Origin: Gammaproteobacteria bacterium | Lineage (GTDB): Bacteria > Pseudomonadota > Gammaproteobacteria > Ga0077536 | Reading direction: 5' to 3' | Assembly (NCBI GenBank): GCA_963662545.2 | Contig: CAXXLL010000002.1 | Location: forward strand, 608,001 to 672,000 | DNA: 64,000 nucleotides | Part shown: positions 1-64,000 of the stretch, in pieces | Layout of the letters: each line of letters begins with the position of its first letter | How positions within the stretch are numbered: the first letter of the stretch is position 1 | Made by a program: the position numbers and the translations under genes | The notes under the pieces: model-generated | The model's database searches: none | What the model was told of the DNA's origin: nothing | What the model saw: only the letters and a program-made list of their open reading frames with translations

Positions 1-195
1 CTTGCCGGGCTCCGTACCCGGAAAATACGGTGCATACACCGTGTATCGATCTGCCAACTCGTCGAGAAAATCATCCCAATAGAACCCGCCCGCCGAGTGC
101 AGGAACACGAGCGGATCGCCCTGGCCCGCGATGTTGGTCGTGATCTCGAGCGCGCCTCCGAGTACCGGCACCGTTTTAGTTTTCATGTCTTTCAC
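1..195 (-). CDS. alpha/beta hydrolase, N-terminal part (runs off window start)
   Basis: Manual translation gives MKTKTVPVLGGALEITTNIAGQGDPLVFLHSAGGFYWDDFLDELADRYTVYAP; GGAGGA RBS before GTG; lies directly downstream of the LLM gene. Confidence 0.75.
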   Translation of the reverse strand, partial: MKDMKTKTVPVLGGALEITTNIAGQGDPLVFLHSAGGFYWDDFLDELADRYTVYAPYFPGTEPGK

Positions 196-222
196 GTCGA
201 GTTCCTCCGCTCCGTTTCGCGC

Positions 223-1458
223 TTACGCTGCTTTGCGCTTTTCTTCGCGAGCGCCTTGCGGCCACCAGTGATTCTCCCAGCCCTCATCGTCCCAGATACC
301 ACGCAGGTGCGGGAGTACGTGCTTCCCGATGCGATCGATATTCTCCATGGCCTGCTCGTGACCCATGGAGCCGAACTGCGGCAGTAACATCAGGTTGCCG
401 ATTCGCAACCGTTTGATGATTTCCGTCAGCCGCTCAGTCACTGTCTCCGCGCTACCCACGACGAGGTAATCCTGCTCATTGAAATCCTTGAAGCGATTGT
501 TCTGCGTTTCCTCCAGCGTGGGTAGCGGTTTCTTGACCATCAGGTATTCGAGGCCACTGTGAGTGAGAAATCCCGGTGGAAAAAACAGGCTCGGCGGCAG
601 CAGCAGCATCTTGTGATAGAAATATTCGGCGTGTTTAGCGTATTCCTTGGCGGCGCTCGCATCGGTTTCCGAGACACCGACCGGAATCAAATAACCTAAG
701 CGGTAGGGATTCGGTTCACGTCCACCCTCCTCGACGCGGCGCCAATATCCATTGACAGCGGTATCTGCACCCTTCGCCCCGAAATACGTCAGATAGCAGT
801 ACGCGTAGTCGTGCTCGACGACGAAGTCCCAAGTACCCGGGCTCGCATTACCCGGCACCCAGATCGGCGGATGCGGCTCCTGTACCGGCCGCGGCCAGAT
901 GTTGACCATAGGCAGTTGGTAGTATTTGCCGTTCCACGCGAAGATCTCTTTTGCGGCCCAGGCTTTCTTTATCAAGTCGTGCGCTTCCTGGTAGCGCTCG
1001 CGCTGCGTTATCGGCGCATAGCCGTAGCTATAAGCAAAATCACCACCAACGCCAACGGGCATGCCGGCCACCATGCGGCCTTCCGAGATGCTGTCCAGCA
1101 TCGCGTACTCTTCGGCAACGCGGATCGGCGGGTTGACGAATACGGCCGTTTGACCCATTTGCACGATCGCGGTTTTCAAGTTGAGGTCCCGCGTCGCGCG
1201 AGCGAGGATGGAACCCATCATGTTCGGGTTAACCATGAAGCCGTACGCATTCTGGTGGTGTTCATTGGTACATACACCGTCAAAGCCCGACTTGGCCGCG
1301 AAGATCAGTTCATCGAGCGTCCAATTGTAGTATTGGGAGATCTTGTGACGGTCCGCGACTTCGTGGAACGGTAGCGTGAACCAGGCTGACTTGTGTTTAC
1401 TTAGGAAGTCGTCCGGCAGGTCGCGGTAAGGCATCAGGTGAAAGCAAGAGATCTTCAT
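223..1458 (-). CDS. LLM-class (luciferase-like) flavin-dependent monooxygenase
   Basis: 411 aa; GFDGVCTNEHH, PIRVAEEYAMLDSISEGR, PRPVQEPHPPIW and VGSAETV motifs. Confidence 0.9.
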   Translation of the reverse strand: MKISCFHLMPYRDLPDDFLSKHKSAWFTLPFHEVADRHKISQYYNWTLDELIFAAKSGFDGVCTNEHHQNAYGFMVNPNMMGSILARATRDLNLKTAIVQMGQTAVFVNPPIRVAEEYAMLDSISEGRMVAGMPVGVGGDFAYSYGYAPITQRERYQEAHDLIKKAWAAKEIFAWNGKYYQLPMVNIWPRPVQEPHPPIWVPGNASPGTWDFVVEHDYAYCYLTYFGAKGADTAVNGYWRRVEEGGREPNPYRLGYLIPVGVSETDASAAKEYAKHAEYFYHKMLLLPPSLFFPPGFLTHSGLEYLMVKKPLPTLEETQNNRFKDFNEQDYLVVGSAETVTERLTEIIKRLRIGNLMLLPQFGSMGHEQAMENIDRIGKHVLPHLRGIWDDEGWENHWWPQGAREEKRKAA

Positions 1459-1665
1459 TAAGGTTCTCCTCTCGAAGTAGCAGTCACATCTTCCGTGCGG
1501 CAGATTGTTTAGGGGCGTGTTTTGATTATAGACATAACTGTTTGCTGGCGAACGGTTACTATTTGTTCTTTTCGTGCCGGTTTAGAATGCATCCAATGAT
1601 GCTAGTAATGCTGGTCAATCGGCAAGCGCTGGTATGCCGCGCACCTATCCACTAGGCAAACGACT

Positions 1666-2694
1666 GTGCCGACCAACGTCTCTCCGGAATACAAGCGCGC
1701 CGAGTTAGCTTTCAAGCAGGCGCGGGAGCCGCAGGAGCGCCTCGAAGGACTGCGTGAGATGCTGCGCACCATTCCCAAGCACAAGGGCACGGAGCATCTG
1801 CAGGCTGACATCAAGGGCCGTATCAAGCAGCTTAGCGAGGAGTGCAAGGTCACAAGGAAAGGCGCGGCGCGCCGTGGCCCGCTACAGGTCGTGCGCCCGG
1901 AAGGCGCCGCGCAGGTCGCCCTGCTTGGACCGCCTAACGCTGGTAAGTCGAACCTGCACGCGCACGCGACCAGCTCTCACGCCGAGGTCGGACCGTATCC
2001 CTTCACCACGCACGAGCCCTTGCCCGGGATGCTGCCTTTCGAGGACATCCATTTCCAACTCATCGACTTGCCACCGGTCACCCGCGAGCATCCGGTACCT
2101 TGGATCGGCAACGCCTTGCAACCGGCCGACGCATGCTTGCTGGTTGTCGATCTACAGGATCCAGATTGCGTCGAGGCGGTGCTCGCGATCCGCGAGCTGC
2201 TCGCTGAGCGGCGCATTACGCTAAGTGAAAACTGGGACCACGCGACGGCCGGCGACGACATAGACGAAATGGAAATCGCTGATCCGTTTGCGATGGTACT
2301 GCCGACCTTGCTCATCGCTGCCAAAGTGGACTTGATGGCCGAACGCGAGGACGAACTAGCGGCCTTCCACGAGCTCATTGGGACGTATTTCCCTACGATT
2401 GAAACCTCGGTCGAGACCGGTGAGGGACTCGATGCGATCGGTCGATGGCTGTTCGAGAAACTCGGAATCGTGCGGGTATACACCAAGGCACCCGGCCGAC
2501 CCCCAGACAAATACAAACCGTTCACAGTACGCTGTGGCGATACCGTCCACGATGTGGCATTGCAGGTGCATCGCGACCTCGCCGATACGCTCAAGTTCGC
2601 GCGACTGTGGGGCGCGAGCGGGCGGTTCGATGGTCAGCAGGTGAGCCGCGACCATCCCGTCCGCGACGGGGACGTGTTGGAATTGCATTCTTGA
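1666..2694 (+). CDS. DRG/OBG-family GTP-binding protein with C-terminal TGS domain
   Basis: G1 GPPNAGKS, G2 YPFTT, G3 DLPP, G4 AKVD; TGS-like IVRVYTK...DGDVLELH. Confidence 0.88.
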   Translation: MPTNVSPEYKRAELAFKQAREPQERLEGLREMLRTIPKHKGTEHLQADIKGRIKQLSEECKVTRKGAARRGPLQVVRPEGAAQVALLGPPNAGKSNLHAHATSSHAEVGPYPFTTHEPLPGMLPFEDIHFQLIDLPPVTREHPVPWIGNALQPADACLLVVDLQDPDCVEAVLAIRELLAERRITLSENWDHATAGDDIDEMEIADPFAMVLPTLLIAAKVDLMAEREDELAAFHELIGTYFPTIETSVETGEGLDAIGRWLFEKLGIVRVYTKAPGRPPDKYKPFTVRCGDTVHDVALQVHRDLADTLKFARLWGASGRFDGQQVSRDHPVRDGDVLELHS

Positions 2695-2860
2695 TGCTCG
2701 CGAAGCGAGCCCATAACTCGCGCCGACTAGCATGATCTTCGTGTCCTGCGAAGGCGGGATCAACCACAACGAGATCGAAAACGCGACCGCGGAAGATCTC
2801 GAAGCGGGGTGTCATGTGTTGTACATGCGATCCCGGATCGAGCAACGAATTGAAGACCAT

Positions 2861-3214
2861 CTATGAGTCAGGCGCCGGTATCGCGCAGAAGTCATAAGCA
2901 CCCACACCTTGTACTAACAAAAACCGGCATCGCGACGGTCCATTATTCGAGACGAAGTGGGCGGCCTTGGCTTCGATTTGACACTCGTCGCCCGCCGCGA
3001 GGGTGAACGCCTGGCGCCCACCCTTGGTCTCGACTTTTAGATCGCCTTCTAAACAGTAGAACTGATCCACGATCGCTGTGTGGTAGTGCCAGGGGATGGA
3101 CTGCCCGGCTGCCAGCGTAATTTTGAGCACTCTGAGATCCGGTGTTTCGGCAAGGATGTCCGTGGCCTCGATTTCGTATTCGGTTTCCCAGGGTCGCGTA
3201 TTTGCTTGGTTCAT
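2861..3214 (-). CDS. cupin domain protein
   Basis: 117 aa with PWHYH...FYCLEG...AHFVSN cupin motifs. Confidence 0.8.
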   Translation of the reverse strand: MNQANTRPWETEYEIEATDILAETPDLRVLKITLAAGQSIPWHYHTAIVDQFYCLEGDLKVETKGGRQAFTLAAGDECQIEAKAAHFVSNNGPSRCRFLLVQGVGAYDFCAIPAPDS

Positions 3215-3235
3215 GGAGATTAGCCTTACTAATGT

Positions 3236-3988
3236 TTAACGACTGAACTGTTTGATCAACGCCGCCGAATCTGGATCTAAAGTGCCACGGATGGTCGCTT
3301 CGGTCTCTAGCGCCATCGCACCTTCGACGTCCAGGTAACAGGCCCGGTTGGAGATCCGTTTGAAATCGACCAAAGCATTCGTGGGAAGCTCTGCGATGCG
3401 GGCGGCGACCGCTTCCGCTTCTGCAAACAGCTGGTCGTCGGGTACCACCCGCCATGCGAGTCCGAGCTCGTGCAGACGCACGGCGCTTTGTTTTTCGCGT
3501 AGTAGCACCAGTTCCTTGAAGTTGGCGAGTCCGATTTGCCGCGGCGCGATCACCGTAGCACCACCCGTGAGAAACAAGCCCCATTCCAACTCAGGGAAAA
3601 ATCCACGCGCCGTTTCACCCCACAAGGCGAGGTCGCAATCGATCGCCCACTCGAAACCCGCGCCGACCGCCCAGCCGTGGATCGCGCCGATCACGACCTT
3701 GTTACCGAGCACGATTTCACGCGTGATGGCTTGAATGCGATCGATCTCGAAGCGCACGTCCTGCGCGCTGCGCCCTTCAGCATGATCGTCGAGGTCGTAT
3801 CCGGCACAAAAGGCGCGCCCCGCGCCGCGAAAGATGATCACCCGCGTATCGGCATCAGCGTTCGCTTCGCGAAATGCATCCAAGGTTGCAACCACCAGAT
3901 CGTCGTTAACGGCATTGAGCTTGTTAGGCCGGTTCAAGGTGATGGTGCGGATGCCGTCTTTGATGTCGTTCAATACGAGGTCGGACAT
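3236..3988 (-). CDS. enoyl-CoA hydratase/isomerase family protein
   Basis: ITLNRPNKLNA, GRAFCAGYDL and AIHGWAVGAG motifs; start set at the ATG after a GGAGGA RBS. Confidence 0.9.
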   Translation of the reverse strand: MSDLVLNDIKDGIRTITLNRPNKLNAVNDDLVVATLDAFREANADADTRVIIFRGAGRAFCAGYDLDDHAEGRSAQDVRFEIDRIQAITREIVLGNKVVIGAIHGWAVGAGFEWAIDCDLALWGETARGFFPELEWGLFLTGGATVIAPRQIGLANFKELVLLREKQSAVRLHELGLAWRVVPDDQLFAEAEAVAARIAELPTNALVDFKRISNRACYLDVEGAMALETEATIRGTLDPDSAALIKQFSR

Positions 3989-4110
3989 GTCGTTCCTCCG
4001 GAAAACTTCATCAACCATATGCGCATCCGGCTGGCGCGAAAAGGTGGCGCGCTTGCAGGGGGTCTGATCGCAGACGATCATGGCGGTCTCCCCATTGCCA
4101 GGAGCCACTC

Positions 4111-4965
4111 ATGGCCGCTACCATCATCGATTTTCGCGTGCGCCTGCCCATTGATCTCAGGCCGCCGCTGGAGGTGCCGCCCGCGGTCGCCGACCAATAC
4201 GATGCTGTTCTCGGGACTTCGACCTCATTCCAACGGACCTTAGCCGATCTGAAAGAGGAGATGGTGGAAAACGGCGTCGAGCATGCCATCGTCCACGCCG
4301 AATTCGAGTTCGGCGATCCGGCGGACGCCTTGAACGCCGCGGTAGCGCAACTGATCCAGGACGATTCTGAGCGTTTCAGCGGCATCGGCACGATCTCGGT
4401 GGAGCCGTTCGACATCATGCGGGCGCTAGGGCAAATGGCATTCTGCAAAGAAGCGGGCATGGTCGGGATCACCACTCAACCGTCGTTCTTCCACCTCGCA
4501 ATCAACGACCGGCGCCTCTATCCGATCTATGCCAAGGCGGTGGAACTCGATCTGATCACGTGTCTCCACACCGGCGTCAACTATGGCGTCACGCATCCTA
4601 TTCGGAATGATCACCCGCTGATGCTGGACGATGTCGCCTGTGATTTCCCGCAACTCACTTTGATCGCCTGTCACGCGGGCTGGCCCTGGACCGCGGAGAT
4701 GGTTGCGGTGGCACGCAAGCATCCCCGGGTGTACCTCGAATTCGGCGGCCTTGCGCCCAAATATGTCGGCGCTGCCGGGACGGGCTGGGAAGTCACGTAT
4801 CGATTCATGAACAGTGTCTTGGCTCGGCAGGTTTTATTCGGCACCGACTGGCCGGTGATCGCGCAAACTCGTGCGCTGTCGGAGTGGCGCGAGCTCGGCT
4901 TGAAACCGCGCGTGCTCGACAATTTACTCGGTGCGAATGCGGCGCGGTTGCTTGGGCGTAGCTAA
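4111..4965 (+). CDS. amidohydrolase family 2 protein
   Basis: IIDFRVR, YPIYAKAVELD..LHTG, HAGWPW and LFGTDWP motifs. Confidence 0.88.
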   Translation: MAATIIDFRVRLPIDLRPPLEVPPAVADQYDAVLGTSTSFQRTLADLKEEMVENGVEHAIVHAEFEFGDPADALNAAVAQLIQDDSERFSGIGTISVEPFDIMRALGQMAFCKEAGMVGITTQPSFFHLAINDRRLYPIYAKAVELDLITCLHTGVNYGVTHPIRNDHPLMLDDVACDFPQLTLIACHAGWPWTAEMVAVARKHPRVYLEFGGLAPKYVGAAGTGWEVTYRFMNSVLARQVLFGTDWPVIAQTRALSEWRELGLKPRVLDNLLGANAARLLGRS

Positions 4966-4976
4966 CGTCGCGATCG

Positions 4977-5110
4977 ATGATCGCTATGGGTCGATAGCCG
5001 CCTCCTCGCGGCAGCGCAGCACCTTTCCAAATCACGTCTGCAATGCGCTCATAAGCGGTCGACAAGTTCCCTGAAGCGTCGAGTCGAGAGGGTACGGCTG
5101 CAGTCGGCCA
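4977..5110 (+). repeat. tripartite palindromic repeat, copy R1 (third palindrome interrupted by element E1; resumes at 7607)
   Basis: GATCGCTATGGGTCGATAGCCGCC / ACGTCTGCAATGCGCTCATAAGCGGTC / GGCTGCAGTCGGCCA|TGAGCGGTC. Confidence 0.85.
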
Positions 5111-5246
5111 GGGGACGAAACCGCTATCGCGGTAGTGGTTAGCGAGGTCGTGGCGGAGTTGTAGTCAGTTCAGTTAGCAAGATGGGCCCTCCCTGTGTTG
5201 AGGTTGTTATCGCCAAACAACGACCAACAACACAGGAGACAAGCCC

Positions 5247-6131
5247 ATGACCCAGTCTAACAAAACCATCAGCCCGTTGTACGTCAACGCATGATCGACG
5301 ACATGACGTTGCGTCAGCTGCAGGAGAAAACGCAGACCGGATATCTGCGTTCCGTCAAACGCTTGACGAAGTTTCTGGGTCGCTCGCCGGATACGCGCGT
5401 CAGCCGAAGACCTGCGCGCGTTTCAAAAACAGTTGGTTGAACACGGCGCGTCGAGCGCGACCATCAATGCCACGATCCGCGGTCTACGGTTCTTCTTCGA
5501 GACCACCTTGGAACGCCCAGCGGCACTCAAACGGATGAGTCCGGTGCGGGTGCCGGAGCGCTTGCCGGTAGTCTTGAGCGTTGCAGACGTCACCCGCTTA
5601 CTAGACGCCGCGCCCAATCTGAAGTCGAAAGCCGCGCTGTCGGTGGCCTACGGTGCCGGCTTATGCGCCAGCGAAGTCTGCCACCTCAAAATCACCGACA
5701 TCGACAGTGAACGGATGATTATCCGGGTCGAGCAGGGTAAAGGTTCGCGCGACCGTCAAGCGATGCTCTCGCCCGCTTTGTTAGGTTTACTGCGCGCTTG
5801 GTGGCGCGACGGTCATCGCCGCGGCAAGATGCTCCCCAAGGGTTGGCTGTTCCCCGGCAGGGATCCCGTTGACCCGCTCTCACCTCGTCAACTCAATCGC
5901 ATGTGTCACTTCGCCGCGGCCACCGCCGAGTTGGATAAACAGATCTCCATGCACACCCTACGCCACAGTTTCGCGACGCACTTGCTCGAACAGCAGATCG
6001 ATATCCGGGTCATCCAGGTATTACTTGGCCACAAGAAGCTGACCACCACGGCGCGCTATGCCCATGTCGCAACGAAGGTGTTGAGCGACGTACAAAGTCC
6101 CCTCGACCGACTGAGCTTACCGACGCCGTAA
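5247..6131 (+). pseudogene. tyrosine recombinase, frameshifted
   Basis: Homologous to 19660-20541; +2 and +1 indels near 5280 and 5395; catalytic R changed to C (AGLCASE); [13 protein letters not shown] retained. Confidence 0.85.
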
Positions 6132-6132
6132 C

Positions 6133-7289
6133 GTGGCGCGGCCACCGCTCGAGGTGGCAGATATTTTTAGACGCGACGGCGCGACCTGGCGTCAAGCGCA
6201 TGCCGGTCATATCAGCCTCGGCCAACTCAAGGTCATGTCTGCCATCGAACACTGCCGCACCGAGGCGCTCGGCGGGCACCTGTTGCATTGCGAGCCGTGC
6301 GATGCAGAGCGTATTGCCTATAACTCGTGCAGGAACCGCCATTGTCCGAAATGTCAGGGACGTAAAGCAGCGCAATGGCTCGAACACCGTCAAGCAGAGC
6401 TGTTGCCGGTCGCGTATTACCATATCGTGTTCACCCTACCCGCACTGATCGCCGAGTTTGCCTATCAGAATAAAGCCGTGGTCTATGACCTGCTGCTTCA
6501 GAGGTGTCTGCTGCAACGCTCTCCACCATCGCCGCCGATCGCAAACACCTGGGCGCCCAGATCGCAATGACCTCGGTGTTGCATACCTGGGGCTCGGCAC
6601 TCACCCATCATCCGCATGTCCATTGCATCGTGCCCGGCGGCGGACTCGATGGCGAGACCTGGGTGCCGTGCAAACGGGGGTTCTTCCTGCCGGTACGGGT
6701 GTTGTCGCGACTGTTCCGGCGCTTGTTTCTGGAGCGGCTCCACCAGGCACACCGTGACGGGCAGCTACACTTCTGCGGTGACTTGGCGACTCTCGCCAAC
6801 CGCGCATCGTTCGACCAGTATCTGGCACCATTGGCGCAAACGGATTGGTTCGTCTACGTCAAACAACCCTTTGCCGGACCCCAAGCGGTGCTGGCTTATC
6901 TGTCGCGCTACACCCACCGCCTCGCCATCTCCAACCATCGGCTCATCGCCCATGATGCGCGTGGCGTCACCTTCCAATGGCAGGACTATCGCAGCAAACG
7001 CCGGGTGCGCTACCAACCCATGACGCTCGCCACCGATGAGTTCATCCGGCGCTTCCTGAACCACGTCTTACCCAGGGGCTTCCATCGCATCCGTCATTAC
7101 GGCTTGCTCGCCAATCCGGTGCGACGCGATAACCTGGCCCGCTTGCGCCGAGCACTCGATATGCACCACGAGCCCGACGTCGAAACACAACCAATTACGA
7201 CACCTTCGCCGACCTTCGTGTGTCGAACCTGTGGCGCGCCCTTACAGATCGTCGAGATCCTAAACCCGAGAACTCGGTCACCGCCATGA
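6133..7289 (+). pseudogene. IS91-family (Y2/HUH) transposase, frameshifted near 6500
   Basis: Zn finger SCRNRHCPKCQ in ORF 6133-6570; HPHVH, YLSRY and GFHRIRHYG in ORF 6504-7289. Confidence 0.88.
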
Positions 7290-7689
7290 CATCGGCTTCT
7301 ACTGACAACAATGACAGGCAGCACGCAGCGGTGTTGGCGATCTCTTATTGCCTCAGCCGTGGCAGACACCCGAACCGCGCGATCAAAACCAACCGATCAC
7401 TCGCTAAAACCGCTCTCAAAAGCATCGATAGCGCCGACATCGGACTTCGAATCGCCGCGCACCACCACACCGTCGACCCACTGCCCTAAACAATCCCCAT
7501 AGCCACGCCCCGCGGTTTCCTCCCCTGGGCGTTATCGAACACCCGCCTCAACGCTGTCGCAGAACCGCGCCCTTGTGCCGTTGCGGGTGTCCAATAACCC
7601 TAACCATGAGCGGTCATAAACATGAAGCGACGAGTTTCTACTCTCACTCCCCACATTCTGGATCGCTGAAACTTCCGACACATGAACGC

Positions 7690-8238
7690 TCACCGGCAGC
7701 TGCTTGACCTGTACTTAACAGGAAGCGTACCACCGCGGCAATCCCACCTAACCCTAGCGTCCTCAATGGACGGTGTGAGCACGATAGTGTGGCTATCACA
7801 GATTTCAACCAAAGTGATGGTTATTACTCCTTGCTCACCTACGGAGACTGAATCAGTCCAGTAACTACTGATCTCTCCAGGGGCAGCCAACTCTGCTTGC
7901 TCGTTACTCGAAGGTAGTTTGCCATGACGCGCAAAATACTCGCTGACAGCGTTTTTACCAGCGCTTGCGAGCGATAGGCTCTCGGTAAACACTTCACGAA
8001 CGAACGGGAGTTGGCTTTGCAAGTACATCGATAGCACCAACGCTACGACGGGAAAGACAAATGCGAGCCCGATGGAAAGGCGATTATGGTTTTTGATTGC
8101 TTCGCGAACTTTCGGCGACACGAATGAAACGAGTACAGACAGAATGCCGAGTGCGAAAGCAATTAGGGCCGTCCACCCGAAGAAACTTGACAAGAAATCG
8201 ATGACTCGCAGATTTTCGGGAATGCAAATTTTGTACAT
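7690..8238 (-). CDS. membrane-anchored protein with a type IV pilin-like C-terminal domain
   Basis: Two hydrophobic segments, then EVFTESLSLASAGKNAVSEYFARHGKLP...GVITIT...WDCRGGTLPVKYRSSSCR; lower GC than flanks. Confidence 0.7.
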   Translation of the reverse strand: MYKICIPENLRVIDFLSSFFGWTALIAFALGILSVLVSFVSPKVREAIKNHNRLSIGLAFVFPVVALVLSMYLQSQLPFVREVFTESLSLASAGKNAVSEYFARHGKLPSSNEQAELAAPGEISSYWTDSVSVGEQGVITITLVEICDSHTIVLTPSIEDARVRWDCRGGTLPVKYRSSSCR

Positions 8239-8377
8239 GCCGGATGGTTCTCAATGCGCGTGGAATAAGGAATCATATCCTGATTCTGAATTGGTGCCGA
8301 AGAGCTGATGCAAAAGATGCTACAACCGTGTGGTCGCCCGTGTGTCGCAGTCGAACCTATGGATTCCTGCAACCGCG

Positions 8378-8510
8378 AAGTCCTAATTGGGTCGTCAGCA
8401 GCCTCATCGCGACAGCGCAACACTGCTCTGGATTACGTCTGCAATGCGCTCGTAAGCGGTCGTCGCGCCAGCTTAATATTCGCTACGAGCGCTGAGTTCC
8501 GCTCGTGGCC
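8378..8510 (+). repeat. tripartite repeat, copy R2
   Basis: GTCCTAATTGGGTCGTCAGCAGCC / ACGTCTGCAATGCGCTCGTAAGCGGTC / TTCCGCTCGTGGCC, followed by an IS1182-IR-like GAGGCTGCGTC. Confidence 0.8.
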
Positions 8511-8939
8511 GAGGCTGCGTCCGGACGTCACGTACAAGCAAAAAGAGATCCGACGACGCGGATTCCTTGTTACCAACGATATAAATTTGTTTACCCGGCT
8601 TCGCCTCACCGTGGTTCGAGGCATTGTGGTAGCGAAGAGCAAAGTCCTTCTCCACGTTCGGTCCAAAACCGCTCACGTGTTTTATTCGCCCGGCAGGCGA
8701 TCGATACGCGAGAATGTTGAGATCACGGCGGATGTCGAAGAGTTAAGCCGTTCTTTTGAACAATGTCCGCGCAGAGAAAAGCTTTTTGGCGATGCCGGGC
8801 GGTCGTCGGTCCGGAAGGTGCGGCGGCGCGGTTACAACCACAAGGCGGCCCAGCGGATGAAGCATGCTTTCTCCCGGGGACGTTCGGTGATGCGAGGCGT
8901 TCAGGAGCCGGCGCCGCTGCCAATGGATTGCATCCCCCT

Positions 8940-10916
8940 TCACTCATCGCGCCCTGTCCCTGCCTTGAAGCCCCGTAACCAGGCACTCGCCTCGCTCGCC
9001 AGGGTCCAACGATCGTCCGGGCCGAGGCCGTCGGGCCCAAAACGGTAACGCTGGTGCAGTTCGGCGAGGCGGCGAAGCGCTGCTGCATCGACCTCGGCGC
9101 CGAAACGGGCGGCGGCGCGTTCAATCCATGCGTGCATCGGTTCGTCGCCGCGCCGCCGGGCGCCGGCGGTCTGAAGCCGCTGCTCGATCTGGTAGAACTC
9201 CGAATCCGCACCCGGCCAGACGGTTCGCGCCGCCACGGCGGACCGCCGGCGGCCAGTGCGCCGGTGCCACAAGAACCACGCGGTGAGCGCGCACGCCATC
9301 GACGCAGCGCCGTAAGACACCCGCCGCGTCGCGATCCCGAACTGCGGCATCTCCCAGGTCCGCCAGCCATACAGCAACCACGAGAAGAGATCGCCGAGCG
9401 GCTCTAACAGCGAGGCGGTCTCATCCTCGACCGTGACCCAGATCGGCGGCGTGGTGTCGACGTCGATCCAGACGCCGTCGATGTAGGCGCGCGCCCAGGC
9501 ATGTGCATGGCGCTTGCGCACGACATAGCCTTCATCAACCAGGCGCCGCTCCTGCACTGAGAAGCCGGTCGCGTAGCGAGCCGGTATACCGGCCGCGCGC
9601 AGCAGGAGGGTCGTCGCGGTTGCAAAGTACTCACAGTGCCCGGCGCGCGAGACCTCGAGGAAGTGGCGCAGCGCCCCGCCCTCCGCTTCGATCGGTCCCT
9701 GGTAGAGCGAGTATGCGAAGCCCTCGAAGAAGTAACCGCGGATGGCTTCGAGGGCGGCACTCGGAGACATGGCATCGAGACCGAGATCCCGGACCACCAG
9801 CGAGAAGAGCGCACGATCGCCTTTGGTGAGATCGCGATCTTGCACAGTCGGTGCCGCCGTGAACGATCGGCCCGGTGATGCGATGGCGGTATAGGTGACT
9901 GTCCCCGCAGCGTCGTGCGCCTCGACCGCGCCGAGCGGATTACGCTTCAGCTGCCCGACCAGTAAACCTTCCACACGGTGGGTCCCGCTCGGCAGCGACA
10001 GCACGCCGACACGGCCCTTGAGATACTCGGAAATCGACACCGCCGATCCGCCGGCTGCGCCGTTCGCGATCTGCCAGGTAGCTTCATCCTCGCCGTGCGG
10101 CACGGATTCGAGTGCCGCGTCGCGCGCATTCCAGTTGCCGTACCGGTACTCGTTGTAGCTCGCCCGGTGCAGCAGTCGCGGCCGAATCTCGGGTCCGAGG
10201 TATTTGACGCGGAGTAGGATCTTGTCCGAAAGCTTGAGTTTGCCGATGTGGCCGATTTCGGTGCGGGTGCGGTAGGGATCGGTGCGCGATCCGGATATAT
10301 TGACGAGGTTCGCCCCCAGCGAAACGATGGTTGCCTGCAGCGCGCTGAGCCCGAGGTGGCCGGCATAGCCCAGGGCGACCGCGACCACAATGAGCGCCGC
10401 CCATGCGAGACCCGCGTACTGCCGCGGCCGCCTCGTCCACAACGCCCCGGTGACGAGCAACGCAAGGCCCGGGTAGAACCACACCGAGTACTCGTAGACG
10501 GCACTGCCCGCGAGCAGGCACACGGCGAAATACGGAAACTCGAGCCTGAAGCTGCGCCCGGATGTGGCGCTGGGTAAACGCCTCAGCAAAGGCAGTGCAT
10601 AGAGCGGCACACTGCCGCGCCGCGACAGGCCCTGAGCGACGAGGAGCGGCGCCAGCACTACGGGCAGCCACTGCACCAGTCGGATGATAGCGTCGCGCAT
10701 CGCGAGCGCGGTCAGCAGATACACCGCGAGGCCGAGTACGGCGAGCACACACGCCATGCCGATGCGGCGGAAGTGCTCATCAGATACATCGACGTTCGGG
10801 CTGGTCAGGCGCGGCCCGATCACGGCGAGGACGAGCACCGCGGCGAGCGGTAGCAACGTCGTCTGATAGCCCCAGAACAGGATCGCGCCCCCGAGCAGGA
10901 TCGAGGCCGCCGTCAC
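8940..10916 (-). CDS. membrane transglutaminase-like domain protein (DUF3488/TgpA-like)
   Basis: N-terminal TM helices; GHCEYFATA, GIPARYATGF, HAHAW and DTTP motifs. Confidence 0.9.
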   Translation of the reverse strand: MTAASILLGGAILFWGYQTTLLPLAAVLVLAVIGPRLTSPNVDVSDEHFRRIGMACVLAVLGLAVYLLTALAMRDAIIRLVQWLPVVLAPLLVAQGLSRRGSVPLYALPLLRRLPSATSGRSFRLEFPYFAVCLLAGSAVYEYSVWFYPGLALLVTGALWTRRPRQYAGLAWAALIVVAVALGYAGHLGLSALQATIVSLGANLVNISGSRTDPYRTRTEIGHIGKLKLSDKILLRVKYLGPEIRPRLLHRASYNEYRYGNWNARDAALESVPHGEDEATWQIANGAAGGSAVSISEYLKGRVGVLSLPSGTHRVEGLLVGQLKRNPLGAVEAHDAAGTVTYTAIASPGRSFTAAPTVQDRDLTKGDRALFSLVVRDLGLDAMSPSAALEAIRGYFFEGFAYSLYQGPIEAEGGALRHFLEVSRAGHCEYFATATTLLLRAAGIPARYATGFSVQERRLVDEGYVVRKRHAHAWARAYIDGVWIDVDTTPPIWVTVEDETASLLEPLGDLFSWLLYGWRTWEMPQFGIATRRVSYGAASMACALTAWFLWHRRTGRRRSAVAARTVWPGADSEFYQIEQRLQTAGARRRGDEPMHAWIERAAARFGAEVDAAALRRLAELHQRYRFGPDGLGPDDRWTLASEASAWLRGFKAGTGRDE

Positions 10917-12223
10917 AGCGCAGCCAGCCCCTGCTGGATGTCGGCGGTGCGCAGCACGTGCAGCGACCCCGCGTCCGGTTCTATCTCGATGTCGGCGTCG
11001 CTGATCACCAGAACCTTGAGCGGCAGGCCGCGCGCCTGTAGGTCGTCGACGATGTCGCGGCGCGGCGTGTCCCAGCGCAGCAGGATGAGGATGCAGCTGC
11101 TGAGGACGGCGAGGCGTTCGAGCACGGCCTCGTGTAGCTCGCGAAAAGGCTTGTCCGTGCAGGCCTCGACGCCGGCCAGGATCTCGAGCATGCCGACGGC
11201 GTGCAGCTGGCCAATCCCCGCGGTGAAGGTGTAGGCCTCGGCGCCGACGAACATGAGGTCGAGCAGGTTTTCCTGCGTCTCGATGGTACAGGCGAACGAC
11301 GCGGCGACGGCCACGGCTTCCTCGAAGACGGTCTCCTCGTGGACGGCCGAGAAGGTGTCGAGCACCAGTGCGTGGCGTTCGAAGAACTCGTCTTGATATT
11401 CCTTCACGACCGGCCGGCCGACCCGCGCGAAGCTCTTCCAGTGGATCTTCTGCAGCGGATCGCCCGCGCGGTAATCGCGCAGACCCACGAACTCCTCGGT
11501 ATCGCCCTTCGAGGCCGCTAGCGTGACGCCGCCATGCTGGTAGATCCGTGTTCCCGGCAGTTCGAGTTCGGGCAGCGCATAGCGTTTCGGGAGAACCAGC
11601 AGGGAACCCTTGAGCGGCGCGCGCGAAAGCGCGTAGAAGATTCCGAGCGGATCAGACTTCGCCAGGGCCACGGCGTCGAACTCAAGGATCCCGCGGTGGG
11701 ACGGGGTGAGCTCGTATTTAATATCGACGTCGTCACCGGGGCCGAGGATGCCGATCGGGCAGGGCTTCGTCTCCGCCACCTGCCTGCGCGAGAGCAGCGC
11801 GCGCCAGCGGGCGAGCACGGACGCGCGCGGGGCGTCGCCGCCTTTCGTCTGACGAAACTCCGCGTAGGTCGGGCGCGGGTCGATGAGCTCGTCGACGAGA
11901 GCGAGCGAGGTGTGCGCGGTCTGATCGTCGTTGTGCACGCGGATGCGGTAGCTCACCGGCTCGCCGATGGTGGCAAAGGGCGGCAGCTCGCGTGTGGCAT
12001 GGAAGCGCGTTCGCAAAAATAGCTGCGCAACGAACGCAACGAAAATGACCGACGCGATGAGCGTGAAGATCTGATAGGCCAGCGTGAGTTCGGTATCGAT
12101 TCCTATCGCAGCCGTGACCAGCAGGCCCGCGAAGAAGAACCGCCCTGTCACCGTGAGGCGCCGCCGCGCCCACGGGTTGACGCCAGAAATAAAGCGCAAA
12201 AGCCGGTACGTCAGCGCCTGCAT
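10913..12223 (-). CDS. DUF58 domain protein
   Basis: EFVGLRDYRAGDPLQKIHWKSFAR motif; located between MoxR and the transglutaminase gene. Confidence 0.9.
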   Translation of the reverse strand: MQALTYRLLRFISGVNPWARRRLTVTGRFFFAGLLVTAAIGIDTELTLAYQIFTLIASVIFVAFVAQLFLRTRFHATRELPPFATIGEPVSYRIRVHNDDQTAHTSLALVDELIDPRPTYAEFRQTKGGDAPRASVLARWRALLSRRQVAETKPCPIGILGPGDDVDIKYELTPSHRGILEFDAVALAKSDPLGIFYALSRAPLKGSLLVLPKRYALPELELPGTRIYQHGGVTLAASKGDTEEFVGLRDYRAGDPLQKIHWKSFARVGRPVVKEYQDEFFERHALVLDTFSAVHEETVFEEAVAVAASFACTIETQENLLDLMFVGAEAYTFTAGIGQLHAVGMLEILAGVEACTDKPFRELHEAVLERLAVLSSCILILLRWDTPRRDIVDDLQARGLPLKVLVISDADIEIEPDAGSLHVLRTADIQQGLAAL

Positions 12224-12240
12224 GGGATGGTCCCGTCGCG

Positions 12241-13200
12241 TCAGGCCGGGAGCGGGTGTTCGTCCATGAGATCCTCGAGGATCGCCTCCGACGATCGACC
12301 CGAGAACCGTGATTTTGGATCGACCGCCATGCGGTGCGCGATAACGGGCGCGATCATCTCACGCAGGTGATCGGGCATGACGAAATCCGACCCGTCGATC
12401 AGCGCCAGCGCCCGCATCGCGTTGAAGAGCGCAATGGATGCACGCGGACCCGTTCCCATCTGCACCGACGCATGCTCGCGGGTCGCCCGCACGATCGACA
12501 CCGCGTAGCGCTGCAGCTCCTCGCTGATGTGGACGTCGCGTACGGCCGATTTCAGCGCCACCACGTCCTCGACCGAGACACAGGCGCCAAGCGCATCGAG
12601 CGGGTGTGAACGCGCCTGCCCGGTGACGACCGCGAGCTCCGCATCAAAGTCGACGTAGCCGAGACTCAGACGAATAGCGAAGCGGTCCATCTGTGCTTCC
12701 GGCAACGGGTAGGTGCCGCGGAACTCGACCGGATTCTGAGTGGCGATCACGAAGAAGAGGTCAGACAGCTGATAGGAGCGCCCCTCGACGCTGACCTGAC
12801 CCTCAGCCATGGCTTCGAGCAGCGCGGATTGCGTCCGCGGCGACGCACGGTTGATCTCGTCGGCGAGGAGGATATCGGTAAACACGGGGCCTTCGCGAAA
12901 ATTGAAGACCTGCTCGCGCGGGTCGAAAACCGAGACGCCGAGGATGTCGGAGGGCAGCAGATCGGGCGTGAACTGCACCCGCTTAAAGCCGGCGCCGACC
13001 GACTTGGCGAGGGCCTTGGAGAGCGTAGTTTTGCCGGTGCCCGGGTAGTCTTCCAGAAGCACGTGACCGCCGCTCGCGAAGGCGGCCACGATCTTGCGGA
13101 GGGATGCGGTCTGGCCGGTGATAACGGTCTCGACGTTAGCAATGATCTTGGCGGCGATTAGCTGTGCCGTCTGAATCGTCGTCGCGGTTGTGTCGTCCAT
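12241..13200 (-). CDS. MoxR-family AAA+ ATPase
   Basis: GHVLLEDYPGTGKT, RVQFTPDLLPSD, LADEINRA, ATQNP and YPLPEAQMDRF motifs. Confidence 0.95.
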   Translation of the reverse strand: MDDTTATTIQTAQLIAAKIIANVETVITGQTASLRKIVAAFASGGHVLLEDYPGTGKTTLSKALAKSVGAGFKRVQFTPDLLPSDILGVSVFDPREQVFNFREGPVFTDILLADEINRASPRTQSALLEAMAEGQVSVEGRSYQLSDLFFVIATQNPVEFRGTYPLPEAQMDRFAIRLSLGYVDFDAELAVVTGQARSHPLDALGACVSVEDVVALKSAVRDVHISEELQRYAVSIVRATREHASVQMGTGPRASIALFNAMRALALIDGSDFVMPDHLREMIAPVIAHRMAVDPKSRFSGRSSEAILEDLMDEHPLPA

Positions 13201-13246
13201 GGTCCGGGTTCCCTGTCAGATTGGGGACAGTATATGGGGAATAAAC

Positions 13247-13440
13247 GGTGTCGGAGTTGACTTATTTGACTAACATATAGCCGTATTGGCGCCGCCTATC
13301 CTAGTATCCTAGGGGGCAAACCACGTTTTACACGGTGCCGCGCGTTTTCACGGTCCCGACAGCGGCCCGGCGCTCTTAGTCAATTAAGTCAATTCCGGCA
13401 CGCAATTCTCGTTCAAGTCAATTAAGTCAACTCCGGCACC
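13247..13440. repeat. REPIN/MITE-like element with ~25-bp inverted repeats (right arm present twice)
   Basis: GGTGTCGGAGTTGACTTATTTGACT at 13247; AGTCAATTAAGTCAA(T/C)TCCGGCAC at about 13378 and 13416. Confidence 0.7.
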
Positions 13441-14387
13441 CGATTCCTATCACCGAAGACGAGACGTAGCCCAAAATCGCCCAACGATTACCAAGAAAAT
13501 CCAACCATGGATATGTCAAGCGCAGACGAATGGAAGCGCCTACAGGCCGATATAGAAATAGCCCGGCAAGTCATTATTGCCCTGCGCTGGCTGATGGAAG
13601 ATACGGCGCCACAGTCATCGATGGATGCGAGTGGGGAGGTGTTGGATAGGCTGGGTGAGTATTCGCCAACTCGTGCTGGTGCGTAATACGAACCATCGCA
13701 AAGGCGGCGAGCTGCTAAAGGCGAATGGGTTTGGTGTACCCGGATCTATTTATCGCCAGAAAAATCCAACCGATCTCGCAGTTTTTCAAGTTCCGGCTTC
13801 ATAAGCTCGCATCTCCGAGCGTATGGAGTCCTTCCTTTCCTTGGTTTTGCAAGATCGGAAATGGATTGAAGTGCGGTGAACATAATCAGAGCGGTTTCCC
13901 ACAACTTGTGCTCGATAGAATCGAGATTCGGCAATATGTTGATGGACATTGGAAATCCATCATCGCCATATGACACGCTGTCTTCTAAATGTTGCAAATT
14001 TGCGTGTACAGCATTGCTGTAGACGTTGTAATACAAATAGAGTCTGGGCACCTCGCCCACTCTGGCGTCTTGCTATCGAAAAACAAAAGCGACACATGCG
14101 TCGGATTGGAAAAGCGCCGTTACGGCGTTTTCAGTATGTGGGGACGTGGAAAGATTTACCACGTCAACCGACACGAAAGGCTACCCCGTAATGGCCCCAA
14201 ATCACCCCTATTCACCCCACCCCACCGAGACATCCACCCCGACCCAGGAGTAACCCCCACCCTGTCCTGATTAGGCCGATACGCACCCCGAAATAGGGGC
14301 TTTCTGGAGATTAATTACCGGCTACGCAATTCGGCGAGTGTAAAGAATCCTAGAAAATCGGGCAGCGGAGCGATTTATTGCCATAGA

Positions 14388-15206
14388 ATGTTTCGGGATA
14401 GACTAGATAAGCCCCAACTCGAGAGCGTCGGAATTCTGGCCACGAAACGCACAAACAGCAGTCGCCTAGCGTCCCCGCTAGTATTGACGTCGATTATGTC
14501 CGCGTTGATTGCTGTCTTATTGTTCGACGGCGCATCAGCTGCCACCCTCGTTGACAAACCTTGGGACCCGACCGTTTCGCCGAACGGATGGCTTGCCAAC
14601 CAAAGTCAATTTGGAGGACCGAACTTAACGGCAGATCCTTTTGCGTTAGTTAATGGGGCGACGGTAACAAAGGTCGCGTGGTGGGGCTTTGGGACGCTAG
14701 GCGCCGAAGGGTTCGGTTTTTTCGGGACTGCAACTTGGGACGTTCGATTCTTCGAGATGCAGGAAGGCTCGCCGCCATTTCCCGCTGCCAACGCCCTTTA
14801 TATTTACGACACTGGCCTAATTAGCGGCGCTCTCGTTCAATTTAACCCAGGCGGTGGGGCACCCATCCTGCAAACGTTCAGGTGGGAGGTAGATATTCCT
14901 AGTGTTTTTTTGCCTTCGGGCGACTATGCGATTAGCTTGGCGATTACCGATCACAACGGCATCTGGAATTCCGCGACCGAAATCGACGACGTATTGTGGA
15001 CTCGCTTTTTTTTCGGAGATACGTGGCTAGGCCCCATTGATTTCGAAGGATCTGCCGGTCGCCGGGACAATGCGTTTGTTTTATACGGTATTTCTGTTCC
15101 AATCCCCGCGCCGCTCGGTCTTTTCCTATCCGGTCTAATAGGGGCTATGGGACTTGGTCACCGAAAGCGCATAGACGAACCCGGCAAGTACACCCGGGAA
15201 CAATAG
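14388..15206 (+). CDS. secreted protein with a PEP-CTERM/VPLPA-CTERM-like sorting signal (true start may be downstream)
   Basis: Signal-peptide-like segment ending ASAA; C-terminal VPIPAPLGLFLSGLIGAMGLGHRKR. Confidence 0.75.
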   Translation: MFRDRLDKPQLESVGILATKRTNSSRLASPLVLTSIMSALIAVLLFDGASAATLVDKPWDPTVSPNGWLANQSQFGGPNLTADPFALVNGATVTKVAWWGFGTLGAEGFGFFGTATWDVRFFEMQEGSPPFPAANALYIYDTGLISGALVQFNPGGGAPILQTFRWEVDIPSVFLPSGDYAISLAITDHNGIWNSATEIDDVLWTRFFFGDTWLGPIDFEGSAGRRDNAFVLYGISVPIPAPLGLFLSGLIGAMGLGHRKRIDEPGKYTREQ

Positions 15207-15239
15207 CGAATTGGGTATCAGGTCTTGCCTTTTGTCCGT

Positions 15240-15538
15240 GATGTCTGTTCAGGGTCCAGACTGTGTGAAAACTCAATAATACGACGCCGAAAGTAAAAAA
15301 TTCCCCACCAGCATAGTAGTTAAGCACCATGAAAAGGGATCAGCACATCGCATTAATCCACTTCCGAGTGTCGGTTCCCCACTTTTGAAAAACGCAAATA
15401 GTTTTCACACAGTCTGGGTCGTTAGCCGCCGCCTCGCGGCAGTGCAGCACTGGTAATAGTTACGTCTGCAATCCCCTCGTAAGCGGTCGTCCTGTTGTTT
15501 TAAGTGTCGCGCTCCAAGCCCATTTCGGCTTTCGGCCA
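15240..15538 (+). repeat. tripartite repeat, copy R3 (MITE in first palindrome; E2+E3 in third; resumes at 21839)
   Basis: GATGTCTGTTCAGGGTC[MITE]GGTCGTTAGCCGCC / ACGTCTGCAATCCCCTCGTAAGCGGTC / TCGGCTTTCGGCCA|GGAGCGGTC. Confidence 0.85.
15257..15416. mobile_element. 160-bp IS1182-type MITE
   Basis: Perfect IRs CAGACTGTGTGAAAACT / AGTTTTCACACAGTCTG; 4-bp TSD GGTC. Confidence 0.88.
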
Positions 15539-16263
15539 GAGGACTAAACCGCTCGCGCGGTAGGGGGAGGTTTCACCAGGCGTTAGCGATGGATTGACGG
15601 GAAGGGTCTGTCCCGTGTTGATGTTGGTTTGCGACATGCAACTCAACACAAGGAACAGACCCATGACCCAGAACAAGCATTCTATCAGCCCGTTGCGTCA
15701 ACGCATGCACGACGACATGCGCCTTCGTAAGCTCTCTGAGAAAACACAGACAGCCTATATCCGTGCGGTCAAGAATTTCACCCGCTTTCTCGCCCGTTCT
15801 CCCGACACCGCCGGTAGCGAAGACCTGCGGCGTTATCAACTTCACATGGTCTCCACCGGCGTGTCTCGCACGACCATCAACGCCACCATCACCGGTTTGC
15901 ACTTTTTCTTTGAGATCTCCCTCGAGCGGCCCGATGCGATGAAACGGATGAGTACCGTGCACGTGGAACGTAAGCTCCCGGTGGTCTTGAGCGGTGAGGA
16001 AGTTGCGCGCCTGTTACAAGCCGCGCCCGGCATCAAGTACCAGGCGGCGTTGTCGCTCGCCTATGGCGCCGGCCTTCGCGCCGGCGAGGGAGTCATGCTG
16101 AAAGTCACCGATATTGACCGTGAGCGCAAGCTCCTGCGCGTCGAGCAGGGTAAGGGACGCAAGGACCGCTACGCTATGCTCTCACCGACCTTGCTCAAGG
16201 TGTTGCGCACCTGGTACCGCAGCGCTGCATCGCAGGGCAAGATGTGGCCCCACGGCTGGCTAG

Positions 16264-17649
16264 GAGTTATAACTGAATCTGGTGTTTGAGCGAATTGAAT
16301 AAAGGCGGCGTATCTGGTTGAAATGTTGTTACCAAGCAGCAAGCCAACCAAAGAGGATACGCCACCATGAGAGAGAGTAACGTTGTTGAATTATCAGGTC
16401 GAGAAGGAATACCAGATCCGTTGACGGAGGTTTTGAGAAACGGTGCACGGGCGCTGATTGAGCGAGCAGTTGAAAGCGAGCTGGCAGAGTATTTGGCGCA
16501 GTATTCAAGCCATCGCACGGCGGACGACAAAGCAGGTGTGGTTCGCAACGGCTATTTGCCGGAACGCCAGTTGCAGACGGGCTTGGGGACGGTCACGGTC
16601 AGGATACCGAAGGTTCGTTCGAAGCTCGGCGAGCCGGTGACCTTCCGTTCAGCGCTGGTGCCGCCGTATGTGCGCAAGACAAGAACCTTGGAGGCGGCCG
16701 TGCCGTGGCTGTATTTGAAGGGCGTTTCCAGTGGCGAAATGGGCGCTGCGCTGGAAGTTTTGTTGGGGCCGCAGGCGAAGGGCCTGTCGGCGAGCACAGT
16801 GTCGCGCTTGAAGCAGGTGTGGGCGCAAGAATACCGCGACTGGTGCGAGGGGCGATTGGACCAAGACCGCTGGGTGTAGGTGTGGGCGGACGGTGTCTAC
16901 AGTGGCCTGCGGGCGGAGCACACGAAGCTGTGTGCGTTGGTGGTGATCGGCGTCAATGAGCGAGGCGAGAAGCGTTTTTTGGCGATGGAGGATGGTGTGC
17001 GGGAGTCCACGCAGAGCTGGCGCGAGGTGTTGCTGAAATTGAAGTCACGCGGGATGAATATTCCCAAGCTGGCGATCGGGGACGGTGCCATGGGCTTCTG
17101 GGCCGCACTGGAGGAAGTCTACGGTGAGACCCGCCAGCAACGCTGCTGGATGCACAAGACGATGAACGTGCTGAACTGCCTACCGAAGTCAGCACAGGCC
17201 AAAGCCAAGCAAGCCCTGCACGCGATCTGGCAGGCCGCGACAAAGGCCGACGCCGAGAAGGCGTTCGAGCTGTTCCTCAAGACCTATGAACCGAAGTATC
17301 CCAAGGCGACCCTGTGCCTACAGAAAGACCGTGAGGAGTTGCTGGCGTTCTATGATTTTCCGGCACCACATTGGCAAAGCATTCGCACGAGCAATCCGAT
17401 TGAATCCACCTTCGCTACGATCCGGCACCGGACCCGGCGCTCCAAGGGCGGTCTCTCTCGGGACGGCATGCTCCATATGATGTTCAAGCTGGGGCGGTGT
17501 GCGCAGAAGAATTGGCGACGCCTACGTGGATTCGACTACCTGGCCAAGGTGATTACTGGAGTTAAATTTGAAGATGGTATCGAGGTGACAAGGGTCAATC
17601 AGGTCGCCGCTTGATTCAACCGCCTGAACACCACTTTTGACAATAACTC
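16264..17649 (+). mobile_element. IS256-family element, copy 1
   Basis: IRs GAGTTATAACTGAATCTGGTG / CACCACTTTTGACAATAACTC; 9-bp TSD CGGCTGGCT (two extra bases on the left). Confidence 0.92.
16367..17614 (+). pseudogene. IS256 transposase with an in-frame TAG at 16877-16879
   Basis: RNGYLPER, RWV*VWADG, IGDGAMG, QRCWMHK and RTSNPIES motifs. Confidence 0.88.
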
Positions 17650-17963
17650 CGGCTGGCTGTTCCCGGGGCAGAACCCCGTCAACCCTCTGACCACCCGCCA
17701 GCTCAACCGGGCCTGTCATGCGGCGGTGGACCTAGCGACCATCGATAAGCGCGTGTCGCTGCATACGCTGCGCCATTCATTCGCAACTCATTTACTCGAG
17801 CAGGGGGTCGACATCCGTGTGATCCAGGTGCTGCTCGGACACCAGAAGCTCGAGACCACCGCGCTGTACTCCCAGGTCGCCATGCGCACGCTTCGTGAGG
17901 TCGTGAGCCCACTGGAACATCTCACCCTGGAGTTGAGACCGCCCGCCTGACCCGGCGGGTGAG

Positions 17964-19157
17964 GTGTCTCGGCAACCGCTCGAGGTCGCGGATATCTTCC
18001 GCGCCTACGGTCCGGCTTGGCGTCATGCGCACGCCGGACACCTCAGTCTCGGGCAGCTGAAGGTCATGTCGGCCATCGAGCGCTGTCGTAGCGCAGCGCT
18101 CGGCGGCCACGTTGTGCACTGCGACGCCTGTGACCACATCGAGATCGCCTACAACTCCTGCCGTAACAGGCACTGCCCGAAGTGCCAGGGCGCAGTGGCC
18201 AGGCAATGGCTTGCCGCGCGCGAAGCCGAGCTGCTACCGGTCGCGTACTTCCACGTCGTGTTCACGGTGCCGGCAGAGATCGGCAACCTCGCCTATCAGA
18301 ACAAGGCCGTTATCTACAACCTCTTATTCAAAGCCGCCGCCGAGACCTTGCTCACCATCGGGGCCGATCCCAAACACCTCGGGGCACGCCTGGGGCTCAC
18401 CGCCGTGCTGCATACCTGGGGCTCGGCCATGACCCATCATCCCCATCTGCACTGCATCGTGCCTGGCGGCGGGCTCTCGCTCGACGGCGTGCGTTGGCTC
18501 GCCTGTCGGCCCAACTTCTTCTTACCGGTGCGGGTGCTCTCGCGGTTGTTCCGACGCCTGTTCCTCGGCCAGCTGGGTGAACTCCACGCGGGCGGACAGT
18601 TGGCCTTCTTCGGCCAATACCAGGGACTCGAAGACCCGCACGCCTTCGCCGAGTTCCTCACTGCGTTGCGTAAACGCGAGTGGGTCGTTGATGCCCGCCC
18701 GCCCTTCGCCGGACCCGCCGCGGTGCTCGAATACCTCGCCCGATATACCCACCGCGTCGCCATCGCTAACTCGCGTCTCATCACCTTCGACCAACAACGC
18801 GTGAGCTTCAAGTGGAAGGACTATCGCGCCCAGCAGGAGAACCGCTACAAGACCCTGTCGCTCGAGACCGGCGAGTTCATCCGCCGCTTCCTCATCCACG
18901 TCCTACCCCACGGCTTCCATCGCATTCGCCATTACGGGTTGTTCGCAAACGGCGGGCGCACCGAGAACCTCGCAAAGGTCCGCGCTCTGCTCGGCATCGA
19001 GACATCCCAAGATGTCAACGACAACGACAACACTGATGAGGCGACACCCGACTGGCTACGCTGTCCGTCCTGTGGAGGTGCGATGCACATCATCGACACC
19101 TTCGAGCCCGGTCACGCGCCCTGTGCACCACCGCACCGCGGAGGCGACCCACCTTGA
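17964..19157 (+). CDS. IS91-family (Y2/HUH) transposase, intact
   Basis: 397 aa; SCRNRHCPKCQ, HPHLH, YLARY, GFHRIRHYG and C-terminal CPSCG. Confidence 0.93.
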   Translation: MSRQPLEVADIFRAYGPAWRHAHAGHLSLGQLKVMSAIERCRSAALGGHVVHCDACDHIEIAYNSCRNRHCPKCQGAVARQWLAAREAELLPVAYFHVVFTVPAEIGNLAYQNKAVIYNLLFKAAAETLLTIGADPKHLGARLGLTAVLHTWGSAMTHHPHLHCIVPGGGLSLDGVRWLACRPNFFLPVRVLSRLFRRLFLGQLGELHAGGQLAFFGQYQGLEDPHAFAEFLTALRKREWVVDARPPFAGPAAVLEYLARYTHRVAIANSRLITFDQQRVSFKWKDYRAQQENRYKTLSLETGEFIRRFLIHVLPHGFHRIRHYGLFANGGRTENLAKVRALLGIETSQDVNDNDNTDEATPDWLRCPSCGGAMHIIDTFEPGHAPCAPPHRGGDPP

Positions 19158-19659
19158 CCCTCGACCGTTCGAACTCGCCAGCCCACCAGCCCACAAATCG
19201 CCGCTTTACCACCGGCAACGTTACCGTCTTGCTTGGCGCCGTGACGAGACCACATAGCGGTACCGATCCCGCTCCTCAACGTCCGGTCACCCACCCACCT
19301 CATTGCACGCTGACCCGTTCTTGCCCGACACACCGCTTGCCGTTGGCTACCGATCATATCAATCCGAACAACGCCACCCTCAAATCCCCATAGCACCGTG
19401 CCGACCAACGCGCCGGCGTTCTTCTCCCGCGGTTTCCTCCCTTGAGGCTTGTCAGACGCCTGCCCCCACCCTCTCGACCCAGTCCGTCCACTGTCTACGG
19501 CAGGCATCTGACAACCCTTAACAGAGGACGAAACCGCTATCGCGGTAATGGTCGGCGAGGTTGTGGCGGAGGTGTTGTAAATTGAGTTAGCAAAATGGGC
19601 TCACCCTGTGTTGAGGTTGTTATCGCCAAACAGCAACCAGAAACACAGGAGATAAGCCC

Positions 19660-20541
19660 ATGACCCAGTCTAACAATTCCATCAGCCCGTTGCGTCAACG
19701 CATGATTGATGACATGACCTTGCGTCAGCTCCAGGAGAAAACGCAGAGCGGCTATCTGCGCTCGGTGAAGCGCTTGACGAAGTTTCTGGGTCGTTCACCC
19801 GATTCGGCGTCAGCCGAAGACCTGCGCGCGTTTCAAAAACATCTGGTGGACCAGGGGGTATCGAGCGCGACCATCAATGCGACGATCCGCGGACTGCGGT
19901 TCTTCTTCGAGACCACCCTGGAGCGCCCGCAGGTACTGAAACGGATGAGTCCGGTGCGTGTGCCGGAGCGCTTGCCGGTGGTCTTGAGCGTGGCAGACAT
20001 CACCCGCTTATTGAACGCTGCCCCCGATCTGAAGTCGATGGCGGCGCTGTCGGTGGCCGATGGTGCCGGGTTACGCGCCAGCGAAGTCTGCCACTTGAAG
20101 ATCACCGACATCGACAGCGAACGGATGCTTATCCGAGTGCAACTCGGCAAAGGTGCTCGAGATCGACAAGCGATGCTCTCGCCGGCCTTGTTGCAACTAC
20201 TGCGCGCCTGGTGGCGCGAGGGTCATCGCCGCGGCAAGATGCTCCCCAATGGCTGGCTGTTCCCCGGCGTTGACCCGGTCGACCCCCTCTCGACACGCCA
20301 ACTCAATCGAATGTGTCATTTCGCTGCGGCGACGGCCGCGCTGGAGAAACGGCTCTCCATGCACACCTTACGCCACAGCTTCGCGACACATTTGCTCGAG
20401 CAGCGGGTCGATATCCGGGTCATCCAAGTCTTACTCGGCCATAAGAAGCTGACCACCACCGCACGCTACGCCCATGTCGCGACCCAGACCTTGAGTCAAG
20501 TACAAAGTCCTCTGGACCGGTTGAAGTTACCCAAGCCGTAG
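19660..20541 (+). CDS. tyrosine recombinase (XerD-like, N-terminal SAM-like domain; no IntI-specific insertion)
   Basis: 293 aa; GLRASE (R), GKGARDR (K), HTLRH, LLGH and TTARY catalytic residues. Confidence 0.92.
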   Translation: MTQSNNSISPLRQRMIDDMTLRQLQEKTQSGYLRSVKRLTKFLGRSPDSASAEDLRAFQKHLVDQGVSSATINATIRGLRFFFETTLERPQVLKRMSPVRVPERLPVVLSVADITRLLNAAPDLKSMAALSVADGAGLRASEVCHLKITDIDSERMLIRVQLGKGARDRQAMLSPALLQLLRAWWREGHRRGKMLPNGWLFPGVDPVDPLSTRQLNRMCHFAAATAALEKRLSMHTLRHSFATHLLEQRVDIRVIQVLLGHKKLTTTARYAHVATQTLSQVQSPLDRLKLPKP

Positions 20542-20542
20542 C

Positions 20543-21521
20543 GTGGCGCGGCCACCGCTAGAGGTGGCAGACATTTTCAGACGCGACGGCCAGACCTGGC
20601 GTCAGGCGCACGCCGGACATATCAGCCTGGCTCAACTCAAGGTCGCGTATTACCACGTCGTGTTCACCTTACCGGCACTGATCGCCGATCTCGCTTACCA
20701 GAATAAGGCCGTGGTCTATGATTTGCTGTTCAAGGTCTCTGCGGAAACACTCGCCACCATCGCCGCCGATCGCAAACACCTGGGTGCCCAGATCGGAATG
20801 ACCTCGGTGTTGCATACCTGGGGCTCGGCACTCACCCATCATCCGCAGGTCCACTGCATCGTCCCCGGGGGCGGACTCGATGGCGAGACCTGGGTGCCGT
20901 GTAAACGCGGGTTTTTCCTGCCGGTACGGGTGTTGTCGCGACTGTTCCGGCGTCTGTTCCTACAACGGCTCCACCAGGCACACCGTGACGGGCAGCTACG
21001 TTTCTTCGGTGACCTGGTGCATCTCGCCAACCCGACATCGTTCAACCGATACCTGGCGCCACTGGCGTAAACGGAGTGGTTCGTCTACGTCAAACAACCC
21101 TTTGCCGGGCCCCCAAGCGGTGCTCGCTTACCTGTCGCGCTACACCCACCGGGTTGCCATCTCCAATCATCGGCTCATCGCCCATGATGAACGCGGCGTC
21201 ACCTTCCAATGGAAGGACTATCGCACCAAACATTGTGTCCGATACAAACCCATGACGCTCGTCACCGATGAGTTCATCCGCCGCTTCTTGACCCACGTCT
21301 TACCCAAGGGGTTCCATCGCATCCGTCATTACGGCTTGTTCGCTAATCCCGTGCGACGCGATAACTTGACCCGCTTACGTCGAGCACTCGACACCCACGA
21401 CGAGCCCGACGTCGAAACAGAAACGATGACGGCGTCTTCACCGGCGTTCGTCTGTCGAATCTGTGGGGCGCCCTTGCAGATTGTCGAGATCCTCACCCCG
21501 AACATGAGAGCACCACCATGA
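20543..21521 (+). pseudogene. IS91-family transposase with an in-frame deletion, a TAA stop and a frameshift
   Basis: Compared with E1: Zn-finger region missing at 20644; CAA changed to TAA at 21068; +1 near 21110. Confidence 0.88.
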
Positions 21522-22131
21522 CGCCGGCTCCTACGACAAGCATGACCGGCAGCACGCAACAGCGTCGGCGAGCGCCTATTGCCTCAACTGTGTCAAACAC
21601 TCGAGCCGCCCCTTCAAAAGCCAACGACTACGCTAGAAAACGGCGCTCCCACCCATCGATGACGCCAGCATCCGACTCGAAAACGCCGCACACAACGACT
21701 TCTACGACCCGCTGCCCCCAACAATCCCCATAGCCACGCCCCCGCGGTTTCCTCCCCTGGGCGTTATCGAACACCCGCCTCACTGCCGTCACAGACCCTC
21801 ACCCTCGTGCCGTTGCGGGTGTCCAATAACCCTAACCAGGAGCGGTCTTGGTATTTGTCGTAAGGCCATGCAGCGTGAAGGCTTCGTGTTCCGGGCGGGG
21901 TCCCATGGCGATGCAGTCGTTGACGGAGCTGTCGAGGACCTGTGCGAGGCCATCGTCGTCGTGCGGTTCGAGGGCGAGATAGGTAGTATCCAGAGCGCGA
22001 ACCAACAGACCTGCACGTTCGAGGTGCTACCCCACCCGTTCGCTCAGGGTAAGCACGCGAAAAAGAACTCCACGAACTCGCGCACGCAATTCTCTGAGCG
22101 AAAAAGTGGTTTGCCTCTGGAATCAGACGTT

Positions 22132-22914
22132 CTAATAAGTCATCAGCACCTTTCCATAAGGTAAGTCGAAGCTCGAAGAACCGCCCGAGTAAAACGCATC
22201 CACCATTCTCACGACCGGCAGCTTATGCCAGGGATCGATCGCCGATTGCGCGTCGAACGTCAGCGAGCCGGTGCCCCGGATCTGATTCTTCCACCAATCA
22301 TCACCGACTTCGAAGTTGTTCGTCGCGGGATTAAAGTGGTCGATGAGTTCGATCAACGGATCGCCCCCCGCCGGATCAGGAATGATGCGGACGCAGACGA
22401 GCGGCCGCGCGAACGGTTCGGCCTCTTCCCGGGACATGACCCGCTCCGGCCTGACCATGGCGGTGCAGATCCGAATCCCTGCCGGTCGTTCGACGATGCC
22501 GACCATGCCTTCGGGATGTTTCTCGATGGCGACATGAGCCAGCTTTTTCGGCACGCCCCAGATCTCGCGGCCGACAGTCACTGCCGCATCGGACGTCAAC
22601 AAATTCCAGACCACGTATTCGACGGGAGTACCTTCGAACGAAGCACGCAGGCCAACGAAAGCCTCATGGTAGGCGCCCAAAGTGCAGGTGGGAATGTTGA
22701 GGAACACAACCGACACCGTGGCCGGCAGCTCCAGTTCCAGACAATCGGGCAGGATGTCGAACGCGGCTTCCTGATCGGTCTCATACATAAAGACCAAGCG
22801 TTCGACATTGCGGTAGTAATACGGTGGCTCCGGATAGATCGGCGAATCCAACGGCATTGTGTTCGCCATACGGGCTTTGGTCATCCGACCCTTCGTGCGT
22901 GTTGCTGTGTCCAT
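22132..22914 (-). CDS. acetoacetate decarboxylase family protein
   Basis: MPLDSPIYPEPPYYY, YETD, GAYHE and GREIWGVPKK (catalytic Lys motif). Confidence 0.85.
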   Translation of the reverse strand: MDTATRTKGRMTKARMANTMPLDSPIYPEPPYYYRNVERLVFMYETDQEAAFDILPDCLELELPATVSVVFLNIPTCTLGAYHEAFVGLRASFEGTPVEYVVWNLLTSDAAVTVGREIWGVPKKLAHVAIEKHPEGMVGIVERPAGIRICTAMVRPERVMSREEAEPFARPLVCVRIIPDPAGGDPLIELIDHFNPATNNFEVGDDWWKNQIRGTGSLTFDAQSAIDPWHKLPVVRMVDAFYSGGSSSFDLPYGKVLMTY

Positions 22915-23404
22915 GGTTACCCCTTTTGGTTTAGTTTTTGGTTCCCACACCGGAGTGCAGCGTTGGGTACTCTTGAAGCGTAGATGAGCTAAGCGCTGGG
23001 ATCTACAGTGTAGTGCCTCGGGCCTATTGTTCCGCCGATGCGACGAACGATAATGCAAATCCGTATATGAATCTCAGGACGACAACTGGAACGCGCATTT
23101 AAGGCACATGCAGGGTCCCTACCCCGCAGGTTCTGGCAGCAAGAAGCGTTTGGATCAGAACGCGAGTATAGAAGACGAATAACCCGCCTTATTGCGAGGT
23201 AGCATCCGTTCGCGGTAGGTGAGAATGACCGTCTGTGAAGCGTCCCGCGGTGTCGTTTCGCCGGCAATAAGCGCTGATCACGACGGGCGTTGCGGGTCTT
23301 ATCCTAGCTGAGGCCGAGCGTAGTCGCGGTCTTCGCTGGCGAGGCCTGGCATCCGTGCTTGGACCGGTATTGCAGTTCCGTCTCTCTGCATTACGAATCA
23401 GTGA

Positions 23405-23550
23405 CGACGACCGCTTGGGGTCGGCAGCTGCCGAATCGCCGCAGTGCAACACCTGTAAGCATTACGTCTGCAGTCCCCTCGTAAGCGGTCGTGCAGTAGC
23501 GTTCAGTGGTGCGACTGTGGAGGGCGGCGGCTTACAGCTAGAAGCGGACG
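23405..23550 (+). repeat. tripartite repeat, copy R4 (uninterrupted)
   Basis: GACCGCTTGGGGTCGGCAGCTGCC / ACGTCTGCAGTCCCCTCGTAAGCGGTC / GGCGGCTTACAGCTAGAAGCGGAC. Confidence 0.85.
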
Positions 23551-23802
23551 GCAAATTACGGGACCGGCATGGACCATGACGAGGAGATCTGAAGATAAAT
23601 CAGCGAATTTCCGTCGCCACAATCGGTGGCTGTTCCGTAATTCCTTCTGCGCGGGGCGGGCGCACGGAGCTGCGGTCGAAAACCGAATTGGATACACTGA
23701 TATCGCAAAGGCATGCCCGATTTGTGACTATGGACAAGATATCGAACCACTTACAACCCGCCGGACGCGACCCGCCCGGATCGGGTCCCGAGGAAACAAG
23801 CT

Positions 23803-24687
23803 ATGGATCTCTCTGCTAATAACTGCCTCGTTGACACCGACTGGCTCGCCCGTCACCTCGATTCGCCAGATTTACGCATTATCGAATGCACCTCGTTGCT
23901 GCCGAATTATTTCGAAGAATCGGCTGCCGACGGGCTGATCAAGGAAAGCGGCCTGACCCTGTGGCAGGAAGGGCATGTTCCGGGCAGCGCATTCGCCGAT
24001 ATCCTCGGCGAACTCTCCGACGAAACCAGCGATCGCTTGATGTATGGCATACCCTCCACCACACAATTCAGCGAAGCGATGTCGAACTTAGGCGTTGACG
24101 CGAGCACCGGGGTCGTACTCTACGACCGCCAGCTCAACATGTGGGCGGCACGGGTGTGGTGGCTGCTACGCGCCTTCGGATTTGAAAACGCTGTCGTGCT
24201 CAACGGTGGCTGGACAAAATGGGTGGCCGAAGACCGCCCAGTCTCAACCGCGCCGCCGTCTTATCCGCGATCCGAGTTTGTCGCCAGGCCGCAGCCGCAG
24301 CTGATCGCGAAACGCGACGAGGTGCACGCTGCCATTGACCGGGACGCGTCGTGTCTCGTCAACGCCCTGCAGGCCGATGAATTCGAGGGCAAGCCGCCGC
24401 ACCGCTACGCCCGTCCGGGCCGTATCGCCGGGAGCGTCAACGTACCGTTCTCCACAACCTGCGATCCGGAAACTCAACTATACGGAACAGACGACGAACT
24501 CCGCGCGACCTTCGACAGTGCCGGCGCAATGAGCAGCGCCGAGACCATCTGCTACTGCGGCGGCGGTATCGCGGCCTGCAGCACCGCCCTATTGCTGACG
24601 CGTCTCGGCGTTGAAGGCGTCTCGGTCTATGACGGCTCCATGACCGAATGGGCCAGTGATCCATCGTTGCCCATGGAAACCGGTTAG
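23803..24687 (+). CDS. two-domain rhodanese / sulfurtransferase (SseA-like)
   Basis: LVDTDWL, GHVPGS, AARVWW, YCGGGIAA and YDGSMTEW motifs. Confidence 0.92.
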   Translation: MDLSANNCLVDTDWLARHLDSPDLRIIECTSLLPNYFEESAADGLIKESGLTLWQEGHVPGSAFADILGELSDETSDRLMYGIPSTTQFSEAMSNLGVDASTGVVLYDRQLNMWAARVWWLLRAFGFENAVVLNGGWTKWVAEDRPVSTAPPSYPRSEFVARPQPQLIAKRDEVHAAIDRDASCLVNALQADEFEGKPPHRYARPGRIAGSVNVPFSTTCDPETQLYGTDDELRATFDSAGAMSSAETICYCGGGIAACSTALLLTRLGVEGVSVYDGSMTEWASDPSLPMETG

Positions 24688-24899
24688 ACGCGCGCCTGCT
24701 ACTGCAACTCGAAACTCTCGTAGTTGTTAGCGCAGGGGCGAAGGTGCGGGTGCCAGCTCTACATAATGGACATGCCAGGGTTGGCCGACGATGATGAAGA
24801 TCCGGGCGAGGGGCATTAAGAATTGCTGTTTTCATCCAGTATTTTCTGAAATACCTTCCTAATTTCGCTCGCGAGTTCGTTCTTGTCGGCACACCAAAC

Positions 24900-25148
24900 A
24901 AGTCTGCTACGGGTCCAGACTGTGTGAAAACTCAAAAATACGACGACGAAATAAAAATATTCCCCACCAGCATAGTTGTTATGCCCCTCGAATAGGGATC
25001 GGCATTTCAATTAGATCCAATTTCGAGGGTAGTTCCCCCACTTTTGAAAAATGAAAATAGTTTTCACACAGTCTGGGTCGTGAGCGGTCTGATCGCGGCA
25101 GCGCAGGACTGTTCTGGGTCATGTCCGGAATACCCTCAGAAGCGGTCA
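24900..25148 (+). repeat. repeat copy R5 (first two palindromes; MITE in the first)
   Basis: AAGTCTGCTACGGGTC[MITE]GGTCGTGAGCGGTC / ATGTCCGGAATACCCTCAGAAGCGGTC. Confidence 0.82.
24916..25075. mobile_element. 160-bp IS1182-type MITE
   Basis: Same IRs as 15257-15416; TSD GGTC. Confidence 0.88.
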
Positions 25149-25289
25149 GTACTTCCTGTACATAACAAGATGAAACAGGCTGACCAGGACAAATACAACA
25201 ACGGCTATGATGGTAAAAGGTTTCATCCTTCCCCTGTTATCTCATAACGTGGTCAATACTAAATTACTCCGGCCTTTTTTTATTTTGAG

Positions 25290-25823
25290 TTAGGCTGGCT
25301 GTGCGCCCCCCCCTAGAAAGGTAAACAAGAGCACGAGCATAATAGTCTGAACGACCCAGCCGATTACGCACACCCCCACCGCACGCCATGTGCTTTCATA
25401 ATCAAGCGCTTGTCTCACCGCAATCACCATAGCCATCAACATCCAAATTGAAGCCACAAGAAAAACGATCTCTGTCAGCCCCGGGATGATTCCTAATACT
25501 CGAATTAACCCTGGGGAACTTGAAAAACCAATCGTGCGCAATAACTCACCATGATCTGCTTTGGTTTGTGGTTCTGGAAGTAGCCTTGTGCCAATAAAGT
25601 AAGTTAGGTAGGCCCAGATATACCATCCGACAATTGCTACGATCATCCCGATCAACATCCCTCCAAGGCCACCTTGCCCAAAACGTCCAATTCCGGCTGC
25701 GACGCTTGAAAGAGCGACAACTAACATGGCCTGACCCAGTGCCCCTTGATCGGCCTCAACCTCTTCATAAAGGTCGACATCAAGTTTCGCAGCACGAATC
25801 ATACGGTCCTTTAGACGAGTCAT
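25290..25823 (-). CDS. YIP1-family membrane protein
   Basis: 177 aa with about 5 TM segments; LYEEVEAD, RTIGFSSSPG and IAVRQALDY motifs; lower GC. Confidence 0.8.
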   Translation of the reverse strand: MTRLKDRMIRAAKLDVDLYEEVEADQGALGQAMLVVALSSVAAGIGRFGQGGLGGMLIGMIVAIVGWYIWAYLTYFIGTRLLPEPQTKADHGELLRTIGFSSSPGLIRVLGIIPGLTEIVFLVASIWMLMAMVIAVRQALDYESTWRAVGVCVIGWVVQTIMLVLLFTFLGGGAQPA

Positions 25824-25982
25824 TTTCTCCCTCCTACAATTCTATTGGCTCTCGATCATTATGGTATTGATGTAATTGTAAGGTGTTTAAATCCGCAACC
25901 AAGTAAAATCACAATTGAAACTTTGATGGCCGAAATTGGAAACAACACGCTCACAAGGTAGTGCATTTGAGTAAAGAGGCAA

Positions 25983-26066
25983 AATAACTGGGGGTCGTCA
26001 GCGGCCTGATCGCGGCAGCGCAGCACTAGTCTAGATTACGTCTGCAATACCCTCGTAAGCGGTCGT
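25983..26066 (+). repeat. repeat copy R6 (third palindrome degenerate)
   Basis: GGGGTCGTCAGCGGCC / ACGTCTGCAATACCCTCGTAAGCGGTC. Confidence 0.82.
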
Positions 26067-26233
26067 CCAACGACAATTAGTGGAGCGTTAACGAAGCACT
26101 CCGGTAAACCCATGCACTGGCGGTTTCGAAACTGGCCGTGCCCGCTCGGTTCTATCGTCGTCAAGCGCGGTCGCGAATGAGCCAGGGAGTGGCTAAGATC
26201 GGTGTCCGTCTATTCAGAGCCAAGGGAGGTCCC

Positions 26234-26638
26234 ATGAACAAGAAACATGTGCCCGACACGATCGCGCCGCCGATCGCCGCCTATAGCCATGGCATCGAGA
26301 TACCGCCGAACTCGCGAGTCCTGCACACCGCGGGGCAGGTAGGCATATTGCCCGACGGCACAACACCTGAGGGAATCGAGGCGCAGACTGATGCCGCCTG
26401 CGACCAATCTCATAGCCATTCTGGAGTCAGCCGGTATGGGGATCGATGATGTCGTCAAGGTCGTGACCTATGTGACGAGCGAGGAGGATGTCGTCTTCTG
26501 TGACGAGCCGACTTGATGGCGCAGACACGCGCCAAATTCTGGGGTGATGCACGGCCCGCTTCGACGGGCATTATCGTCAAGGCGCTGGCCAAACCGGAAT
26601 GGGTGGTTGAGGTCGAGCTCGTCGCCGCCAAAGCCTGA
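26234..26638 (+). pseudogene. RidA/YjgF family protein, frameshifted
   Basis: IAPPIAAYSHG...AGQVG; other frames continue NLIAILESAGMGIDDVVKV and RPASTGIIVKALAKPEWVVEVELVA. Confidence 0.8.
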
Positions 26639-26797
26639 ACTCGAACCCACGTTACGCGCTGTGGGACGAGCGCCCTCCCGCCCTACGGGATAGGTGTCAG
26701 GTTTTGCCTTTTGTCCCCCGTCAGCAATCATGAGACAAGTTGCAGGGTTTAGATAATGGAGTGATTCTGCCTCATCGAGGCTCGAAAGGAGAGCAAG

Positions 26798-27148
26798 ATG
26801 AGCAAGAGAAGCACGCGTCACGAGACGGCAGAGCAACACGTCAAGAGCATCCGCCGGGCGACGCGCAAGCAGTATTCAGCGGAGGAGAAGATCCGGGTAG
26901 TTCTGGAAGGTCTTCGCGGCGAGCAGTCGATAGCTGAGCTGTGCCGCCGTGAGGGGATAGCGCAGAGCCTGTAGTACAGTTGGTCGAAGGAGTTTTTGGA
27001 AGCGGGTAAGAAACGGTTGTCCGGGGATACGGCCCGTGAAGCGACCTCTGATGAGGTCAGGAGCCTGCGCCGGGAGACGCGCGATTTGAAAGAGGCGTTG
27101 GCCGAGACGCTGCTGGAGAACCGCCTGCTTAAAAAAAACATGGCTTAA
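26798..27148 (+). pseudogene. transposase orfA (HTH) with an in-frame TAG at 26972
   Basis: RRATRKQYSAEEKIRVVLEGLRGEQSIAELCRREGIAQSL*YSWSKEF. Confidence 0.8.
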
Positions 27149-27954
27149 GGGATGGGGGCGACCGAGGATGAGGCTTCCCGTATCAGAGAAGCTTGAGATC
27201 ATCCGTTTGGTTGAGCGGTCGCATCTGTCGGTTGGGCGGACGCTGGCGACGTTGGGTATATCAAGACCGACGTTCTATCGTTGGGTGGCACGGTATCAGC
27301 GGCTCGGGGAGTCGGGTCTCGAAGACCGGCGCTGGGGCCCGCACCGGGTGTGGAACCGTATCCCTGAGACGGTTGGCCAGCAGGTGATTGAGCTGGCTCT
27401 GGATCAGCCTGAGTTGAGTTCACGCGAGTTGGCGGTGACGTTCACCGACGCGCGCGGCTATTTCATCTCGGAAGCCAGTGTTTACCGGCTGTTAAAGGCC
27501 CAAGACCTGATTGAGACACCGGCCTTCCGGGTGATGGCGGCGGCCGATGAGTTCAAGGATAAGACCACCGCCCCGAACCAGCTGTGGCAGACCGACTTTA
27601 CCTATCTGAAGGTCATCGGCTGGGGCTGGTTCTACCGGTCGACCATCCTCGATGACTTCTCGCGTTATGTCATCGCCTGGAAACTGTGCACGACGATGAA
27701 AGCCAGTGACGTCACCGCGACGCTTGAGCAGGCGCTCGCCGCCGCGGGACTCGATTCAGCCACTGTCAAACATCGACCGCGGCTACTCTCGGACAACGGC
27801 TCGAGTTACATCGCGGGGGAACTGGCAGACTGGCTTGACGACCACGGCATGGGCCTCGTCCGCGGTGTGTAACCGGTCAATCCAGGCCGTTATTCACGGT
27901 CTCGGGCAGATGGTTTAGTTTGCCAGGTTTCCCAGTCAATCGGGAGCTTGGTAA

Positions 27955-28245
27955 ATGAATGATCACGGAAAACCTCGGAACAAACGACGTAGTGCGGATG
28001 AGTGGCGTGGCCTATTAGCGGAGCAGGCACAAAGCGGTTCATCGATCCGCGCATTCTGTGCTGAGCGAGGAATTGGATATTCGACGTTCAGTAAAAGGAA
28101 GTCGAGGTCAGCGAGGGACGCTCAGATAGGGAAGGCGGAAACACGTTTCGTCGAGTTGGCCCCGTTACAACCATTAACCAATGCACAATGGGATATCGAG
28201 TTAGCGCTCGGTGATGACATCGTGCTACGTGTGTCACGGCACTGA
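27955..28245 (+). CDS. tnpA: IS66 accessory protein TnpA
   Basis: HTH-like SGSSIRAFCAERGI; first ORF of the IS66. Confidence 0.85.
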   Translation: MNDHGKPRNKRRSADEWRGLLAEQAQSGSSIRAFCAERGIGYSTFSKRKSRSARDAQIGKAETRFVELAPLQPLTNAQWDIELALGDDIVLRVSRH

Positions 28246-28613
28246 TGTGGTCGCCCCCATCGGGTTTGCGTATATGGTTATGTCGGGCACCGACTGATAT
28301 GCGTCAATCGTTCCATGGTTTATCGGCGTTGGTGCGGCAGGCGTTACACGAGGAGCCCCTCGATGGGGCACTGTACGTTTTCGTCAATCGCCGGCGTACG
28401 TTATTAAAAGCGCTGTACTTTGAGTCGGACGGATATTGTCTGTGGAGTAAGAAACTCGAACGCGGTCAGTTCCAGGTTCGGTGGAATAGCGAGGTCAAAC
28501 AGCGGCTGCAACGCAGCGAATGGCAGTGCATTATTGAAGGGATCGATCTACGCTCAGTGCGTCGATTAAAACGGTTTCGATTACCGGAAAACGATCGACG
28601 GTCAGCAGTGTAA
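28245..28613 (+). CDS. tnpB: IS66 accessory protein TnpB
   Basis: PTDMRQSFHGL, YVFVNRRR and KKLERGQF motifs. Confidence 0.92.
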   Translation: MWSPPSGLRIWLCRAPTDMRQSFHGLSALVRQALHEEPLDGALYVFVNRRRTLLKALYFESDGYCLWSKKLERGQFQVRWNSEVKQRLQRSEWQCIIEGIDLRSVRRLKRFRLPENDRRSAV

Positions 28614-28631
28614 ACGGTACAATACGTACCC

Positions 28632-30215
28632 ATGAATGGGGGTTATGCAACGCCGGAAATATCACTTGATGCGGCGGTGTTACAAGCGGAAAACACAGCC
28701 CTCAAAACGCAGGTCGCCACACTCACCCAACAACTCGACTGGTTCAAACGCCAACTGTTCGGTCGCAAGTCTGAACGGCGGCTGATTGATCCCAATCCCG
28801 ATCAACGGTTACTCAATGGCTTCGAGGATGAGTCGTCATCGACGGCGGCGGTTGAGAAAGAAACGATCACTTATCAGCGGCGCAAAGGAAAGCGCCGTGG
28901 CGATGATTGTGTGACTGATCAAGGGTTACGTTTCGATGACTCGGTGCCGATTGAATGCATCCAATTGTCGGTACCTGAAGATGTCGCGGATGCGTTTGAA
29001 GCGAGCAGTGAAAAGATCACCTATCGTTTAGCGCAACGGCCGGCGGCCTATGTGGTCTTGAAGTACATCCAACCGGTAGTGAAGCGCAAAAGCGACGGTC
29101 AGATCTTCACGATCCCGGCGCCCGATGGTCTGTGGTCCGGCTCATTGGCGGATGTGAGTGTGGTTGCGGGGATGCTGGTTGATAAGTTCGCTTATCACCT
29201 GCCGCTGTACCGTCAACATCAACGAATGGGGCTGAACGGCATTACCGTGGCGCGGTCGAGTCTGACGCACTGGGTGCAGAAGGCAAGTGACCTGTTGAAG
29301 CCGATTTATCTGGCGCAGTTGCGGCATATCTTGTTATCGAAGACGCTGGCGATGGATGAAACGCCGATTAAGGCGGGTCGCTCGGGCAAGGGCAAGATGA
29401 ACGCGGCGTGGTATTGGCCAATTTATGGCGAAGCGGATGAGATTGCGTTCACGTTTGCGCGAACCAAGGCGCGGTCGCACATCGACAAAACGTTGGTGGA
29501 CTTTAAAGGCACCTTACTAACCGATGGCGCCGCGGCTTATGCGCGTTTTGCCGCCGATCGCGGCGATGAAGTCGTGCATGCGCAATGCTGGGCGCACACG
29601 CGTCGTCAGTTCGAAAGGGCATTATCCGATAGGCCACAAAGTGCGGCGCAGGCACTTGATTTGATCGCGGCACTGTATGCCGTTGAGGCCACCATCCGTG
29701 ACCAGGCAATGGATGAAGCGGCGACCCAGACCTACCGCAGCCGGTACGCCTTGCCTGCGGTTGATGCATTTTTTGCCTGGCTTGACGAGCAACGCCAGTG
29801 CATGGGTTTATTACCGAGTCAGCCGTTTACGAAGGCGCTGGCCTATGCAGCCGAGCGTGAGGGCGCGTTACGTGTTTACTTATCGGATGCGAGCGTCGCG
29901 ATCGACACGAATCATTTAGAGCGCGCTCTGAGACCCATTCCGATGGGCCGAAAGAATTGGATGTTCTGTTGGACTGAGGTGGGCGCTGAACACGTTGGGA
30001 TCATACAAAGTTTGATCTGTACTTGCCGAATACACGGCATTAATCCGTACACCTACCTGGTTGATGTACTCCAGAGGATCGCGATCCATCCGGATAGCGC
30101 AGTGGAACAACTCACGCCTCGGGTGTGGAAGACATTGTTCGCTACCCAACCGCTGCGTTCTAACTTGGCCGTCGTTACCGCAACACGAGATCAATTACCA
30201 GACGCCGCCGTTTGA
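28632..30215 (+). CDS. tnpC: IS66 DDE transposase TnpC
   Basis: HLPLYRQ, MDETP, CWAHTRR and DTNHLERALR motifs. Confidence 0.93.
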   Translation: MNGGYATPEISLDAAVLQAENTALKTQVATLTQQLDWFKRQLFGRKSERRLIDPNPDQRLLNGFEDESSSTAAVEKETITYQRRKGKRRGDDCVTDQGLRFDDSVPIECIQLSVPEDVADAFEASSEKITYRLAQRPAAYVVLKYIQPVVKRKSDGQIFTIPAPDGLWSGSLADVSVVAGMLVDKFAYHLPLYRQHQRMGLNGITVARSSLTHWVQKASDLLKPIYLAQLRHILLSKTLAMDETPIKAGRSGKGKMNAAWYWPIYGEADEIAFTFARTKARSHIDKTLVDFKGTLLTDGAAAYARFAADRGDEVVHAQCWAHTRRQFERALSDRPQSAAQALDLIAALYAVEATIRDQAMDEAATQTYRSRYALPAVDAFFAWLDEQRQCMGLLPSQPFTKALAYAAEREGALRVYLSDASVAIDTNHLERALRPIPMGRKNWMFCWTEVGAEHVGIIQSLICTCRIHGINPYTYLVDVLQRIAIHPDSAVEQLTPRVWKTLFATQPLRSNLAVVTATRDQLPDAAV

Positions 30216-30837
30216 CCGGTTACCGCGGTGTGCCCTATCATCCGATGACGCAGGGCAAGATTGAGCGATGGCATCAGACGTTGAAGAATCGGATCTTGTT
30301 AGAGCACTACTATCTGCCCGGGGACCTCAGCGCACACATCGAGGCGTTCGTCGACCATTACAACCACCGGCGCTATCACGAAAGCCTGAAGAACCTGACG
30401 CCGGCGGATGTCTATTTCGACCATGCAGAATCCATCCTCAGACAACGGAAGACCATCAAACGGAGGACCATTGAACAACGACGATTGCAGCACGCCAGGG
30501 CGGCTGCTTAAACTAACATTAACGACGAGACCGAAGAGTCAGATGCTCCGTTAGCTACGAACGCAAGCTGTCTCAAGTATTCTGATGACGGACAGGTAAA
30601 CCAAGACCTTTTCTGTTCAGAATTGGAATTCGCTACCCACAGGCACCAAATTGCTCCTTGCATTGGTTGAGTCATTCAAGTCACTCAAACGATAGGAAGA
30701 CACACTCGGTCATCCTAACCGTCGAATGTACCGGTTGACCGATAGTATTGAGGAGAGTTACACCGAAAGTTATGGAATTGAAGCATTAAGCGACTTATTT
30801 TTAGAGTGGATTTGTTTAACTCATCTCGGAGACTGCA

Positions 30838-32040
30838 ATGACCGTTATCACGCCTCTTCAGAGCACCGACGAAATCCTGGACCGAGCCCGAGAGCTTGCT
30901 AGTCAATATGTGCTTGAGGCGGCCGAGCGAGATCGCGAGCGCCGCTTTCCGACTGAGGAAATGCAACAGTTCCGCACGAGCGGCCTACAGGCTCTGTTCG
31001 TTCCAAAAGATGAAGGCGGTTCGGGCGCGCGCTACAGCGACGCCGTTCGGGCGGTTCGGATCATGGCCGAGGGTGATCCGAATATTGCGCAGATGGCTTT
31101 TATTCACATTCACGGCGTTGAGCTATACAACCTCTCTATGCCCGCCGAACTAGTGTCTGTGCACAATAAGCGGGTCGTTGCAGGCGCGTTATTTTGGACG
31201 AACGCGTATTCGGAATTAGGCGGTAAGTCGACCTTTGATTATCGCGTTAAGATTGAGCGTGACGGCGAAGATTGGGTAATCAATGGTACTAAGTTCTATT
31301 CCACCGGAAGTCTCGCGGGCGATGAAGCCTATATCAACGGGGTTAACCCCGAGACCGGGGAGATTCTTCTTGCCTACGTGCCGATGGACGCTGAGGGCGT
31401 CACGATCCACGATGATTGGGCCGGGATGGGTCAGCGCACGACGGCAAGCGGAACCACGGACTTTAAGAACGTTCGTATCACGCCGGATCGCGTATCGCCC
31501 ACCGCCCTGGTAGAAACACTGAGCGGACCGGATAGCCTGATTCTCGGCGTGCTGCCACAAGCTTTTTTCGGTGCCTTCCTCCTTGGGATTGCCCGTAATG
31601 CGCTACTCGATGCTGCAAGTTACATAGCCAAACGCGCGCGACCATGGATCCATAGCGGGGTCGACCGTGCGGCCGATGATATCCTCGTACAACGACAAAT
31701 GGGTGAAATTGCAGCGCGAGTGGATGCAGCCGCGGCCTTGCAAGACGTTGCCTATGGCCTAATGGATGAAGCGCATGAGCATTTGACACCGGAAACACGG
31801 GGTCGCGCGGCTATCGCGATGCACAAATCGAAAATTATGGTGGTCGAGGCGGCGCTAAAGGCGGGTGAAGGATTGTTCCAAATGTGTGGTTCGGCATCGA
31901 CCTTGGACAAATTGAACCTTGGGCGTCATTGGCGAAATGCTCGAACGCTTTCGCTGCACGATGCAATGCATTACAAAGAGCAGCTTGTCGGTGACTACGT
32001 GATCAACGGGAATCTGCCCCCTGTTACTTTCTATACCTAG
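30838..32040 (+). CDS. acyl-CoA dehydrogenase-fold flavin monooxygenase (DszC/SfnB-like)
   Basis: AAERDRER, NGTKFYSTGS, DDWAGMGQRTTASGT and RHWRNARTLSLHD motifs. Confidence 0.88.
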   Translation: MTVITPLQSTDEILDRARELASQYVLEAAERDRERRFPTEEMQQFRTSGLQALFVPKDEGGSGARYSDAVRAVRIMAEGDPNIAQMAFIHIHGVELYNLSMPAELVSVHNKRVVAGALFWTNAYSELGGKSTFDYRVKIERDGEDWVINGTKFYSTGSLAGDEAYINGVNPETGEILLAYVPMDAEGVTIHDDWAGMGQRTTASGTTDFKNVRITPDRVSPTALVETLSGPDSLILGVLPQAFFGAFLLGIARNALLDAASYIAKRARPWIHSGVDRAADDILVQRQMGEIAARVDAAAALQDVAYGLMDEAHEHLTPETRGRAAIAMHKSKIMVVEAALKAGEGLFQMCGSASTLDKLNLGRHWRNARTLSLHDAMHYKEQLVGDYVINGNLPPVTFYT

Positions 32041-32107
32041 TACTTCTTGCCCTGGTCTTTCACCCGAATCTCATGGTTCAACACCAGTTCTTTTCCCATT
32101 TATAACC

Positions 32108-32136
32108 TTGACATACTTATACAGATTGCCTATACT
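32108..32136 (+). promoter_or_regulatory. sigma70-type promoter in the IS1595 left end
   Basis: TTGACA-17 bp-TATACT, followed by an AGGAG RBS and ATG at 32156. Confidence 0.8.
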
Positions 32137-32155
32137 GATACCAAGGAGATTGGAT

Positions 32156-33007
32156 ATGGCTACATTCTACGAATTTCAAAAACAGTTCCCGGACGACGAT
32201 GCGTGCTTGCATCAGATTATGCTGTCCCGCTACGGCGGCACACGTCTTGATTGCCCTAAGTGTCTGAAACCAAGCAAGTTTCACCGAATAAAAAAACAGC
32301 GTAATTATGTCTGCCAGTATTGCGGACATCATCTTTACCCCTGTGTTGGAACGCCCATGGAAAACACGCACCTCCCGCTGCACAAGTGGCTCTATGCGAT
32401 GTTCTTGTTCTCTGAGTCCCGCCATGGCGTCGCAGCCATGGAGCTTAAGCGGCAGTTGGGGATCCCTTACAAAACGGCGTGGCGCATGGCTCACGAGATC
32501 CGCAAGTATATGGCCGAAGTGGACGGCGAGATCCCGCTGAGCGGCACCGTAGAGGCGGACGAAACCTACGTCGGCGGCAAGGTTAAGGGCAAAGGACGGG
32601 GCTACACAGGCAATAAGACCATCGTGTTTGGGATGCTCGAACGGGGCGGCGACGTGATGACGAAGGTAGTCCCAAACGTGCGTAAGAAGACCCTGCAACC
32701 CATCATCAAGGCGAACGTCGAAGCGGGTAGCACCGTTCATACCGACGAGTTGAAGTCCTACACCGGACTCAATAAAGCCGGCTATGACCATGAGACGGTC
32801 AACCACGGCGCGGGCGAGTATGTAGACGGCGAGAGCCACGTCAACGGCATGGAAGGATACTGGGCGCGCCTCAAGCTTTCGATTCGCGGGACGCACGTCC
32901 ACGTTTCCGGGAAGCACCTTGAGAAGTACGCGAAGGAGTTTGAGTATCGTTACAATCGGCGCCGGAATCCTTCCGCGATTTTCGACGATCTGGTGGCGAA
33001 CCTCTAA
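32156..33007 (+). CDS. IS1595-family transposase
   Basis: CPKC..CQYC Zn ribbon; VEADETY, VHTDE, HVNGMEGYW and EFEYRYN motifs. Confidence 0.93.
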   Translation: MATFYEFQKQFPDDDACLHQIMLSRYGGTRLDCPKCLKPSKFHRIKKQRNYVCQYCGHHLYPCVGTPMENTHLPLHKWLYAMFLFSESRHGVAAMELKRQLGIPYKTAWRMAHEIRKYMAEVDGEIPLSGTVEADETYVGGKVKGKGRGYTGNKTIVFGMLERGGDVMTKVVPNVRKKTLQPIIKANVEAGSTVHTDELKSYTGLNKAGYDHETVNHGAGEYVDGESHVNGMEGYWARLKLSIRGTHVHVSGKHLEKYAKEFEYRYNRRRNPSAIFDDLVANL

Positions 33008-33086
33008 CCACCATTCCCTCGAACAGCGCATCGAAACGTGGCGATAAAATTTTCCTCATCACAGACCCTCCGTTTAGTAGGCGCCC

Positions 33087-33714
33087 TTACTGGTCAATCC
33101 ATTCAACCATCTTGAGACCATCTTTTTTATTGGAGTGGAAAAACACCTTTTTTTTGAAGGTAAGGACATGATCTAGGCGACTGGGCCTTCCATACTTCAA
33201 CCTGCATTCGATTAGTCCTTCGTGACCACCTTCCTCAAGACTTGGTATTTTAATAGCGTGATCATCGAACCAACCTTGCCCTCGTGCAGCGATTGTTATT
33301 TCTTCTGTTTGATATTCTTTCCTTGGCGGGTACTCACCCATAAACTGAGTCTTTAAATCTTCCTTTGAATTGAATCGGAAATATAGCCGCGCTTTCTAGT
33401 CCGAATCCAAGCCGTACGGCAACCAAGCGCTTATCATCGCCGACTATCCTAGTGACCCGAATGTCGCGGAACACGAGCTTATGCAATGCACTATTTCTAT
33501 AGCGCCATTCATCAAATCGCAAAAGCCCAGTGGTGGCTCCCGCAAACGCTAAAATAACCCCGACGGTCCAATAAAATAGCGGAACCTCCTGAAGCCAACC
33601 CATCACACCAGCTCCAACGGTGAGTGCGCCGGGCCAGACATAAACCCGCACCGTTTCTCGCATAGCTTCTCCTGCGATAAAGCGCCACACTCGAGTAAGC
33701 ACAGAGTTCTGCAT
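33087..33714 (-). CDS. IS1595 passenger: hypothetical membrane protein (two overlapping ORFs, 33334-33714 and 33087-33341, possibly one frameshifted gene)
   Basis: Low-GC ORFs inside the IS1595 IRs; two hydrophobic segments in the first ORF. Confidence 0.55.
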
Positions 33715-33722
33715 CGACGCGC

Positions 33723-33751
33723 AGTATAATGCGCTCCGTTACGTATGTAAA
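33723..33751 (-). promoter_or_regulatory. inward-facing sigma70-type promoter in the IS1595 right end
   Basis: Minus strand reads TTTACA-17 bp-TATACT upstream of the passenger ORF. Confidence 0.65.
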
Positions 33752-33808
33752 GGTTATAAACGCGGTTCTTTTGGTACTGACAAGTTAGACTCGCTGCATG
33801 GAGGTTCA

Positions 33809-34432
33809 TTAGAAGCGCTTGACACAACAACTGACACACGCCGCGTGGTCCGGGTCCACATCAAGCGTTACGATGCCGCGTTTGTGAATGACCTCGCGAA
33901 GTTCAAGGTCTACCCAGCTTTTGAAGACTTCGAAACCGCGCTCCCGATAACTTTCAACTGCTTGTCCACCCATGAACGACATCACGGCGCGGTGTGAAGG
34001 GCTGGCTTTCGCGATGATGCCCGCAAATCCACGCGTGCGTGCCCAGCGCAACAGGAAGTCCAACATCTTGAGACCAATGCCCTGGCCTTGATAACGCGCG
34101 TCCCGATCTTCGGTGTCTTCCAGTTGGCCGATGTGATAGCAAAATAGTGCCAGAATATTCGATGGCAGATCAGGCGCATCGTCGCCGAAATCCCCCCAGT
34201 ACCGCGGATCCCATAGGCCATTCGGCGAACGCAGCGCACGGCAATAAGGTCGGAACTGCAATTGGGCAACGTGCTGTTCCCCGTCGAAAGCTAATACAGC
34301 GCTTGAACCGACCTCGCGTATTCGGGCTGCGAGGGCTGATGCGTCGCCCTGGCATCTTATAGGGACCCGTGTAATGTCCGCCAAAGTCATTAACCGGTAG
34401 CGAATTTCCTCGACCTTCAATTTCGGCTCCAT
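33809..34432 (-). CDS. GNAT-family N-acetyltransferase-like protein
   Basis: RYQGQGIG acetyl-CoA motif; YRERGF. Confidence 0.7.
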   Translation of the reverse strand: MEPKLKVEEIRYRLMTLADITRVPIRCQGDASALAARIREVGSSAVLAFDGEQHVAQLQFRPYCRALRSPNGLWDPRYWGDFGDDAPDLPSNILALFCYHIGQLEDTEDRDARYQGQGIGLKMLDFLLRWARTRGFAGIIAKASPSHRAVMSFMGGQAVESYRERGFEVFKSWVDLELREVIHKRGIVTLDVDPDHAACVSCCVKRF

Positions 34433-34446
34433 AGCCTGGCGATATC

Positions 34447-34464
34447 TATGTCAATGACCTATTC
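34447..34464. promoter_or_regulatory. candidate TetR operator
   Basis: TATGTCAATGACCTATTC, the exact reverse complement of 38327-38344. Confidence 0.7.
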
Positions 34465-34571
34465 TATGTTTATAGATCATTTTGGCAATACCGCGCTTGC
34501 TGCAACATTCAACAGGCAGCTCACGCTGAAGCCTGTGTCTCATCCGCTCGGGCCGGCCTGGAGGAAAAAAT

Positions 34572-36038
34572 ATGCAGATTGAATATCCGCGCAGCTTTTG
34601 GCTCGACGAGGCGCTGGCCGCCGACGATTCCGATCCTTCTCCGGAGCTTGATACCGATATCCGCGCTGACGTGTGCATCGTCGGGGGCGGATACACCGGG
34701 CTTTGGACGGCGCTGCGGCTCAAAGAAGCGGAACCGTCTATCGACGTCGTCTTGATCGAAAAAGACCTGTGTGCATCCGGCGCGAGTGGGCGCAATGCGG
34801 GTTACCTGTTGTCGATGTGGGCCAAGTATCTGTCGCTCGAAAAAGTCTGTGGCGAGAGTGAAGCGCTGCGTATGGCCGAGGCCTCGGACGGAGCTGTTTC
34901 CAAGGTTATGCAGTTCTGCACCGATAACGACATCGACGCCGATGTGCGCTGTGACGGCTGGTTGTGGGTAGCAACGAACGCGGCCCAGCAGGGTTTGTGG
35001 AACCAAACGATCGACGCTATCGGTCGTCATGGTCTCTCGCCTATCGTCGAATGGTCCGGCGATGAAGCGGCTGCACGCACCGGTTCGAATATCCACACCG
35101 GCGGTGCTTTCGAACGTCACGCGGCGCGTGTTCAGCCGGCGCTGTTGGGCAGAGGGCTGCGGCGCGTCGCGCTCGAACGGGGGGTTAGGATTTATGAACA
35201 CACGCCGCTGGGATCCCTGCTCCACGGGAACCCGGCTGTCTTGCGGACGCCGAAGGGTAAGGTCACGGCGGATCGCGTCGTGCTCGCGATGAATGCCTGG
35301 GCCTCGCGTTGGGCCGAGGTGCGCAAGGCCATCGTTGTCGTCACGGGCGATATGTTCGTTACGCCGCCGATTCCGGATAGGCTCGAGCAGATCGGTTGGA
35401 GCGACGGCCTGACAGCATCGGACGGGCGCGCCCTCATTCAATACTACCGGACCACGCGCGATGGACGCCTTGCTTACGGCAAGGGCGGCATGTCCGGGAC
35501 GTTTTCTTTTGGTGGCAGAGTCGGCGCCGAAGTCGAAGGTGCGTCGATGTACGAGGACTTACTGGTCGATGCCATGCATACGACGTTCCCGGATCTGGCC
35601 GATGTTGGCATGGCCAAGAGCTGGCGCGGCCCGATCGACCGTTCGAAAAGCGGCTTACCGCTGTTTTGGCATCTGGGCGCGCTGAAGAACGTCTTTTATG
35701 CGGTCGGATTTTCCGGTAACGGGATCGGCCCGTGTCATTTAGCGGGACGGATCCTGACCTCACTCGCGCTAGAGCGGCAGGACGAATGGTCAAAATGTCC
35801 TTTAGTCCGCGGCCCCACACGAGATTTTCCACCGGAGCCGTTTCGTTTAATCGGTTCAAAACTGATCCGCCACGCCCTCATCGCAAAAGACCGCGCCGAC
35901 GACGAGGGCCGCGAGCCGCCGCTCGCCGCGCGCCTGGCCGTGCGGCTCGCTCCGGCTGGCGTGTCACCGTTCAAGGCAGCCGATAAAGAAACACCTGAAT
36001 CAGGTGGAACGGCGACACCGGCTCCGGCGGGTCGATAG
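34572..36038 (+). CDS. FAD-dependent oxidoreductase (DAO/PuuB-like)
   Basis: IVGGGYTG, GASGRNAG, VQPALL and GFSGNGIG motifs. Confidence 0.9.
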   Translation: MQIEYPRSFWLDEALAADDSDPSPELDTDIRADVCIVGGGYTGLWTALRLKEAEPSIDVVLIEKDLCASGASGRNAGYLLSMWAKYLSLEKVCGESEALRMAEASDGAVSKVMQFCTDNDIDADVRCDGWLWVATNAAQQGLWNQTIDAIGRHGLSPIVEWSGDEAAARTGSNIHTGGAFERHAARVQPALLGRGLRRVALERGVRIYEHTPLGSLLHGNPAVLRTPKGKVTADRVVLAMNAWASRWAEVRKAIVVVTGDMFVTPPIPDRLEQIGWSDGLTASDGRALIQYYRTTRDGRLAYGKGGMSGTFSFGGRVGAEVEGASMYEDLLVDAMHTTFPDLADVGMAKSWRGPIDRSKSGLPLFWHLGALKNVFYAVGFSGNGIGPCHLAGRILTSLALERQDEWSKCPLVRGPTRDFPPEPFRLIGSKLIRHALIAKDRADDEGREPPLAARLAVRLAPAGVSPFKAADKETPESGGTATPAPAGR

Positions 36039-36053
36039 GGCGGAAGTGGCGGT

Positions 36054-36689
36054 CTACTTTCTGAAATCAATGGCCATGCGCATTTCCATCGGCACGCCAT
36101 GTCGCAGGGGCACGGGAGCGGTCGTCTCGACGAGGCAGTCAAAGCCCAGCGAACGGTAGAATGCGACCGCGGGGTTATCCGACAGGACATCGAGGTGCAA
36201 CGCGCGTAGACCCGCCTGCGTAGCTTTGTCGATCGCGTTCTGCACCAGTTTCGCGCCGATGCCTTTTCCGCGCTGTGATTCCTTAACCGCCAGCGCGTGA
36301 ATGTAGTAAACCCTCGAAGGAATGGCCGCATTCAGGTAACTGCACTGATACGTGCGATCGGCAATAAGCGAGAGTTTTTCAGCAGAGACCTCGCCCGCTT
36401 CGATCAATGCGGGCCACAAGGGCGCCAAGGCTTTTTTCCGTTGCTCGAACTCGGGTGCATGAAAGCCTACTTCGATGCCGAGTAGTTCGTCGTCATCGAG
36501 CGCAAGCGTTGTGCCGTCATAGGCAAACAATGTGCCGGGCGTACGCCATGAGGCATTCACAATTTGATCGAACAATTCGCGCCCATCGAATTGGTAATCG
36601 TAGGTCACCGGCCCGGTGACATGCATCAAATCCGCAAATTCGTCTGCATATCGCGTCGTGTGCGCCTCGGTAGCCTGGACTATTTCCAT
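36054..36689 (-). CDS. GNAT-family N-acetyltransferase
   Basis: LAVKESQRGKGIG and NPAVAFYRSLGF motifs. Confidence 0.88.
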   Translation of the reverse strand: MEIVQATEAHTTRYADEFADLMHVTGPVTYDYQFDGRELFDQIVNASWRTPGTLFAYDGTTLALDDDELLGIEVGFHAPEFEQRKKALAPLWPALIEAGEVSAEKLSLIADRTYQCSYLNAAIPSRVYYIHALAVKESQRGKGIGAKLVQNAIDKATQAGLRALHLDVLSDNPAVAFYRSLGFDCLVETTAPVPLRHGVPMEMRMAIDFRK

Positions 36690-36735
36690 ACCTGCTACCT
36701 AAGGAACCTCTGAATAAATCATGGTGCGGTGTTCA

Positions 36736-37707
36736 TTACCCGCTTGCTTCATCCACGGCTTCGAGCACCCGCGCGAATGCTTCGATGCTTTCGCTGGTGG
36801 TCGGCTCAAGACAAATTTGCAGATGCGCGATCCCCTCGCGTTGATATTCGAGCAGCACCTTTGCGATCTCCTCGGGCGCGCCTGCTAGCGGCACCAGCGG
36901 ACCTTCTTCCACCCAATTTTCAGTTGGCAACTTATCCCACCAGGGGTCGGCATTGGCATCGGCGACTAATGCTGTCACGGTGCGTTCGAGGGTGGTCGGG
37001 TCACGGCCTTCGTTCGTGCAGGCTTCATCAACAATCGGGCGCAGACGCCGGATACCGTCGACCTTATTGTGCGTGTCATCGTAGTAAGCGTTCCAAAGGT
37101 CGGCGTACTTTGCCATGCAAGCCATCATGCGTGGCTGCACCGTCCCCATTAGAATGGGTGGCCCCTGGGGGCGTGGCCCGCGGGGTTTAAGTTCGCATTC
37201 GCGGGCAAAATGATATTTCCCTTCGAAGTCGACCTCGCCATTGCGCAACAGCCCGTGCAGGATCTGGATCGCTTCCTCAAACCGGCTGACTTTATAGTTG
37301 AAGGGAAACCCGAAGGCGTCGTATTCGTGTTTGTGATATCCCGAACCAAGGCCGAGAATCAAACGGCCATCGCTAATCTCTTCGACGGTGTCTGCCATCT
37401 TGGCGAGCAACGCGGGGTTACGCCATCCCATCGCCAAGACCAGCGTCCCGAGCTCCACTCGGTTCGTCACAGCGGCGATCGCAGATAGTAAGGACCACAC
37501 CTCCCATACACCGCGCGCGTCGTCTTCACCGTCGAGCTTATAAAGCAGATGATCGACCAACCACAGCGAGTCGAAACCGACGTCCTCGGCGACGCGCGCC
37601 ATGTCGCTGACTGCGCGCCAACCGCGCACGCCAGGCCCACGCATACCTTCGGCTTGCGGCAGCAACAAACCGATCTTCAGACTTCGAGAACCACTTGCCG
37701 CTGTCAT
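36736..37707 (-). CDS. LLM-class flavin-dependent oxidoreductase
   Basis: GFDSLWLVDH, RNPALLAKMA and GRLILGLGSG motifs. Confidence 0.9.
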   Translation of the reverse strand: MTAASGSRSLKIGLLLPQAEGMRGPGVRGWRAVSDMARVAEDVGFDSLWLVDHLLYKLDGEDDARGVWEVWSLLSAIAAVTNRVELGTLVLAMGWRNPALLAKMADTVEEISDGRLILGLGSGYHKHEYDAFGFPFNYKVSRFEEAIQILHGLLRNGEVDFEGKYHFARECELKPRGPRPQGPPILMGTVQPRMMACMAKYADLWNAYYDDTHNKVDGIRRLRPIVDEACTNEGRDPTTLERTVTALVADANADPWWDKLPTENWVEEGPLVPLAGAPEEIAKVLLEYQREGIAHLQICLEPTTSESIEAFARVLEAVDEASG

Positions 37708-37720
37708 TGAACTTCGCCTT

Positions 37721-38317
37721 TCAACGCTCAGCGATCGCGACCGCCGTCTGTCCGATTTTTCGACACCAGGACTGCCAGCTTCCTTTCTTACGCGAGTGCG
37801 GTCCGGCATGCGCCTGGAGCGCCGCACCGTCGATTATGGCGGTAATCAGCCGTGCCTTCTCGCTGAGTGCCGCGGTACTGCCGGAGACGCCAAAACGACG
37901 CATTGCATCCACTAAAATGTCGAAGTGCCGTTTATAAATCTCTTCGGACAACTGCCGGAAACGACGGTTGTGCAGGTGTAGCAAGGTCAAGACCGGCCAG
38001 ATATTACCGCCGATGCCGGTGTACTCCTGCAGCAGTAAATCCGAAAGCTGATCGACATAGTCTTTGAGACTGGTAGCGTTTTCGCTCAGCGAACGTATCG
38101 TCGCGAGGTTGTGTTCGAACTCCGCGCGGATGACGGCTTCGAGCAGATCGCCCCGGGTCGGAAAGTAGTACTGCAGGTTGCCAAGCTGCATGTCCGTCCG
38201 TTTCGCTATCTCGCGCATGACGAAACCTTCGAGGCCTTGGGTGGCAAGAGTGTCCCTTGCGGTCTCCAGGATCCGCGTGCGGCTGGCTTCGCCGCGTTTC
38301 ATCGCTAGTTCGCTCAT
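37721..38317 (-). CDS. TetR/AcrR-family regulator
   Basis: RILETA...MREIAKRTDMQLGNLQYYF HTH. Confidence 0.9.
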   Translation of the reverse strand: MSELAMKRGEASRTRILETARDTLATQGLEGFVMREIAKRTDMQLGNLQYYFPTRGDLLEAVIRAEFEHNLATIRSLSENATSLKDYVDQLSDLLLQEYTGIGGNIWPVLTLLHLHNRRFRQLSEEIYKRHFDILVDAMRRFGVSGSTAALSEKARLITAIIDGAALQAHAGPHSRKKGSWQSWCRKIGQTAVAIAER

Positions 38318-38326
38318 AGCGGCCAA

Positions 38327-38344
38327 GAATAGGTCATTGACATA
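38327..38344. promoter_or_regulatory. candidate TetR operator overlapping a TTGACA -35 box
   Basis: GAATAGGTCATTGACATA, near-palindromic, in the divergent tetR/hydantoinase gap. Confidence 0.7.
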
Positions 38345-38401
38345 ATAATACAAGCGCGTTTAGATAGTGACGCTACGTTAAACCCCACGGAGGAGTTCGC
38401 G

Positions 38402-40309
38402 ATGGCCACTGTAATCCAAGACGATACAGTAAGAGATTTCGATCCAATCACGTTCAGTGTCATTCGTAACCGTTTCGAGGCCATCGGTCAGGAAATGACC
38501 CTCGCGATGGAGCAAACGGCATGGACCTCGGTGATCGCCCTGGCCCGCGACTACTCCTGCATGCTTTACGACGCTCACCCGGACGGCCCGCGGCAGATCA
38601 CGATGGCCGAATGTATACCGATCCACTGCAACAGCATTCGCGAATTGTTAATCGAGATCGTTCGTGTTTTCGAAGGCGACATCCATGACGGCGACATCTA
38701 CATGGCGAACGATCCCTATCGGGGCAACACCCACATTCCGGATCTCGTCACGGCGCAGCCGGTATTCGTGGAGGGCAAGCATGTGTTCTGGACGGTGGCG
38801 CGCGGACATCAGCTCGACTGCGGGGCTGCCGAGGCGTCGAGCATCGTTCCCGCAGCGCGCTCTGTCTTTCAGGAAGGTATCGTGATCCCGCCGATTAAAC
38901 TCGTCGACCGCGGGAATGAACGGCACGACATCGTCGAGCTGTACCTCGCGAACGTTCGCTACCGCGACGCCTTGCACGGCGACCTGCGAGCGCAGCTCGG
39001 CGCGTGTGGCGTAGCGCGTAAGGGGCTCATAGCACTTTGCGCGCAATACGGCCGCGATGAGGTGATGCGCTATAGCGACGGGCTGATGGACTACGCCGAT
39101 CATCGGGCGACCGAAGAGTTTCGCCGTATCCCTGACGGCGTTTTCGAGGGCCTGACCTGGACCGATACCGACGGCAATGGTGCGGTGGACATTCCGATCA
39201 AAGTCACGATCACCAAAAACGGCGCCGATATTCACGTCCATTACGATGGCGGTCCGCCCTCGACCGGCTCGTTCAACGCGACCTACGCGGTGATGATGGC
39301 GACGTCCACAATCCCGTTTCTGTATTACATCGATTCGGACATTCCGCACAATCACGGCGTTCTCCAGCACATCACGGCCGACGCGGTAGAAGGCACGATC
39401 TGCATGGCCAAATGGCCGGCAGCCGTCGGTGGTGCGACGACGAACCCGGCTGATCCCATGCACGAAGTGATCAACATCGCGATGGCCGAGGCCATCCCCG
39501 AACGCGTACCGGCCGGCTCATGCCATGCGGGACACATGCCGAATTTCAACGGTATCGACAAACGAAATGACAAGGAGTGGGGCTGCATGCTGTTCAACGG
39601 CATGGGCGGTTCGGGTGGTGCAAAGGACGCGGACGGCTGGCCGATGATCGGGACGATTGCGGGCATGGGAGGATTGACGTCCGCCTCTATCGAAGAAGTT
39701 GAACTGCTCTATCCGCTGCACATCGATTTCAACGAGATCGAAACGGATTCCATGGGCATGGGCCAGTGGATCGGGGGGGCTGGGCTGCGCACGCGCTTTC
39801 GGCCCATTGCCGGCGATATGGAGGCGGTCTCATTCGGAGAAGGCTCGAAGAATCCTCCTCACGGGGTAAATGGCGGGACCAGGAGTGCGGGCGGTGGCAT
39901 CTACGTTGAACATGAAGACGGCGCCCGTACCTTCACCTCCGTGGCTGGCCAAACACTGGTCCGCGAAGGTGAGTCATGGACTGGCTATTCGTCCGGCGGC
40001 GGCGGCTGGGGCAATCCCGTTGACCGCGATGCAGAATTAGTCCGCCGTAATCTTCGTGATGGGTGGATCGGCGAAGAGTCCGCGCGCGCTATTTTTGGTG
40101 TGGTATTAAACGACGACTTCGAAAGAACGCTCGATACCTCAGCGACGGAAAAGCTACGCACCGAGCTTCGTGCTTTCAAGCGTCCGATGGTGGATCCCAT
40201 CGAGCCGGCTGCCGGCAAGTGGATAGAGCAAAACATGCGCCCCGGCGATCGATTTATCGAAGCGCCGACGATTGCGGAACACTTTAGCGATTCGGGCGCC
40301 GAGTCGTAG
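38402..40309 (+). CDS. hydantoinase B / oxoprolinase family subunit
   Basis: DPITFSVI, NDPYRGNTHIPD, FQEG and GGGGWGNP motifs. Confidence 0.92.
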   Translation: MATVIQDDTVRDFDPITFSVIRNRFEAIGQEMTLAMEQTAWTSVIALARDYSCMLYDAHPDGPRQITMAECIPIHCNSIRELLIEIVRVFEGDIHDGDIYMANDPYRGNTHIPDLVTAQPVFVEGKHVFWTVARGHQLDCGAAEASSIVPAARSVFQEGIVIPPIKLVDRGNERHDIVELYLANVRYRDALHGDLRAQLGACGVARKGLIALCAQYGRDEVMRYSDGLMDYADHRATEEFRRIPDGVFEGLTWTDTDGNGAVDIPIKVTITKNGADIHVHYDGGPPSTGSFNATYAVMMATSTIPFLYYIDSDIPHNHGVLQHITADAVEGTICMAKWPAAVGGATTNPADPMHEVINIAMAEAIPERVPAGSCHAGHMPNFNGIDKRNDKEWGCMLFNGMGGSGGAKDADGWPMIGTIAGMGGLTSASIEEVELLYPLHIDFNEIETDSMGMGQWIGGAGLRTRFRPIAGDMEAVSFGEGSKNPPHGVNGGTRSAGGGIYVEHEDGARTFTSVAGQTLVREGESWTGYSSGGGGWGNPVDRDAELVRRNLRDGWIGEESARAIFGVVLNDDFERTLDTSATEKLRTELRAFKRPMVDPIEPAAGKWIEQNMRPGDRFIEAPTIAEHFSDSGAES

Positions 40310-40311
40310 CG

Positions 40312-42378
40312 ATGACAAATCGGATTGGAATCGATATCGGTGGCACGTTCACCGATGTCGTATTGCTGCAGGATAACGGGCAGTTCCTGGTTTACAAGGA
40401 AGATTCAACCCCCGACGAACCGCTGCACGCGATCACGGCCGGGCTCGCTGGGATTGCCGCGGAAGTGGACATGAGTGTTGAAGCGCTGTTGCAATCTACC
40501 GAGTTTCTGGTCCATGGCCAGACCATGGCCACCAATGCGCTGATTCAGCGCAACGGTCCCGTCGTCGGTTTGCTCTGTACCGAGGGGTTCCGCGACGTCC
40601 TTCATCTTGGCCGCGGCTCCAAGCCGGAGCGTTTTAACGTGCATCTGCAAAAATCCGAAGACCTTATTCCGCGCTATCTGCGCCTCGGCGTTCCTGAGCG
40701 CACCGCCGCCGACGGTGCCGAAGTCAAACCGCTGGACGAAGACGCCGTACGCGAGGCAGCGCGCACATTTGACAAGCACCGGGTCAAGGCGGTCGCCATC
40801 GCCTACCTTTGGTCGATTCTCGATGCGACCCATGAAAAGCGCACGGCCGAAATCGTCCAGGAAGAACTGCCCGGCGTCGACGTCTTGTGTTCATCCGATA
40901 TTCTGCCGGAGATCCGCGAGTGGGAACGTACTTCGTCGACCGTCCTGAGCGCGTATATCGCGCCTATCATCGGCGACTACCTGCGTGCGTTCGAAACCGA
41001 GATGGAAAAAGGTGGGATGCCCCATCGGCCGCTCATCATGCAGGTAAATGGCGGCTGTGCGGCCGTTCCCGATCTGTTGGCGCGCCCGGTTAACGCGATC
41101 GCTTCAGGACCGGCGGCGGGTCCTGCTGCGGCCGCATACTACGCGTCGAGCACGAAAGCCCCGGATCGCCTAATCGTGATCGACATGGGCGGTACCAGTT
41201 TCGATGTCTGCTTGCTGCGCGATGGTGAACCGGTGATGTCGAGCGACATTAAGGTTGCCGATCAGCCCATCGGTGTTAACGGGGTAGAGGTACTGTCCGT
41301 CGGTGCCGGCGGCGGCTCCGTGGCGTGGCTCGATAGCGGCAACTCGCTCAGGGTTGGGCCGCGCAGCGCCGGCTCCCAGCCAGGACCGGCCTGCTACGGG
41401 CGCGGCGGCAGCGAGCCTGCGGTTACTGATGCCAATCTGGTCGTTGGACGCATGGCGGCCAGTGCGTTCCTGGGTGGTCGCCGCTCACTCGATATAAACC
41501 TTGCGATCAAGGCGATAGCCACGCATATCGCAACGCCGCTGGGCCTGGACGTTAATACCGCGGCAGCCGGGATCCTGACCATTGTGAATTCAAATATGGC
41601 CACGGCCATTCGCGCCGTCTCGATCGAGCGCGGCATAGACCCACGTGACTATGTCATGGTGGCCGGGGGCGGCGCCGGCGGACTTCACGCCGCGGAACTG
41701 GCGCGCATGCTTGGCATCGGCGAGGTGTTGATTCCGAGATCGGCGGGCGGACTGTGTGCCTTCGGTATGGCCGTGACACCGGTGAGACACGATTACGTTC
41801 GCCTCGCACATTGTTACTCGAACGCACCGGGGGTAGCTGCTCGCATCAGCGGCGTGTTCGACAGCCTGGTGGCCGAGGGCAGCGCGCATCTGGAGTCCGA
41901 CGGTTTCAAATCGGACGAAATTCGCTTTTCGCGCCATCTCGAAGGACGCTACCCGGGACAGGTCCATAATCTCACCGTGCCGCTGTCGGACGGACCCATC
42001 GACGATGCGTTCCTGCGCCGTCTGGAAGCGGATTTCCATACCGAACACGACAAGCGATTCACCTACGCGATGCGCGATCAACCGGTCGAATGCCTGCACT
42101 GGCGGCTCGTAGCGACCGGCAGCCGACCGGCGCCGCAAGGGCGACTGGCACGGCAATCCGATGGCAGGTCCAAGCGGTCCGGACGACGCACGGCATACAT
42201 GGCCGCGGTGAATGCCGAAGTAGCGACCGACATTTGGCAGGGCGATGCGCTGGCAGCGGGGGATCGTATCACCGGTCCGGCCATTGTCGAATTCGCAACC
42301 ACGACTATCGTCGTCAACCCCGACGACAGGCTGGTCGTTCAAGCGGATGGTAGTTCGCTGCTGACCATCGCTCTCTAG
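40312..42378 (+). CDS. hydantoinase A / oxoprolinase family subunit (ATP-binding)
   Basis: [23 protein letters not shown] and [11 protein letters not shown] motifs. Confidence 0.93.
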
Positions 42379-42418
42379 CCCGCGTTGCCCGGGCGTTACC
42401 GACACAGGAGTTCTCGCA

Positions 42419-43783
42419 ATGCTCACCGACCTCCAAGGTATCGATCTCGAGTCCCACCTTCATCCTTATACCAACTTTGCTGATATCGCCGAGCGCGGGC
42501 CGCTGATCATGAACGACGCGCAGGGTGTACGTGTGCGCGATCTTAAGGGTCGCGAATACATCGATGCGATGTCGGGTCTGTGGTGTTGTGATGTCGGTTA
42601 CGGCCGCCTGGAAATCGCTGAGGCGATTGCCGAGCAGGCACGTCGGCTCGCGTTTTTCCACTCGTTTTTCGGTATGGCGACCGAGCCGACGATCCGTCTA
42701 GCCGATCGTCTCAAGCGGCTCATGCCCTGGTCCATGGCGCGAGTTTTCTTTGGGCTATCGGGTTCCGACGCAAACGACACTCAGATCAAGCTCGTGTGGC
42801 TTTACAACCATCTCCGGGGTAAACCGGAGAAAACAAAAATCCTCTCGCACCATATGGGTTATCACGGCATCACGCTGGGCGCATCCAGCATGACCGGGCT
42901 ACCCGCGGTGCACGCTTACATGAATCTGCCGCTCCCCGGATTCCTACACCTGTCGACGCCACACTATTACCGCGAGGCCGAGCCGGGAATGAGTGAAGCC
43001 GACTTCGTCGGGAAATTGGTCGGCGAGCTGGAGGCGACCGTCGAACGCGAAGGCGCAGACACTATCGCGGCGTTCATCGCCGAGCCCGTGATGGGTGCGG
43101 GCGGCGTGATCGGGCCGCCCGAGGGCTACTATCCGGCGATGCAGGAGGTGCTGCGACGCCACGACATCCTTTTCATCGCTGATGAGGTGATCTGTGGCTT
43201 CGGTCGGCTCGGTACACCCTGGGGAAGTCTTGCCCTCGGCATCGAGCCGGATCTCGTGACGATTGCGAAAGGTCTCACGAGTGGCTATGCGCCGTTGTCG
43301 GCATCGCTCATTTCCGAGCGTATTTGGTCGGTGATCGCGGACCACGAGGCCGAGATCCCCCAGTTCAATCACGGCCAGACCTACAGTGGGCATCCCATCA
43401 GTACCGCCGCGGCACTCGCGAATCTCGACATCATGGAACGCGAGTCGCTGTTCGAACGCGCGGCGGATACCGGCGTGTACCTGCAGCAACGACTGCGCGC
43501 GGAGTTTGCTGACCATCCCCACGTGGGTGAAGTCCGCGGGCTCGGCATGATCGGTGCGATCGAGGTCGTCAAAGACCGGGACAGCCGTGGCACCTTCGAC
43601 CCGGATCTGAAGATGCCGCTCAGGATTTTCCACAAGCTCCTCGACAAGGGCGTCATCGCCCGCGCAATCGGCGTGTCTGGCATTGCGGTGTGCCCGCCCT
43701 ATGTCATCGAACGCCATGACATCGACATCATCGTTGACGCCATTCGGGAGACTGTCGACGAGCTTGTGCGCGCCGTGGTTTGA
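42419..43783 (+). CDS. class III (omega-amino acid) aminotransferase
   Basis: [28 protein letters not shown] and AKGLTSGY motifs. Confidence 0.93.
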
Positions 43784-43853
43784 GTGCTCCGCCTTACAGC
43801 GCGCGAGGGCACGTTAACGGACGAGGTATCACAGCGTTGGGAGATAATTGCGT

Positions 43854-44192
43854 ATGAGCGGAATCAAAGTGGTCGATGTTAGCGAAGCCGAAGTGTACGA
43901 AGAGCCAACGCTCGTTAGCCGCCGGGTGATCCGCAAGGAACACGGCGCCGAAAGCATGTCGCTTAACATCTCGACCTTGCACGAAGGCTATGACGATCCG
44001 GCGGTCACCTACCCGGAACACGATGAAGTCGTCTACATCCTCACCGGGACGGTCGAATTCACCTTCGATGGACAAACACAATCGCTCGGCAAGGGCAAGG
44101 CGATCTACATTCCGCGCGGTCAGACATACGGTTATAAGGTGACCGAGGGCCCCAACGACGTCGTCGCTGTTTTTACACCGGCCAAATTTTGA
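43854..44192 (+). CDS. cupin domain protein (EutQ-like)
   Basis: DEVVYILTG...GKAIYIPRG. Confidence 0.8.
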   Translation: MSGIKVVDVSEAEVYEEPTLVSRRVIRKEHGAESMSLNISTLHEGYDDPAVTYPEHDEVVYILTGTVEFTFDGQTQSLGKGKAIYIPRGQTYGYKVTEGPNDVVAVFTPAKF

Positions 44193-44286
44193 TCATGGCG
44201 CGCTAGAACGGCATGTCCAGCGATGGGTCGCTTGGTCAGAAATGAACTGGCTGTGCCCATGACGTATGCAATATGGTTCTACCGTC

Positions 44287-46239
44287 ATGTTTGACCACCT
44301 GATCTCGCCGATTACGCTCAGAAGTCGGACCTTTCGTAACCGCATCTTCTCGTCTGGCCACCAGACCCTGCTCGCGCGCAGGGGCTTGATTACCGATGCA
44401 TTCGTCGCCTATCACGAAGCACGCGCCCGCGGCGGTGCCGGTCTCATCATTACCGAGGCTGTATCTGCGCACGAGTCCGCGTATTTCAATGAATACGTGC
44501 CGTCCGGTTTTCTCGACGAGTCGATCCCCGGTTTTCGCCAACTCGCGGAGGTCGTTCATGGACATGATTGTGGTCTAATCGGGCAACTCTTCCATCCCGG
44601 CGCCGAAGTCGCGGCAATCCTTGATGACGGCAGCCGTCCCGTGGCGTGGGCGCCTTCGATGCATCAGCAAGAGCGCTATCTAGTGACTGCCCGGCCGATG
44701 CCGGTATCAATGATCCGCGACGTAATCGAAGGCTACGGTGACACTGCCGCGCGCATGGTTACCGCAGGGCTCGATGGTGTTGAAGTACTCGCAAGCCATG
44801 GTTACCTGCCGATCCAGTTCTGCAATCCCCGGGTCAATCACCGCACCGACGACTATGGCGGCAGTTTCGAGAAGCGCCTGCGCTTCCTGAACGAAGTGCA
44901 CGACACGATACGCGCAAAAATCGGTACGGACGTCGTCATTGGTTTACGGATTTCCGCGGGCGATCGGATGGTTGAAGGATTCAGTGAAGACGAGGCGCTC
45001 GAAGTATTGGGTGCGCTCGATTCCGCAGATCGCTTCGATTACTTCAACATCACCTTGGGCTCGTCTGCGACCACCGAAGGCGCGGTGCATATCGTGCCAC
45101 CGATGTCGATCGAACCGGCCTATGTTGCGCCCTACGCTGAGCGCGTTAAACGCGCCACCAGCCGCGCCATTCTTGTGACCGGACGATTCAACCGGCCGCA
45201 GGACGCCGAAATCGCGCTTGAGGCAGGGCAGGCGGATATGATCGGTATGACGCGCGCACAGATCTGCGATCCAGACATGGCGCGTAAAGCCCGCGAGCAA
45301 AGACCCGATGATATTCGTGTTTGCATCGCGTGCAACCAGACCTGCATCGGGCACTACGCCCTCGGCGCGCCGATCTCGTGCATTCAACATCCGGAAACCG
45401 GGCGCGAGCTCGAATTCGGCGAGCGTGTGCCTGCTACAAAGCCGCGCGAAGTAATGGTTATCGGCGGCGGTCCCGCCGGCCTCAAGGCGGCCGCGGTCGC
45501 CGCCGAAAGAGGCCACCGCGTCTCCCTCTATGAAAAGAATGCGCGACTCGGCGGCCAGACGCTGCTGGCCCAACTGTTACCGGACCGCAGCGAATTTGGT
45601 GGCATCACCACTAACCTGGAGCGCGAAGCCCGTAGCGCCGGTGTCAACATCAATACGGGTGTTGAAATGACGGGCGATACAATTCGTGCGGCCTGCGCGG
45701 ATGTCGTGATCATCGCCTCAGGGGCAACGCCGTACATGCCGGAGATAGAATTCGGCGACAGCGCGCAGGTCGTCAACGCCTGGCAGGTGATTAACGATGA
45801 AGTCGACTGCGGATCGCGCGTTGTGGTCGCCGATTGGCGTGGTGACTGGGTGAGCCTAGGCCTCGCAATGAAGCTCGCTCGCGCCGGCCACCACGTGCGC
45901 CTCGCGACGGTGGCGAACTGCGCCGGCGTGAACGTCGAATATTACACGCGTGATTCGCTGATTGCGGAACTCGACCGACTCGGCGTCGAGTTTACCCATT
46001 ACGCGCGCCTCGCGGGTGCCGATGAAAATACTGTGTACTTCGTCCACGCAAGCGGCGGGCATGCAATGGAATTCGAGAGCAATACGCTGGTCGTTGCGTA
46101 CGGACATCAGAGCGAGATGGTTCTATCGAACAGCCTCGAAGGCTACGGTGCGGAAATTCACATAATCGGCGATGCTTTGTCGCCGCGCACCGCCGAAGAG
46201 GCAGTCCTCGAAGGATTGAAAGTTGGAAGCCAAATCTGA
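44287..46239 (+). CDS. NADH:flavin oxidoreductase (OYE/TMADH-like, with Fe-S and FAD domains)
   Basis: ARARGGAG, SHGYL, RTDDYGGS, CIACNQTC and IGGGPAG motifs. Confidence 0.92.
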   Translation: MFDHLISPITLRSRTFRNRIFSSGHQTLLARRGLITDAFVAYHEARARGGAGLIITEAVSAHESAYFNEYVPSGFLDESIPGFRQLAEVVHGHDCGLIGQLFHPGAEVAAILDDGSRPVAWAPSMHQQERYLVTARPMPVSMIRDVIEGYGDTAARMVTAGLDGVEVLASHGYLPIQFCNPRVNHRTDDYGGSFEKRLRFLNEVHDTIRAKIGTDVVIGLRISAGDRMVEGFSEDEALEVLGALDSADRFDYFNITLGSSATTEGAVHIVPPMSIEPAYVAPYAERVKRATSRAILVTGRFNRPQDAEIALEAGQADMIGMTRAQICDPDMARKAREQRPDDIRVCIACNQTCIGHYALGAPISCIQHPETGRELEFGERVPATKPREVMVIGGGPAGLKAAAVAAERGHRVSLYEKNARLGGQTLLAQLLPDRSEFGGITTNLEREARSAGVNINTGVEMTGDTIRAACADVVIIASGATPYMPEIEFGDSAQVVNAWQVINDEVDCGSRVVVADWRGDWVSLGLAMKLARAGHHVRLATVANCAGVNVEYYTRDSLIAELDRLGVEFTHYARLAGADENTVYFVHASGGHAMEFESNTLVVAYGHQSEMVLSNSLEGYGAEIHIIGDALSPRTAEEAVLEGLKVGSQI

Positions 46240-46994
46240 GCGGAGCAAGTACTGCTGCAATAGAATTTCAGTGATGCGTTCTGCGGGTCGCCTGACGACG
46301 TTAAAAGTAAATGGAGGGTACTGACGAGTTAAGCCAGGATAAAGAATATTCACCGCAGGATCCGATTAAAATCGATGTACAAGCGCTATCGATTCCCTGC
46401 CCCTGCTATATATTCGTCCGGGTTGATTTAGCAGGGGTGTTGAAGTTTCGTCATCCCTGATAATTCCCTGTTAACTTCGGGCGCGTTTTCTAGCAGCGTG
46501 CCGTAACGCGCTATAAAATCAGGATATTTGTAAAGCTCTGCTGGGTTTTCTGGCGGAAATCGAAAGATTTTCCCTGTACTTTCCCTGTAAACAGGGGAGA
46601 ACTGTTCGCACCAGACTTCCTCCATCGCCATAACATTCAGTAAGCTTCTGTATTTACTGGATGGATGTCCGTAGGTCCAAACTCTAGCCACTTTTCTACC
46701 CGCAACTCGATCGCTCAAACGCGCTGAACAGACCACGCAGAACCGGCTTCGTTCGTGGGTAGGGCAGCGACCTCGGCAACATTGCCTATCTACGCGCCTC
46801 CGTTAGTCGCGCAAATCAGTACGGAATGTCACTCGGCTATTGGATTTGCTCAAGAGGGGGCGATGCAGCACCGTTAGAGTCGACAACGATATTCATGTTT
46901 GTCCTCATCGCGAATGCCCTGACGATGGTCGGGGTGGGTGAGGCGCTTTGGCCAGAGGGTGGGAAGGAGAAATAAGAAGCCGTCGATTGAGCCG

Positions 46995-47065
46995 ACGTCC
47001 GCTCACCCCGAAAGCAGCCATGACCGGCGATGCGAATCCCACACTTGACCATGACGGCTTTCGGC
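46995..47065 (+). repeat. partial repeat copy R7
   Basis: ACGTCCGCTCACCCCGAAAGCAGCC and GACGGCTTTCGGC, cut off by an IS end. Confidence 0.55.
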
Positions 47066-47091
47066 TGTGGATTCAACCGGTCGATGCAACA
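47066..47091 (-). mobile_element. orphan IS30-like terminal repeat
   Basis: TGTGGATTCAACCGGTCGATGCAACA resembles IS30-family ends (from recall); no transposase nearby. Confidence 0.5.
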
Positions 47092-47262
47092 TCTAATCTC
47101 ACTTACGTTAGGCCGTCACGCTCCCGCTTGAAGATTGGGAGCGCGTCGGCCCGGGTCGGGACTAAGTCATTCTCGACGCGTAAGAGCCCGTGACGGCAAG
47201 GCAAAAGGCAAGATCTGAGACACCGGGACAGTTTGGGTAGGGGCATCTAACGTGACAGCGGG

Positions 47263-47595
47263 CTAGAGCCTATTGCCGCGAAAAATCGTCATGTGGTCCT
47301 TCGGTTCTGATCCGAGCAGTGCGCGTCCACCGGATTCGTCTTGTTTAGGGCATCTGTTAATGTAGATGGGAGGGGGTATTTTGCCGGCTGCTTTATACTT
47401 ATCTACTCGAATTTGAATTCTCTCCTCCAAAGGTAGCGTGCAATCCTCTTGCATACTAAGTTGGGCAGGCTCGGAGCTGTTCGGATCGCTCACTGTTTTT
47501 CCCTGGTTACCGAGGTGGGGCGCACCGCGGTTATAAGTCGCAGTCGCACACCCAGCGGCCAACACGCACAACGCACAGATGACTACTTTTCGCAT
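47263..47595 (-). CDS. putative lipoprotein
   Basis: MRKVVICALCVLAAGC lipobox. Confidence 0.65.
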   Translation of the reverse strand: MRKVVICALCVLAAGCATATYNRGAPHLGNQGKTVSDPNSSEPAQLSMQEDCTLPLEERIQIRVDKYKAAGKIPPPIYINRCPKQDESGGRALLGSEPKDHMTIFRGNRL

Positions 47596-47784
47596 ATCAC
47601 TACGCTCTCAGACTTTTTCTAATGTTAAGTGTAGGCCGCCAGCAAAGGAACACAACCCACAACCCACAAAACACCAACCCCAAGGTAATCGCCAGTTAAT
47701 CGGTTCCGTGTCGCTCCTCCCCTTCATTTTGTAAATGGAGTCGCAAAGGATAGCATAGCCAGGATCGAATCCGCCGTAAGAAGA

Positions 47785-47917
47785 AAGTCCGGTTTGGGTC
47801 GTGAGCCGCCGCCTCGCGGCAGCGCAGCAATACTCTAGATTACGTCGGCAATACCCTCGTAAGCAGACATTAAGTAGCGTTTAGCTGCGTGCACATTATG
47901 AGCGTCGGCTTCCGGCC
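47785..47917 (+). repeat. tripartite repeat, copy R8 (IS1182 in third palindrome; resumes at 50996)
   Basis: GTCCGGTTTGGGTCGTGAGCCGCC / ACGTCGGCAATACCCTCGTAAGCAGAC / GTCGGCTTCCGGCC|AACAGTGGAC. Confidence 0.85.
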
Positions 47918-48107
47918 GAGGCCGTGTCAAAAGTCGGAATACGGTGGGGTCATGTTGAGAATACACGCGCAGACGAACGTCGGTGCCGTTCACCGGCCGC
48001 GATAACCGCCCCCTCAATCGACCGGCAAATGAAACGTTCTTCAGAACCGCCCCTGAGGCCGCCCTTGGAACTCTGAAACCGCCGGTTCTTTCAGGCGAAA
48101 GAGGGCG

Positions 48108-50931
48108 TCATACCCCCATCGCCGCGATTAAAGCGCCCGCCCCCTTGATTTGGAGAACGCGCTTCAGGTTATAAGCCAGCACGTGCAGACTCATCTCCGT
48201 ACTCACCCGTGGCAGCGTCTTCGTTAAGAAGTGCGTCGCTCCCATCCAGGCTTTCAGCGTCCCGAAGGGATGCTCGACCGTTTGTCGACGCAGTTGCATC
48301 TTCTCCGGAGCCGCGTGCAGTCGTGCCTGCATCTCGTCGAGCACATCTTCACGCTCCCAGCGTTTGACCCGACGCTCGAGACCGGTCGTACACTTCGCCT
48401 TGATCGGACAGTCCTTGCACGCCGTCGTCCAATAGACATTTAGCGTCAGCCCCTTCTCAATGCTGACGCAGCGCCATGTCAACGCTTCTCCCGCCGGGCA
48501 CCGGTATTGATCCTGCTCTGGCTCGTAGACAAAGTCTTGTTTGCCATACCGTCCTTTCTTCTTGCTTGGTGAAGTCAATGGCTTGGGCACGTAGGTGCGT
48601 ATCCCTTCATCCTCGCACGCCACGACCTCGGTTCCCGTGTAGTAACCCCGGTCACTCACCACCTCGAGATCGTCATGTCCGGTTGCGTCACGCGCCTGCT
48701 CGGCTATCGTCGCCAGATGCGCGCGGTCGCTACCCACGTTTGTCACCTCGTGCGCCACTATCAGATGGTTCTTGGACTCTACCGCCGCCTGCACGTTGTA
48801 GCCCACTATCCCGGTGCCCCGGGTCTTCATCGCGCGCGAATCCGGATCGCTCAGCGAGAGCTGCTGGTCTGGCTCAGCCAACCTGCGCTGCTCTAATGCC
48901 TTCAGACGCGACATCTCCTCTTCGAGCTGCTTCAGCTTGGCTTGTAAACCACTCACCTTCGCCTCCGGCATCGACGGTTGCGCTTGGTCGGCCTCATCCA
49001 ACTCAGCCAGGTAACGCGCTATATGCCGCTCAAGGCGCGCTTGACGCGCCTTCATCTTCGACTCAGTGAAGTTCTTGTCCCGTGAGTTCACCGCTTTGAA
49101 CTTGCTGCCGTCTATCGCCACCAGCGCTTGGCTGAACAGCTTGAGACGACGGCATACACCAATAAACTCACGGCACACCCCGACGATGCCTTTGCCGTTG
49201 TCCTTGCGGAAGTTGGCTATCGTCTTGTGGTCAGGCATCAGCCGACGCGTCAACCACATCACTTCGACGTTGCGTTGCGTCTCGCGCTCCAATCGCCGGC
49301 TCGACTGGAGGCGATTGAGGTAGCCGTAGATATACAGCTTCAACAGCGTCGCAGGGTCATAGGCCGGCCGGCCCAGCGCGCGAGGCTGATGACGCTCGAA
49401 GCCCAGGCCTTTCAGATCGAGTGCCTCGACAAACGCCTCAATCACCCTGATAGCGTTGTCTTCTGTGATGTAGTCGTCGAGTCGTTCCGGGAATAGTGTG
49501 CTCTGGGTTCGGTCTTCGCCTTCAACGAATCGCGTCAGAGTTATTGTCAAAAGTGGTGTTCAGGCGGTTGAATCAAGCGGCGACCTGATTGACCCTTGTC
49601 ACCTCGATACCATCTTCAAATTTAACTCCAGTAATCACCTTGGCCAGGTAGTCGAATCCACGTAGGCGTCGCCAATTCTTCTGCGCACACCGCCCCAGCT
49701 TGAACATCATATGGAGCATGCCGTCCCGAGAGAGACCGCCCTTGGAGCGCCGGGTCCGGTGCCGGATCGTAGCGAAGGTGGATTCAATCGGATTGCTCGT
49801 GCGAATGCTTTGCCAATGTGGTGCCGGAAAATCATAGAACGCCAGCAACTCCTCACGGTCTTTCTGTAGGCACAGGGTCGCCTTGGGATACTTCGGTTCA
49901 TAGGTCTTGAGGAACAGCTCGAACGCCTTCTCGGCGTCGGCCTTTGTCGCGGCCTGCCAGATCGCGTGCAGGGCTTGCTTGGCTTTGGCCTGTGCCGACT
50001 TCGGTAGGCAGTTCAGCACGTTCATCGTCTTGTGCATCCAGCAGCGTTGCTGGCGGGTCTCACCGTAGACTTCCTCCAGTGCGGCCCAGAAGCCCATGGC
50101 ACCGTCCCCGATCGCCAGCTTGGGAATATTCATCCCGCGTGACTTCAATTTCAGCAACACCTCGCGCCAGCTCTGCGTGGACTCCCGCACACCATCCTCC
50201 ATCGCCAAAAAACGCTTCTCGCCTCGCTCATTGACGCCGATCACCACCAACGCACACAGCTTCGTGTGCTCCGCCCGCAGGCCACTGTAGACACCGTCCG
50301 CCCACACCTACACCCAGCGGTCTTGGTCCAATCGCCCCTCGCACCAGTCGCGGTATTCTTGCGCCCACACCTGCTTCAAGCGCGACACGGTGCTCGCCGA
50401 CAGGCCCTTCGCCTGCGGCCCCAACAAAACTTCCAGCGCAGCGCCCATTTCGCCACTGGAAACGCCCTTCAAATACAGCCACGGCACGGCCGCCTCCAAG
50501 GTTCTTGTCTTGCGCACATACGGCGGCACCAGCGCTGAACGGAAGGTCACCGGCTCGCCGAGCTTCGAACGAACCTTCGGGATCCTCACCGTCACCGGCC
50601 CCAAGCCCGTCTGCAACTGGCGTTCCGGCAAATAGCCGTTGCGAACCACACCTGCTTTGTCGTCCACCGTGCGATGTCCTGAATACTGCGCCATATATTC
50701 TGCCAGCTCGATTTCAACCGCTCGTTCAATCAGAGCACGAGCACCGTTTCTCAAGACCTCCGTCAACGGATCTGGTATTCCTTCTCGACCTGATAATTCA
50801 ACAACGTTACTCTCTCATGGTGGCGTATCCTCTTTGGTTGGCTTGCTGCTTGGTAACAACATTTCAACCAGATACGCCGCCTTTATTCAATTCGCTCAAA
50901 CACCAGATTCAGTTATAACTCATCGCGTCAT
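48108..50931 (-). pseudogene. IS1182 transposase, separated from its ATG (50931) by IS256
   Basis: GRPAYDP, SSRRLERE, AIDGSKFKA, GYNVQ, DRGY and VEHPFG motifs; body 48108-49537 is uninterrupted. Confidence 0.88.
49538..50921 (-). mobile_element. IS256-family element, copy 2 (transposase has the same TAG plus a 2-bp deletion near its start)
   Basis: Near-identical to 16264-17649; 9-bp TSD ATCGCGTCA. Confidence 0.93.
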
Positions 50932-51068
50932 TCGGAACACCTAGGCGGGTCTTTCGATCAGTATGCACATCCTCGCAGACTTTTGACACAGCCTCGGCCA
51001 ACAGTGGACATCGAGCAATGCATTGTGGCGCCGAACTCTGTTATCGCTCCGAAGCGCGGACGAGATGC

Positions 51069-51560
51069 CTATTTTCTAGGCCCTATAGTTTTAGGTTCGT
51101 CGAACAGTGTTGGCTCAATAGGTATACCGTCAACCGTCATCGCATGTTCGACGTAGGTCTCCACTCCAGCCGGGATGACTGTTCCATGCTGTGCAACGCC
51201 GAGGTATATCTGTTTAGAATTTTTCGGCGTTCGTTCGAACCAATTCGGATCATCGAAAGTACCGGCGTGAACTCCGGCCATATCTGGAAATCGTTCCCAA
51301 GTGATGAATAGGTTCGTGCCACACGTCGCACAGAAGTGAAGGTAGAGCCATTTCCCACTTCCTTCGGAACGGTGTTCATAGATATTTGCGTTACCATTAG
51401 TGACCGAGAAATTTACTTCATCGAACGTCGGTAAAATGATGTACGCTCCGCCCGTAGATTTTTGGCACATCCGACAATGGCACATCCAGACCGTAAGGGG
51501 TTGTGATAAGACCGCATATCGTACCCCTCCGCAAAGACATCCGCCTTCTGCAACTGACAT
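51069..51560 (-). CDS. GFA-family (CENP-V/Gfa) Zn-binding protein
   Basis: GGCLCGGVRY, CHCRMCQ and FCATCGT motifs. Confidence 0.9.
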   Translation of the reverse strand: MSVAEGGCLCGGVRYAVLSQPLTVWMCHCRMCQKSTGGAYIILPTFDEVNFSVTNGNANIYEHRSEGSGKWLYLHFCATCGTNLFITWERFPDMAGVHAGTFDDPNWFERTPKNSKQIYLGVAQHGTVIPAGVETYVEHAMTVDGIPIEPTLFDEPKTIGPRK

Positions 51561-51580
51561 CGTACTCACCCTAATTAAGT

Positions 51581-52965
51581 GGGTCTACGCGGATTCATGT
51601 GGGTAAATTCTGAATTAGACCAAGTGTAAACCATTGAAATCATGTAGACATTCAGAGATTTCGTATGGGGTGAAAGTGGTTTCATTTTGTGGGTAGGCTA
51701 AGGCCATGAAGAATCCCAAGTCGATCCGAGCGCTGTTTGCGTTCCCTAGTTTTACCGCCGCATCGAAATTGGTGGGCATGTTTGGTGATCGGTATGCCCG
51801 TGTGATCCAACTCAAGAGGCGAAAAAAACAGCGATCTGTTCTCACTGTGCTCACCGGTGCCGCGGGCGTTACGACAAGAAGGTGCTGCGAGTACGAGACC
51901 TGTCAGTTGCCGGATGGCGAATCTACCTGGAGTTCGAACGCTGGCGTGTCAGTTGCCGGAGGTGCGGCGGCGTGCAGGTAGAACATCTTGACTGGCTGGC
52001 AAAGAACCCTCGCTATACGCAGCGCTTTGCCATGCAGGTGGGCAAGCTGTGCCGGGACATGCCGAACCAGGCTGTCGCCGAGAGGGAACGCCTGCACCAC
52101 AGCACGGTGAAAGACCTCGATAAGCTGTACATGCAAAAGCAGGTTGAGCTGGCGGGCATGCCAGCACCCCGGGCCATCGGTATTGATGAGATCTCCATCC
52201 GCAAAGGACATAACTACCGGGTCATCGTCAGTGACCTGGATCGGGGGCGTCCTATCTGGGTCGGTGGTGAAGGTCGCAAAGAGGCTGACATCGACCTGTT
52301 TTTCCAGGCATTGGGCGAGAACAAGAGCGCTCGCATCGAACTGGCGGCGATGGACATGTGGAAGCCGTTCCGTAACTCGGTCATGAACAACGCACCGCAG
52401 GCGCGGATCATCTATGACAAGTTCCATATCATGCGCCACCTCTCAAAGGCTCTCGATGAAGTCCGGCGCCGTGAATACAAACGTCTCCGCGGCAAGGACA
52501 GGAGTTACATCAAAGGCCAGCGATATACCTTGCTCTCGCGACGCGAGAACCTGAATCTGGATGGCAGACGAGCCCTGAAAAAACTGCTCCAGGCCAACCG
52601 GCGTCTGAACACCGCCTACGTCCTCAAGGAAACCTTCGGCCAACTCTGGGACTACCGTACCGAGCGCGGCGCGCGTGCCTTTTTCGAGCGCTGGAAGGAC
52701 AGTCTGAAATGGCAGCGATTGGCGCCGTATCGCAAGTTTGCTGAGCTGATTGAATCCCATTGGGATGGCATTGCTTCCTATTGTGATGCTAAGAATAAAG
52801 TCAGTCTTGGATTGGTCGAAGGGGTCAACAACAAAATCCGGGTCCTGCAACGACGCGCCTATGGCTATCGTGATGAGGAATTCCTCAAACTGAAAATCAT
52901 TGCGGCATTTCTTCCGCCACTACCCAGAAATGCCAATATCAACCCACACGTTTCCGCGTAGACCC
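51581..52965 (+). mobile_element. ISL3-family element
   Basis: IRs GGGTCTACGCGGA / TCCGCGTAGACCC; 8-bp TSD AATTAAGT. Confidence 0.93.
51706..52961 (+). CDS. ISL3 transposase, probably read through a -1 frameshift at an A7 run (~51822)
   Basis: IGIDE, AMDMW, YDKFH and EGVNNKI..RRAYG motifs; N-terminus lies in another frame. Confidence 0.85.
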
Positions 52966-53118
52966 AATTAAGTTTACTTCAGTTAAGCATATTAAGGTTC
53001 GATCTATAGAGAACAGTTAGTAACCTATGCCTCTGATCGCGTCGTGATATTTTGCCGGCAGCGCAAACATTACTTTAACAAAGCTAGCGTAATCCAAAGG
53101 GTATCTTTGAACACTGTG

Positions 53119-53427
53119 AATGTCGCCTTGGGGTCGTCAGCAGCCTGATTGGGGCGGTGCAGCACCTTTCAGCAACACGTCTGCTGTCCCCTCGTAAGCG
53201 GTCATTAAGTAGCGTTCGACGACGCGACTATGACGGACGGCGGCTCTCGGCCGAGGCTGTGTCAAAAGTATTTTCGAATTTTGAAAGTGGGAGAAGTTTA
53301 GCCCGATTCGTCTACCTTAGGCGGTGCGTTCCCTTAATCAATCGTGCATAACAACCTAAGTGGGGAAAATTTTCACGGCGGGCTCCATTTTTCGACTTTT
53401 GACACAGCCTCGGCCATTTGCAGACGT
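53119..53427 (+). repeat. tripartite repeat, copy R9 (MITE in third palindrome)
   Basis: AATGTCGCCTTGGGGTCGTCAGCAGCC / ACGTCTGCTGTCCCCTCGTAAGCGGTC / GGCGGCTCTCGGCC[MITE]GGCCATTTGCAGAC. Confidence 0.85.
53253..53411. mobile_element. 159-bp IS1182-type MITE (inverted relative to the other three)
   Basis: IRs GAGGCTGTGTCAAAAGT / ACTTTTGACACAGCCTC, almost identical to the IS1182 ends; TSD GGCC. Confidence 0.9.
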
Positions 53428-53463
53428 CGATCGATTTCGGATTCTGTTATTTGAGTGTCCTCT

Positions 53464-53715
53464 TTAGCGATGTATCTGGAACATGTTCTGAGTACAGTGC
53501 CAGTAAGTCTCGATATCGAACACGCGCTTGAGGCGTTGCGCCCATGTCATAGCGGTGCGGCGCTGGGCGGGCGTCTTGTCTTCGGTGCGATCGCGCGGTG
53601 GCCGTCCCCGCCCGGCCGGCGTGACGGCGGCACGATGGGCGCTGTTGGGGGCGAACACGCCGTGGAAGCGCGTCAGGTTGACCCGGGGCTTGGGCACCAG
53701 GGCGACCAGGCGCAA
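53464..53715 (-). pseudogene. ISCR-type IS91 transposase fragment
   Basis: LVPKPRVNLTRFHGVFAPNS...MTWAQRLKRVF. Confidence 0.8.
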
Positions 53716-53726
53716 GCGGCGACGGC

Positions 53727-54020
53727 TTGCACGATAGTCTCGACACCTTGCGTGCGGGCGGCCGTTATGTTTTCTTCGGCGCGACGCGGGGCAACGCCGA
53801 GAAGGGCGTTAACATGGCCAAGCTCTTTTTTCGCCAAATCCGGATCCAGGGTACGACGATGGGCCGGCCACAGGAATTTAAGGACATGGTCGATTTTGTC
53901 AATTTGCACGGTATCGAACCCGTTATCGACGAGGTCGTCCCATTCGAACAGGCGGTCGCCGCCCATCAGCGCCTGCTGGATGCCGAACAGATGGGCAAGA
54001 TAGTCCTCGAGATTGCATGA
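53727..54020 (+). pseudogene. C-terminal fragment of a zinc-binding dehydrogenase / quinone oxidoreductase
   Basis: GGRYVFFGAT...IQGTTMG...PVID...GKIVL; N-terminus absent. Confidence 0.75.
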
Positions 54021-54039
54021 GCGCTTGGCGCCCTTTTAA

Positions 54040-54630
54040 ATGAACCGCTTTATCGGACGGCTCGCACTCGTTACGCTGTTCAGTGCGTGCACCACGGTCG
54101 CGGCACAGGATTTCAAAAGCGGTGAACGCCTGTTGATCCCGGTACCGGACGGTTGGGAAAAGGTATACCACAAGCGTGTAAAGGACGTCGCGCAGGCGGA
54201 ATACGTGCCGGAAAGTCAGAGCCGTGATATATGGGACGAGATGATCACGGCCCAGATCCTATTTGGCCGCGCCAAGGTGTTACCGGATAAAGTATTGCTG
54301 AGCGTTGCCGACGGCGCGAGCAAGCGTTGTGAGCTATTCGAAGTCCGGCCGCTTGAGTTCGACAACAAGGCCGTCTACCGCACGCTCGGCATCGTCGTAT
54401 TGTGCGGTTCCAATACGCGCACCGGGCAGGGCGAACTCGTTTTCGTCAGGGCGATCGGCGGCACCTACAATTTTTACATCGTGCAGAAAATTTGGCGGAC
54501 GCCGGAGTTCGATATATCTACGGAGTTGCCGGTGCCCCTCGCCGAACGCCAGACCTGGCTCGAATACCTCACGTCCATTGATGTCTGCGATCTGGGTCTA
54601 GGGAACTGTCCGGAATCGGTGAAGGAATAA
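54040..54630 (+). CDS. secreted hypothetical protein
   Basis: 196 aa with a signal-peptide-like N-terminus and several Cys. Confidence 0.7.
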   Translation: MNRFIGRLALVTLFSACTTVAAQDFKSGERLLIPVPDGWEKVYHKRVKDVAQAEYVPESQSRDIWDEMITAQILFGRAKVLPDKVLLSVADGASKRCELFEVRPLEFDNKAVYRTLGIVVLCGSNTRTGQGELVFVRAIGGTYNFYIVQKIWRTPEFDISTELPVPLAERQTWLEYLTSIDVCDLGLGNCPESVKE

Positions 54631-54655
54631 GCGGCATTGGGGCTAGCCCGCCCCG

Positions 54656-55747
54656 TTACGCGACCGCTTTACGTTCGCCGAATCCGGTTTGAAATCGTGG
54701 CGCCACCTCGTTGGCGAACATCGTCATCGACCGCTCAATTTTTTCGAACGGCAAAGCGTACAGATCGCAATGCGCGACGAAATGGTTGTAACCCATCTCG
54801 ATGTGGCGTTCGATTTTCTCGGCCACTGTGTCCGGTGAACCGACAAACAAGAGATCCAACACCTGTTCCATAACCTCCGGTTTCCCCAGGCTTTTCAGCA
54901 TATTGAACAGCGCCATCCAGGATTCATAGCCCTTGATCTTGTCGAAGCGCGTGCTATCCACGGTGTAGTGTCTTTGTTGCAATTGAAAAAAACGGGTCAT
55001 GGTTTCGCGTGCAATCGCGTAGGCCTCTGCGTCGGTCTCGGCAATGACCGTCGGCACCCAATTAATGCGGTCGGCGCTCGTATCGCCGCCAATTTCCGCG
55101 GTGACCTTCGCCCATTCCTTGATGTTTGCCTCCTGAACCTCCGGGTCGGGATAACCCGCATTCAACACCGGCAGACCCATTTCGGCGTATTTGCGGGCGC
55201 TGGTCGGATTCGCATACGGCCCGTAAAACGTGATGTTTTCCGTCCTTGCCCGCGGTCGCAGTTCAACCTCCCGGGTGACGCTCACGAACTCGCCCTCATA
55301 GGTAAAGCTGCCCCCGGCCAACGCTTTTCGCAGGATCGCCAGCGCATCATTGAAGCGCCCCTGGGCGTCCGGCATGGGCACGCCGTAGGCCTCATGTTCC
55401 ATCGGCGCCGTCCCGCGACCCACGCCCATATAGAGATGCCCATCGGTTTGGTTCGACAACATCGCGATCTCGGCCGCGAGGCGCAACGGCTGATACCATG
55501 GCAGCACTAAGACGCAGGTGCCGAGACCCAGTTCCGGGCATTGCGAAGCGATCTGGGAGAGCGTGATCATCGGGCTCGGTGTTGCATAGTAGTCGGTGAA
55601 ATGATGCTCGGCCACCCAGACCGCCTCATAGCCCAGATCCCGCCCCAGCCGAGCGATCTTCATGCGTGTTTGGTAGATTGTGTGGTCGTCCGAACCGAGT
55701 GCATCCGTCGGGTTTGCGGAAAAATCAAAATGAATGTCCTGTGTCAC
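54656..55747 (-). CDS. LLM-class flavin-dependent oxidoreductase
   Basis: GYEAVWVAEHHF, PLRLAAE, GVGRG and VGSPDTV motifs. Confidence 0.9.
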   Translation of the reverse strand: MTQDIHFDFSANPTDALGSDDHTIYQTRMKIARLGRDLGYEAVWVAEHHFTDYYATPSPMITLSQIASQCPELGLGTCVLVLPWYQPLRLAAEIAMLSNQTDGHLYMGVGRGTAPMEHEAYGVPMPDAQGRFNDALAILRKALAGGSFTYEGEFVSVTREVELRPRARTENITFYGPYANPTSARKYAEMGLPVLNAGYPDPEVQEANIKEWAKVTAEIGGDTSADRINWVPTVIAETDAEAYAIARETMTRFFQLQQRHYTVDSTRFDKIKGYESWMALFNMLKSLGKPEVMEQVLDLLFVGSPDTVAEKIERHIEMGYNHFVAHCDLYALPFEKIERSMTMFANEVAPRFQTGFGERKAVA

Positions 55748-55820
55748 TGACGATCCTCCAATAAACCAAGCCTAAGATAATGGCGCATTTTCACATGTAA
55801 CGGCGGCTTATGACACCCGT

Positions 55821-56128
55821 GATGTCCGTTATGGGTCCAGGCTGTCCGAAAACTCCGAAAAATCGTTACGTGACGAAAAGTTCCCCCACTTGTTGTCCTC
55901 ATAGCAGATGAATTAGGGATCACACTGTTCGAATTGATCAAGTTGGATAACGCATCCCCCACTTTCCAAATTCGAAATTAGTTTTCGGACAGGCTGGGTC
56001 GTTAGCGGCCCCGTCGCCACAGCACTGCACTGCTAAGCATTATGTCTGCAGTACCCTCAATAGCGGTCGTCCAATAGCGTTCGGTGGCACGAGCATGACG
56101 CGCGGCGGCTGTCGGCAAAAAACGGTCA
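55821..56128 (+). repeat. tripartite repeat, copy R10 (MITE in first palindrome)
   Basis: GATGTCCGTTATGGGTC[MITE]GGTCGTTAGCGGCC / ATGTCTGCAGTACCCTCAATAGCGGTC / GGCGGCTGTCGGCAAAAAACGGTC. Confidence 0.85.
55838..55996. mobile_element. 159-bp IS1182-type MITE
   Basis: IRs CAGGCTGTCCGAAAACT / AGTTTTCGGACAGGCTG; TSD GGTC. Confidence 0.87.
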
Positions 56129-56361
56129 TGAACATCTTCAACTTTGCAAAAGAAAACCCCGCGCTGAGGAACACTTTGCAAAAGAAAACCCCGCGGAGGT
56201 GGAGCTTCGTATTCTGATAGCGATCCGGCATCCCTTCCGCCTAAGAATCTCCACAAGCGGAACTGGCGGGCCTTATCGACTAAGGCTCGATGCACCCCTA
56301 AACTCGAGCACGGATGCCAGGCCTCATTGCTTCGCTATTTCCCGCATTCGTAAAGCGTAGT

Positions 56362-57285
56362 TCAGACTTGGCTGAGCGCCTCGATCTGGATCTTGAGCCA
56401 AGCCTGCTGTACGACGCCAACCTTGCCGAGATGGTCGCGGTTCGTATAGAGGCTCATGTGGTCAACGCCTCTTACCGAGGCGAAGCTCTTGTTCGGGTTG
56501 GCAATCGCGTTGAAGGCTTCCGCTTCCAAATCGGCCGACGTGATGTTATCGCCCGCGGCTAGGGTCATCATGACTGGCGTCTCAACGATCCGCTCACTGA
56601 AGGGGCTGACCTTATAACTCATCAGCAATTCGACCGACTCGATCGTATTATAGTGTTCGTGAAGCGGCGCCTCATTCTGTTTGATGGCGTCAAAACCCTT
56701 GTAGACATGCGGGAACGGCCAAGAGCTTATTTCCTCGTTAGGTTCCAATGTCGACATCGGCAACATGGCGCTCGGTTCACCCTTTTGGCGCTGCCGACGG
56801 TCTTCCAAGATCAGTTTGTTGAGCTGTGCAAAGCGTGTTTCCCCGTGGCAGCGTCGCATTGTCTGAAAGCCGTCGACCACTGGGATGGTCGAGATTGCAA
56901 AGGCCGGACGAGGGTCTAGAGCAGACGCGATCAGTACGTGACCGCCGCTATAGGAGATACCCCAAATACCGATCTTCCTATTGTCGATACCAGGAAGCGA
57001 CTCGGCGAAGGTGAGCGCGTTGCGGTAATCCTCGATCTGATTCCACGGATTGATGTGTTGTCGCGGCTCACCAGTGCTTTCGCCGAAATTCCGATAGTCG
57101 AACCGTAGTGTGGCGCAGCCTATATCATGAAACCACGTGGCGTAGTGGGGCATCACGATCTCCTTCGTGTAGCACCACCCGCCAGCCATTATGACCAACG
57201 GCACGTCCCCGCCGGCATTCTCCGGCATCGTCAGTACACCAACGCAGGTATCCCCACAACTATTGAAGTTCACTGTTTCCGACAT
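56362..57285 (-). CDS. alpha/beta hydrolase (S15/CocE/YcjY-like)
   Basis: FDYRNFGESTGEPR and WGISYSGG nucleophile motif. Confidence 0.88.
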   Translation of the reverse strand: MSETVNFNSCGDTCVGVLTMPENAGGDVPLVIMAGGWCYTKEIVMPHYATWFHDIGCATLRFDYRNFGESTGEPRQHINPWNQIEDYRNALTFAESLPGIDNRKIGIWGISYSGGHVLIASALDPRPAFAISTIPVVDGFQTMRRCHGETRFAQLNKLILEDRRQRQKGEPSAMLPMSTLEPNEEISSWPFPHVYKGFDAIKQNEAPLHEHYNTIESVELLMSYKVSPFSERIVETPVMMTLAAGDNITSADLEAEAFNAIANPNKSFASVRGVDHMSLYTNRDHLGKVGVVQQAWLKIQIEALSQV

Positions 57286-57421
57286 GGGCTTTCTCCCGGA
57301 CCTAGTTGTTTTCGTTTGCGAAAACATTGACAACTGCAGATCACTCGGTCAAAAGACACGAGCACCTAATGAACGAGATCCCGGTAAGTCTACGCCACAA
57401 AGTCAGGCAGGTGCGCGCCGT

Positions 57422-57605
57422 CTAAGCTCGCGTTTGATTTGTCCATGCACGCCGCGCTTTTGACCGGACCGGCAAGACGCGTAGGGACTTGGGCGCGTTA
57501 TGGCAGGAGTAACCCTTGTCGACATAGACGCGCTCCGGTGCGACACCAATCCAGTTGGTCAAATCTTCGATGACGGTCCTGAGGGTGCTGTCGTCATAAG
57601 GGTTT
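57422..57605 (-). pseudogene. IS5-family transposase fragment
   Basis: NPYDDSTL...VYVDKGY; ends at the left edge of repeat R11. Confidence 0.65.
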
Positions 57606-57606
57606 G

Positions 57607-57750
57607 AGGTCCGCAAAGGGTCGTCACCCGCCTAATCGCGGCACTGCAGCACTTCTCAAGGTTACGTCTGCAATGCGCTCGTAAGTGGTCGTCGAGGTCC
57701 CTCAAGCGTCGAGTCGAGAGGGTACGGCTGCAGTCGGCCACAAGCGGCCA
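57607..57750 (+). repeat. tripartite repeat, copy R11 (uninterrupted; empty counterpart of R1)
   Basis: GTCCGCAAAGGGTCGTCACCCGCC / ACGTCTGCAATGCGCTCGTAAGTGGTC / GGCTGCAGTCGGCCACAAGCGGCC. Confidence 0.87.
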
Positions 57751-57789
57751 TCACATTCGTACAGACCAAGTTCGTCAATCGTCGATGGG

Positions 57790-58330
57790 GGCGATAATCT
57801 TGACCATGCCGCTCCACGCCTGGCAGGTCTCGTTATCGATGTTGAACAGGCTTTGGGGCGTTGTGCCCATGTCATGGCAGCGCGTCGTTGGGCCGGTTCC
57901 TGGTCGCCGCGACGAGCGGGCGTGACCTGGGCGCGCAGCGGGCTATTCGGCGCAAAGACGCCGTGGTAGCGGATGAGGTTGACGCGGGGGTTGGGAATGA
58001 GTGCCGCGAGGCGTGCCACCAGATCGAGCGGCTCGAAAAAGACATGGGTGGTGCCATCGCGATAAGGCGTTTTGAGCGCGTATCGCACGAGGCCCTGTGA
58101 GGTGAGTGACAGGCGCTGTTCGGAGAGCGCGGGTCGGGTGATATAGCGGCACAGTCGTTCGAGTTTCTTTTGTTCCCAGGGCTCGGTGGCGACGCCAGCG
58201 TGCAACGAAAAGCCCGAGGCTTTGGCGAGTCTCTCGCCGGGCGGGTCCTGTTCGCTCTGCGCCGGCAGGGTTTGCAGGGTGAAGGCCTGGTGGCCTTGCC
58301 GTGGTCCCAGGCGAATATCGCGGCGTAATG
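57790..58330 (-). pseudogene. ISCR-type IS91 transposase fragment
   Basis: GFSLHAGVA, LERLCRYITRP, KTPYRDGTTH and RYHGVFAPNS motifs. Confidence 0.85.
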
Positions 58331-58948
58331 CGACGGCTCGGGCGTATCCACGATTGATGACATGTCGGTTGGACGCCTGAATAGATGCCCCAATTAAACA
58401 CCAGGTCTGGACTGTAGCGGCACATATTATTCGCCCACAAGCGGGCTCCGATCCGCTCCCCATAGGCGCCCGCTTGCTGGCGAAATACGGAGGGTCCTTC
58501 CGGCCTGGTCGAAACTCGAATGGGAGGTCAGCACTGTGATCGCATGCCCGTTCGGATCCGCCATCCGGAAATACCAGTGGCCGTACCCCAGCCGAGCGCC
58601 GATCTCTCCGGTTCGAGCCCCGCTTCCTGCAGTCGGGTTCGGTATCGTTCGAGGTGCTCGCGCTCGTGTTGGGGGATCATGCTGTCGACCGGCCCGATGT
58701 GGCCGGAATACCCGGCGTTGGAGGCTGGAAATTCTGGTAACAGGTACGCCCTATCCCCGCCGTCACCGGCGGCGGCTAACCCGTCTGTTAGAAACGATCT
58801 GAAGTAAATATACTGTGGGAGAACCGTTACGTAAGTTACGAGGAATACTTATGGCGCCCCGCCTGGAACTCGTCGACGTCGGCAGTCCGATGAAGTGGCT
58901 GGACGCTCACGGATCGCCTCGTCGAAGCACTTATCAAGGATATCGTAA

Positions 58949-59848
58949 ATGCCGGGTTCGGCGCGATTGAGCTGCTGCATCACCTTCGATTTCGATGCGA
59001 TGTCGTCCTGGATCGGATCGGCGAAGAGCGAAAATCCGAGCATGATTTCGCGCGGGCAGTTCGGGGCGGTCGCGGTGCCGCGGATACTCAACCTGTTGCG
59101 CAGATACGCCGTACATGCGAGCTTCGCCGTTCCCGGCCATACGGCCTACGCCTACCCCGACGTGGTCAAGCGGATCGCCGGCGACGGCCACGAAATCCTG
59201 CATCACGGCTGGGTGCACGAGAACCCGGCGCGCCTCGACGAAGTCGGTGAACGACGCGTCCTCGAGCGCGGCATCGAGGCCCTCGAATGCGTGCTTGGCA
59301 GGCGACCGGTGGGCTACCGCTCGCCGGCCTGGGATCTAAGCAAATCGTCGATCGCGCTGCTACTCGAATACCGGTTTCTCTACGATTCGAGCTGCATGGG
59401 GCACGATAGCTACCCGTATTATCTGCGCGTGGGCGATGAAGGGTCGCGCGATGCCGCGTACCAGTTTGGCGAAACGGTTGATCTCGTCGAGCTTCCCGTG
59501 ACCTGGGGGCTGGATGATTTTCCGCTGTCGGAATACGTCCCCGGATTCAATGAGGGACTGCGTCCCGCGGCGCAGGTCGAAGAATTGTGGCGTGGCGATT
59601 TCGATTACGCGCTGGAGAACGCCCCGGGCGGGATCTTCACGCTGACGCTCCATCCCCAGGTGATCGGGCGGGGTAACCGGATGCGGATGCTGGAACGCCT
59701 CCTCGAATACTTCGCTTCTCATGAGGGTGTCGAATTCGTTTCGATGGAACGCTACGCAAGCGCGTGGAAGACCCAAAACCCGCTCGAACAATGGAAACGC
59801 GATAATCCCGATATCACCGGAGAAAACGCCATCACAGATCGACGCTGA
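58949..59848 (+). CDS. polysaccharide deacetylase family (PuuE/HpPgdA-like) protein
   Basis: TFDFDA, HEILHHGWVHE, GYRSPAW, YDSS and LHPQVIGR motifs. Confidence 0.9.
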   Translation: MPGSARLSCCITFDFDAMSSWIGSAKSENPSMISRGQFGAVAVPRILNLLRRYAVHASFAVPGHTAYAYPDVVKRIAGDGHEILHHGWVHENPARLDEVGERRVLERGIEALECVLGRRPVGYRSPAWDLSKSSIALLLEYRFLYDSSCMGHDSYPYYLRVGDEGSRDAAYQFGETVDLVELPVTWGLDDFPLSEYVPGFNEGLRPAAQVEELWRGDFDYALENAPGGIFTLTLHPQVIGRGNRMRMLERLLEYFASHEGVEFVSMERYASAWKTQNPLEQWKRDNPDITGENAITDRR

Positions 59849-59854
59849 TTCCAC

Positions 59855-60410
59855 ATGAAGACTTTTCCCCACCTTGAAGTCAAAGGCGACGCGGCGGCGC
59901 GCGGCGGCGCTCACGGCGAGGCGTTTCGCGAGCGGATCGAGAAGACGTTTTCGTTCTACATGGACGACCTCTTTGCGTCGAGCCCTCTGTCGGGAGCGGA
60001 GATCGAGGCGCGCGCGAACCGGATCAAGGCACTGACCGTGGAAGCCGCGCCCGACTGTGCTGCGGAAATCTCCGGGATCGCGGCTGGCGCCAATCTCGAA
60101 GAATGGAAACTCTTCGTGCTCAACGCCCGCACGGAGATTCTGAATGCGAAGGTCACCGAATGTACGGCTTTCTACTTCGCGGAATCGCGGGTGCTCGCGC
60201 AGAACTGGGACTGGGTCGAACCGCTGGAAGACCTGGCCGTCGTCATCACGCACGAAAGAGACGACGGGCGGCGATACGCAGTCTTCGTTGAGCCCGGCAT
60301 GATCGGAAAGATTGGGCTCAACAGCGATGGGATCGGGGTATGCCTAAACATTCTGTTCACGCCGCACGATTTGAGCGGCCTGCCGATCCATATCCTGAAC
60401 GGCGCGTTAC
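59855..60410 (+). pseudogene. C45-family (Ntn) peptidase/acyltransferase, truncated and fused to an IS3 fragment
   Basis: LNARTE, ECTA, AQNWDW and KIGLNSDG motifs; sequence switches to IS3 at about 60411. Confidence 0.8.
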
Positions 60411-60738
60411 TGGATTCCGACCGCGGACCGCAATACACCAGCGATGACTTCCGAGCGCTACTGGCGCGTTACGGGATCGAATGCAGTATGAGTGGTCGTG
60501 GTAGTTGTTACGACAATGCACCGGTCGAAAGCTTTTTCGCGCTACTCAAGCGCGAGCGCATTCGCCGACGCACTTACGCTTCTCGAGAGGACGCCAAGGC
60601 TGATGTGTTCGACTACATCGAGCGTTTCTACAACCGATGTCGGCGTCATGGCTACCTGGACTATTCCAGTCCGGTAGACTTTGAAAGGCAGGCAGTGAAG
60701 ACTTAATCAACTGGTCCGAAATTCTGGGGCCGAACCAC
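60411..60738 (+). mobile_element. IS3-family remnant (orfB C-terminus + right IR)
   Basis: SDRGPQYTS, CYDNAPVESFF and YIERFYN motifs; end CTGGTCCGAAATTCTGGGGCCGAACCA. Confidence 0.82.
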
Positions 60739-60792
60739 TCGGCCATTTGCAGATGTCGATCGATTTCGGATTCTGTTATTTGAGTGTCCGCT

Positions 60793-61440
60793 TTAGCGAT
60801 GTATCTGGAACATGTTCTGAGTACAGTGCCAGTAGGTCTCGATATCGAACACGCGCTTGAGGCGTTGCGCCCATGTCATAGCGGTGCGGCGCTGGGCGGG
60901 CGTCTTGTCTTCGGTGCTATCGCGCGGTGGCCGTCCCCGCCCGGCCGGCGTGACGGCGGCACGATGGGCGCTGTTGGGGGCAAAGACGCCGTGGTAGCAG
61001 ATGAGATTGACGCGCGGTTTGGGGATCAGAGCGGCCAGGCGTGCAATAAAGTCCATCGGTTCGAAGAACACGTAGGTGGTGCCGTCACGATGGGAGGTTT
61101 TGAGTTCGTAGCGCACGAGGCCGTTGGCAGCCAGCGAGAGGCGTTTTTCGGAGAGCGCGGGGCGGGTGATGTAGCGGGTGAGACGTTCGAGCTTGTTGCG
61201 TTCCCACGGTGCGGCGGCCACGCCGGCATGAACGGAGAAGCCGCCCGCCTTGGCCGAGCGCGCGCTGGTGCGCGCAGGCTCAGCTTGGGCCGGCAAGGTT
61301 TGAAGTGTGAAAGCCTTGCGCCCTTGGCGGGGCCCGAAGGCAATGCGGTAGATGATGGAACTGCCGAGCACCTGGGCCAAGCCATCGTCATCGCGAGGCT
61401 CGAGCTTGGCTGGCGCGAAAGCCAGCAGATTGTAGCCCGT
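60793..61440 (-). pseudogene. ISCR-type IS91 transposase fragment
   Basis: SIIYRIAFGP, GFSVHAGVA, LERLTRYITRP and HGVFAPNS motifs. Confidence 0.85.
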
Positions 61441-61630
61441 CGGATCGATTGTCGACCAGTCCTCTAGGGCCCATCGGCTTGCTTCCGTTGATTGCCCGGG
61501 GCGGTTGCATGTCGTCGTGGTCGATTACCCGATCCGAGGCGATACCGAGCTCGTGTCTGGACGAGGCGATCACAGTCGGATATCGTCCGTCCCCTCGATC
61601 AGCCGGCAATCCGCGAAGGGATGAAAAACA

Positions 61631-62161
61631 ATGAATGATCAGGGAAGCACCAGCTTACACGATCCGGCACGCTGGCTTGCGGTGATACGAATCGCGGTCG
61701 GTCTCTGGTTCATCAAAGCTCTCTGGACCAAATGGGTTTTGCTTGGAGGCGTGCTTCCGATACCCGTAGCCTCGGAACGTTGGGTCGAGTCGATGACACG
61801 GATCGTCTCCGGCTATCTCGAGGGCCACCCGCTGCCGTGGTACCGGGATTTTCTGGAGAACACGGTATTGGCCAATGCAGAGCTGTTTGCAAATTTGACG
61901 GCAATCGGTGAGGTTGCGATCGGTATCGGTCTGGTTTTTGGGTTTATGACCGGGGTCGCCTCGATGATCGGATTGTTGGTCACCAGTGCCTATGTGCTGG
62001 CTGGTCTCGGTTTGATACTTCCAAGGCAGGGACTCCGTCTGTTGGTGTGGATCTCCACGCTGGCATTTCTGTTCGCCCGAGCCGGGCGCGTTTGGGGTCT
62101 GGACGGGTGGATTGCTCGTAAGTATCCCGACTCGTTCCTCGCGCGTTTCCCGCTTTCCTGA
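61631..62161 (+). CDS. DoxX/TQO-small-subunit-like membrane protein
   Basis: IRIAVGLWF, GEVAIGIGL and AGRVWGLDG motifs. Confidence 0.8.
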   Translation: MNDQGSTSLHDPARWLAVIRIAVGLWFIKALWTKWVLLGGVLPIPVASERWVESMTRIVSGYLEGHPLPWYRDFLENTVLANAELFANLTAIGEVAIGIGLVFGFMTGVASMIGLLVTSAYVLAGLGLILPRQGLRLLVWISTLAFLFARAGRVWGLDGWIARKYPDSFLARFPLS

Positions 62162-62195
62162 CGGTGGCCCTCAAAAAGGACGGGTCGACACCCGC

Positions 62196-62650
62196 GCATA
62201 GGTAGAACAAAGGCCCTTTTCGGTATGTCGGCCGAGTATTCTGAGGTCATCGAACAACTGTCGAGCTGAACTTCGACACGGTGTTGGTCTGGGTCTCGCG
62301 CCTGAGTCGGCAGAAATCTCGCACTTCAGGGTGATTTTGCGATTGTTCCGAGCGTCGGGATAACAACAACTCTGCCACCTCGTTGGCATCGCAGCTGCGG
62401 GTGTTAGTCGCGCAGTTGGCGTGCATCAGCCAAACAAGCTGGCCTGAGGCGGTCCCCGAGACGGTGGCGAACGCCGGGCGGCGCCTAAAGCATCTTTGCG
62501 CTCGAGGTGCGTCAGGATCTCCTCGATCACGACAGGTTCTTCGATGCAGGCGATGATGCGCACAGTACCCGCAGGCTCTGCAGATGGTGATGTCGATTTG
62601 AAACACGCGCTTGAGTCTTTGTGACCATGTCACTGCGGCGGGGCGCTCTG
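62196..62650 (-). mobile_element. ISCR-like 3' remnant with a candidate oriIS end
   Basis: TWSQRLKRVFQIDITICRACG; minus strand GAAAAGGGCCTTTGTTCTACCTATGC resembles ISCR ori ends. Confidence 0.65.
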
Positions 62651-62656
62651 CGAACC

Positions 62657-62801
62657 TGACCGCATTGGCCCGTCAGCGGCCCCTTCGCGGCAGTTCAACA
62701 CTGTTCTAGATCAGGTCTGCAATCCTCTCGTAAGCGGTCGTGCGGCAGTGTTCAGCGGTGCGGTTAAGGTGCAGAGCGGTAGTCGGCCAGCACCGGACAT
62801 T
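62657..62801 (+). repeat. tripartite repeat, copy R12 (uninterrupted)
   Basis: GACCGCATTGGCCCGTCAGCGGCC / AGGTCTGCAATCCTCTCGTAAGCGGTC / AGCGGTAGTCGGCCAGCACCGGAC. Confidence 0.82.
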
Positions 62802-62860
62802 CACAGTGATCTCGGTCGTCGCTATCCTACGTGTTCGTTTACAGACGGGAGGTGTTAGAT

Positions 62861-63379
62861 ATGAATTTCGAGGCGATTAGTGCTACGGCCGAGAGTTTGG
62901 GTGCTCTCGGCGTAATATTATCGGTGCTCTACCTTGCGTACGAAGTTCGCTCGAACACTCGCACGATGCGCGCTGATGCGGGCACCAAGTCCCAGATGGA
63001 ATGGTCACGATACAACTTGATCATTTCCGAACATCAGGACAGAGACACGATAGTTCGTATATTCGATCCAAATGAAAAGTTGGATAATTTCAGTGACAAG
63101 GAAAGGACTGCCATTACTTTCGCGTTTCGTGCTTTCGCACAGCAGGTGGAAGCACAATATTTTCAATATAAGGCGAATTTGCTCGACCCAGAAGTTTGGG
63201 AGGCCCGCCTGACTTCGTTTAGTGGCCTCGTGCAATTCCCTGCATCTGCCGAGTGGTGGGCAGATGAATCGACGCTGCCTATTTACACAAAGTCGTTTCT
63301 CGACTGTGTCGAGTCGGTCGGAAGAGTCGAGCTATCCCAAACTACGACGGTTGGGACAGGCACTCAGAAGATATCTTAA
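62861..63379 (+). CDS. hypothetical protein with an N-terminal TM helix
   Basis: GGAGG RBS; MNFEAISATAESLGALGVILSVLYLAYEVRSNT; lies between repeat copies. Confidence 0.75.
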   Translation: MNFEAISATAESLGALGVILSVLYLAYEVRSNTRTMRADAGTKSQMEWSRYNLIISEHQDRDTIVRIFDPNEKLDNFSDKERTAITFAFRAFAQQVEAQYFQYKANLLDPEVWEARLTSFSGLVQFPASAEWWADESTLPIYTKSFLDCVESVGRVELSQTTTVGTGTQKIS

Positions 63380-63446
63380 CTTTGTAGCCAGCGTGTGGAA
63401 CCGAATCCGGGGAAGCGAACTAACGTATTTAAAGGACACCACTGAC

Positions 63447-63485
63447 ATTTCCAGTTTGGGTCGAGGATGACCGCAAAGGGTCGTC
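63447..63485 (+). repeat. partial repeat R13 (two first-palindrome half sites)
   Basis: TTCCAGTTTGGGTCG and GACCGCAAAGGGTCGTC, then an IS3 end. Confidence 0.55.
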
Positions 63486-63705
63486 TGGTTTTGCCCCAGT
63501 TTAATGGACAGTTTCGTAAAGACCGCATGTCTGCTTTTCGAAAGCCGCCGGGCTGATGTTACCGAGATAGCCATGGCGGCGTTTTCGATTGTAAAAGCAT
63601 TCGATGTAATCGAACACATCGGCCCGGGCTTCGTCTCGAGTTCGGTAACGCACGCGATTGACGCGCTCTCGTTTGAGTAACCCAAAGAAGCTCTCGACGA
63701 CGGCG
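63486..63705 (-). mobile_element. IS3-family remnant fused to a truncated upstream hypothetical gene
   Basis: AVVESFFGLLKRERV...YIECFYN; IR TGGTTTTGCCCCAGTTTAATGGACAGT. Confidence 0.78.
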
Positions 63706-64000
63706 GTGCCGTTCAGCTCCCCCGACACTTTCGCCTTGTATGACCCTTCGACGACCTCCTCTGAACCATTTCTCTCGCAGAGTCGAACATATGAGAATGT
63801 CCCTTTGTATTTTCCTATCTCTTTTCCTACAGGCATGAATCTTGCCCTTTTTTCGTTGATTGTTTCGAAGACGCGGCTGCCGATGCAGCGCGGAATCACG
63901 TTATCACAAAGGAACAACGAGTAGCAGGAATGCGCACAAGTATCACGGACACCAATCCGCTGACCATGTCACGCTCAAAAATCGTTGTCGGGTCTTGCCT

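Follow-up and report, generated by a model that had tools for sequence, protein, structure and literature searches.

A non-folding, three-box repeat forms co-oriented, integron-like arrays around accessory cargo in a gammaproteobacterial genome

A 64,000-nucleotide stretch from the genome of a probably sponge-associated gammaproteobacterium (the window) contains a recurring ~130-bp repeat, here termed M, which an earlier note described as a set of recombination sites through which cargo genes were captured and stacked. Do these repeats form an array of the integron kind, and do they act as recombination sites? Our analysis revealed that M is a real, undescribed, integron-like array, for which a recombination-site function is plausible but unproven. 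The earlier observation is confirmed, and its interpretation is partly supported.

A profile made from the window copies and searched with nhmmer yielded ten full copies and one truncated copy, all on the + strand as claimed (full copies, E 1e-30 to 1e-37), and nothing significant on the minus strand of the window (best reverse matches, E > 2). Additionally, the window holds one diverged variant, V, and two box-only fragments. Its features are as follows.

4976..5116, + strand: M copy 1 (nhmmer E 8.8e-34); its C box holds an IS91-family element, junction ...TCGGCCA/nn/GGAC...
5111..7615 (approximate to a few bases), + strand: IS91-family element of type 1 (BLAST, end alignments); a tyrosine recombinase then a Y2 HUH transposase, both broken
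7690..8238, - strand: pilin-like cargo gene (Pfam PF00114, 55.9 bits)
8379..8515, + strand: M copy 2 (nhmmer E 3.9e-32)
8940..13200, - strand: cargo block of higher GC (0.63-0.68) with transglutaminase-like, DUF58 and MoxR-type AAA genes (Pfam)
15257..15416, + strand: MITE1, with 17-nt terminal inverted repeats, inserted where M copy 3 has the hexamer of its A box
15402..15542, + strand: M copy 3 (nhmmer E 3e-37); its C box holds an IS91-family element
15541..19521 (approximate), + strand: IS91-family element of type 2, recombinase plus 397-aa Y2 transposase (Pfam Y2_Tnp and Zn_Tnp_IS91), interrupted by an IS256-type IS at ~16264-17650 (Pfam Transposase_mut)
19524..21847, + strand: decayed IS91-family element of type 1, directly after the right end of the type 2 element (alignments, Pfam)
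22132-23058, - strand: acetoacetate decarboxylase, cargo beside M copy 4 (Pfam)
23407..23549, + strand: M copy 4 (nhmmer)
23803-24687, + strand: rhodanese, cargo beside M copy 4 (Pfam)
24916..25148, + strand: MITE1 (24916-25075), then truncated M (25061-25148, profile columns 2-89)
25988..26105, + strand: M copy 6 (nhmmer), followed by a 21-kb cargo block up to ~46239
46944..47065, + strand: variant repeat V (BLAST, alignment)
47786..47924, + strand: M copy 7 (nhmmer); IS5/IS1182-like IS at its C box from ~47920
53120..53257, + strand: M copy 8 (nhmmer); MITE2 (53255-53409) at its C box
55982..56129, + strand: M copy 9 (nhmmer); diverged MITE1/IS5-like element end just upstream
57605..57751, + strand: M copy 10 (nhmmer)
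57702-58463, - strand: Y2-transposase fragment starting at the C core of M copy 10 (Pfam Y2_Tnp, 77 bits; alignment)
59855-60706: IS3-type integrase fragment, adjoining the following unit on its upstream side
60738..61380 (strand not given): paralogous unit that starts with a lone C box (TCGGCCA) and carries a further Y2-transposase fragment, 94% identical to 53409-53708
62247-62633, - strand: transposase-like ORF piece cut at the A box of M copy 11, assigned by ~65-nt DNA similarity to other Y2 pieces, with no Pfam family found
62657..62801, + strand: M copy 11 (nhmmer)
63440..63480, + strand: A-box-only fragment with two GGGTCG motifs (sequence view)

Some of the starts first proposed for the repeat have to be shifted. 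At 15240 and at 24900, a MITE of ~160 nt lies in box A with the M copy just downstream, and that at 55821 is a diverged end of this MITE/IS family (~77% identity) upstream of the M copy at 55982. The partial copies placed at 60740 and 63447 are indeed a C-box-only site and an A-box-only fragment, respectively; that at 46995 is repeat-related, but as the diverged variant V.

Across the genome, the profile search found 121 matches in 18 clusters, including a few copies counted twice because near-identical segments lie at contig ends. Rather than being scattered genome-wide in random orientation, the copies are clustered, and inside every run they are co-oriented (39/39, 17/17, 11/11, 9/9 and 9/9), two loci being divergent pairs of runs. 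Eleven strictly co-oriented arrays, oriented independently of replichore, cover 5.8% of the genome; the longest comprises 39 copies over 136 kb and starts with the window copy at 4976..5116. Neighbouring M copies lie 213 to 21801 bp apart (median 2378), and the genes in between are randomly oriented (146 on the same strand vs 132 on the opposite one), which agrees with the claim that long co-oriented arrays delimit cargo of mixed orientation. The M family is restricted to this genus, is present in three species, and occurs only in variable islands, which are not at the same positions from one species to the next. V, with ten copies genome-wide, combines a C-left end as in M with a B-like centre (BLAST and alignment), and 7/10 copies lie just upstream of M arrays on the same strand.

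Ten M copies align gap-free over 158 columns, with four conserved blocks at fixed spacing and linkers that vary. Three of the blocks, boxes A, B and C, are ~24-bp near-palindromic units of one layout (6-bp arm, 3 nt, hexamer, 3 nt, 6-bp arm). The three ordered boxes noticed earlier thus stand, whereas their palindromes proved weak: 71 copies gave no consensus fold on either strand (-1.1 and -1.6 kcal/mol). Single copies have fold z-scores between -1.6 and +2.0, while the true attC sites of the genome reach -5.3 to -15.8. The claim that the repeats are not attC, CRISPR or REP is supported. The fixed, gap-free blocks with variable linkers fit a protein-DNA complex rather than RNA or a hairpin. 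M might still be taken for an unusual attC, in integrase-less clusters serviced by the two true integron integrases of the genome, which score 462.5 and 461.1 bits vs the family cut-off of 265. However, a separate array of nine canonical attC sites, with RYYYAAC...GTTRRRY ends and a consensus fold of -68 kcal/mol, belongs to the IntI at C2:996723; the M profile has no match within 35 kb of either IntI, and M lacks the hairpin. We give this reading almost no probability, as the fold control in effect refutes an attC identity of M.

The hexamer edges of boxes A and C are the points at which other DNA is joined to M. Genome-wide, MITE1 occupies an A box in 17/22 copies and a C box in 3/22, and these 20 all face the same way with respect to M; 8/11 copies of MITE2 are no more than 9 nt away from a C core of M, with a further copy beside V; and 14/15 copies of the IS5/IS1182-like IS and 2/5 copies of a 1383-bp IS are found at A or C. 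Such hot-target status of the A and C boxes needs no dedicated recombinase. The IS91-family elements, all six co-oriented with M/V, are inserted exactly after the C hexamer and followed by nnAGCGGnC in 5/6 copies, the sixth abutting the end of another copy, so that the recombinase-IS91 pair is physically tied to the repeats. V is a preferred site, holding three of the six copies though there are only 10 V vs 121 M. The elements are also biased to array heads: by array ranks read by hand from the array maps, the occupied sites are 2/41, 4/41, 1/10, 1/5 and 4/18 (Fisher combined p = 0.018).

An intact copy of the element at 5111..7615 lies at C2:1616781-1619284 (98% identical), and sister copies of this type match Pfam Phage_integrase, Y2_Tnp and Zn_Tnp_IS91. 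The IS91-borne tyrosine recombinase is IntI-like and keeps the catalytic R, H-x-x-R and Y motifs; in a published classification, IS91-linked tyrosine recombinases are placed in the 'Integron-like' subgroup. In other genomes (L011-L032), the same IS family follows CGGCCA at 11/18 left ends, and at alphaproteobacterial ends it follows a lineage-specific ...GACGT in 15/38; M is absent from both sets. As the family targets CGGCCA in M-free genomes, the C box may therefore just contain the target of the IS. The pair is an ordinary IS91-family insertion sequence with its own CGGCCA-type target. Comparison by eye of the IS end junction with box C revealed nothing alike beyond CCA and GGAC, and the M profile matched neither end of the resident IS91-family elements (shuffled controls reached up to 8 bits).

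Some cargo units also break at these hexamers. G001 and G000 share an FAD-oxidase unit (95.6% identity) that has different neighbours in each, with high identity running from CGGCCA to the next GGGTCG, and three more units, ordinary or IS-related, begin at the C hexamer. Two adjacent units occur in reversed order (X-M-Y in G000 vs M-Y-M-X in G002), and cargo orientation relative to M is kept in all ~10 duplicated or shared units (BLAST strands, read by hand). Paralogous M copies also show other breakpoints, which fall within the conserved blocks at columns ~30-75, a pattern expected from homologous exchange. The idea of capture through the sites is supported by some breakpoints but not by others, and cargo capture through M remains our inference. 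Of two congeneric genomes, G001 (89% complete) carries 23 M copies by model R1 and G002 (95% complete) carries seven. Neither has the IS91-borne recombinase, the best matches being Xer-like and 34-36% identical, and their Y2 transposases are short Y2_Tnp fragments; only two tyrosine recombinases were found in G002, and none common to all three species. For recombinase-driven cassettes, then, the pair at M speaks in favour, but its own target in M-free genomes and its absence from two congeners do not. In two runs from other hosts, contigs span the M copies at 47786, 55982+57605 and 62657 with the arrangement unchanged; no circular or deletion junction was demonstrated, contigs of other runs carrying the identical arrangement. 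Recombinase-free sister arrays, scattered breakpoints and identical arrangements in other-host contigs speak against an active cassette system.

Among known systems, M invites comparison with chromosomal integrons and with CALIN, the integrase-less attC clusters. Shared with these are long co-oriented arrays of ~60-140-bp repeats delimiting accessory cargo, a related tyrosine recombinase at array heads, and arrays of relatives without the enzyme. Unlike integrons, M sites do not fold and have no R''/R' boxes; the cargo units are bigger, with spacing that has a median of 2.4 kb and reaches 22 kb, and they can be multi-gene and lie in either orientation; the linked recombinase lacks the IntI score and is housed in an IS91-family element; and the genome has a separate canonical integron. 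The pair itself resembles IS91/ISCR in its Y2_Tnp and zinc-binding domains, two different ends, and target-specific insertion without target duplication, and its upstream ORF abuts tnpA where IS91 has orf121. It differs in that this ORF is a full tyrosine recombinase, and also in its flanking target, which far exceeds a tetranucleotide in length and shows its conservation on the left; M has no homology to IS ends. REP units serve as insertion sites for some IS3- and IS110-family elements, and M, which is intergenic and combines short near-palindromic units and conserved linkers into a mosaic, is likewise hit nucleotide-precisely by several IS families; unlike REP/BIME, it has no hairpin potential and is clustered, strictly co-oriented, island-confined and genus-specific. 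The pdif (Xer-site) modules of Acinetobacter plasmids carry discrete cargo between short recombinase-type sites, recur in differing contexts and contain no recombinase gene themselves. M-bounded cargo shares all three traits, but M sites are embedded in a 130-bp oriented module, and boxes A/B/C bear no relation to the dif-like site that the chromosome has at C2:2180004, close to its GC-skew switch. Finally, res of Tn3-family serine resolvases is tripartite, ~120-130 bp long, with three imperfect dyad subsites whose order and spacing are fixed, a design and length that M matches; yet none of the 121 M sites is linked to a Tn3-type transposon, and the one resolvase-domain match in the genome is a 113-aa frame with an internal stop.

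Could M be a passive, genus-specific mosaic of the REP/BIME or ERIC kind, whose near-palindromic boxes chance to be favoured targets of many transposable elements and which has no dedicated recombinase? IS-mediated rearrangement, together with homologous recombination from one copy to another, would then account for the arrays and for module exchange. IS and MITE families of differing chemistry do hit A or C with high specificity, an 8.2-kb composite between two IS5/IS1182-like IS copies moved three M-flanked units, and the breakpoints in conserved blocks, the want of a common recombinase and the stability across hosts all fit. We nevertheless consider this somewhat unlikely, given that strict co-orientation in 11 arrays over 5.8% of the genome and the missing fold are foreign to scattered REP-type repeats, that C-hexamer breakpoints share only 7-15 nt, which is short for RecA-type exchange, and that the spread of 121 copies with one orientation per locus is left unexplained.

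Quite improbable is that M serves as end signal for non-autonomous rolling-circle units mobilised in trans by an IS91-type Y2 transposase, with one-ended transposition carrying variable flanking DNA and units inserting beside a resident ...CCA end, resulting in head-to-tail arrays and genes cut at the variable end. The M end (...CGGCCA) and the IS right end (...ACCA / ...AACA) share their position beside the nnAGCGGnC flank, one IS copy stands directly behind the right end of another, and three to four decayed Y2-transposase pieces adjoin M in the window, with one ORF piece cut at an A box. IS91 mini-elements consisting of the two ends only (89 bp and 82 bp) transpose with transposase in trans, and one-ended transposition, through a single-stranded intermediate, is frequent (PMC13181058). 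Against it, the M profile has no significant similarity to resident IS91-family ends, the 6-nt flank conserved at the left, terminating side departs from the IS91 rule, G001 and G002 have only Y2-transposase fragments, and shared units leave out M on both sides, unexpected for a constant end. Very improbable, lastly, is that M merely offers a host DNA-binding protein a module of binding sites, regulatory or structural in accessory islands without a role in DNA movement: conserved blocks at fixed spacing, variable linkers, a missing fold and the retention of the module in three species would suit it, whereas gene orientation is unrelated (146 vs 132), M is limited to variable islands at differing positions, and breakpoints and insertions concentrate at the boxes.

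We tentatively favour a model in which M and V are cis-acting attachment sites of an orientation-preserving accretion, with the enzyme supplied in trans by resident IS91-family elements. M would be a double-stranded, non-hairpin module and V its head variant, with boxes C and A joining DNA at their hexamer edges. A recombinase would act on M, most likely from the IS91-borne machinery, the IntI-like tyrosine recombinase being favoured and the Y2 transposase possible, and cargo would enter through M sites. A segment entering a resident site would therefore come to be flanked by two co-oriented M copies, and the arrays would grow by stacking of modules. Homologous exchange between M copies may later reshuffle the arrays, and those of the sister species would be enzyme-less relics, comparable to attC clusters without an integrase.

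A repeat search of the window identified a ~129-nt family with 10 copies, hereafter M, and aligning these copies revealed its conserved blocks. The copies align over 158 columns free of gaps and comprise four conserved blocks, joined by linkers that vary in sequence and are fixed in length. Three boxes of ~24 bp share one layout, arm(6)-3-hexamer-3-arm(6), with the hexamers GGGTCG in box A, nnCTCG in box B and CGGCCA in box C. The earlier note had described the boxes as imperfect palindromes; the layout is indeed present, but the dyads are weak, too weak to fold. Across 58 copies, box A agrees with reverse-complemented box C at 12.2/24, against 10.8/24 in direct comparison and 6.8 in shuffled controls. 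No target-site duplication was seen by eye around M.

A profile built from the window copies (cut-off E ≤ 1e-3) yielded 121 matches in the 5.58-Mb genome. In the window it recovered 10 full copies and a truncated one, each in + orientation, and nothing significant on the reverse strand, which bears out the co-oriented family proposed from the sequence. The genome scan suggested in the earlier note likewise found M clustered, with 18 clusters holding the 121 matches, and co-oriented within runs. The largest cluster (C2:612977-749008), the head of which falls in the window, contains 39 copies, all +, followed by runs of 17/17, 11/11, 9/9 and 9/9; at two loci, runs of opposite orientation stand back to back, and eight matches are solitary. 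Such strict co-orientation is atypical of a MITE. Together the arrays make up ~5.8% of the genome. Segments near contig ends that are 99.8–100% identical cause a few copies to be counted double. These multi-kb segments (C2:2578406-2586680 with C3:909923-918197, and C3:8971-13429 with C2:2586676-2591134) are either recent duplications or an assembly ambiguity, and inflate the count by a few. Replication-linked orientation of M was ruled out, as arrays of both orientations lie in the positive GC-skew arm of contig C2. Several positions first read as repeat starts proved to be other elements, listed here with further insertions in the window.

Elements at or near M copies in the window
15257-15416 and 24916-25075: MITE1, a short inverted-repeat element of ~160 nt (22 copies genome-wide), in box A just ahead of M; first read as repeat starts at 15240 and 24900, not M
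46944-47065: V, a diverged variant of M; first read as a partial copy at 46995
47920 onward: IS related to MITE2, at a C box
53255-53409: MITE2, another short inverted-repeat element, 141 nt plus terminal repeats, at a C box
55821: diverged end of the MITE1 element family, ahead of M at 55982; first read as a repeat start, not M
60740: fragment with box C only
63447: fragment with box A only

V has 10 copies and shares with M the left end of box C and a B-like centre. For seven of the 10, an M array on the same strand follows just downstream. A GIY-YIG nuclease-like gene of ~190 aa, present in three copies (C2:606125-606679, C2:1616068-1616637 and C3:385457-386008), directly precedes three V copies; each gene copy stops where V starts, at or near an array head. 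It was rejected as a partner of M, being absent from both congeneric sister genomes, G001 and G002. No empty junctions or free S-type palindromes were found near arrays in the genome.

Like an integron, the arrays consist of co-oriented repeats that separate cassettes, in runs of up to 39/39. However, an integron cassette is typically single, short and oriented with its array, whereas the genes in seven M arrays divide into 146 on the M strand and 132 on the opposite strand (crude ORF caller) and M spacing ranges from 213 to 21801 bp (median 2378); given these gene strands, M is not tied to transcription. The TIGR02249 cut-off of 265 was exceeded only at C2:996723 and C3:1527239, both far from any M array, the recombinases linked to IS91-family elements reaching 83–103 bits. 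No IntI was found next to an M array, and no M profile match near either IntI. The former IntI (462.5 bits) belongs to a complete canonical integron outside the window (C2:985250-997664), where it is preceded by 9 textbook attC sites of ~110 nt with ends CCTAAC...GTTAGG; the latter (C3:1527239-1528180) has no adjacent array.

Folding separates M from these attC sites. The consensus of 71 full M copies folds at -1.1 kcal/mol on one strand and -1.6 on the other (RNAalifold), its helices spanning only 3–5 bp and showing no covariation, and 12 single copies gave z values from -1.6 to +2.0. For the attC control from the same genome, the consensus reached -68 kcal/mol and z lay between -5.3 and -15.8. 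Neither a hairpin, nor R''/L''...L'/R' boxes, nor RYYYAAC...GTTRRRY was found in M. The genome therefore carries a canonical integron, from which M is distinct. The statement in the earlier note that the repeats lack the attC consensus is thereby upheld, and it is highly improbable that M represents unusual attC sites. The same note had set M apart from CRISPR, and correctly so: M copies are 60–85% identical and spaced 0.2–22 kb apart, as opposed to short identical repeats with regular spacers. REP/BIME elements are palindromic units that form stable hairpins, whereas M has no such fold. In the window, an Rfam search at gathering thresholds gave 0 matches and ARAGORN found 0 tRNA or tmRNA genes; no RNA or single-stranded DNA structure was found in M. 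Nor does M resemble the host dif site: the genome has a single dif-like site (C2:2180004), unrelated to M. It lies near the GC-skew sign change on C2 and likely marks the replication terminus.

Several transposon families insert at the A and C boxes.

Genome-wide insertion positions relative to M
IS5/IS1182-like IS (1.69 kb, family by Pfam): 13 at A and 1 at C, of 15 full copies
MITE1: 17 at A and 3 at C, of 22; these 20 all point the same way with respect to M
MITE2: 8 of 11 at the C core of M, plus one beside V
1383-bp IS: 2 of 5 at the C core

MITE1 has the same terminal repeats as the 1.69-kb IS. This hexamer specificity (20/22 for MITE1, 14/15 for the IS) is unusually strict for a DDE element. 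The window also has an IS3-type fragment, and three decayed Y2-transposase pieces on the minus strand, that start at C cores, as well as a fourth, transposase-like piece truncated at an A box. This last piece matched no Pfam family and is tied to the others by ~65 nt of DNA similarity only. An 8.2-kb composite between two copies of the IS5/IS1182-like IS carries three cargo units between arrays.

The C box also receives an IS91-family element. Pfam assigns a tyrosine recombinase directly followed by a Y2 HUH transposase (PF04986, 219.5 bits) with the IS91 zinc-binding domain (PF14319, 110.2 bits). Alignment of the ends of its six copies, which fall into two types 68% identical to each other, revealed two dissimilar ends, no target duplication and a sequence-specific target, as in the IS91 family. 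The element does not duplicate the flanking dinucleotides, and its flanks CGGCCA and nnAGCGG are conserved. In five of the six copies, ...TCGGCCA and two variable bases of M or V precede the left end, while two bases and AGCGGnC come after the right end, which together make exactly an interrupted box C; the sixth comes after the right end of one of the others. Every copy points the same way as the repeats, and three occupy V. An intact copy of the recombinase gene lies at C2:1616923-1617804. Within their arrays the occupied sites rank 2/41, 4/41, 1/10, 1/5 and 4/18 (combined p = 0.018). IS91 itself, as described in PMC13181058, has distinct ends, no duplication, a target beside the initiating end, one-ended transposition and single-stranded circles. 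The recombinase found here takes the position of orf121 of IS91. In a bioRxiv classification, the tyrosine recombinases linked to IS91 share an 'Integron-like' subgroup with IntI but are without the insertion typical of IntI. Within G000, the genome carrying the window, the recombinase is 32–33% identical to the two IntI and 29–33% to the Xer pair.

Outside this genus, the element chooses its target independently of M. The closest recombinase relatives (82–85% identity) belong to MAGs labelled Arenicellales or Gammaproteobacteria; M is absent from the flanks of their loci and from five of those genomes, yet CGGCCA still precedes the element at 11 of the 18 left ends. In alphaproteobacterial MAGs, the preceding sequence is ...GACGT at 15 of 38 left ends, and the last ~17 nt of the target are conserved without arrays. 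As these ends occur without M, the IS family has its own long, lineage-specific target, which is contained in box C. IS91 itself differs in using a tetranucleotide target. Alphaproteobacterial loci L036-L087 hold relatives of 57–60% identity at no fewer than 15 copies per genome (≥15), each preceded by a conserved motif of ~17 nt and two hypervariable bases.

The co-occurrence of the recombinase and IS91 pair with the repeats, which the earlier note proposed to check, holds for six co-oriented copies in G000 and fails in G001 and G002, where the recombinase is absent and Y2_Tnp persists as short fragments only. Some M arrays lie in islands beside tRNA genes and P4-type integrases. A ~200-aa tyrosine recombinase lacking the N-terminal domain has three paralogues (C3:352378, C3:1447224 and C2:486784), two within 2.5 kb of array tails and one split by an IS; they are 94–97% identical in protein and 80–93% in DNA, suggesting purifying selection. 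Neither the P4-type integrases with tRNA genes nor this recombinase is shared with G001 or G002 as a common partner, and a serine resolvase was dismissed because its one match in the genome is broken.

With a sequence-only covariance model, M was found in three of 41 related genomes, all of the same genus (84 in G000, 23 in G001 and 7 in G002), and gave 0 matches in the 38 genomes of other genera. One G001 contig has 14 profile matches, all +. Array positions vary between the species, and a G002 array adjoins a core block that is array-free in G000. Pattern counts for short M-like elements in other genomes equalled those of reversed-pattern controls, and a metagenome scan with the block-3 pattern returned just two short contigs of no use. 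The window stretch is present in runs of eight studies, covering several coded hosts and sponge metagenomes. Comparison of Logan contigs from four runs showed that in two runs from other hosts, contigs span M at 47786, 55982 with 57605, and 62657, in the order of the window. M–M joints in these runs reflect cross-mapping of other M copies, given sides shorter than 40 nt and extra letters between them, and therefore carry no weight for excision. No description of such arrays was found in the literature collection searched, with the terms used.

Comparison of cargo units, the segments between successive M copies, provided about ten informative paralogous or orthologous cases, a small sample. The clearest break at the C hexamer is that of an FAD-oxidase unit, which is 95.6% identical between G001 and G000 with differing neighbours; its high identity starts at CGGCCA and stops at GGGTCG of the next M, where the 58 nt up to GGGTCG hold 1 mismatch and the following 37 nt hold 9. 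Two adjacent units occur in opposite order, X-M-Y in G000 and M-Y-M-X in G002. Breaks at the palindrome cores, which the earlier note proposed to look for, make up part of the cases: five lie at the C hexamer, some fall at columns ~30–75 in conserved blocks, and others are at the A hexamer, a frequent seat of IS copies. Cargo orientation relative to M is kept in every unit for which the BLAST strand was read, so there is no sign of inversion. One block (window 9001-13000) has a GC content of 0.63–0.68 against ~0.58 for the genome, holds genes of the transglutaminase-like, DUF58 and MoxR-type AAA kinds, and probably has a foreign origin.

Overall, the layout is integron-like, M sites behave as joining points, and a recombinase of the IntI sister group sits in M/V sites at array heads. 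We tentatively propose that M and V may serve as attachment sites at which DNA accretes, with the IS91-borne machinery driving the process in trans. Against accretion, the IS91-family element follows its own target logic elsewhere, no enzyme occurs in all three species, and some of the mosaicism resembles homologous exchange. A doubtful extension is that the arrays constitute a second cassette-accretion system, independent of IntI. In it, the tyrosine recombinase, carried by IS91-family elements and belonging to the closest known kin of IntI, would recombine double-stranded, non-hairpin core sites in the 130-bp module; V would be the preferred entry site at array heads, and multi-gene cargo in either orientation would be stacked in arrays of up to 136 kb. 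If real, such a system would be related to the integron as a cousin or a precursor.

Alternatively, M could be a passive repeat that attracts transposons, an explanation only slightly less probable, to which the insertions at boxes A and C lend themselves and which has to accommodate unit breaks at the C hexamer. That M is a rolling-circle end signal is improbable: the M profile gave 0 matches to the ends of the IS91-family element, and a 12/14 local match between M and the left end, picked by eye, was not significant. It is quite improbable that M is a protein-binding module without a role in DNA movement; conserved blocks at fixed spacing suit such a module, the breaks and insertions at the boxes do not. 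A small remainder of the probability falls on none of these explanations.

Should the modules be recombination sites, as the accretion model holds, they would form a gene-stacking platform distinct from the integron, with other sites and larger cargo of any orientation, relying on an enzyme of the IntI sister group carried inside IS91-family elements. This would bear on the origin of integrons and on the building of accessory islands by host-associated bacteria. The ordinary reading would still be of use to the study of insertion sequences: M attracts several transposon families at nucleotide-precise positions, and recombinase-carrying IS91 elements are shown to have long, lineage-specific targets.

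Follow-up and report, generated by a model that had tools for sequence, protein, structure and literature searches.

An IS91-family subgroup with an additional tyrosine recombinase gene inserts at a fixed position of a 24-bp near-palindrome

The window, the whole stretch of 64,000 nt analysed here, contained three copies (E1, E2 and E3) of an insertion sequence of approximately 2.5 kb. The element belongs to a subgroup of the IS91 family with two DNA-breaking enzymes, encoded in one operon: first an IntI/Xer-like tyrosine recombinase and then an IS91-type transposase of the HUH-Y2 class. It entered a 24-bp near-palindrome always after the same base and in one orientation. IS91-type elements and their ISCR relatives are important in gene mobilisation, yet mechanistically they rank with the most poorly understood bacterial transposons. 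The analysis defined the element's exact ends, a consensus for the 24-bp target, where the joint falls and a matching rule of one base, which together enable clean genetic and biochemical tests. The fixed landing spot of a common, unstudied enzyme pair is a concrete handle on its working. The sequences led us to hypothesize that the transposase copies the element out and the recombinase pastes it in at the palindrome, a mechanism to which we give roughly an even chance.

E1 was a decayed copy of 2496 bp on the plus strand, delimited by its junctions and by comparison with an intact copy, E4 (G000:C2:1616787-1619277), from which it differed by 43 mismatches and seven 1-bp indels. The left junction read ...GGCTGCAGTCGGCCA (to 5110) / GGGGACGAAACC (from 5111) and the right junction ...CCCTAACCA (to 7606) / TGAGCGGTC (from 7607). 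E1 therefore spans 5111–7606, slightly within the interval 5095–7616 given in the earlier note, which had quoted both junctions correctly. It was flanked by ...CGGCTGCAGTCGGCCA and TGAGCGGTC and lay at the 3' end of a host repeat, R1. The left end (5111–5135, plus strand; NN-GGACGAAACCGC-TATC-GCGGTAG) contained a conserved hairpin or palindrome, ACCGC (5120–5124) and GCGGT (5129–5133). Downstream lay a frameshifted recombinase pseudogene (5247–6131, plus strand), whose intact homologue has 293 amino acids with Phage_integrase and SAM-like N domains, and an IS91-family Y2 transposase pseudogene (6133–7289, plus strand), split into the frames 6133–6570 and 6504–7289. The right end (7577–7606, plus strand) was ...GTGTCCAATAACCCTAACC-A, where A is the final base X, and was followed by the right part of the split target, NN and the right arm (TG-AGCGGTC; 7607–7615, plus strand). 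Terminal inverted repeats were absent, as had been claimed: the ends matched at 11 of 40 positions ungapped, with a best local match of 7 nt.

E2 (15539–19523, plus strand) belonged to a second lineage, that of the intact copies E5 and E6. Its transposase frame (17964–19157) was intact; its recombinase gene was interrupted by an IS256/Mutator-family insertion sequence (16262–17650, plus strand) with an 8-bp duplication, GGCTGGCT. E3 (19524–21838, plus strand) had inserted precisely at E2's right end. The recombinase frame of E3 (19660–20541) was open but encoded Asp at Tyr134, a tyrosine invariant in 33/33 homologues, and in its transposase gene 177 bp of the zinc-finger region were deleted in frame and a TAA stood at 21068. 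The tandem had been said to occupy the position in repeat R3 that E1 occupies in R1, and it does: E2 began after ...CGGCTTTCGGCCA of R3, E3 ended before GGAGCGGTC, and the right part of the R3 target (GG-AGCGGTC) followed at 21839–21847 (plus strand). All three copies in the window were defective, with the intact E4, E5 and E6 elsewhere in the genome at the same kind of site; E5 spans G000:C3:6821-9408. All six genome copies followed CGGCT-nn-CGGCCA or the right end of another copy, and all had the same orientation relative to a host repeat, R or S. A search of the genome for the left-end motif (up to two substitutions) found the six elements and two element-free places, and it revealed neither solo ends nor miniature derivatives. 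The intact element or part of it was contained in 20 of the 23 public runs listed, and at least half of its words in 17; none of the listed runs with the element was an RNA run. Contigs from four public runs aligned to the E5 locus ended at the element boundaries, and the 15 of 39 joints listed for this locus included no empty-site or circle (RE-LE) joint.

Repeat R1 (4982–5110, plus strand) consisted of a 5' palindromic site A, a conserved module of ~75 nt, a linker of ~40 nt and, up to X = A5110, the left arm of site C with its centre, GGCTGCAGT-CGGCCA. R3 (15410–15538, plus strand) ended in ...CGGCTTT-CGGCCA. A further repeat, R11 (57612–57749, plus strand), had an unoccupied site C, GGCTGCAGT-CGGCCA/CA-AGCGGCC, which read GGCTGCAGTCGGCCA/CAAGCGGCC at 57726–57749. 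R1 and R11 were identical at 108/129 positions overall and at 45/48 directly before the junction. The earlier identification of R11 as the empty counterpart of R1 thus holds, with the caveat that R11 is an unoccupied paralogue and not the orthologous allele from before the insertion. The minus strand carried a decayed transposase gene of the IS91 type, without integrase, starting ~35 nt past the right half-site of R11. No orthologous empty site was found in genomes of the same genus; in one of them (G049) the amidohydrolase gene was not followed by R1 and synteny was rearranged. R and S were genus-specific and supplied more than 100 copies of the palindrome in the genome, so the element piles up there. 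The strict target motif had 10 matches in the genome compared with 0.17 expected, all within R. Other host genomes showed no enrichment: the strict motif matched once in five genomes, and with up to two mismatches the counts equalled those of a reversed-pattern control.

Homologous recombinase–Y2 pairs with their flanks yielded a target set of 51 non-redundant insertions, 46 of them from other bacteria. The flanks were not unrelated: aligned, they gave the predicted palindrome of the GGCCA/GGTCG type, GNCNGCT-NN-SGGYCX/NN-AGCNGNC, with entry always after X (slash) and in one orientation. Conserved in the left flank were G (45/51), C (47/51), G (39/51), C (29/51) and T (33/51) at −15, −13, −11, −10 and −9, and, nearer to the joint, G (34/51), G (42/51) and C (51/51) at −5, −4 and −2. 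The right flank had A (34/51), G (42/51), C (44/51), G (47/51) and C (44/51) at +3, +4, +5, +7 and +9. The pattern was mirror-symmetric, with 9-bp arms and a 6-bp centre (9 + 6 + 9), and the joint lay at the right edge of the centre. The claim of site-specific integration in a palindrome, rather than next to a tetranucleotide, is hence borne out by the same site and orientation in 46 independent insertions elsewhere, and its recurrence in these and in the six genome copies excludes chance.

A longer unit (R or S plus the element) moving together, or duplication of whole segments, could mimic targeting. E4, E5 and E6 indeed had ~110 nt of left flank (an S repeat) in common, and parts of the contigs C2 and C3 were duplicated. 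However, S and R occurred without the element at many places, where unoccupied copies ended in ...CGGCCA/NN(A/T)(G/C)C.G.., E1 and E2 were located in R and not in S, and the right flanks of all copies diverged past the 9-nt half-site. With the same geometry beside unrelated flanks in the 46 insertions of other taxa, this explanation is already contradicted, and we give it almost no credence.

X equalled the last base of the element in 41/51 insertions, compared with a permutation mean of 18.1 (0/10,000 permutations reached the observed value), and the match was broken in 10/51. The position of the joint was revealed by a Methylobacter element ending in A. In the left flanks of two of its insertions (L056, L069), as in three unoccupied copies of the host repeat, X was G; the joint therefore lies after X. 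A target duplication of one or three bases was excluded, since X was G on the left (L056, L069) and A at the element end (L056, L069, L072). The two bases NN at the left junction travelled with the element (AA in 5/5 Arenicellales copies and 4/6 Massilia copies). They equalled the NN of the right junction in only 13/51 insertions, and unoccupied copies showed no duplicated bases, so there is no target-site duplication. No base of the element covaried with X as a 'guide' beyond a lineage-level signal: the strongest mutual information (0.87) was that of the flank base itself, and all other values were ≤0.50 and fell in variable stretches.

The arrangement of inverted half-sites with exchange at the edge of the centre looks like the duplex core site of a tyrosine recombinase, and from this geometry we infer that the recombinase would bind the 24-bp target. 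Pairing between the arms at non-conserved positions did not exceed chance (16/47 compared with 14.6 expected and 10/47 compared with 12.2 expected), which argues for reading of duplex half-sites by a dimer and not for a hairpin.

The element ends were fixed as NN-GGAC(T/G)AAACCGC-tnnc-GCGGTAG ... GGCAGGcaTCgnACAACCCT(T)AAC-X. The left-end motif was present in 73/80 related loci, and one compensatory variant of the hairpin occurred (GCCGC...GCGGC in L047). Right ends and the size of ~2.55 kb were consistent among loci, and several contigs of 2547–2560 bp represented exactly one element.

The transposase contained the Y2_Tnp and Zn_Tnp_IS91 domains (PF04986 and PF14319) and scored 423 bits against the 'IS91 family transposase' model NF033538 (cut-off 125). 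The recombinase scored under the cut-offs for XerA, IntI, XerD and XerC, with IntI among the best-scoring families, level with archaeal XerA. The IntI model TIGR02249 aligned to it only at model positions 3–178 and 238–315 (187 and 174 bits, cut-off 265), leaving positions ~179–237 unmatched. The recombinase is IntI-like but lacks the IntI-specific insert (additional domain). Its description as integron-like is in line with the available text of a preprint that places the recombinases of IS91 elements with integron integrases, in an integron-like subgroup (10.1101/542381). Across 33 homologues, the catalytic R-K-H-R-H-Y of the recombinase, whose tyrosine is Y270 in E5, and the HxH, YxxxY and zinc-finger cysteines of the transposase were invariant or nearly so (≥90%). 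Both genes were present in 79/80 loci fetched with the recombinase; the exception was a 1065-bp contig without room for the second gene. A 723-aa frame in Massilia had the appearance of a recombinase–transposase fusion and was rejected as such: the transposase frame is merely open across the recombinase gene, and there are two genes. A complex prediction for the two proteins (33-row alignments) scored zero, evidence neither way. Two true IntI genes were located elsewhere in the genome, which also has an intact IS91-type gene without integrase.

In the mechanism we hypothesize, copying out by the Y2 transposase would produce a circle, probably of single-stranded DNA, with the junction ...TTAAC-X-NN-GGAC.... 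A recombinase dimer would bind the duplex target through its two 9-bp arms and swap a single pair of strands where the 6-bp centre ends on the right, for which only the C-X match would be needed, and replication would finish the insertion. The earlier note had proposed a tyrosine-recombinase crossover, rather than classical IS91 tetranucleotide insertion, with short homology at one edge of the core. This single-edge idea fits the target geometry, and C-X was the only sequence common to the element end and the target (C in 51/51, X in 41/51). A pasting role of the recombinase would mean that two enzymes share the pathway, the HUH enzyme copying out and the tyrosine recombinase pasting in, and would make the element a near relative of the integron integrase acting on ordinary duplex DNA. 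The joined ends (the attP-like junction) were unlike the target arms, which gives no support to a simple recombinase reaction between two identical cores; on the element, the recombinase would need to recognise some other sequence or structure. Also against this explanation, the matched bases C-X are on the 5' side of the top-strand joint, the side on which HUH nucleases recognise their nick sites, and the left-end hairpin lies 9 nt from the joint, as is typical of HUH substrates. Further points against it are that classical IS91 needs no recombinase to move and that the X match fails in 10/51 insertions. A nick after C-X by the Y2 transposase would fit the junctions equally well as a recombinase crossover.

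We consider transposition by the Y2 enzyme alone a less likely alternative. The transposase would nick after C-X in the target as well as at the element's left junction and right end, the way IS91 uses its tetranucleotide, and do all strand transfer, leaving the recombinase an accessory that, for example, resolves tandem or multimeric rolling-circle products or regulates the element. The transposase is a full family member with the HUH motif and both tyrosines conserved, the hairpin has its compensatory variant, C-X sits on the expected side of the joint, and the same genome has the intact integrase-less IS91-type gene, with a different downstream sequence (not delimited as an end). Oriented insertion without duplication or terminal inverted repeats is also found in HUH transposons, according to the available text of PMC10288648. 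Tandem copies occurred here and in an Arenicellales genome; however, E2 and E3 are of two diverged lineages (65–75% identity), so they are not a read-through dimer. A symmetric 24-bp target of two half-sites, conserved on both sides of the joint, far exceeds a nick-site motif, and with no pairing signal at variable arm positions it is not a hairpin substrate. Nor did any element position covary with X as a 'guide' base would, and retention of the recombinase with its catalytic residues in 79/80 loci is more than expected of a dispensable accessory.

In the opposite case, an integrative element, the recombinase would both excise (left × right junction) and integrate it, with the Y2 protein replicating the circle or being a remnant. 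The core-like target geometry is consistent with this, as is the known ability of the IntI-like family to recombine with minimal homology. The available text of 10.1101/542381 describes the recombinases of IS91 elements as integron-like. Yet the Y2 gene was intact and conserved in every complete copy, the two junctions had only C-X in common and the joined ends formed no second palindrome. With no directionality factor in the 2.5 kb and copy numbers like those of insertion sequences (one Massilia genome had 11 transposase matches, and several genomes had identical copies), we regard this case as improbable.

Compared with known systems, the element resembles classical IS91, IS801 and IS1294 in its homologous HUH-Y2 transposase, its oriented insertion and its lack of terminal inverted repeats and duplications. 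It differs from them in the second, upstream recombinase gene and in targeting a 24-bp palindrome with conserved bases to either side of the joint; the target of IS91 is a flanking tetranucleotide, of the GTTC/CTTG type and abutting the ori end. Insertion beside a conserved tetranucleotide is the rule for the family in the available text of PMC10288648. Of the family features, the zinc-binding HUH-Y2 transposase and the absence of inverted repeats and duplications were found; tetranucleotide-adjacent insertion and a single transposase gene were not, a recombinase gene lying upstream in 79/80 loci. The downstream end was ...ACAACCCTTAACA, compared with ...GGTTTATGCTATCTATACAC after the integrase-less IS91-type gene (not delimited as an end).

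Likeness to the IntI/attI/attC system lies in a crossover at one fixed site edge with only 2–3 matched bases, and the right end ...CCT(T)AAC presumably resembles an RYYYAAC box. In contrast to IntI, the recombinase lacks the additional domain, scores below the TIGR02249 cut-off and rides a mobile unit instead of a fixed platform; in contrast to attC, the target is a symmetric duplex-type site without RYYYAAC/GTTRRRY boxes or covarying arms, and no hairpin-folding boxed site was found. CTX-type phages and IMEX that integrate at dif offer an analogy of a circular, possibly single-stranded element, a Xer-like recombinase and a short palindromic core. They integrate by exchange of a single strand pair, which replication then completes. 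We take the present target not to be dif-like, and the element differs in being an insertion sequence that encodes both its recombinase and an HUH enzyme. Single-strand integration as in integrons or by CTX phage, suggested in the earlier note, would thus be an analogy only, against which stand the missing IntI domain and a target that is not hairpin-like (no arm covariation); its interpretation overall is partly supported. Xer-mediated integration at dif is mentioned in the available text of PMC9345347. IS1397/ISKpn1 and some IS110-family elements similarly use a family of palindromic host repeats as a safe landing site. These palindrome-targeting elements have DDE or DEDD transposases, and to our knowledge none carries a pair of HUH enzyme and tyrosine recombinase.

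The pair was contained in 399 plasmid records, annotated as 'IS91 family transposase' and 'site-specific integrase', and 426 relatives were confirmed among genome contigs. A survey lists 245 'IS91 - XerD' couples across 15 phyla in its available text (PMC9208149). The element is thus a widespread, already annotated subgroup of the IS91 family whose mechanism is undescribed: a search of a limited collection of papers, which did not extend to ISfinder or TnPedia, turned up no account of where this subgroup ends, what it targets or what its recombinase does.

The genome contained ~112 R units, each bordered by two 24-bp sites of the core type, in co-oriented arrays interspersed between blocks of unrelated genes, with clusters of up to ~40 units over 136 kb. 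R is not among the known RNA families, as an Rfam scan of the window at gathering thresholds returned 0 matches. Folded as single-stranded DNA, R was no better than shuffled sequence (z −0.81 to +1.32), and RNA.alifold on 76 copies gave no structure (poor alignment). Classical attC sites or an integrase-less cassette array were ruled out, as the attC of the resident integron (CCTAAC...GTTAGG) is unlike R. Four arrays had intact or decayed integrase + Y2 elements at their upstream end or close to it. That the IntI-like recombinase itself made these arrays is a speculation that we consider very unlikely. If true, the arrays would be a second, integron-independent module-shuffling system, with the recombinase carried by a rolling-circle insertion sequence and duplex palindromes as sites instead of folded attC. 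A second element was observed at the same palindrome: a 166-bp MITE (15255–15420), preceding R3 and inserted in its site A, uses the palindrome's centre.

The IS91-family element E1, located at 5111-7606 of the window, lies directly after ...GGCTGCAGTCGGCCA (A at 5110) and before TGAGCGGTC (from 7607). Its tyrosine recombinase gene (5247-6131) and IS91-type transposase gene (6133-7289) are both frameshifted; both gene assignments were supported by alignment to an intact sister copy, from which E1 differs by 43 mismatches and seven 1-bp indels. Element E2 (15539-19523) starts directly 3' of ...CGGCTTTCGGCCA in R3, a copy of the host repeat R, and an insertion sequence of the IS256/Mutator family (16262-17650; 8-bp duplication) interrupts the E2 recombinase gene. 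A second copy of this Mutator-family transposase was found at 49573-50307. Element E3 (19524-21838) begins exactly at the last base of E2 and is followed by GGAGCGGTC. Its recombinase frame is open, but encodes Asp at the position that is Tyr in 33 of 33 homologues, and its transposase gene is interrupted by a stop codon and lacks 177 bp, among them the zinc finger. E1, E2 and E3 are thus all defective. The repeat copy R11 (57612-57749) contains the unoccupied site GGCTGCAGTCGGCCA^CAAGCGGCC (^ marks the joint); of the 48 positions directly ahead of the joint, 45 are the same as in R1, which holds E1. The earlier note had correctly described the E1 junctions, the empty site in R11 and the placement of E2 and E3 in R3; only its coordinates were refined slightly.

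The window corresponds to C2:608001-672000 of the source genome, in which three further copies, E4, E5 and E6, were found by BLAST. Both genes are intact in E4, which is 98% identical to E1, while E5 and E6 are identical in sequence (2588 bp), intact and of the E2 lineage. The flanks of these copies, ...GACGGCTTACGGCCA on the left and NN-AGC(G/C)G(A)(C/T) on the right, are part of a second repeat, S, which comes after a paralogous gene. Unoccupied S was present at several places, ending ...CGGCCA^AT AGCG..., ^AC TCCGGAC or ^AC TGCGGAC. A tRNA-Ser(tga) gene (L126 2884-2973; G000:C3:5883-5972, G000 being the source genome) lies ~850 nt upstream of intact E5 and downstream of serS, and the order past it (S repeat, E5, R array) resembles a tRNA-linked island.

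Relatives were sought by scanning a single genome for each species with three aligned recombinases as the query, which gave 594 pattern matches and 426 confirmed relatives. The best 80 loci of these came from Variovorax, Caballeronia, Paraburkholderia, Massilia, Methylobacter, Thauera, Acidithiobacillus and many metagenome-assembled genomes, one labelled Verrucomicrobia and one Gemmatimonadota. Among these best 80, a Y2 transposase was encoded directly downstream of the recombinase in 79 (the exception is a 1065-bp contig), and 73 carried the left-end motif GGAC(T/G)AAACCGC-N3-6-GCGGT with at most two substitutions; one locus showed a compensatory change preserving the small left-end palindrome (GCCGC...GCGGC). 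The right end, GGCAGGcaTCgnACAACCCT(T)AAC-X, follows the left end at a distance of about 2.55 kb; X here is the last base of the element, and the same letter is used for the target base before the joint. Four contigs of 2547-2560 bp consist of exactly one element each. In an Arenicellales genome (G004:C1:~3052400-3057200; L094/L099), an element copy lies inside the 5' part of another copy's recombinase gene (...CGTCA^AGCGCATG), resulting in a tandem like E2/E3. The plasmid collection held 399 records with the gene pair, annotated as 'IS91 family transposase' and 'site-specific integrase'. With 426 relatives and 399 annotated plasmid records, elements of this kind are therefore common and form a known subgroup that is widely annotated already. 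In a preprint (10.1101/542381), 'TRs found in IS91' are grouped with integron integrases and are said to lack the insertion of IntI; a survey (PMC9208149) and a Shewanella study (PMC9229058) report 245 'IS91 - XerD' couples across 15 phyla and an IS91-like element adjoining an attC site, respectively. No account of the element's ends, target or mechanism was found in the literature searched, which did not extend to ISfinder or TnPedia. Both of these resources may list IS91 members with an integrase.

The analysis of the target used loci with a left end, 25 nt or more of flank and a right end that could be recognised 2.2-2.9 kb downstream; loci with short flanks or lacking such a right end were excluded, and identical flank pairs were removed. 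This left 51 insertions (46 foreign and 5 own, with E2/E3 counted as one site). Their aligned flanks gave the consensus 5'-G N C N G C T N N S G G Y C X ^ N N A G C N G N C. Counts among the 51 were as follows in the left arm (-15 G 45, -13 C 47, -11 G 39, -10 C 29, -9 T 33), in the centre (-5 G 34, -4 G 42, -3 C/T 30/12, -2 C 51) and in the right flank (+3 A 34, +4 G 42, +5 C 44, +7 G 47, +9 C 44). The arms mirror each other and the centre is nearly palindromic too (CGGCCG, GGGCCC). The target is a 24-bp palindrome composed of a 9-bp arm, a 6-bp centre and a 9-bp arm, which the element enters at the right edge of the centre. Watson-Crick pairing of the free arm positions did not exceed permutation (16/47 versus 14.6; 10/47 versus 12.2), which argues that the conserved feature is a pair of half-sites that would be read on duplex DNA, and not a hairpin. 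The strict motif occurred 10 times in the source genome (0.17 expected), always within R, nine times at its 5' end (site A) and once at its 3' end (site C). Its frequency in five other host genomes was at background level. Evidently, the element finds rare good sites in other hosts, and in the source genome R and S supply many.

X in the left flank equalled the element's last base in 41 of the 51 insertions (permutation mean 18.1; none of 10,000 permutations that high). A 1-bp duplication was ruled out by Methylobacter: the element's last base was A at all three loci, X was G at both loci with an available left flank, and G was also the base at X in three copies of the same ~105-nt host repeat that hold no element. 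The flank X is therefore native and the element X its own. The dinucleotide that follows the left joint goes with the element (AA in 5/5 Arenicellales copies and 4/6 Massilia sites), and the two after the right joint differ from site to site. Hence, the element is NN-GGAC...AAC-X, placed between the target X and NN. Element and target were homologous at C-X alone, apart from a weaker signal at the second N (25/51 versus 16.6, p = 0.007). Insertion is oriented because CGGCCA gives X = A on the top strand, matching the element, and X = G on the bottom. The earlier note's interpretation is supported in part: support was obtained for site-specific integration into the palindrome, for a joint at one edge of the core, for a target other than the classical IS91 tetranucleotide and for short homology at that edge, over two bases (C-X) instead of about three (CCA).

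Both enzymes of the intact copies look active from their sequences: the recombinase residues R, K, H, R, H and Y, and the HxH, YxxxY and zinc-finger cysteines of the transposase, are kept in 33 homologues of each protein. The best models for the recombinase were archaeal XerA and IntI, then XerD and XerC, all below the cut-off, and it matched the IntI model only on the two sides flanking the IntI-specific insert. We favour, at about an even chance, a division of labour in which the HUH transposase would copy the element out and the recombinase would paste it in at one core edge. Pasting by the recombinase is favoured because the target has textbook tyrosine-recombinase core-site architecture, because the 6-bp centre has the joint at its edge and because the matched bases, read on the bottom strand (X' G), immediately follow the nick on its 3' side and are those that a tyrosine recombinase must re-pair after the strand swap. 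The joined element ends are unlike the target arms, which counts against a simple recombinase model. Insertion by the HUH transposase alone ranks next and seems rather unlikely; it would fit the position of the matched C-X, 5' of the top-strand joint and so on the side that HUH nucleases read, the hairpin in the left end 9 nt inside the joint, and the lack of both duplication and terminal inverted repeats, a HUH signature according to PMC10288648. No circle joint was present among the joints listed from contigs of public runs, a result that weighs neither for nor against these models. Catalysis of insertion is a candidate role for the recombinase, and the defined ends, the 24-bp target and the matching rule, which appear to be new, make the role of this IS91-associated recombinase directly testable.

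Repeat R (~130-150 nt) has about 112 copies genome-wide in co-oriented arrays. Within these, the copies stand between blocks of 1-8 kb that hold unrelated genes in either orientation, and every copy has the 24-bp palindrome at both its start and its end. The cluster at C2:612982-749003 lies entirely on the plus strand (38 merged BLAST hits); others lie at C2:1620414-1641030, C2:2548840-2588140, C3:11965-16157, C3:354937-379301, C3:887258-930748 and C3:2543672-2566737. Within the window, R starts at 4982, 8383, 15410, 23412, 25074, 25986, 47790, 53125, 55990, 57612 and 62661. E1, E4 and E5 are located at, or just ahead of, the R copy that opens an array; for E2/E3 it is the third copy. R is genus-specific (2/2 same-genus genomes, 0/18 other genomes searched), matched no known RNA family and folded no better than shuffled sequence. 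In the same-genus genome G049, C13:352980-353910 corresponds to window 4051-4980 and no R1 follows the amidohydrolase gene; the DNA downstream of this gene matches, in reverse, C2:~1.12-1.15 Mb of the source genome, and the array is therefore bordered by a large rearrangement.

R was rejected as a classical attC, being unlike the attC sites of the genome's own integron. That integron (G000:C2:~985000-997664) has ~11 classical ~122-nt attC sites (CCTAAC...GTTAGG), 400-2700 bp apart, upstream of the integrase and on the same strand. Its integrase and one at C3:1527239-1528180 are true integron integrases (462 and 461 bits; cut-off 265); no attC array was found in the 19 kb upstream of the latter.

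A 166-bp MITE, whose inverted ends are CAGRCTGTGTGAAAAC, occurs at window 15255-15420 and at 19 other positions in the genome. In 20/20 near-full-length copies it sits exactly in the middle of the 24-bp palindrome and has duplicated the central 4 bp (GGTC, GGCC or GACC), so this site serves a second, unrelated element as a target as well. Decayed pieces of a different IS91-type transposase without integrase (window 57702-58463 on the minus strand, 60784-61467, 62247-62652 and ~53409-54003; C-terminal motif ...MTWAQRLKRVF...) adjoin several R copies, one of them directly past R11's empty site. An intact counterpart of this transposase gene lies at G000:C3:~2499000-2500550 (minus strand), with ...GGTTTATGCTATCTATACAC downstream. 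Window 26000-53000 is rich in other insertion sequences, namely rve/IS481-like (27168-27872), IS66 (28632-30215), DDE_Tnp_1 (48108-49550) and ISL3 (51882-52961). A 272-aa ORF (14388-15206) had no Pfam match, and its C-terminus (...PIPAPLGLFLSGLIGAMGLGHRKR...) looks, by eye, like a PEP-CTERM-type sorting signal.

Follow-up and report, generated by a model that had tools for sequence, protein, structure and literature searches.

The window, by which we mean the whole stretch of 64,000 nt analysed here, contains three related elements of the IS91 family, E1 (5111-7606), E2 (15539-19523) and E3 (19524-21838), all read on the + strand. Each carries a gene for a tyrosine recombinase (TR) followed directly by a gene for a HUH Y2 transposase. 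The TR combines domain PF00589 with the SAM-like N-domain PF13495, and the transposase comprises Zn_Tnp_IS91 and Y2_Tnp domains (matches to PF14319 and, for Y2_Tnp, to PF04986 with E 4.5e-65). All three copies are damaged. E1 (dinucleotide GG, GGAC at 5113, right end at 7606) has both genes broken. In E2 (dinucleotide GA, GGAC at 15541, right end ...CCCTTAACA) the TR gene is interrupted by an IS256-family (Mutator-type) insertion sequence (~16264-17650, + strand) that has ~20 further copies elsewhere in the genome, and the transposase gene (17964-19157, + strand, 397 aa) encodes the IS91 zinc-binding domain and Y2_Tnp. E3 (dinucleotide GA, GGAC at 19526, right end ...CCCTAACCA) retains an intact TR gene (19660-20541, + strand, 293 aa), followed by a broken transposase gene (20543-21521, + strand) that is split into two overlapping open reading frames (20543-21070 and 20880-21521) and has lost most of the zinc-binding part. 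Intact sister copies are found elsewhere in the genome, two of the E2 type (L001 and L003) and one of the E1 type (L002); the transposase of an intact sister copy scores 429.5 bits against the NCBIfam IS91 model NF033538, for which the cut-off is 125.

Where E2 meets E3, a hairpin of ~110 nt extends from 19429 to 19537 and folds best on the bottom (-) strand. Its outer helix pairs 19429-19440 (GCGGTTTCCTCC, running on to ...CTGCC at 19464) with 19526-19537 (GGACGAAACCGC), and its inner helix pairs ~19441-19464 with 19499-19523 (GGCAGGCATCTGACAACCCTTAACA) around a loop at 19465-19498. The element boundaries, set by comparing copies with different flanks, place the end of E2 (...CCCTTAACA) at 19523 and the start of E3 (GGAC) at 19526, with the dinucleotide GA (19524-19525) between them. 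Folded as single-stranded DNA, the + strand reaches -24.5 kcal/mol (z -4.11) and the - strand -32.6 kcal/mol (z -6.87), and none of 200 shuffles of either strand folded as well. A search of the whole window against Rfam at gathering thresholds matched no family. The sequence-only reading had described both arms of this hairpin at these places, at the E2/E3 junction, and had proposed that circularisation of an element builds the same fold. The imperfect hairpin and its construction from a right and a left end are borne out, with some corrections. Since E3 is only ~68% identical to E2 (and ~85% to E1), the site is a head-to-tail tandem of two different elements and not a circle joint: an element has gone in precisely where another one ends, and the fold of joined ends is thereby rebuilt. 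Furthermore, the inner stem lies wholly within the right end of one element, on the side corresponding to oriIS of IS91, and only the outer 12 bp need the joined left end.

The right ends of the other two copies have the same build. On the - strand, E1 (7512-7606) and E3 (21744-21838) each end in a module consisting of an unpaired subterminal 12-mer (GCGGTTTCCTCC in E1) and an inner hairpin. As previously noted from the sequence, the subterminal copies of GCGGTTTCC that start at 7512 and 21744 are complementary to the left ends ...GGACGAAACCGC (5113, 19526), and E2 does not share the inner-arm sequence of E1 and E3 (GTTATCGAACACCCGC / GCGGGTGTCCAATAAC). At the left end of E3 there is a small palindrome, ACCGC-TATC-GCGGT (19531-19547, + strand), on the side corresponding to terIS. 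The unlike ends typical of IS91 are thus both present, as a right-end hairpin downstream of the transposase gene and a left-end ACCGC-N4-GCGGT upstream.

Relatives were collected with an alignment of the three recombinases as query in a scan of one genome per species; 427 were confirmed and 80 loci were kept. Seventy-five loci offered 600 nt or more of sequence past the TR gene, and in 74 of these an IS91 transposase gene is next on the same strand. Matches are present in 711 plasmid records, some of them replicons from Burkholderia-group species and from nodule bacteria, and in the plasmid copies sampled the pair of TR and transposase persists down to 37% TR identity (Sinorhizobium, Bradyrhizobium and Clostridium among them). 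A Vibrio copy has the same gene pair with a transposase 36.7% identical. Classical transposases of the IS801/IS1294/IS91 type are only 24-28% identical to those of this subgroup, and the one classical element inspected has a small upstream open reading frame in place of the TR. A profile built from the three right ends in the window recovered the right-end module at 67 loci.

Covariation in the inner stem was assessed in an alignment of 60 right ends, read on the bottom strand over a stem of 24 pairs and compared with 500 shuffles. Standard pairs make up 87.0% of the stem (79.9% in shuffles, reached by 0/500), the covariation score is 0.284 (0.159 in shuffles, reached by 0/500), and 13 pairs are changed on both sides, a number reached by a single shuffle of the 500. 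When the register was slid by 1-3 columns, only 29-49% remained paired. Distant families have stems of unrelated sequence in which pairing is nevertheless kept (e.g. TGAGGTCGCG/CGCGACCTCA and CGTTTTTAGCTT/AAGCTAAAAACG), and for this reason the earlier suggestion that structure is conserved over sequence holds well.

The outer stem, which joins the two ends, is strongly complementary in the main family: when the right-subterminal 12-mers of 58 elements are set against the first 12 nt of their left ends, Watson-Crick pairs occupy 590 of the 696 cells. Two adjacent mismatches are conserved as well (C.C in 53/58 and C.T in 48/58); a plain helix has no need of them, and they count against a fold reading. 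Because the 12-mers hardly vary within the main family, other families are needed to test this stem. In 13 families the two 12-mers, right-subterminal and left, can pair at 8-11 of their 12 positions, a count from which the Vibrio campbellii element L151 was excluded as ambiguous, its outer helix being made of other bases (GTTCAACAA/TTGTTGAAC). A blind scan of a ~1.4-kb range at six loci placed the best complement of the left end ~95-100 nt before the right end every time, with scores of 10-11, the next-best match elsewhere scoring 8-9; a Novosphingobium locus (L160) in which no left-end motif was found was left out and is not one of the six. Numbering positions in the right-subterminal 12-mer as R and in the left end as L, four positions covary: R4/L7 (T-A, G-C, C-G), R7/L4 (C-G, A-T, or C.T), R8/L3 (G-C or C.C) and R10/L1 (C-G, T-A, and in three cases C.A, which is a wobble on the bottom strand). 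In the rhizobial family the outer helix is longer, with complementarity at 15 of 17 positions. Covariation among homologues, which the sequence-only reading had put forward as a check, is found both in the inner stem and between the ends. The two ends do co-evolve, for which base pairing or a single protein reading both ends as duplex could each be the cause.

Strand preference points to the bottom strand. Of the inner-stem cells, 158 form a wobble pair on the bottom strand alone, compared with 68 that do so on the top strand alone; a hand tally of the upper stem gave 107 bottom-only against 10 top-only G.T pairs, with a few positions dominating. In all eight natural joints available (seven distinct metagenome joints and that of the window) the bottom strand folds better, by 6-10 kcal/mol: bottom strands range from -28.7 to -40.0 kcal/mol (z -4.3 to -7.7) and top strands from -19.8 to -34.0 kcal/mol (z -1.5 to -4.9). 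RNAalifold, applied to the eight bottom-strand joints, returned one long stem of 33 pairs, five of which show compensatory changes.

The metagenome joints come from an exact-pattern scan that found 12 contigs in which a left end comes after a right end. Eleven of them have 3 nt between ...AAC and GGAC..., and one has 4 nt; the window likewise reads AAC-AGA-GGAC. Terminal direct overlaps give five of the 12 contigs a period of 2533-2586 nt, and since this period equals one element length they represent circles or tandems. Two are tandems of 89-90% identical copies, like E2/E3. In unitigs of four public sequencing runs compared with an intact copy, no right-to-left joint was seen, a result that carries no weight in either direction, as contigs cannot show rare circles.

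Taken as a single site in the window and nothing more, the hairpin could be put down to a chance palindrome at a chance junction. The shuffles refute this on either strand, as does the recurrence of the same architecture in 60 right ends and 13 families, and the architecture is seen again in 12 independent joined contigs, so that this explanation is hardly credible. A duplex explanation deserves more attention. It would make no use of a single-stranded fold: the 12-mers would be terminal inverted repeats, and the inner palindrome a duplex site for a dimeric protein or a terminator. The near-invariance of both 12-mers in the main family suits this explanation, two sites bound by one protein also co-evolve with seemingly compensatory patterns, and the motif WCCGC/GCGGW recurs in the left-end palindrome, in the right-subterminal 12-mer and in both arms of the target. 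It accounts poorly, however, for the skew of the non-Watson-Crick cells of the upper stem towards bottom-strand G.T, for the greater stability of the bottom strand in every one of the eight joints, and for the wholesale replacement of stems between families with pairing kept. HUH enzymes, moreover, act on single-stranded DNA, and IS91 is described as using a single-stranded circle (PMC13181058). We consider the duplex explanation quite unlikely.

The anatomy of these elements maps closely onto that of IS91, IS801 and IS1294, with which they share the transposase family NF033538. According to a 2026 paper on IS91 (PMC13181058), the oriIS end carries subterminal palindromes and the terIS end has one palindrome beside the cut; both single-stranded and double-stranded circles with juxtaposed ends are formed; and insertion proceeds from a bottom-strand single-stranded circle bearing an oriIS-terIS junction, in an element that has no such recombinase. 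Upstream of the IS91 transposase gene, and translationally coupled to it, lies orf121, whose product sharpens terIS cutting and damps transposition (PMC13181058). The likeness extends to unlike ends with a subterminal palindrome downstream and a small palindrome beside the upstream boundary, to translational coupling of the upstream gene to the transposase gene, and perhaps also to the lack of a regular target duplication and to a short, loose target motif that abuts the right end (NWWG here, CTTG/GTTC in IS91). The elements studied here differ from IS91 in several respects: the upstream gene encodes a TR that is catalytically complete by its residues where IS91 has Orf121; the right-end palindrome is much longer (a stem of ~24 pairs and a loop of ~35 nt); the palindrome is preceded by a segment of 12-17 nt that can pair with the very start of the left end; and each copy has a 26-bp imperfect palindromic target and a variable dinucleotide.

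Because right end corresponds to oriIS, left end to terIS, the bottom strand is favoured and the upstream gene is coupled, we read the hairpin, by analogy with IS91, as the folded oriIS-terIS junction of an IS91-type bottom-strand intermediate in a subgroup that carries a TR, and give this reading a probability of roughly 0.6. The strand and the order of events would be those of IS91, carried over between transposases that are only 24-28% identical. If they do carry over, the transposase would nick at the right end and peel off the strand complementary to the genes. The right end of the peeled strand would fold at once into the inner hairpin, leaving the conserved 12-nt tail unpaired; ~2.5 kb later the left end would emerge and its last 12 nt would pair with that tail, so that the two termini would adjoin as they do at a nick within a single long stem. 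Closure of the strand into a circle would follow, and the circle would be reopened when it inserts. Within such a scheme the TR may be a helper comparable to Orf121, upstream and coupled, that contributes to accurate processing of the left end; alternatively, it may recombine the folded joint. Retention of every catalytic residue argues that the TR carries out chemistry at some step, one to which the scheme assigns no place.

The TR was compared with integron integrases. The catalytic R-K-H-R-H-Y positions are invariant in an alignment of the three TR sequences. Against the integron integrase model TIGR02249 the TR scores 164 bits in two stretches (cut-off 265), its match to the IntI4 structure 2a3v is likewise in two stretches, and in pairwise alignment IntI is ~37 residues longer, in agreement with the earlier observation that the TR is without the IntI-specific insertion. 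It scores 120-121 bits against the IntI proteins of the host and 97 and 81 bits against the host Xer proteins. An 'integron-like' TR subgroup in IS91 elements, the closest relatives of IntI and without its insertion, is already in print (bioRxiv 10.1101/542381), and the present TR agrees with that description in being IntI-like, lacking the IntI insertion and residing in an IS91 element. The I2 helix insertion is credited with the move of IntI to single-stranded substrates (PMC7790495).

The host genome itself offers a direct comparison, having two genuine IntI genes elsewhere (462 and 461 bits) and a classical cassette array on contig 2 (985-995.5 kb) with attC sites of the form 5'-CCTAAC...GTTAGG-3'. 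In an attC hairpin the 5' arm starts with RYYYAAC and the 3' arm ends with GTTRRRY, the R box. The bottom strand of the element hairpin reads 5'-GTTAAGG...CCTCGAGG-3', with the GTT-purine block on the 5' arm reading inward, so that the motifs are reversed relative to the attC sites of the same host. The GTTAAGG to which the sequence-only reading drew attention is conserved in the main family and absent from distant families, where the GTT is replaced (e.g. GTGAAGG, TGCAGAG, GGAATCTGG). Conserved mismatches and an internal loop are present at the joint, for which we achieved no mapping onto R and L boxes, and neither an R-box/L-box pair nor a pattern of extrahelical bases was identified in the hairpin. 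The bottom-strand preference characteristic of attC is seen in 8/8 joints. Given the box order and the loss of GTT, the proposed membership of the attC kind does not stand, and the hairpin at most works 'like' attC. What the two do have in common is an imperfect hairpin of ~100 nt, one strand that folds best, structure kept over sequence, a variable loop, and a recombinase (here the neighbouring TR) that is IntI or among its closest relatives. They differ in that the element fold spans both ends of a 2.5-kb element encoding its own HUH transposase, and in that IntI carries the insertion and the TR of the element does not. The inner hairpin corresponds to the subterminal palindrome known at the oriIS ends of the IS91 family (PMC13181058).

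From 36 distinct insertions we derived the target AA-GnCnGCT-nn-SGGYC-RRA to the left of the element, in which SGGYC is present in 36/36, and nWAGCnGnC to its right; together these form a 26-bp imperfect palindrome, GnCnGCT-N12-AGCnGnC. The repeats whose 3' ends harbour the elements in this genome belong to two families. One of these, D3 (~129 nt), supplies both targets in the window, a copy at 15412-15538 (+ strand), with the 3' end ...CGGCTTTCGGCCA, for the E2/E3 pair and a copy at 4982-5110 (+ strand) for E1. The D3 repeats were considered as attC sites and rejected, since they fold no better than shuffles (z -0.96 to +0.89), and both D3 and the ~130-nt repeat are unlike the classical attC array of the host.

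An occupied site exceeds an empty one by 2 nt: all 12 paralogous empty repeats are shorter by that amount, and at an orthologous empty site on S. meliloti pSymA the difference made by a distant family member is the element plus 2 extra nt. Exactly one dinucleotide is present at every joint. A plain 2-bp target duplication was discarded, as only 9 of 36 insertions have the same dinucleotide on both sides, and so was a left dinucleotide that is the reverse complement of the right (only 4/36, counted by eye). A rule by which one side's dinucleotide is always inherited is contradicted by sister copies that are 100% identical: the left dinucleotide is constant in genome G021 (5/5 identical copies) and different in all four identical copies of G022, and the right dinucleotide is constant in the E1 pair and variable in G021. 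The variable dinucleotide fits neither a single-rule HUH cut-and-join nor a standard tyrosine exchange. By analogy it resembles the short coupling sequences of the tyrosine-recombinase transposons Tn916 and CTnDOT, and it is mainly the dinucleotide that keeps alive the hypothesis that the recombinase acts on the joint.

In its simplest form, that hypothesis makes the folded joint an attachment site of the TR. The HUH transposase would copy the element out as a bottom-strand single-stranded circle, and the TR, treating the hairpin as a pseudo-duplex, would recombine it with the palindromic target; after exchange of one strand, replication would resolve the product, as modelled on integron attC x attI or CTX-phage attP(+) x dif. 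A good deal of the above is in its favour: a TR nearer to the IntI of the host than to its Xer proteins, with invariant catalytic residues and genes linked to those of the transposase in nearly every locus and down to 37% identity; a hairpin with a variable loop, conserved mismatches and strand bias; and a target that, as an imperfect palindrome, looks like a two-armed core site. The dinucleotide at every junction, neither a target duplication nor always inherited, is moreover flanked by positions common to joint and target (C-N-[xy]-R-G), which recalls coupling sequences. The arms of the hairpin are, however, unlike those of the target, and the variable stretch is only 2 nt, whereas the two cuts made by known tyrosine recombinases are separated by 6-8 nt. 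No simple one- or two-strand tyrosine exchange that we wrote down accounts for how the flanking bases segregate, and the insertions located exactly at the ends of resident elements, as in the tandems, lie at natural HUH nick sites. IS91 inserts the same kind of single-stranded circle by its transposase alone (PMC13181058), and the TR has no counterpart of the insertion credited with the use of single-stranded substrates (PMC7790495), whereas its kinship to the integron-like subgroup (10.1101/542381) speaks for the hypothesis. On balance we regard such an attachment site as rather unlikely.

A combination, in which the two enzymes act in series, the HUH transposase making the bottom-strand circle and the TR recombining the hairpin into the palindromic target and leaving the dinucleotide as a coupling sequence, is in our judgement unlikely. 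If true, it would be a living example of a recombinase of the Xer/IntI type working on a folded single-stranded site of its own element's making, and would illustrate a condition that could have given rise to attC recombination in integrons.

The elements were also compared with two other known systems. In CTX phage, attP(+) is folded single-stranded DNA that is recombined by XerCD. By that likeness, a hairpin on a single-stranded circle could serve an Xer-like recombinase that is without an IntI-type insertion; in the elements described here, stem and target duplex are alike only in C-N-[xy]-R-G, and no dif-like site of the host is involved. IS608 and other members of IS200/IS605 encode HUH enzymes, have subterminal hairpins, act strand-specifically on single-stranded DNA, form a circle junction and insert at a short motif with no duplication. 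The present elements resemble them in having an HUH enzyme and subterminal hairpins, and perhaps in inserting beside a short motif. The enzyme of IS200/IS605 is, in contrast, a single-tyrosine Y1 enzyme, the hairpins are small and alike at both ends, and there is neither a long helix between the ends nor a recombinase.

The kinship of the TR to IntI and the oriIS palindromes are known already; what is added here is the helix between the ends, which would align the two termini. We found no paper on the role of the TR, on these ends or on the fold in a search outside of which most subscription journals and ISfinder texts fall, where one may have appeared. Elements of the IS91 family that carry a TR upstream are common, and we supply for them exact ends, a two-end fold backed by covariation, the strand that is likely active and a target consensus. 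The question of what the TR is for can now be put to the bench, with a strand-specific delivery assay that works for IS91, and since the TR is among the nearest relatives of IntI, the answer bears on the origin of the folded-single-strand recombination of integrons.

At the E1 locus, a genome of the same genus (G001) aligns only up to the repeat. Two candidate empty sites for plasmid copies of the main family are located among other insertion sequences.

The host genome carries a classical integron at 985-997.7 kb of contig 2, outside the window, in which an IntI integrase (462 bits) is accompanied by at least 10 cassettes with attC sites of ~105 nt (CCTAAC...GTTAGG). A second IntI (461 bits) was located at 1.527 Mb of contig 3; no cassette-like repeat array was seen within +/-22 kb of this gene, given that only 2 short repeat pairs were detected there.

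The D3 repeat (~129 nt) is present in ~100 copies genome-wide, grouped in co-oriented arrays. Copies within the window lie at 4982-5110, 8385-8484, 15412-15538, 23414-23513, 25988-26087, and 57612-57740, with further ones beyond. Between 612 and 748 kb of contig 2 there are 32 copies spaced at 1-7 kb, every one of them on the + strand. This layout resembles that of a cassette array. The D3 repeats fold no better than shuffled sequences and are dissimilar to the attC sites of the host. IS91-type elements, which in the window include E1, E2, and E3, insert preferentially at D3 3' ends.

At two loci with related elements, L065 and L008, the final 10-15 nt of the right (oriIS-side) end are repeated immediately outside the element, the right flanks reading ...ACAACCCTTAACA AA GAACAACCCTTAACA... 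and ...ACGCTAACCA AT ACGCTAACCA..., respectively; these duplications may represent the footprint of an earlier copy or imprecise end processing. On a metagenome contig (L098, region 5834-5860), the 5' arm of the hairpin, that is, of the folded junction between right and left ends, repeats the 3' arm in inverted orientation, producing a near-perfect palindrome that suggests two right ends placed head-to-head beside one left end. In a genome with identical copies of its element (G021; L110 and L113), a second copy directly follows the right end of the first and begins at element position 177, within its recombinase gene. The tandem is therefore truncated rather than end-to-end.

Relatives were also found on plasmids. 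In the 3571-4650 region of a Vibrio campbellii plasmid (L151), a distant recombinase and IS91-transposase pair stops just short of GTTAGAT and is followed by an annotated arr gene and then by a palindromic stretch; it looks as if the element is located at a cassette boundary. An Acinetobacter pittii plasmid (L166) encodes a shorter recombinase relative (35.7% identical to the query across 84% of its length) adjoining an annotated tet(X3) gene. Gene order here differs from that of the E1-E3-type family, in that the recombinase gene lies downstream, rather than upstream, of the transposase gene, which is of the ISVsa3 type (IS91-like).

Other repeats and open reading frames (ORFs) were identified within the window. 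Two copies of a ~180-bp unit (15243-15488 and 24902-25147; 80% identical to each other) are edged by the inverted repeats GGGTCCAGACTGTGTGAAAACT / AGTTTTCACACAGTCTGGGTCGT and have a MITE-like appearance; one of them adjoins the D3 repeat beside E2. The minus strand at 8940-13200 carries three ORFs in tandem (658, 436, and 319 aa), which from their layout alone could be a recombinase-in-trio type element. The segment at 13247-13446 contains a 25-nt inverted repeat, whose arms are 92% complementary and lie 144 nt apart, and a 31-nt direct repeat that includes AGTCAATTAAGTCAA.
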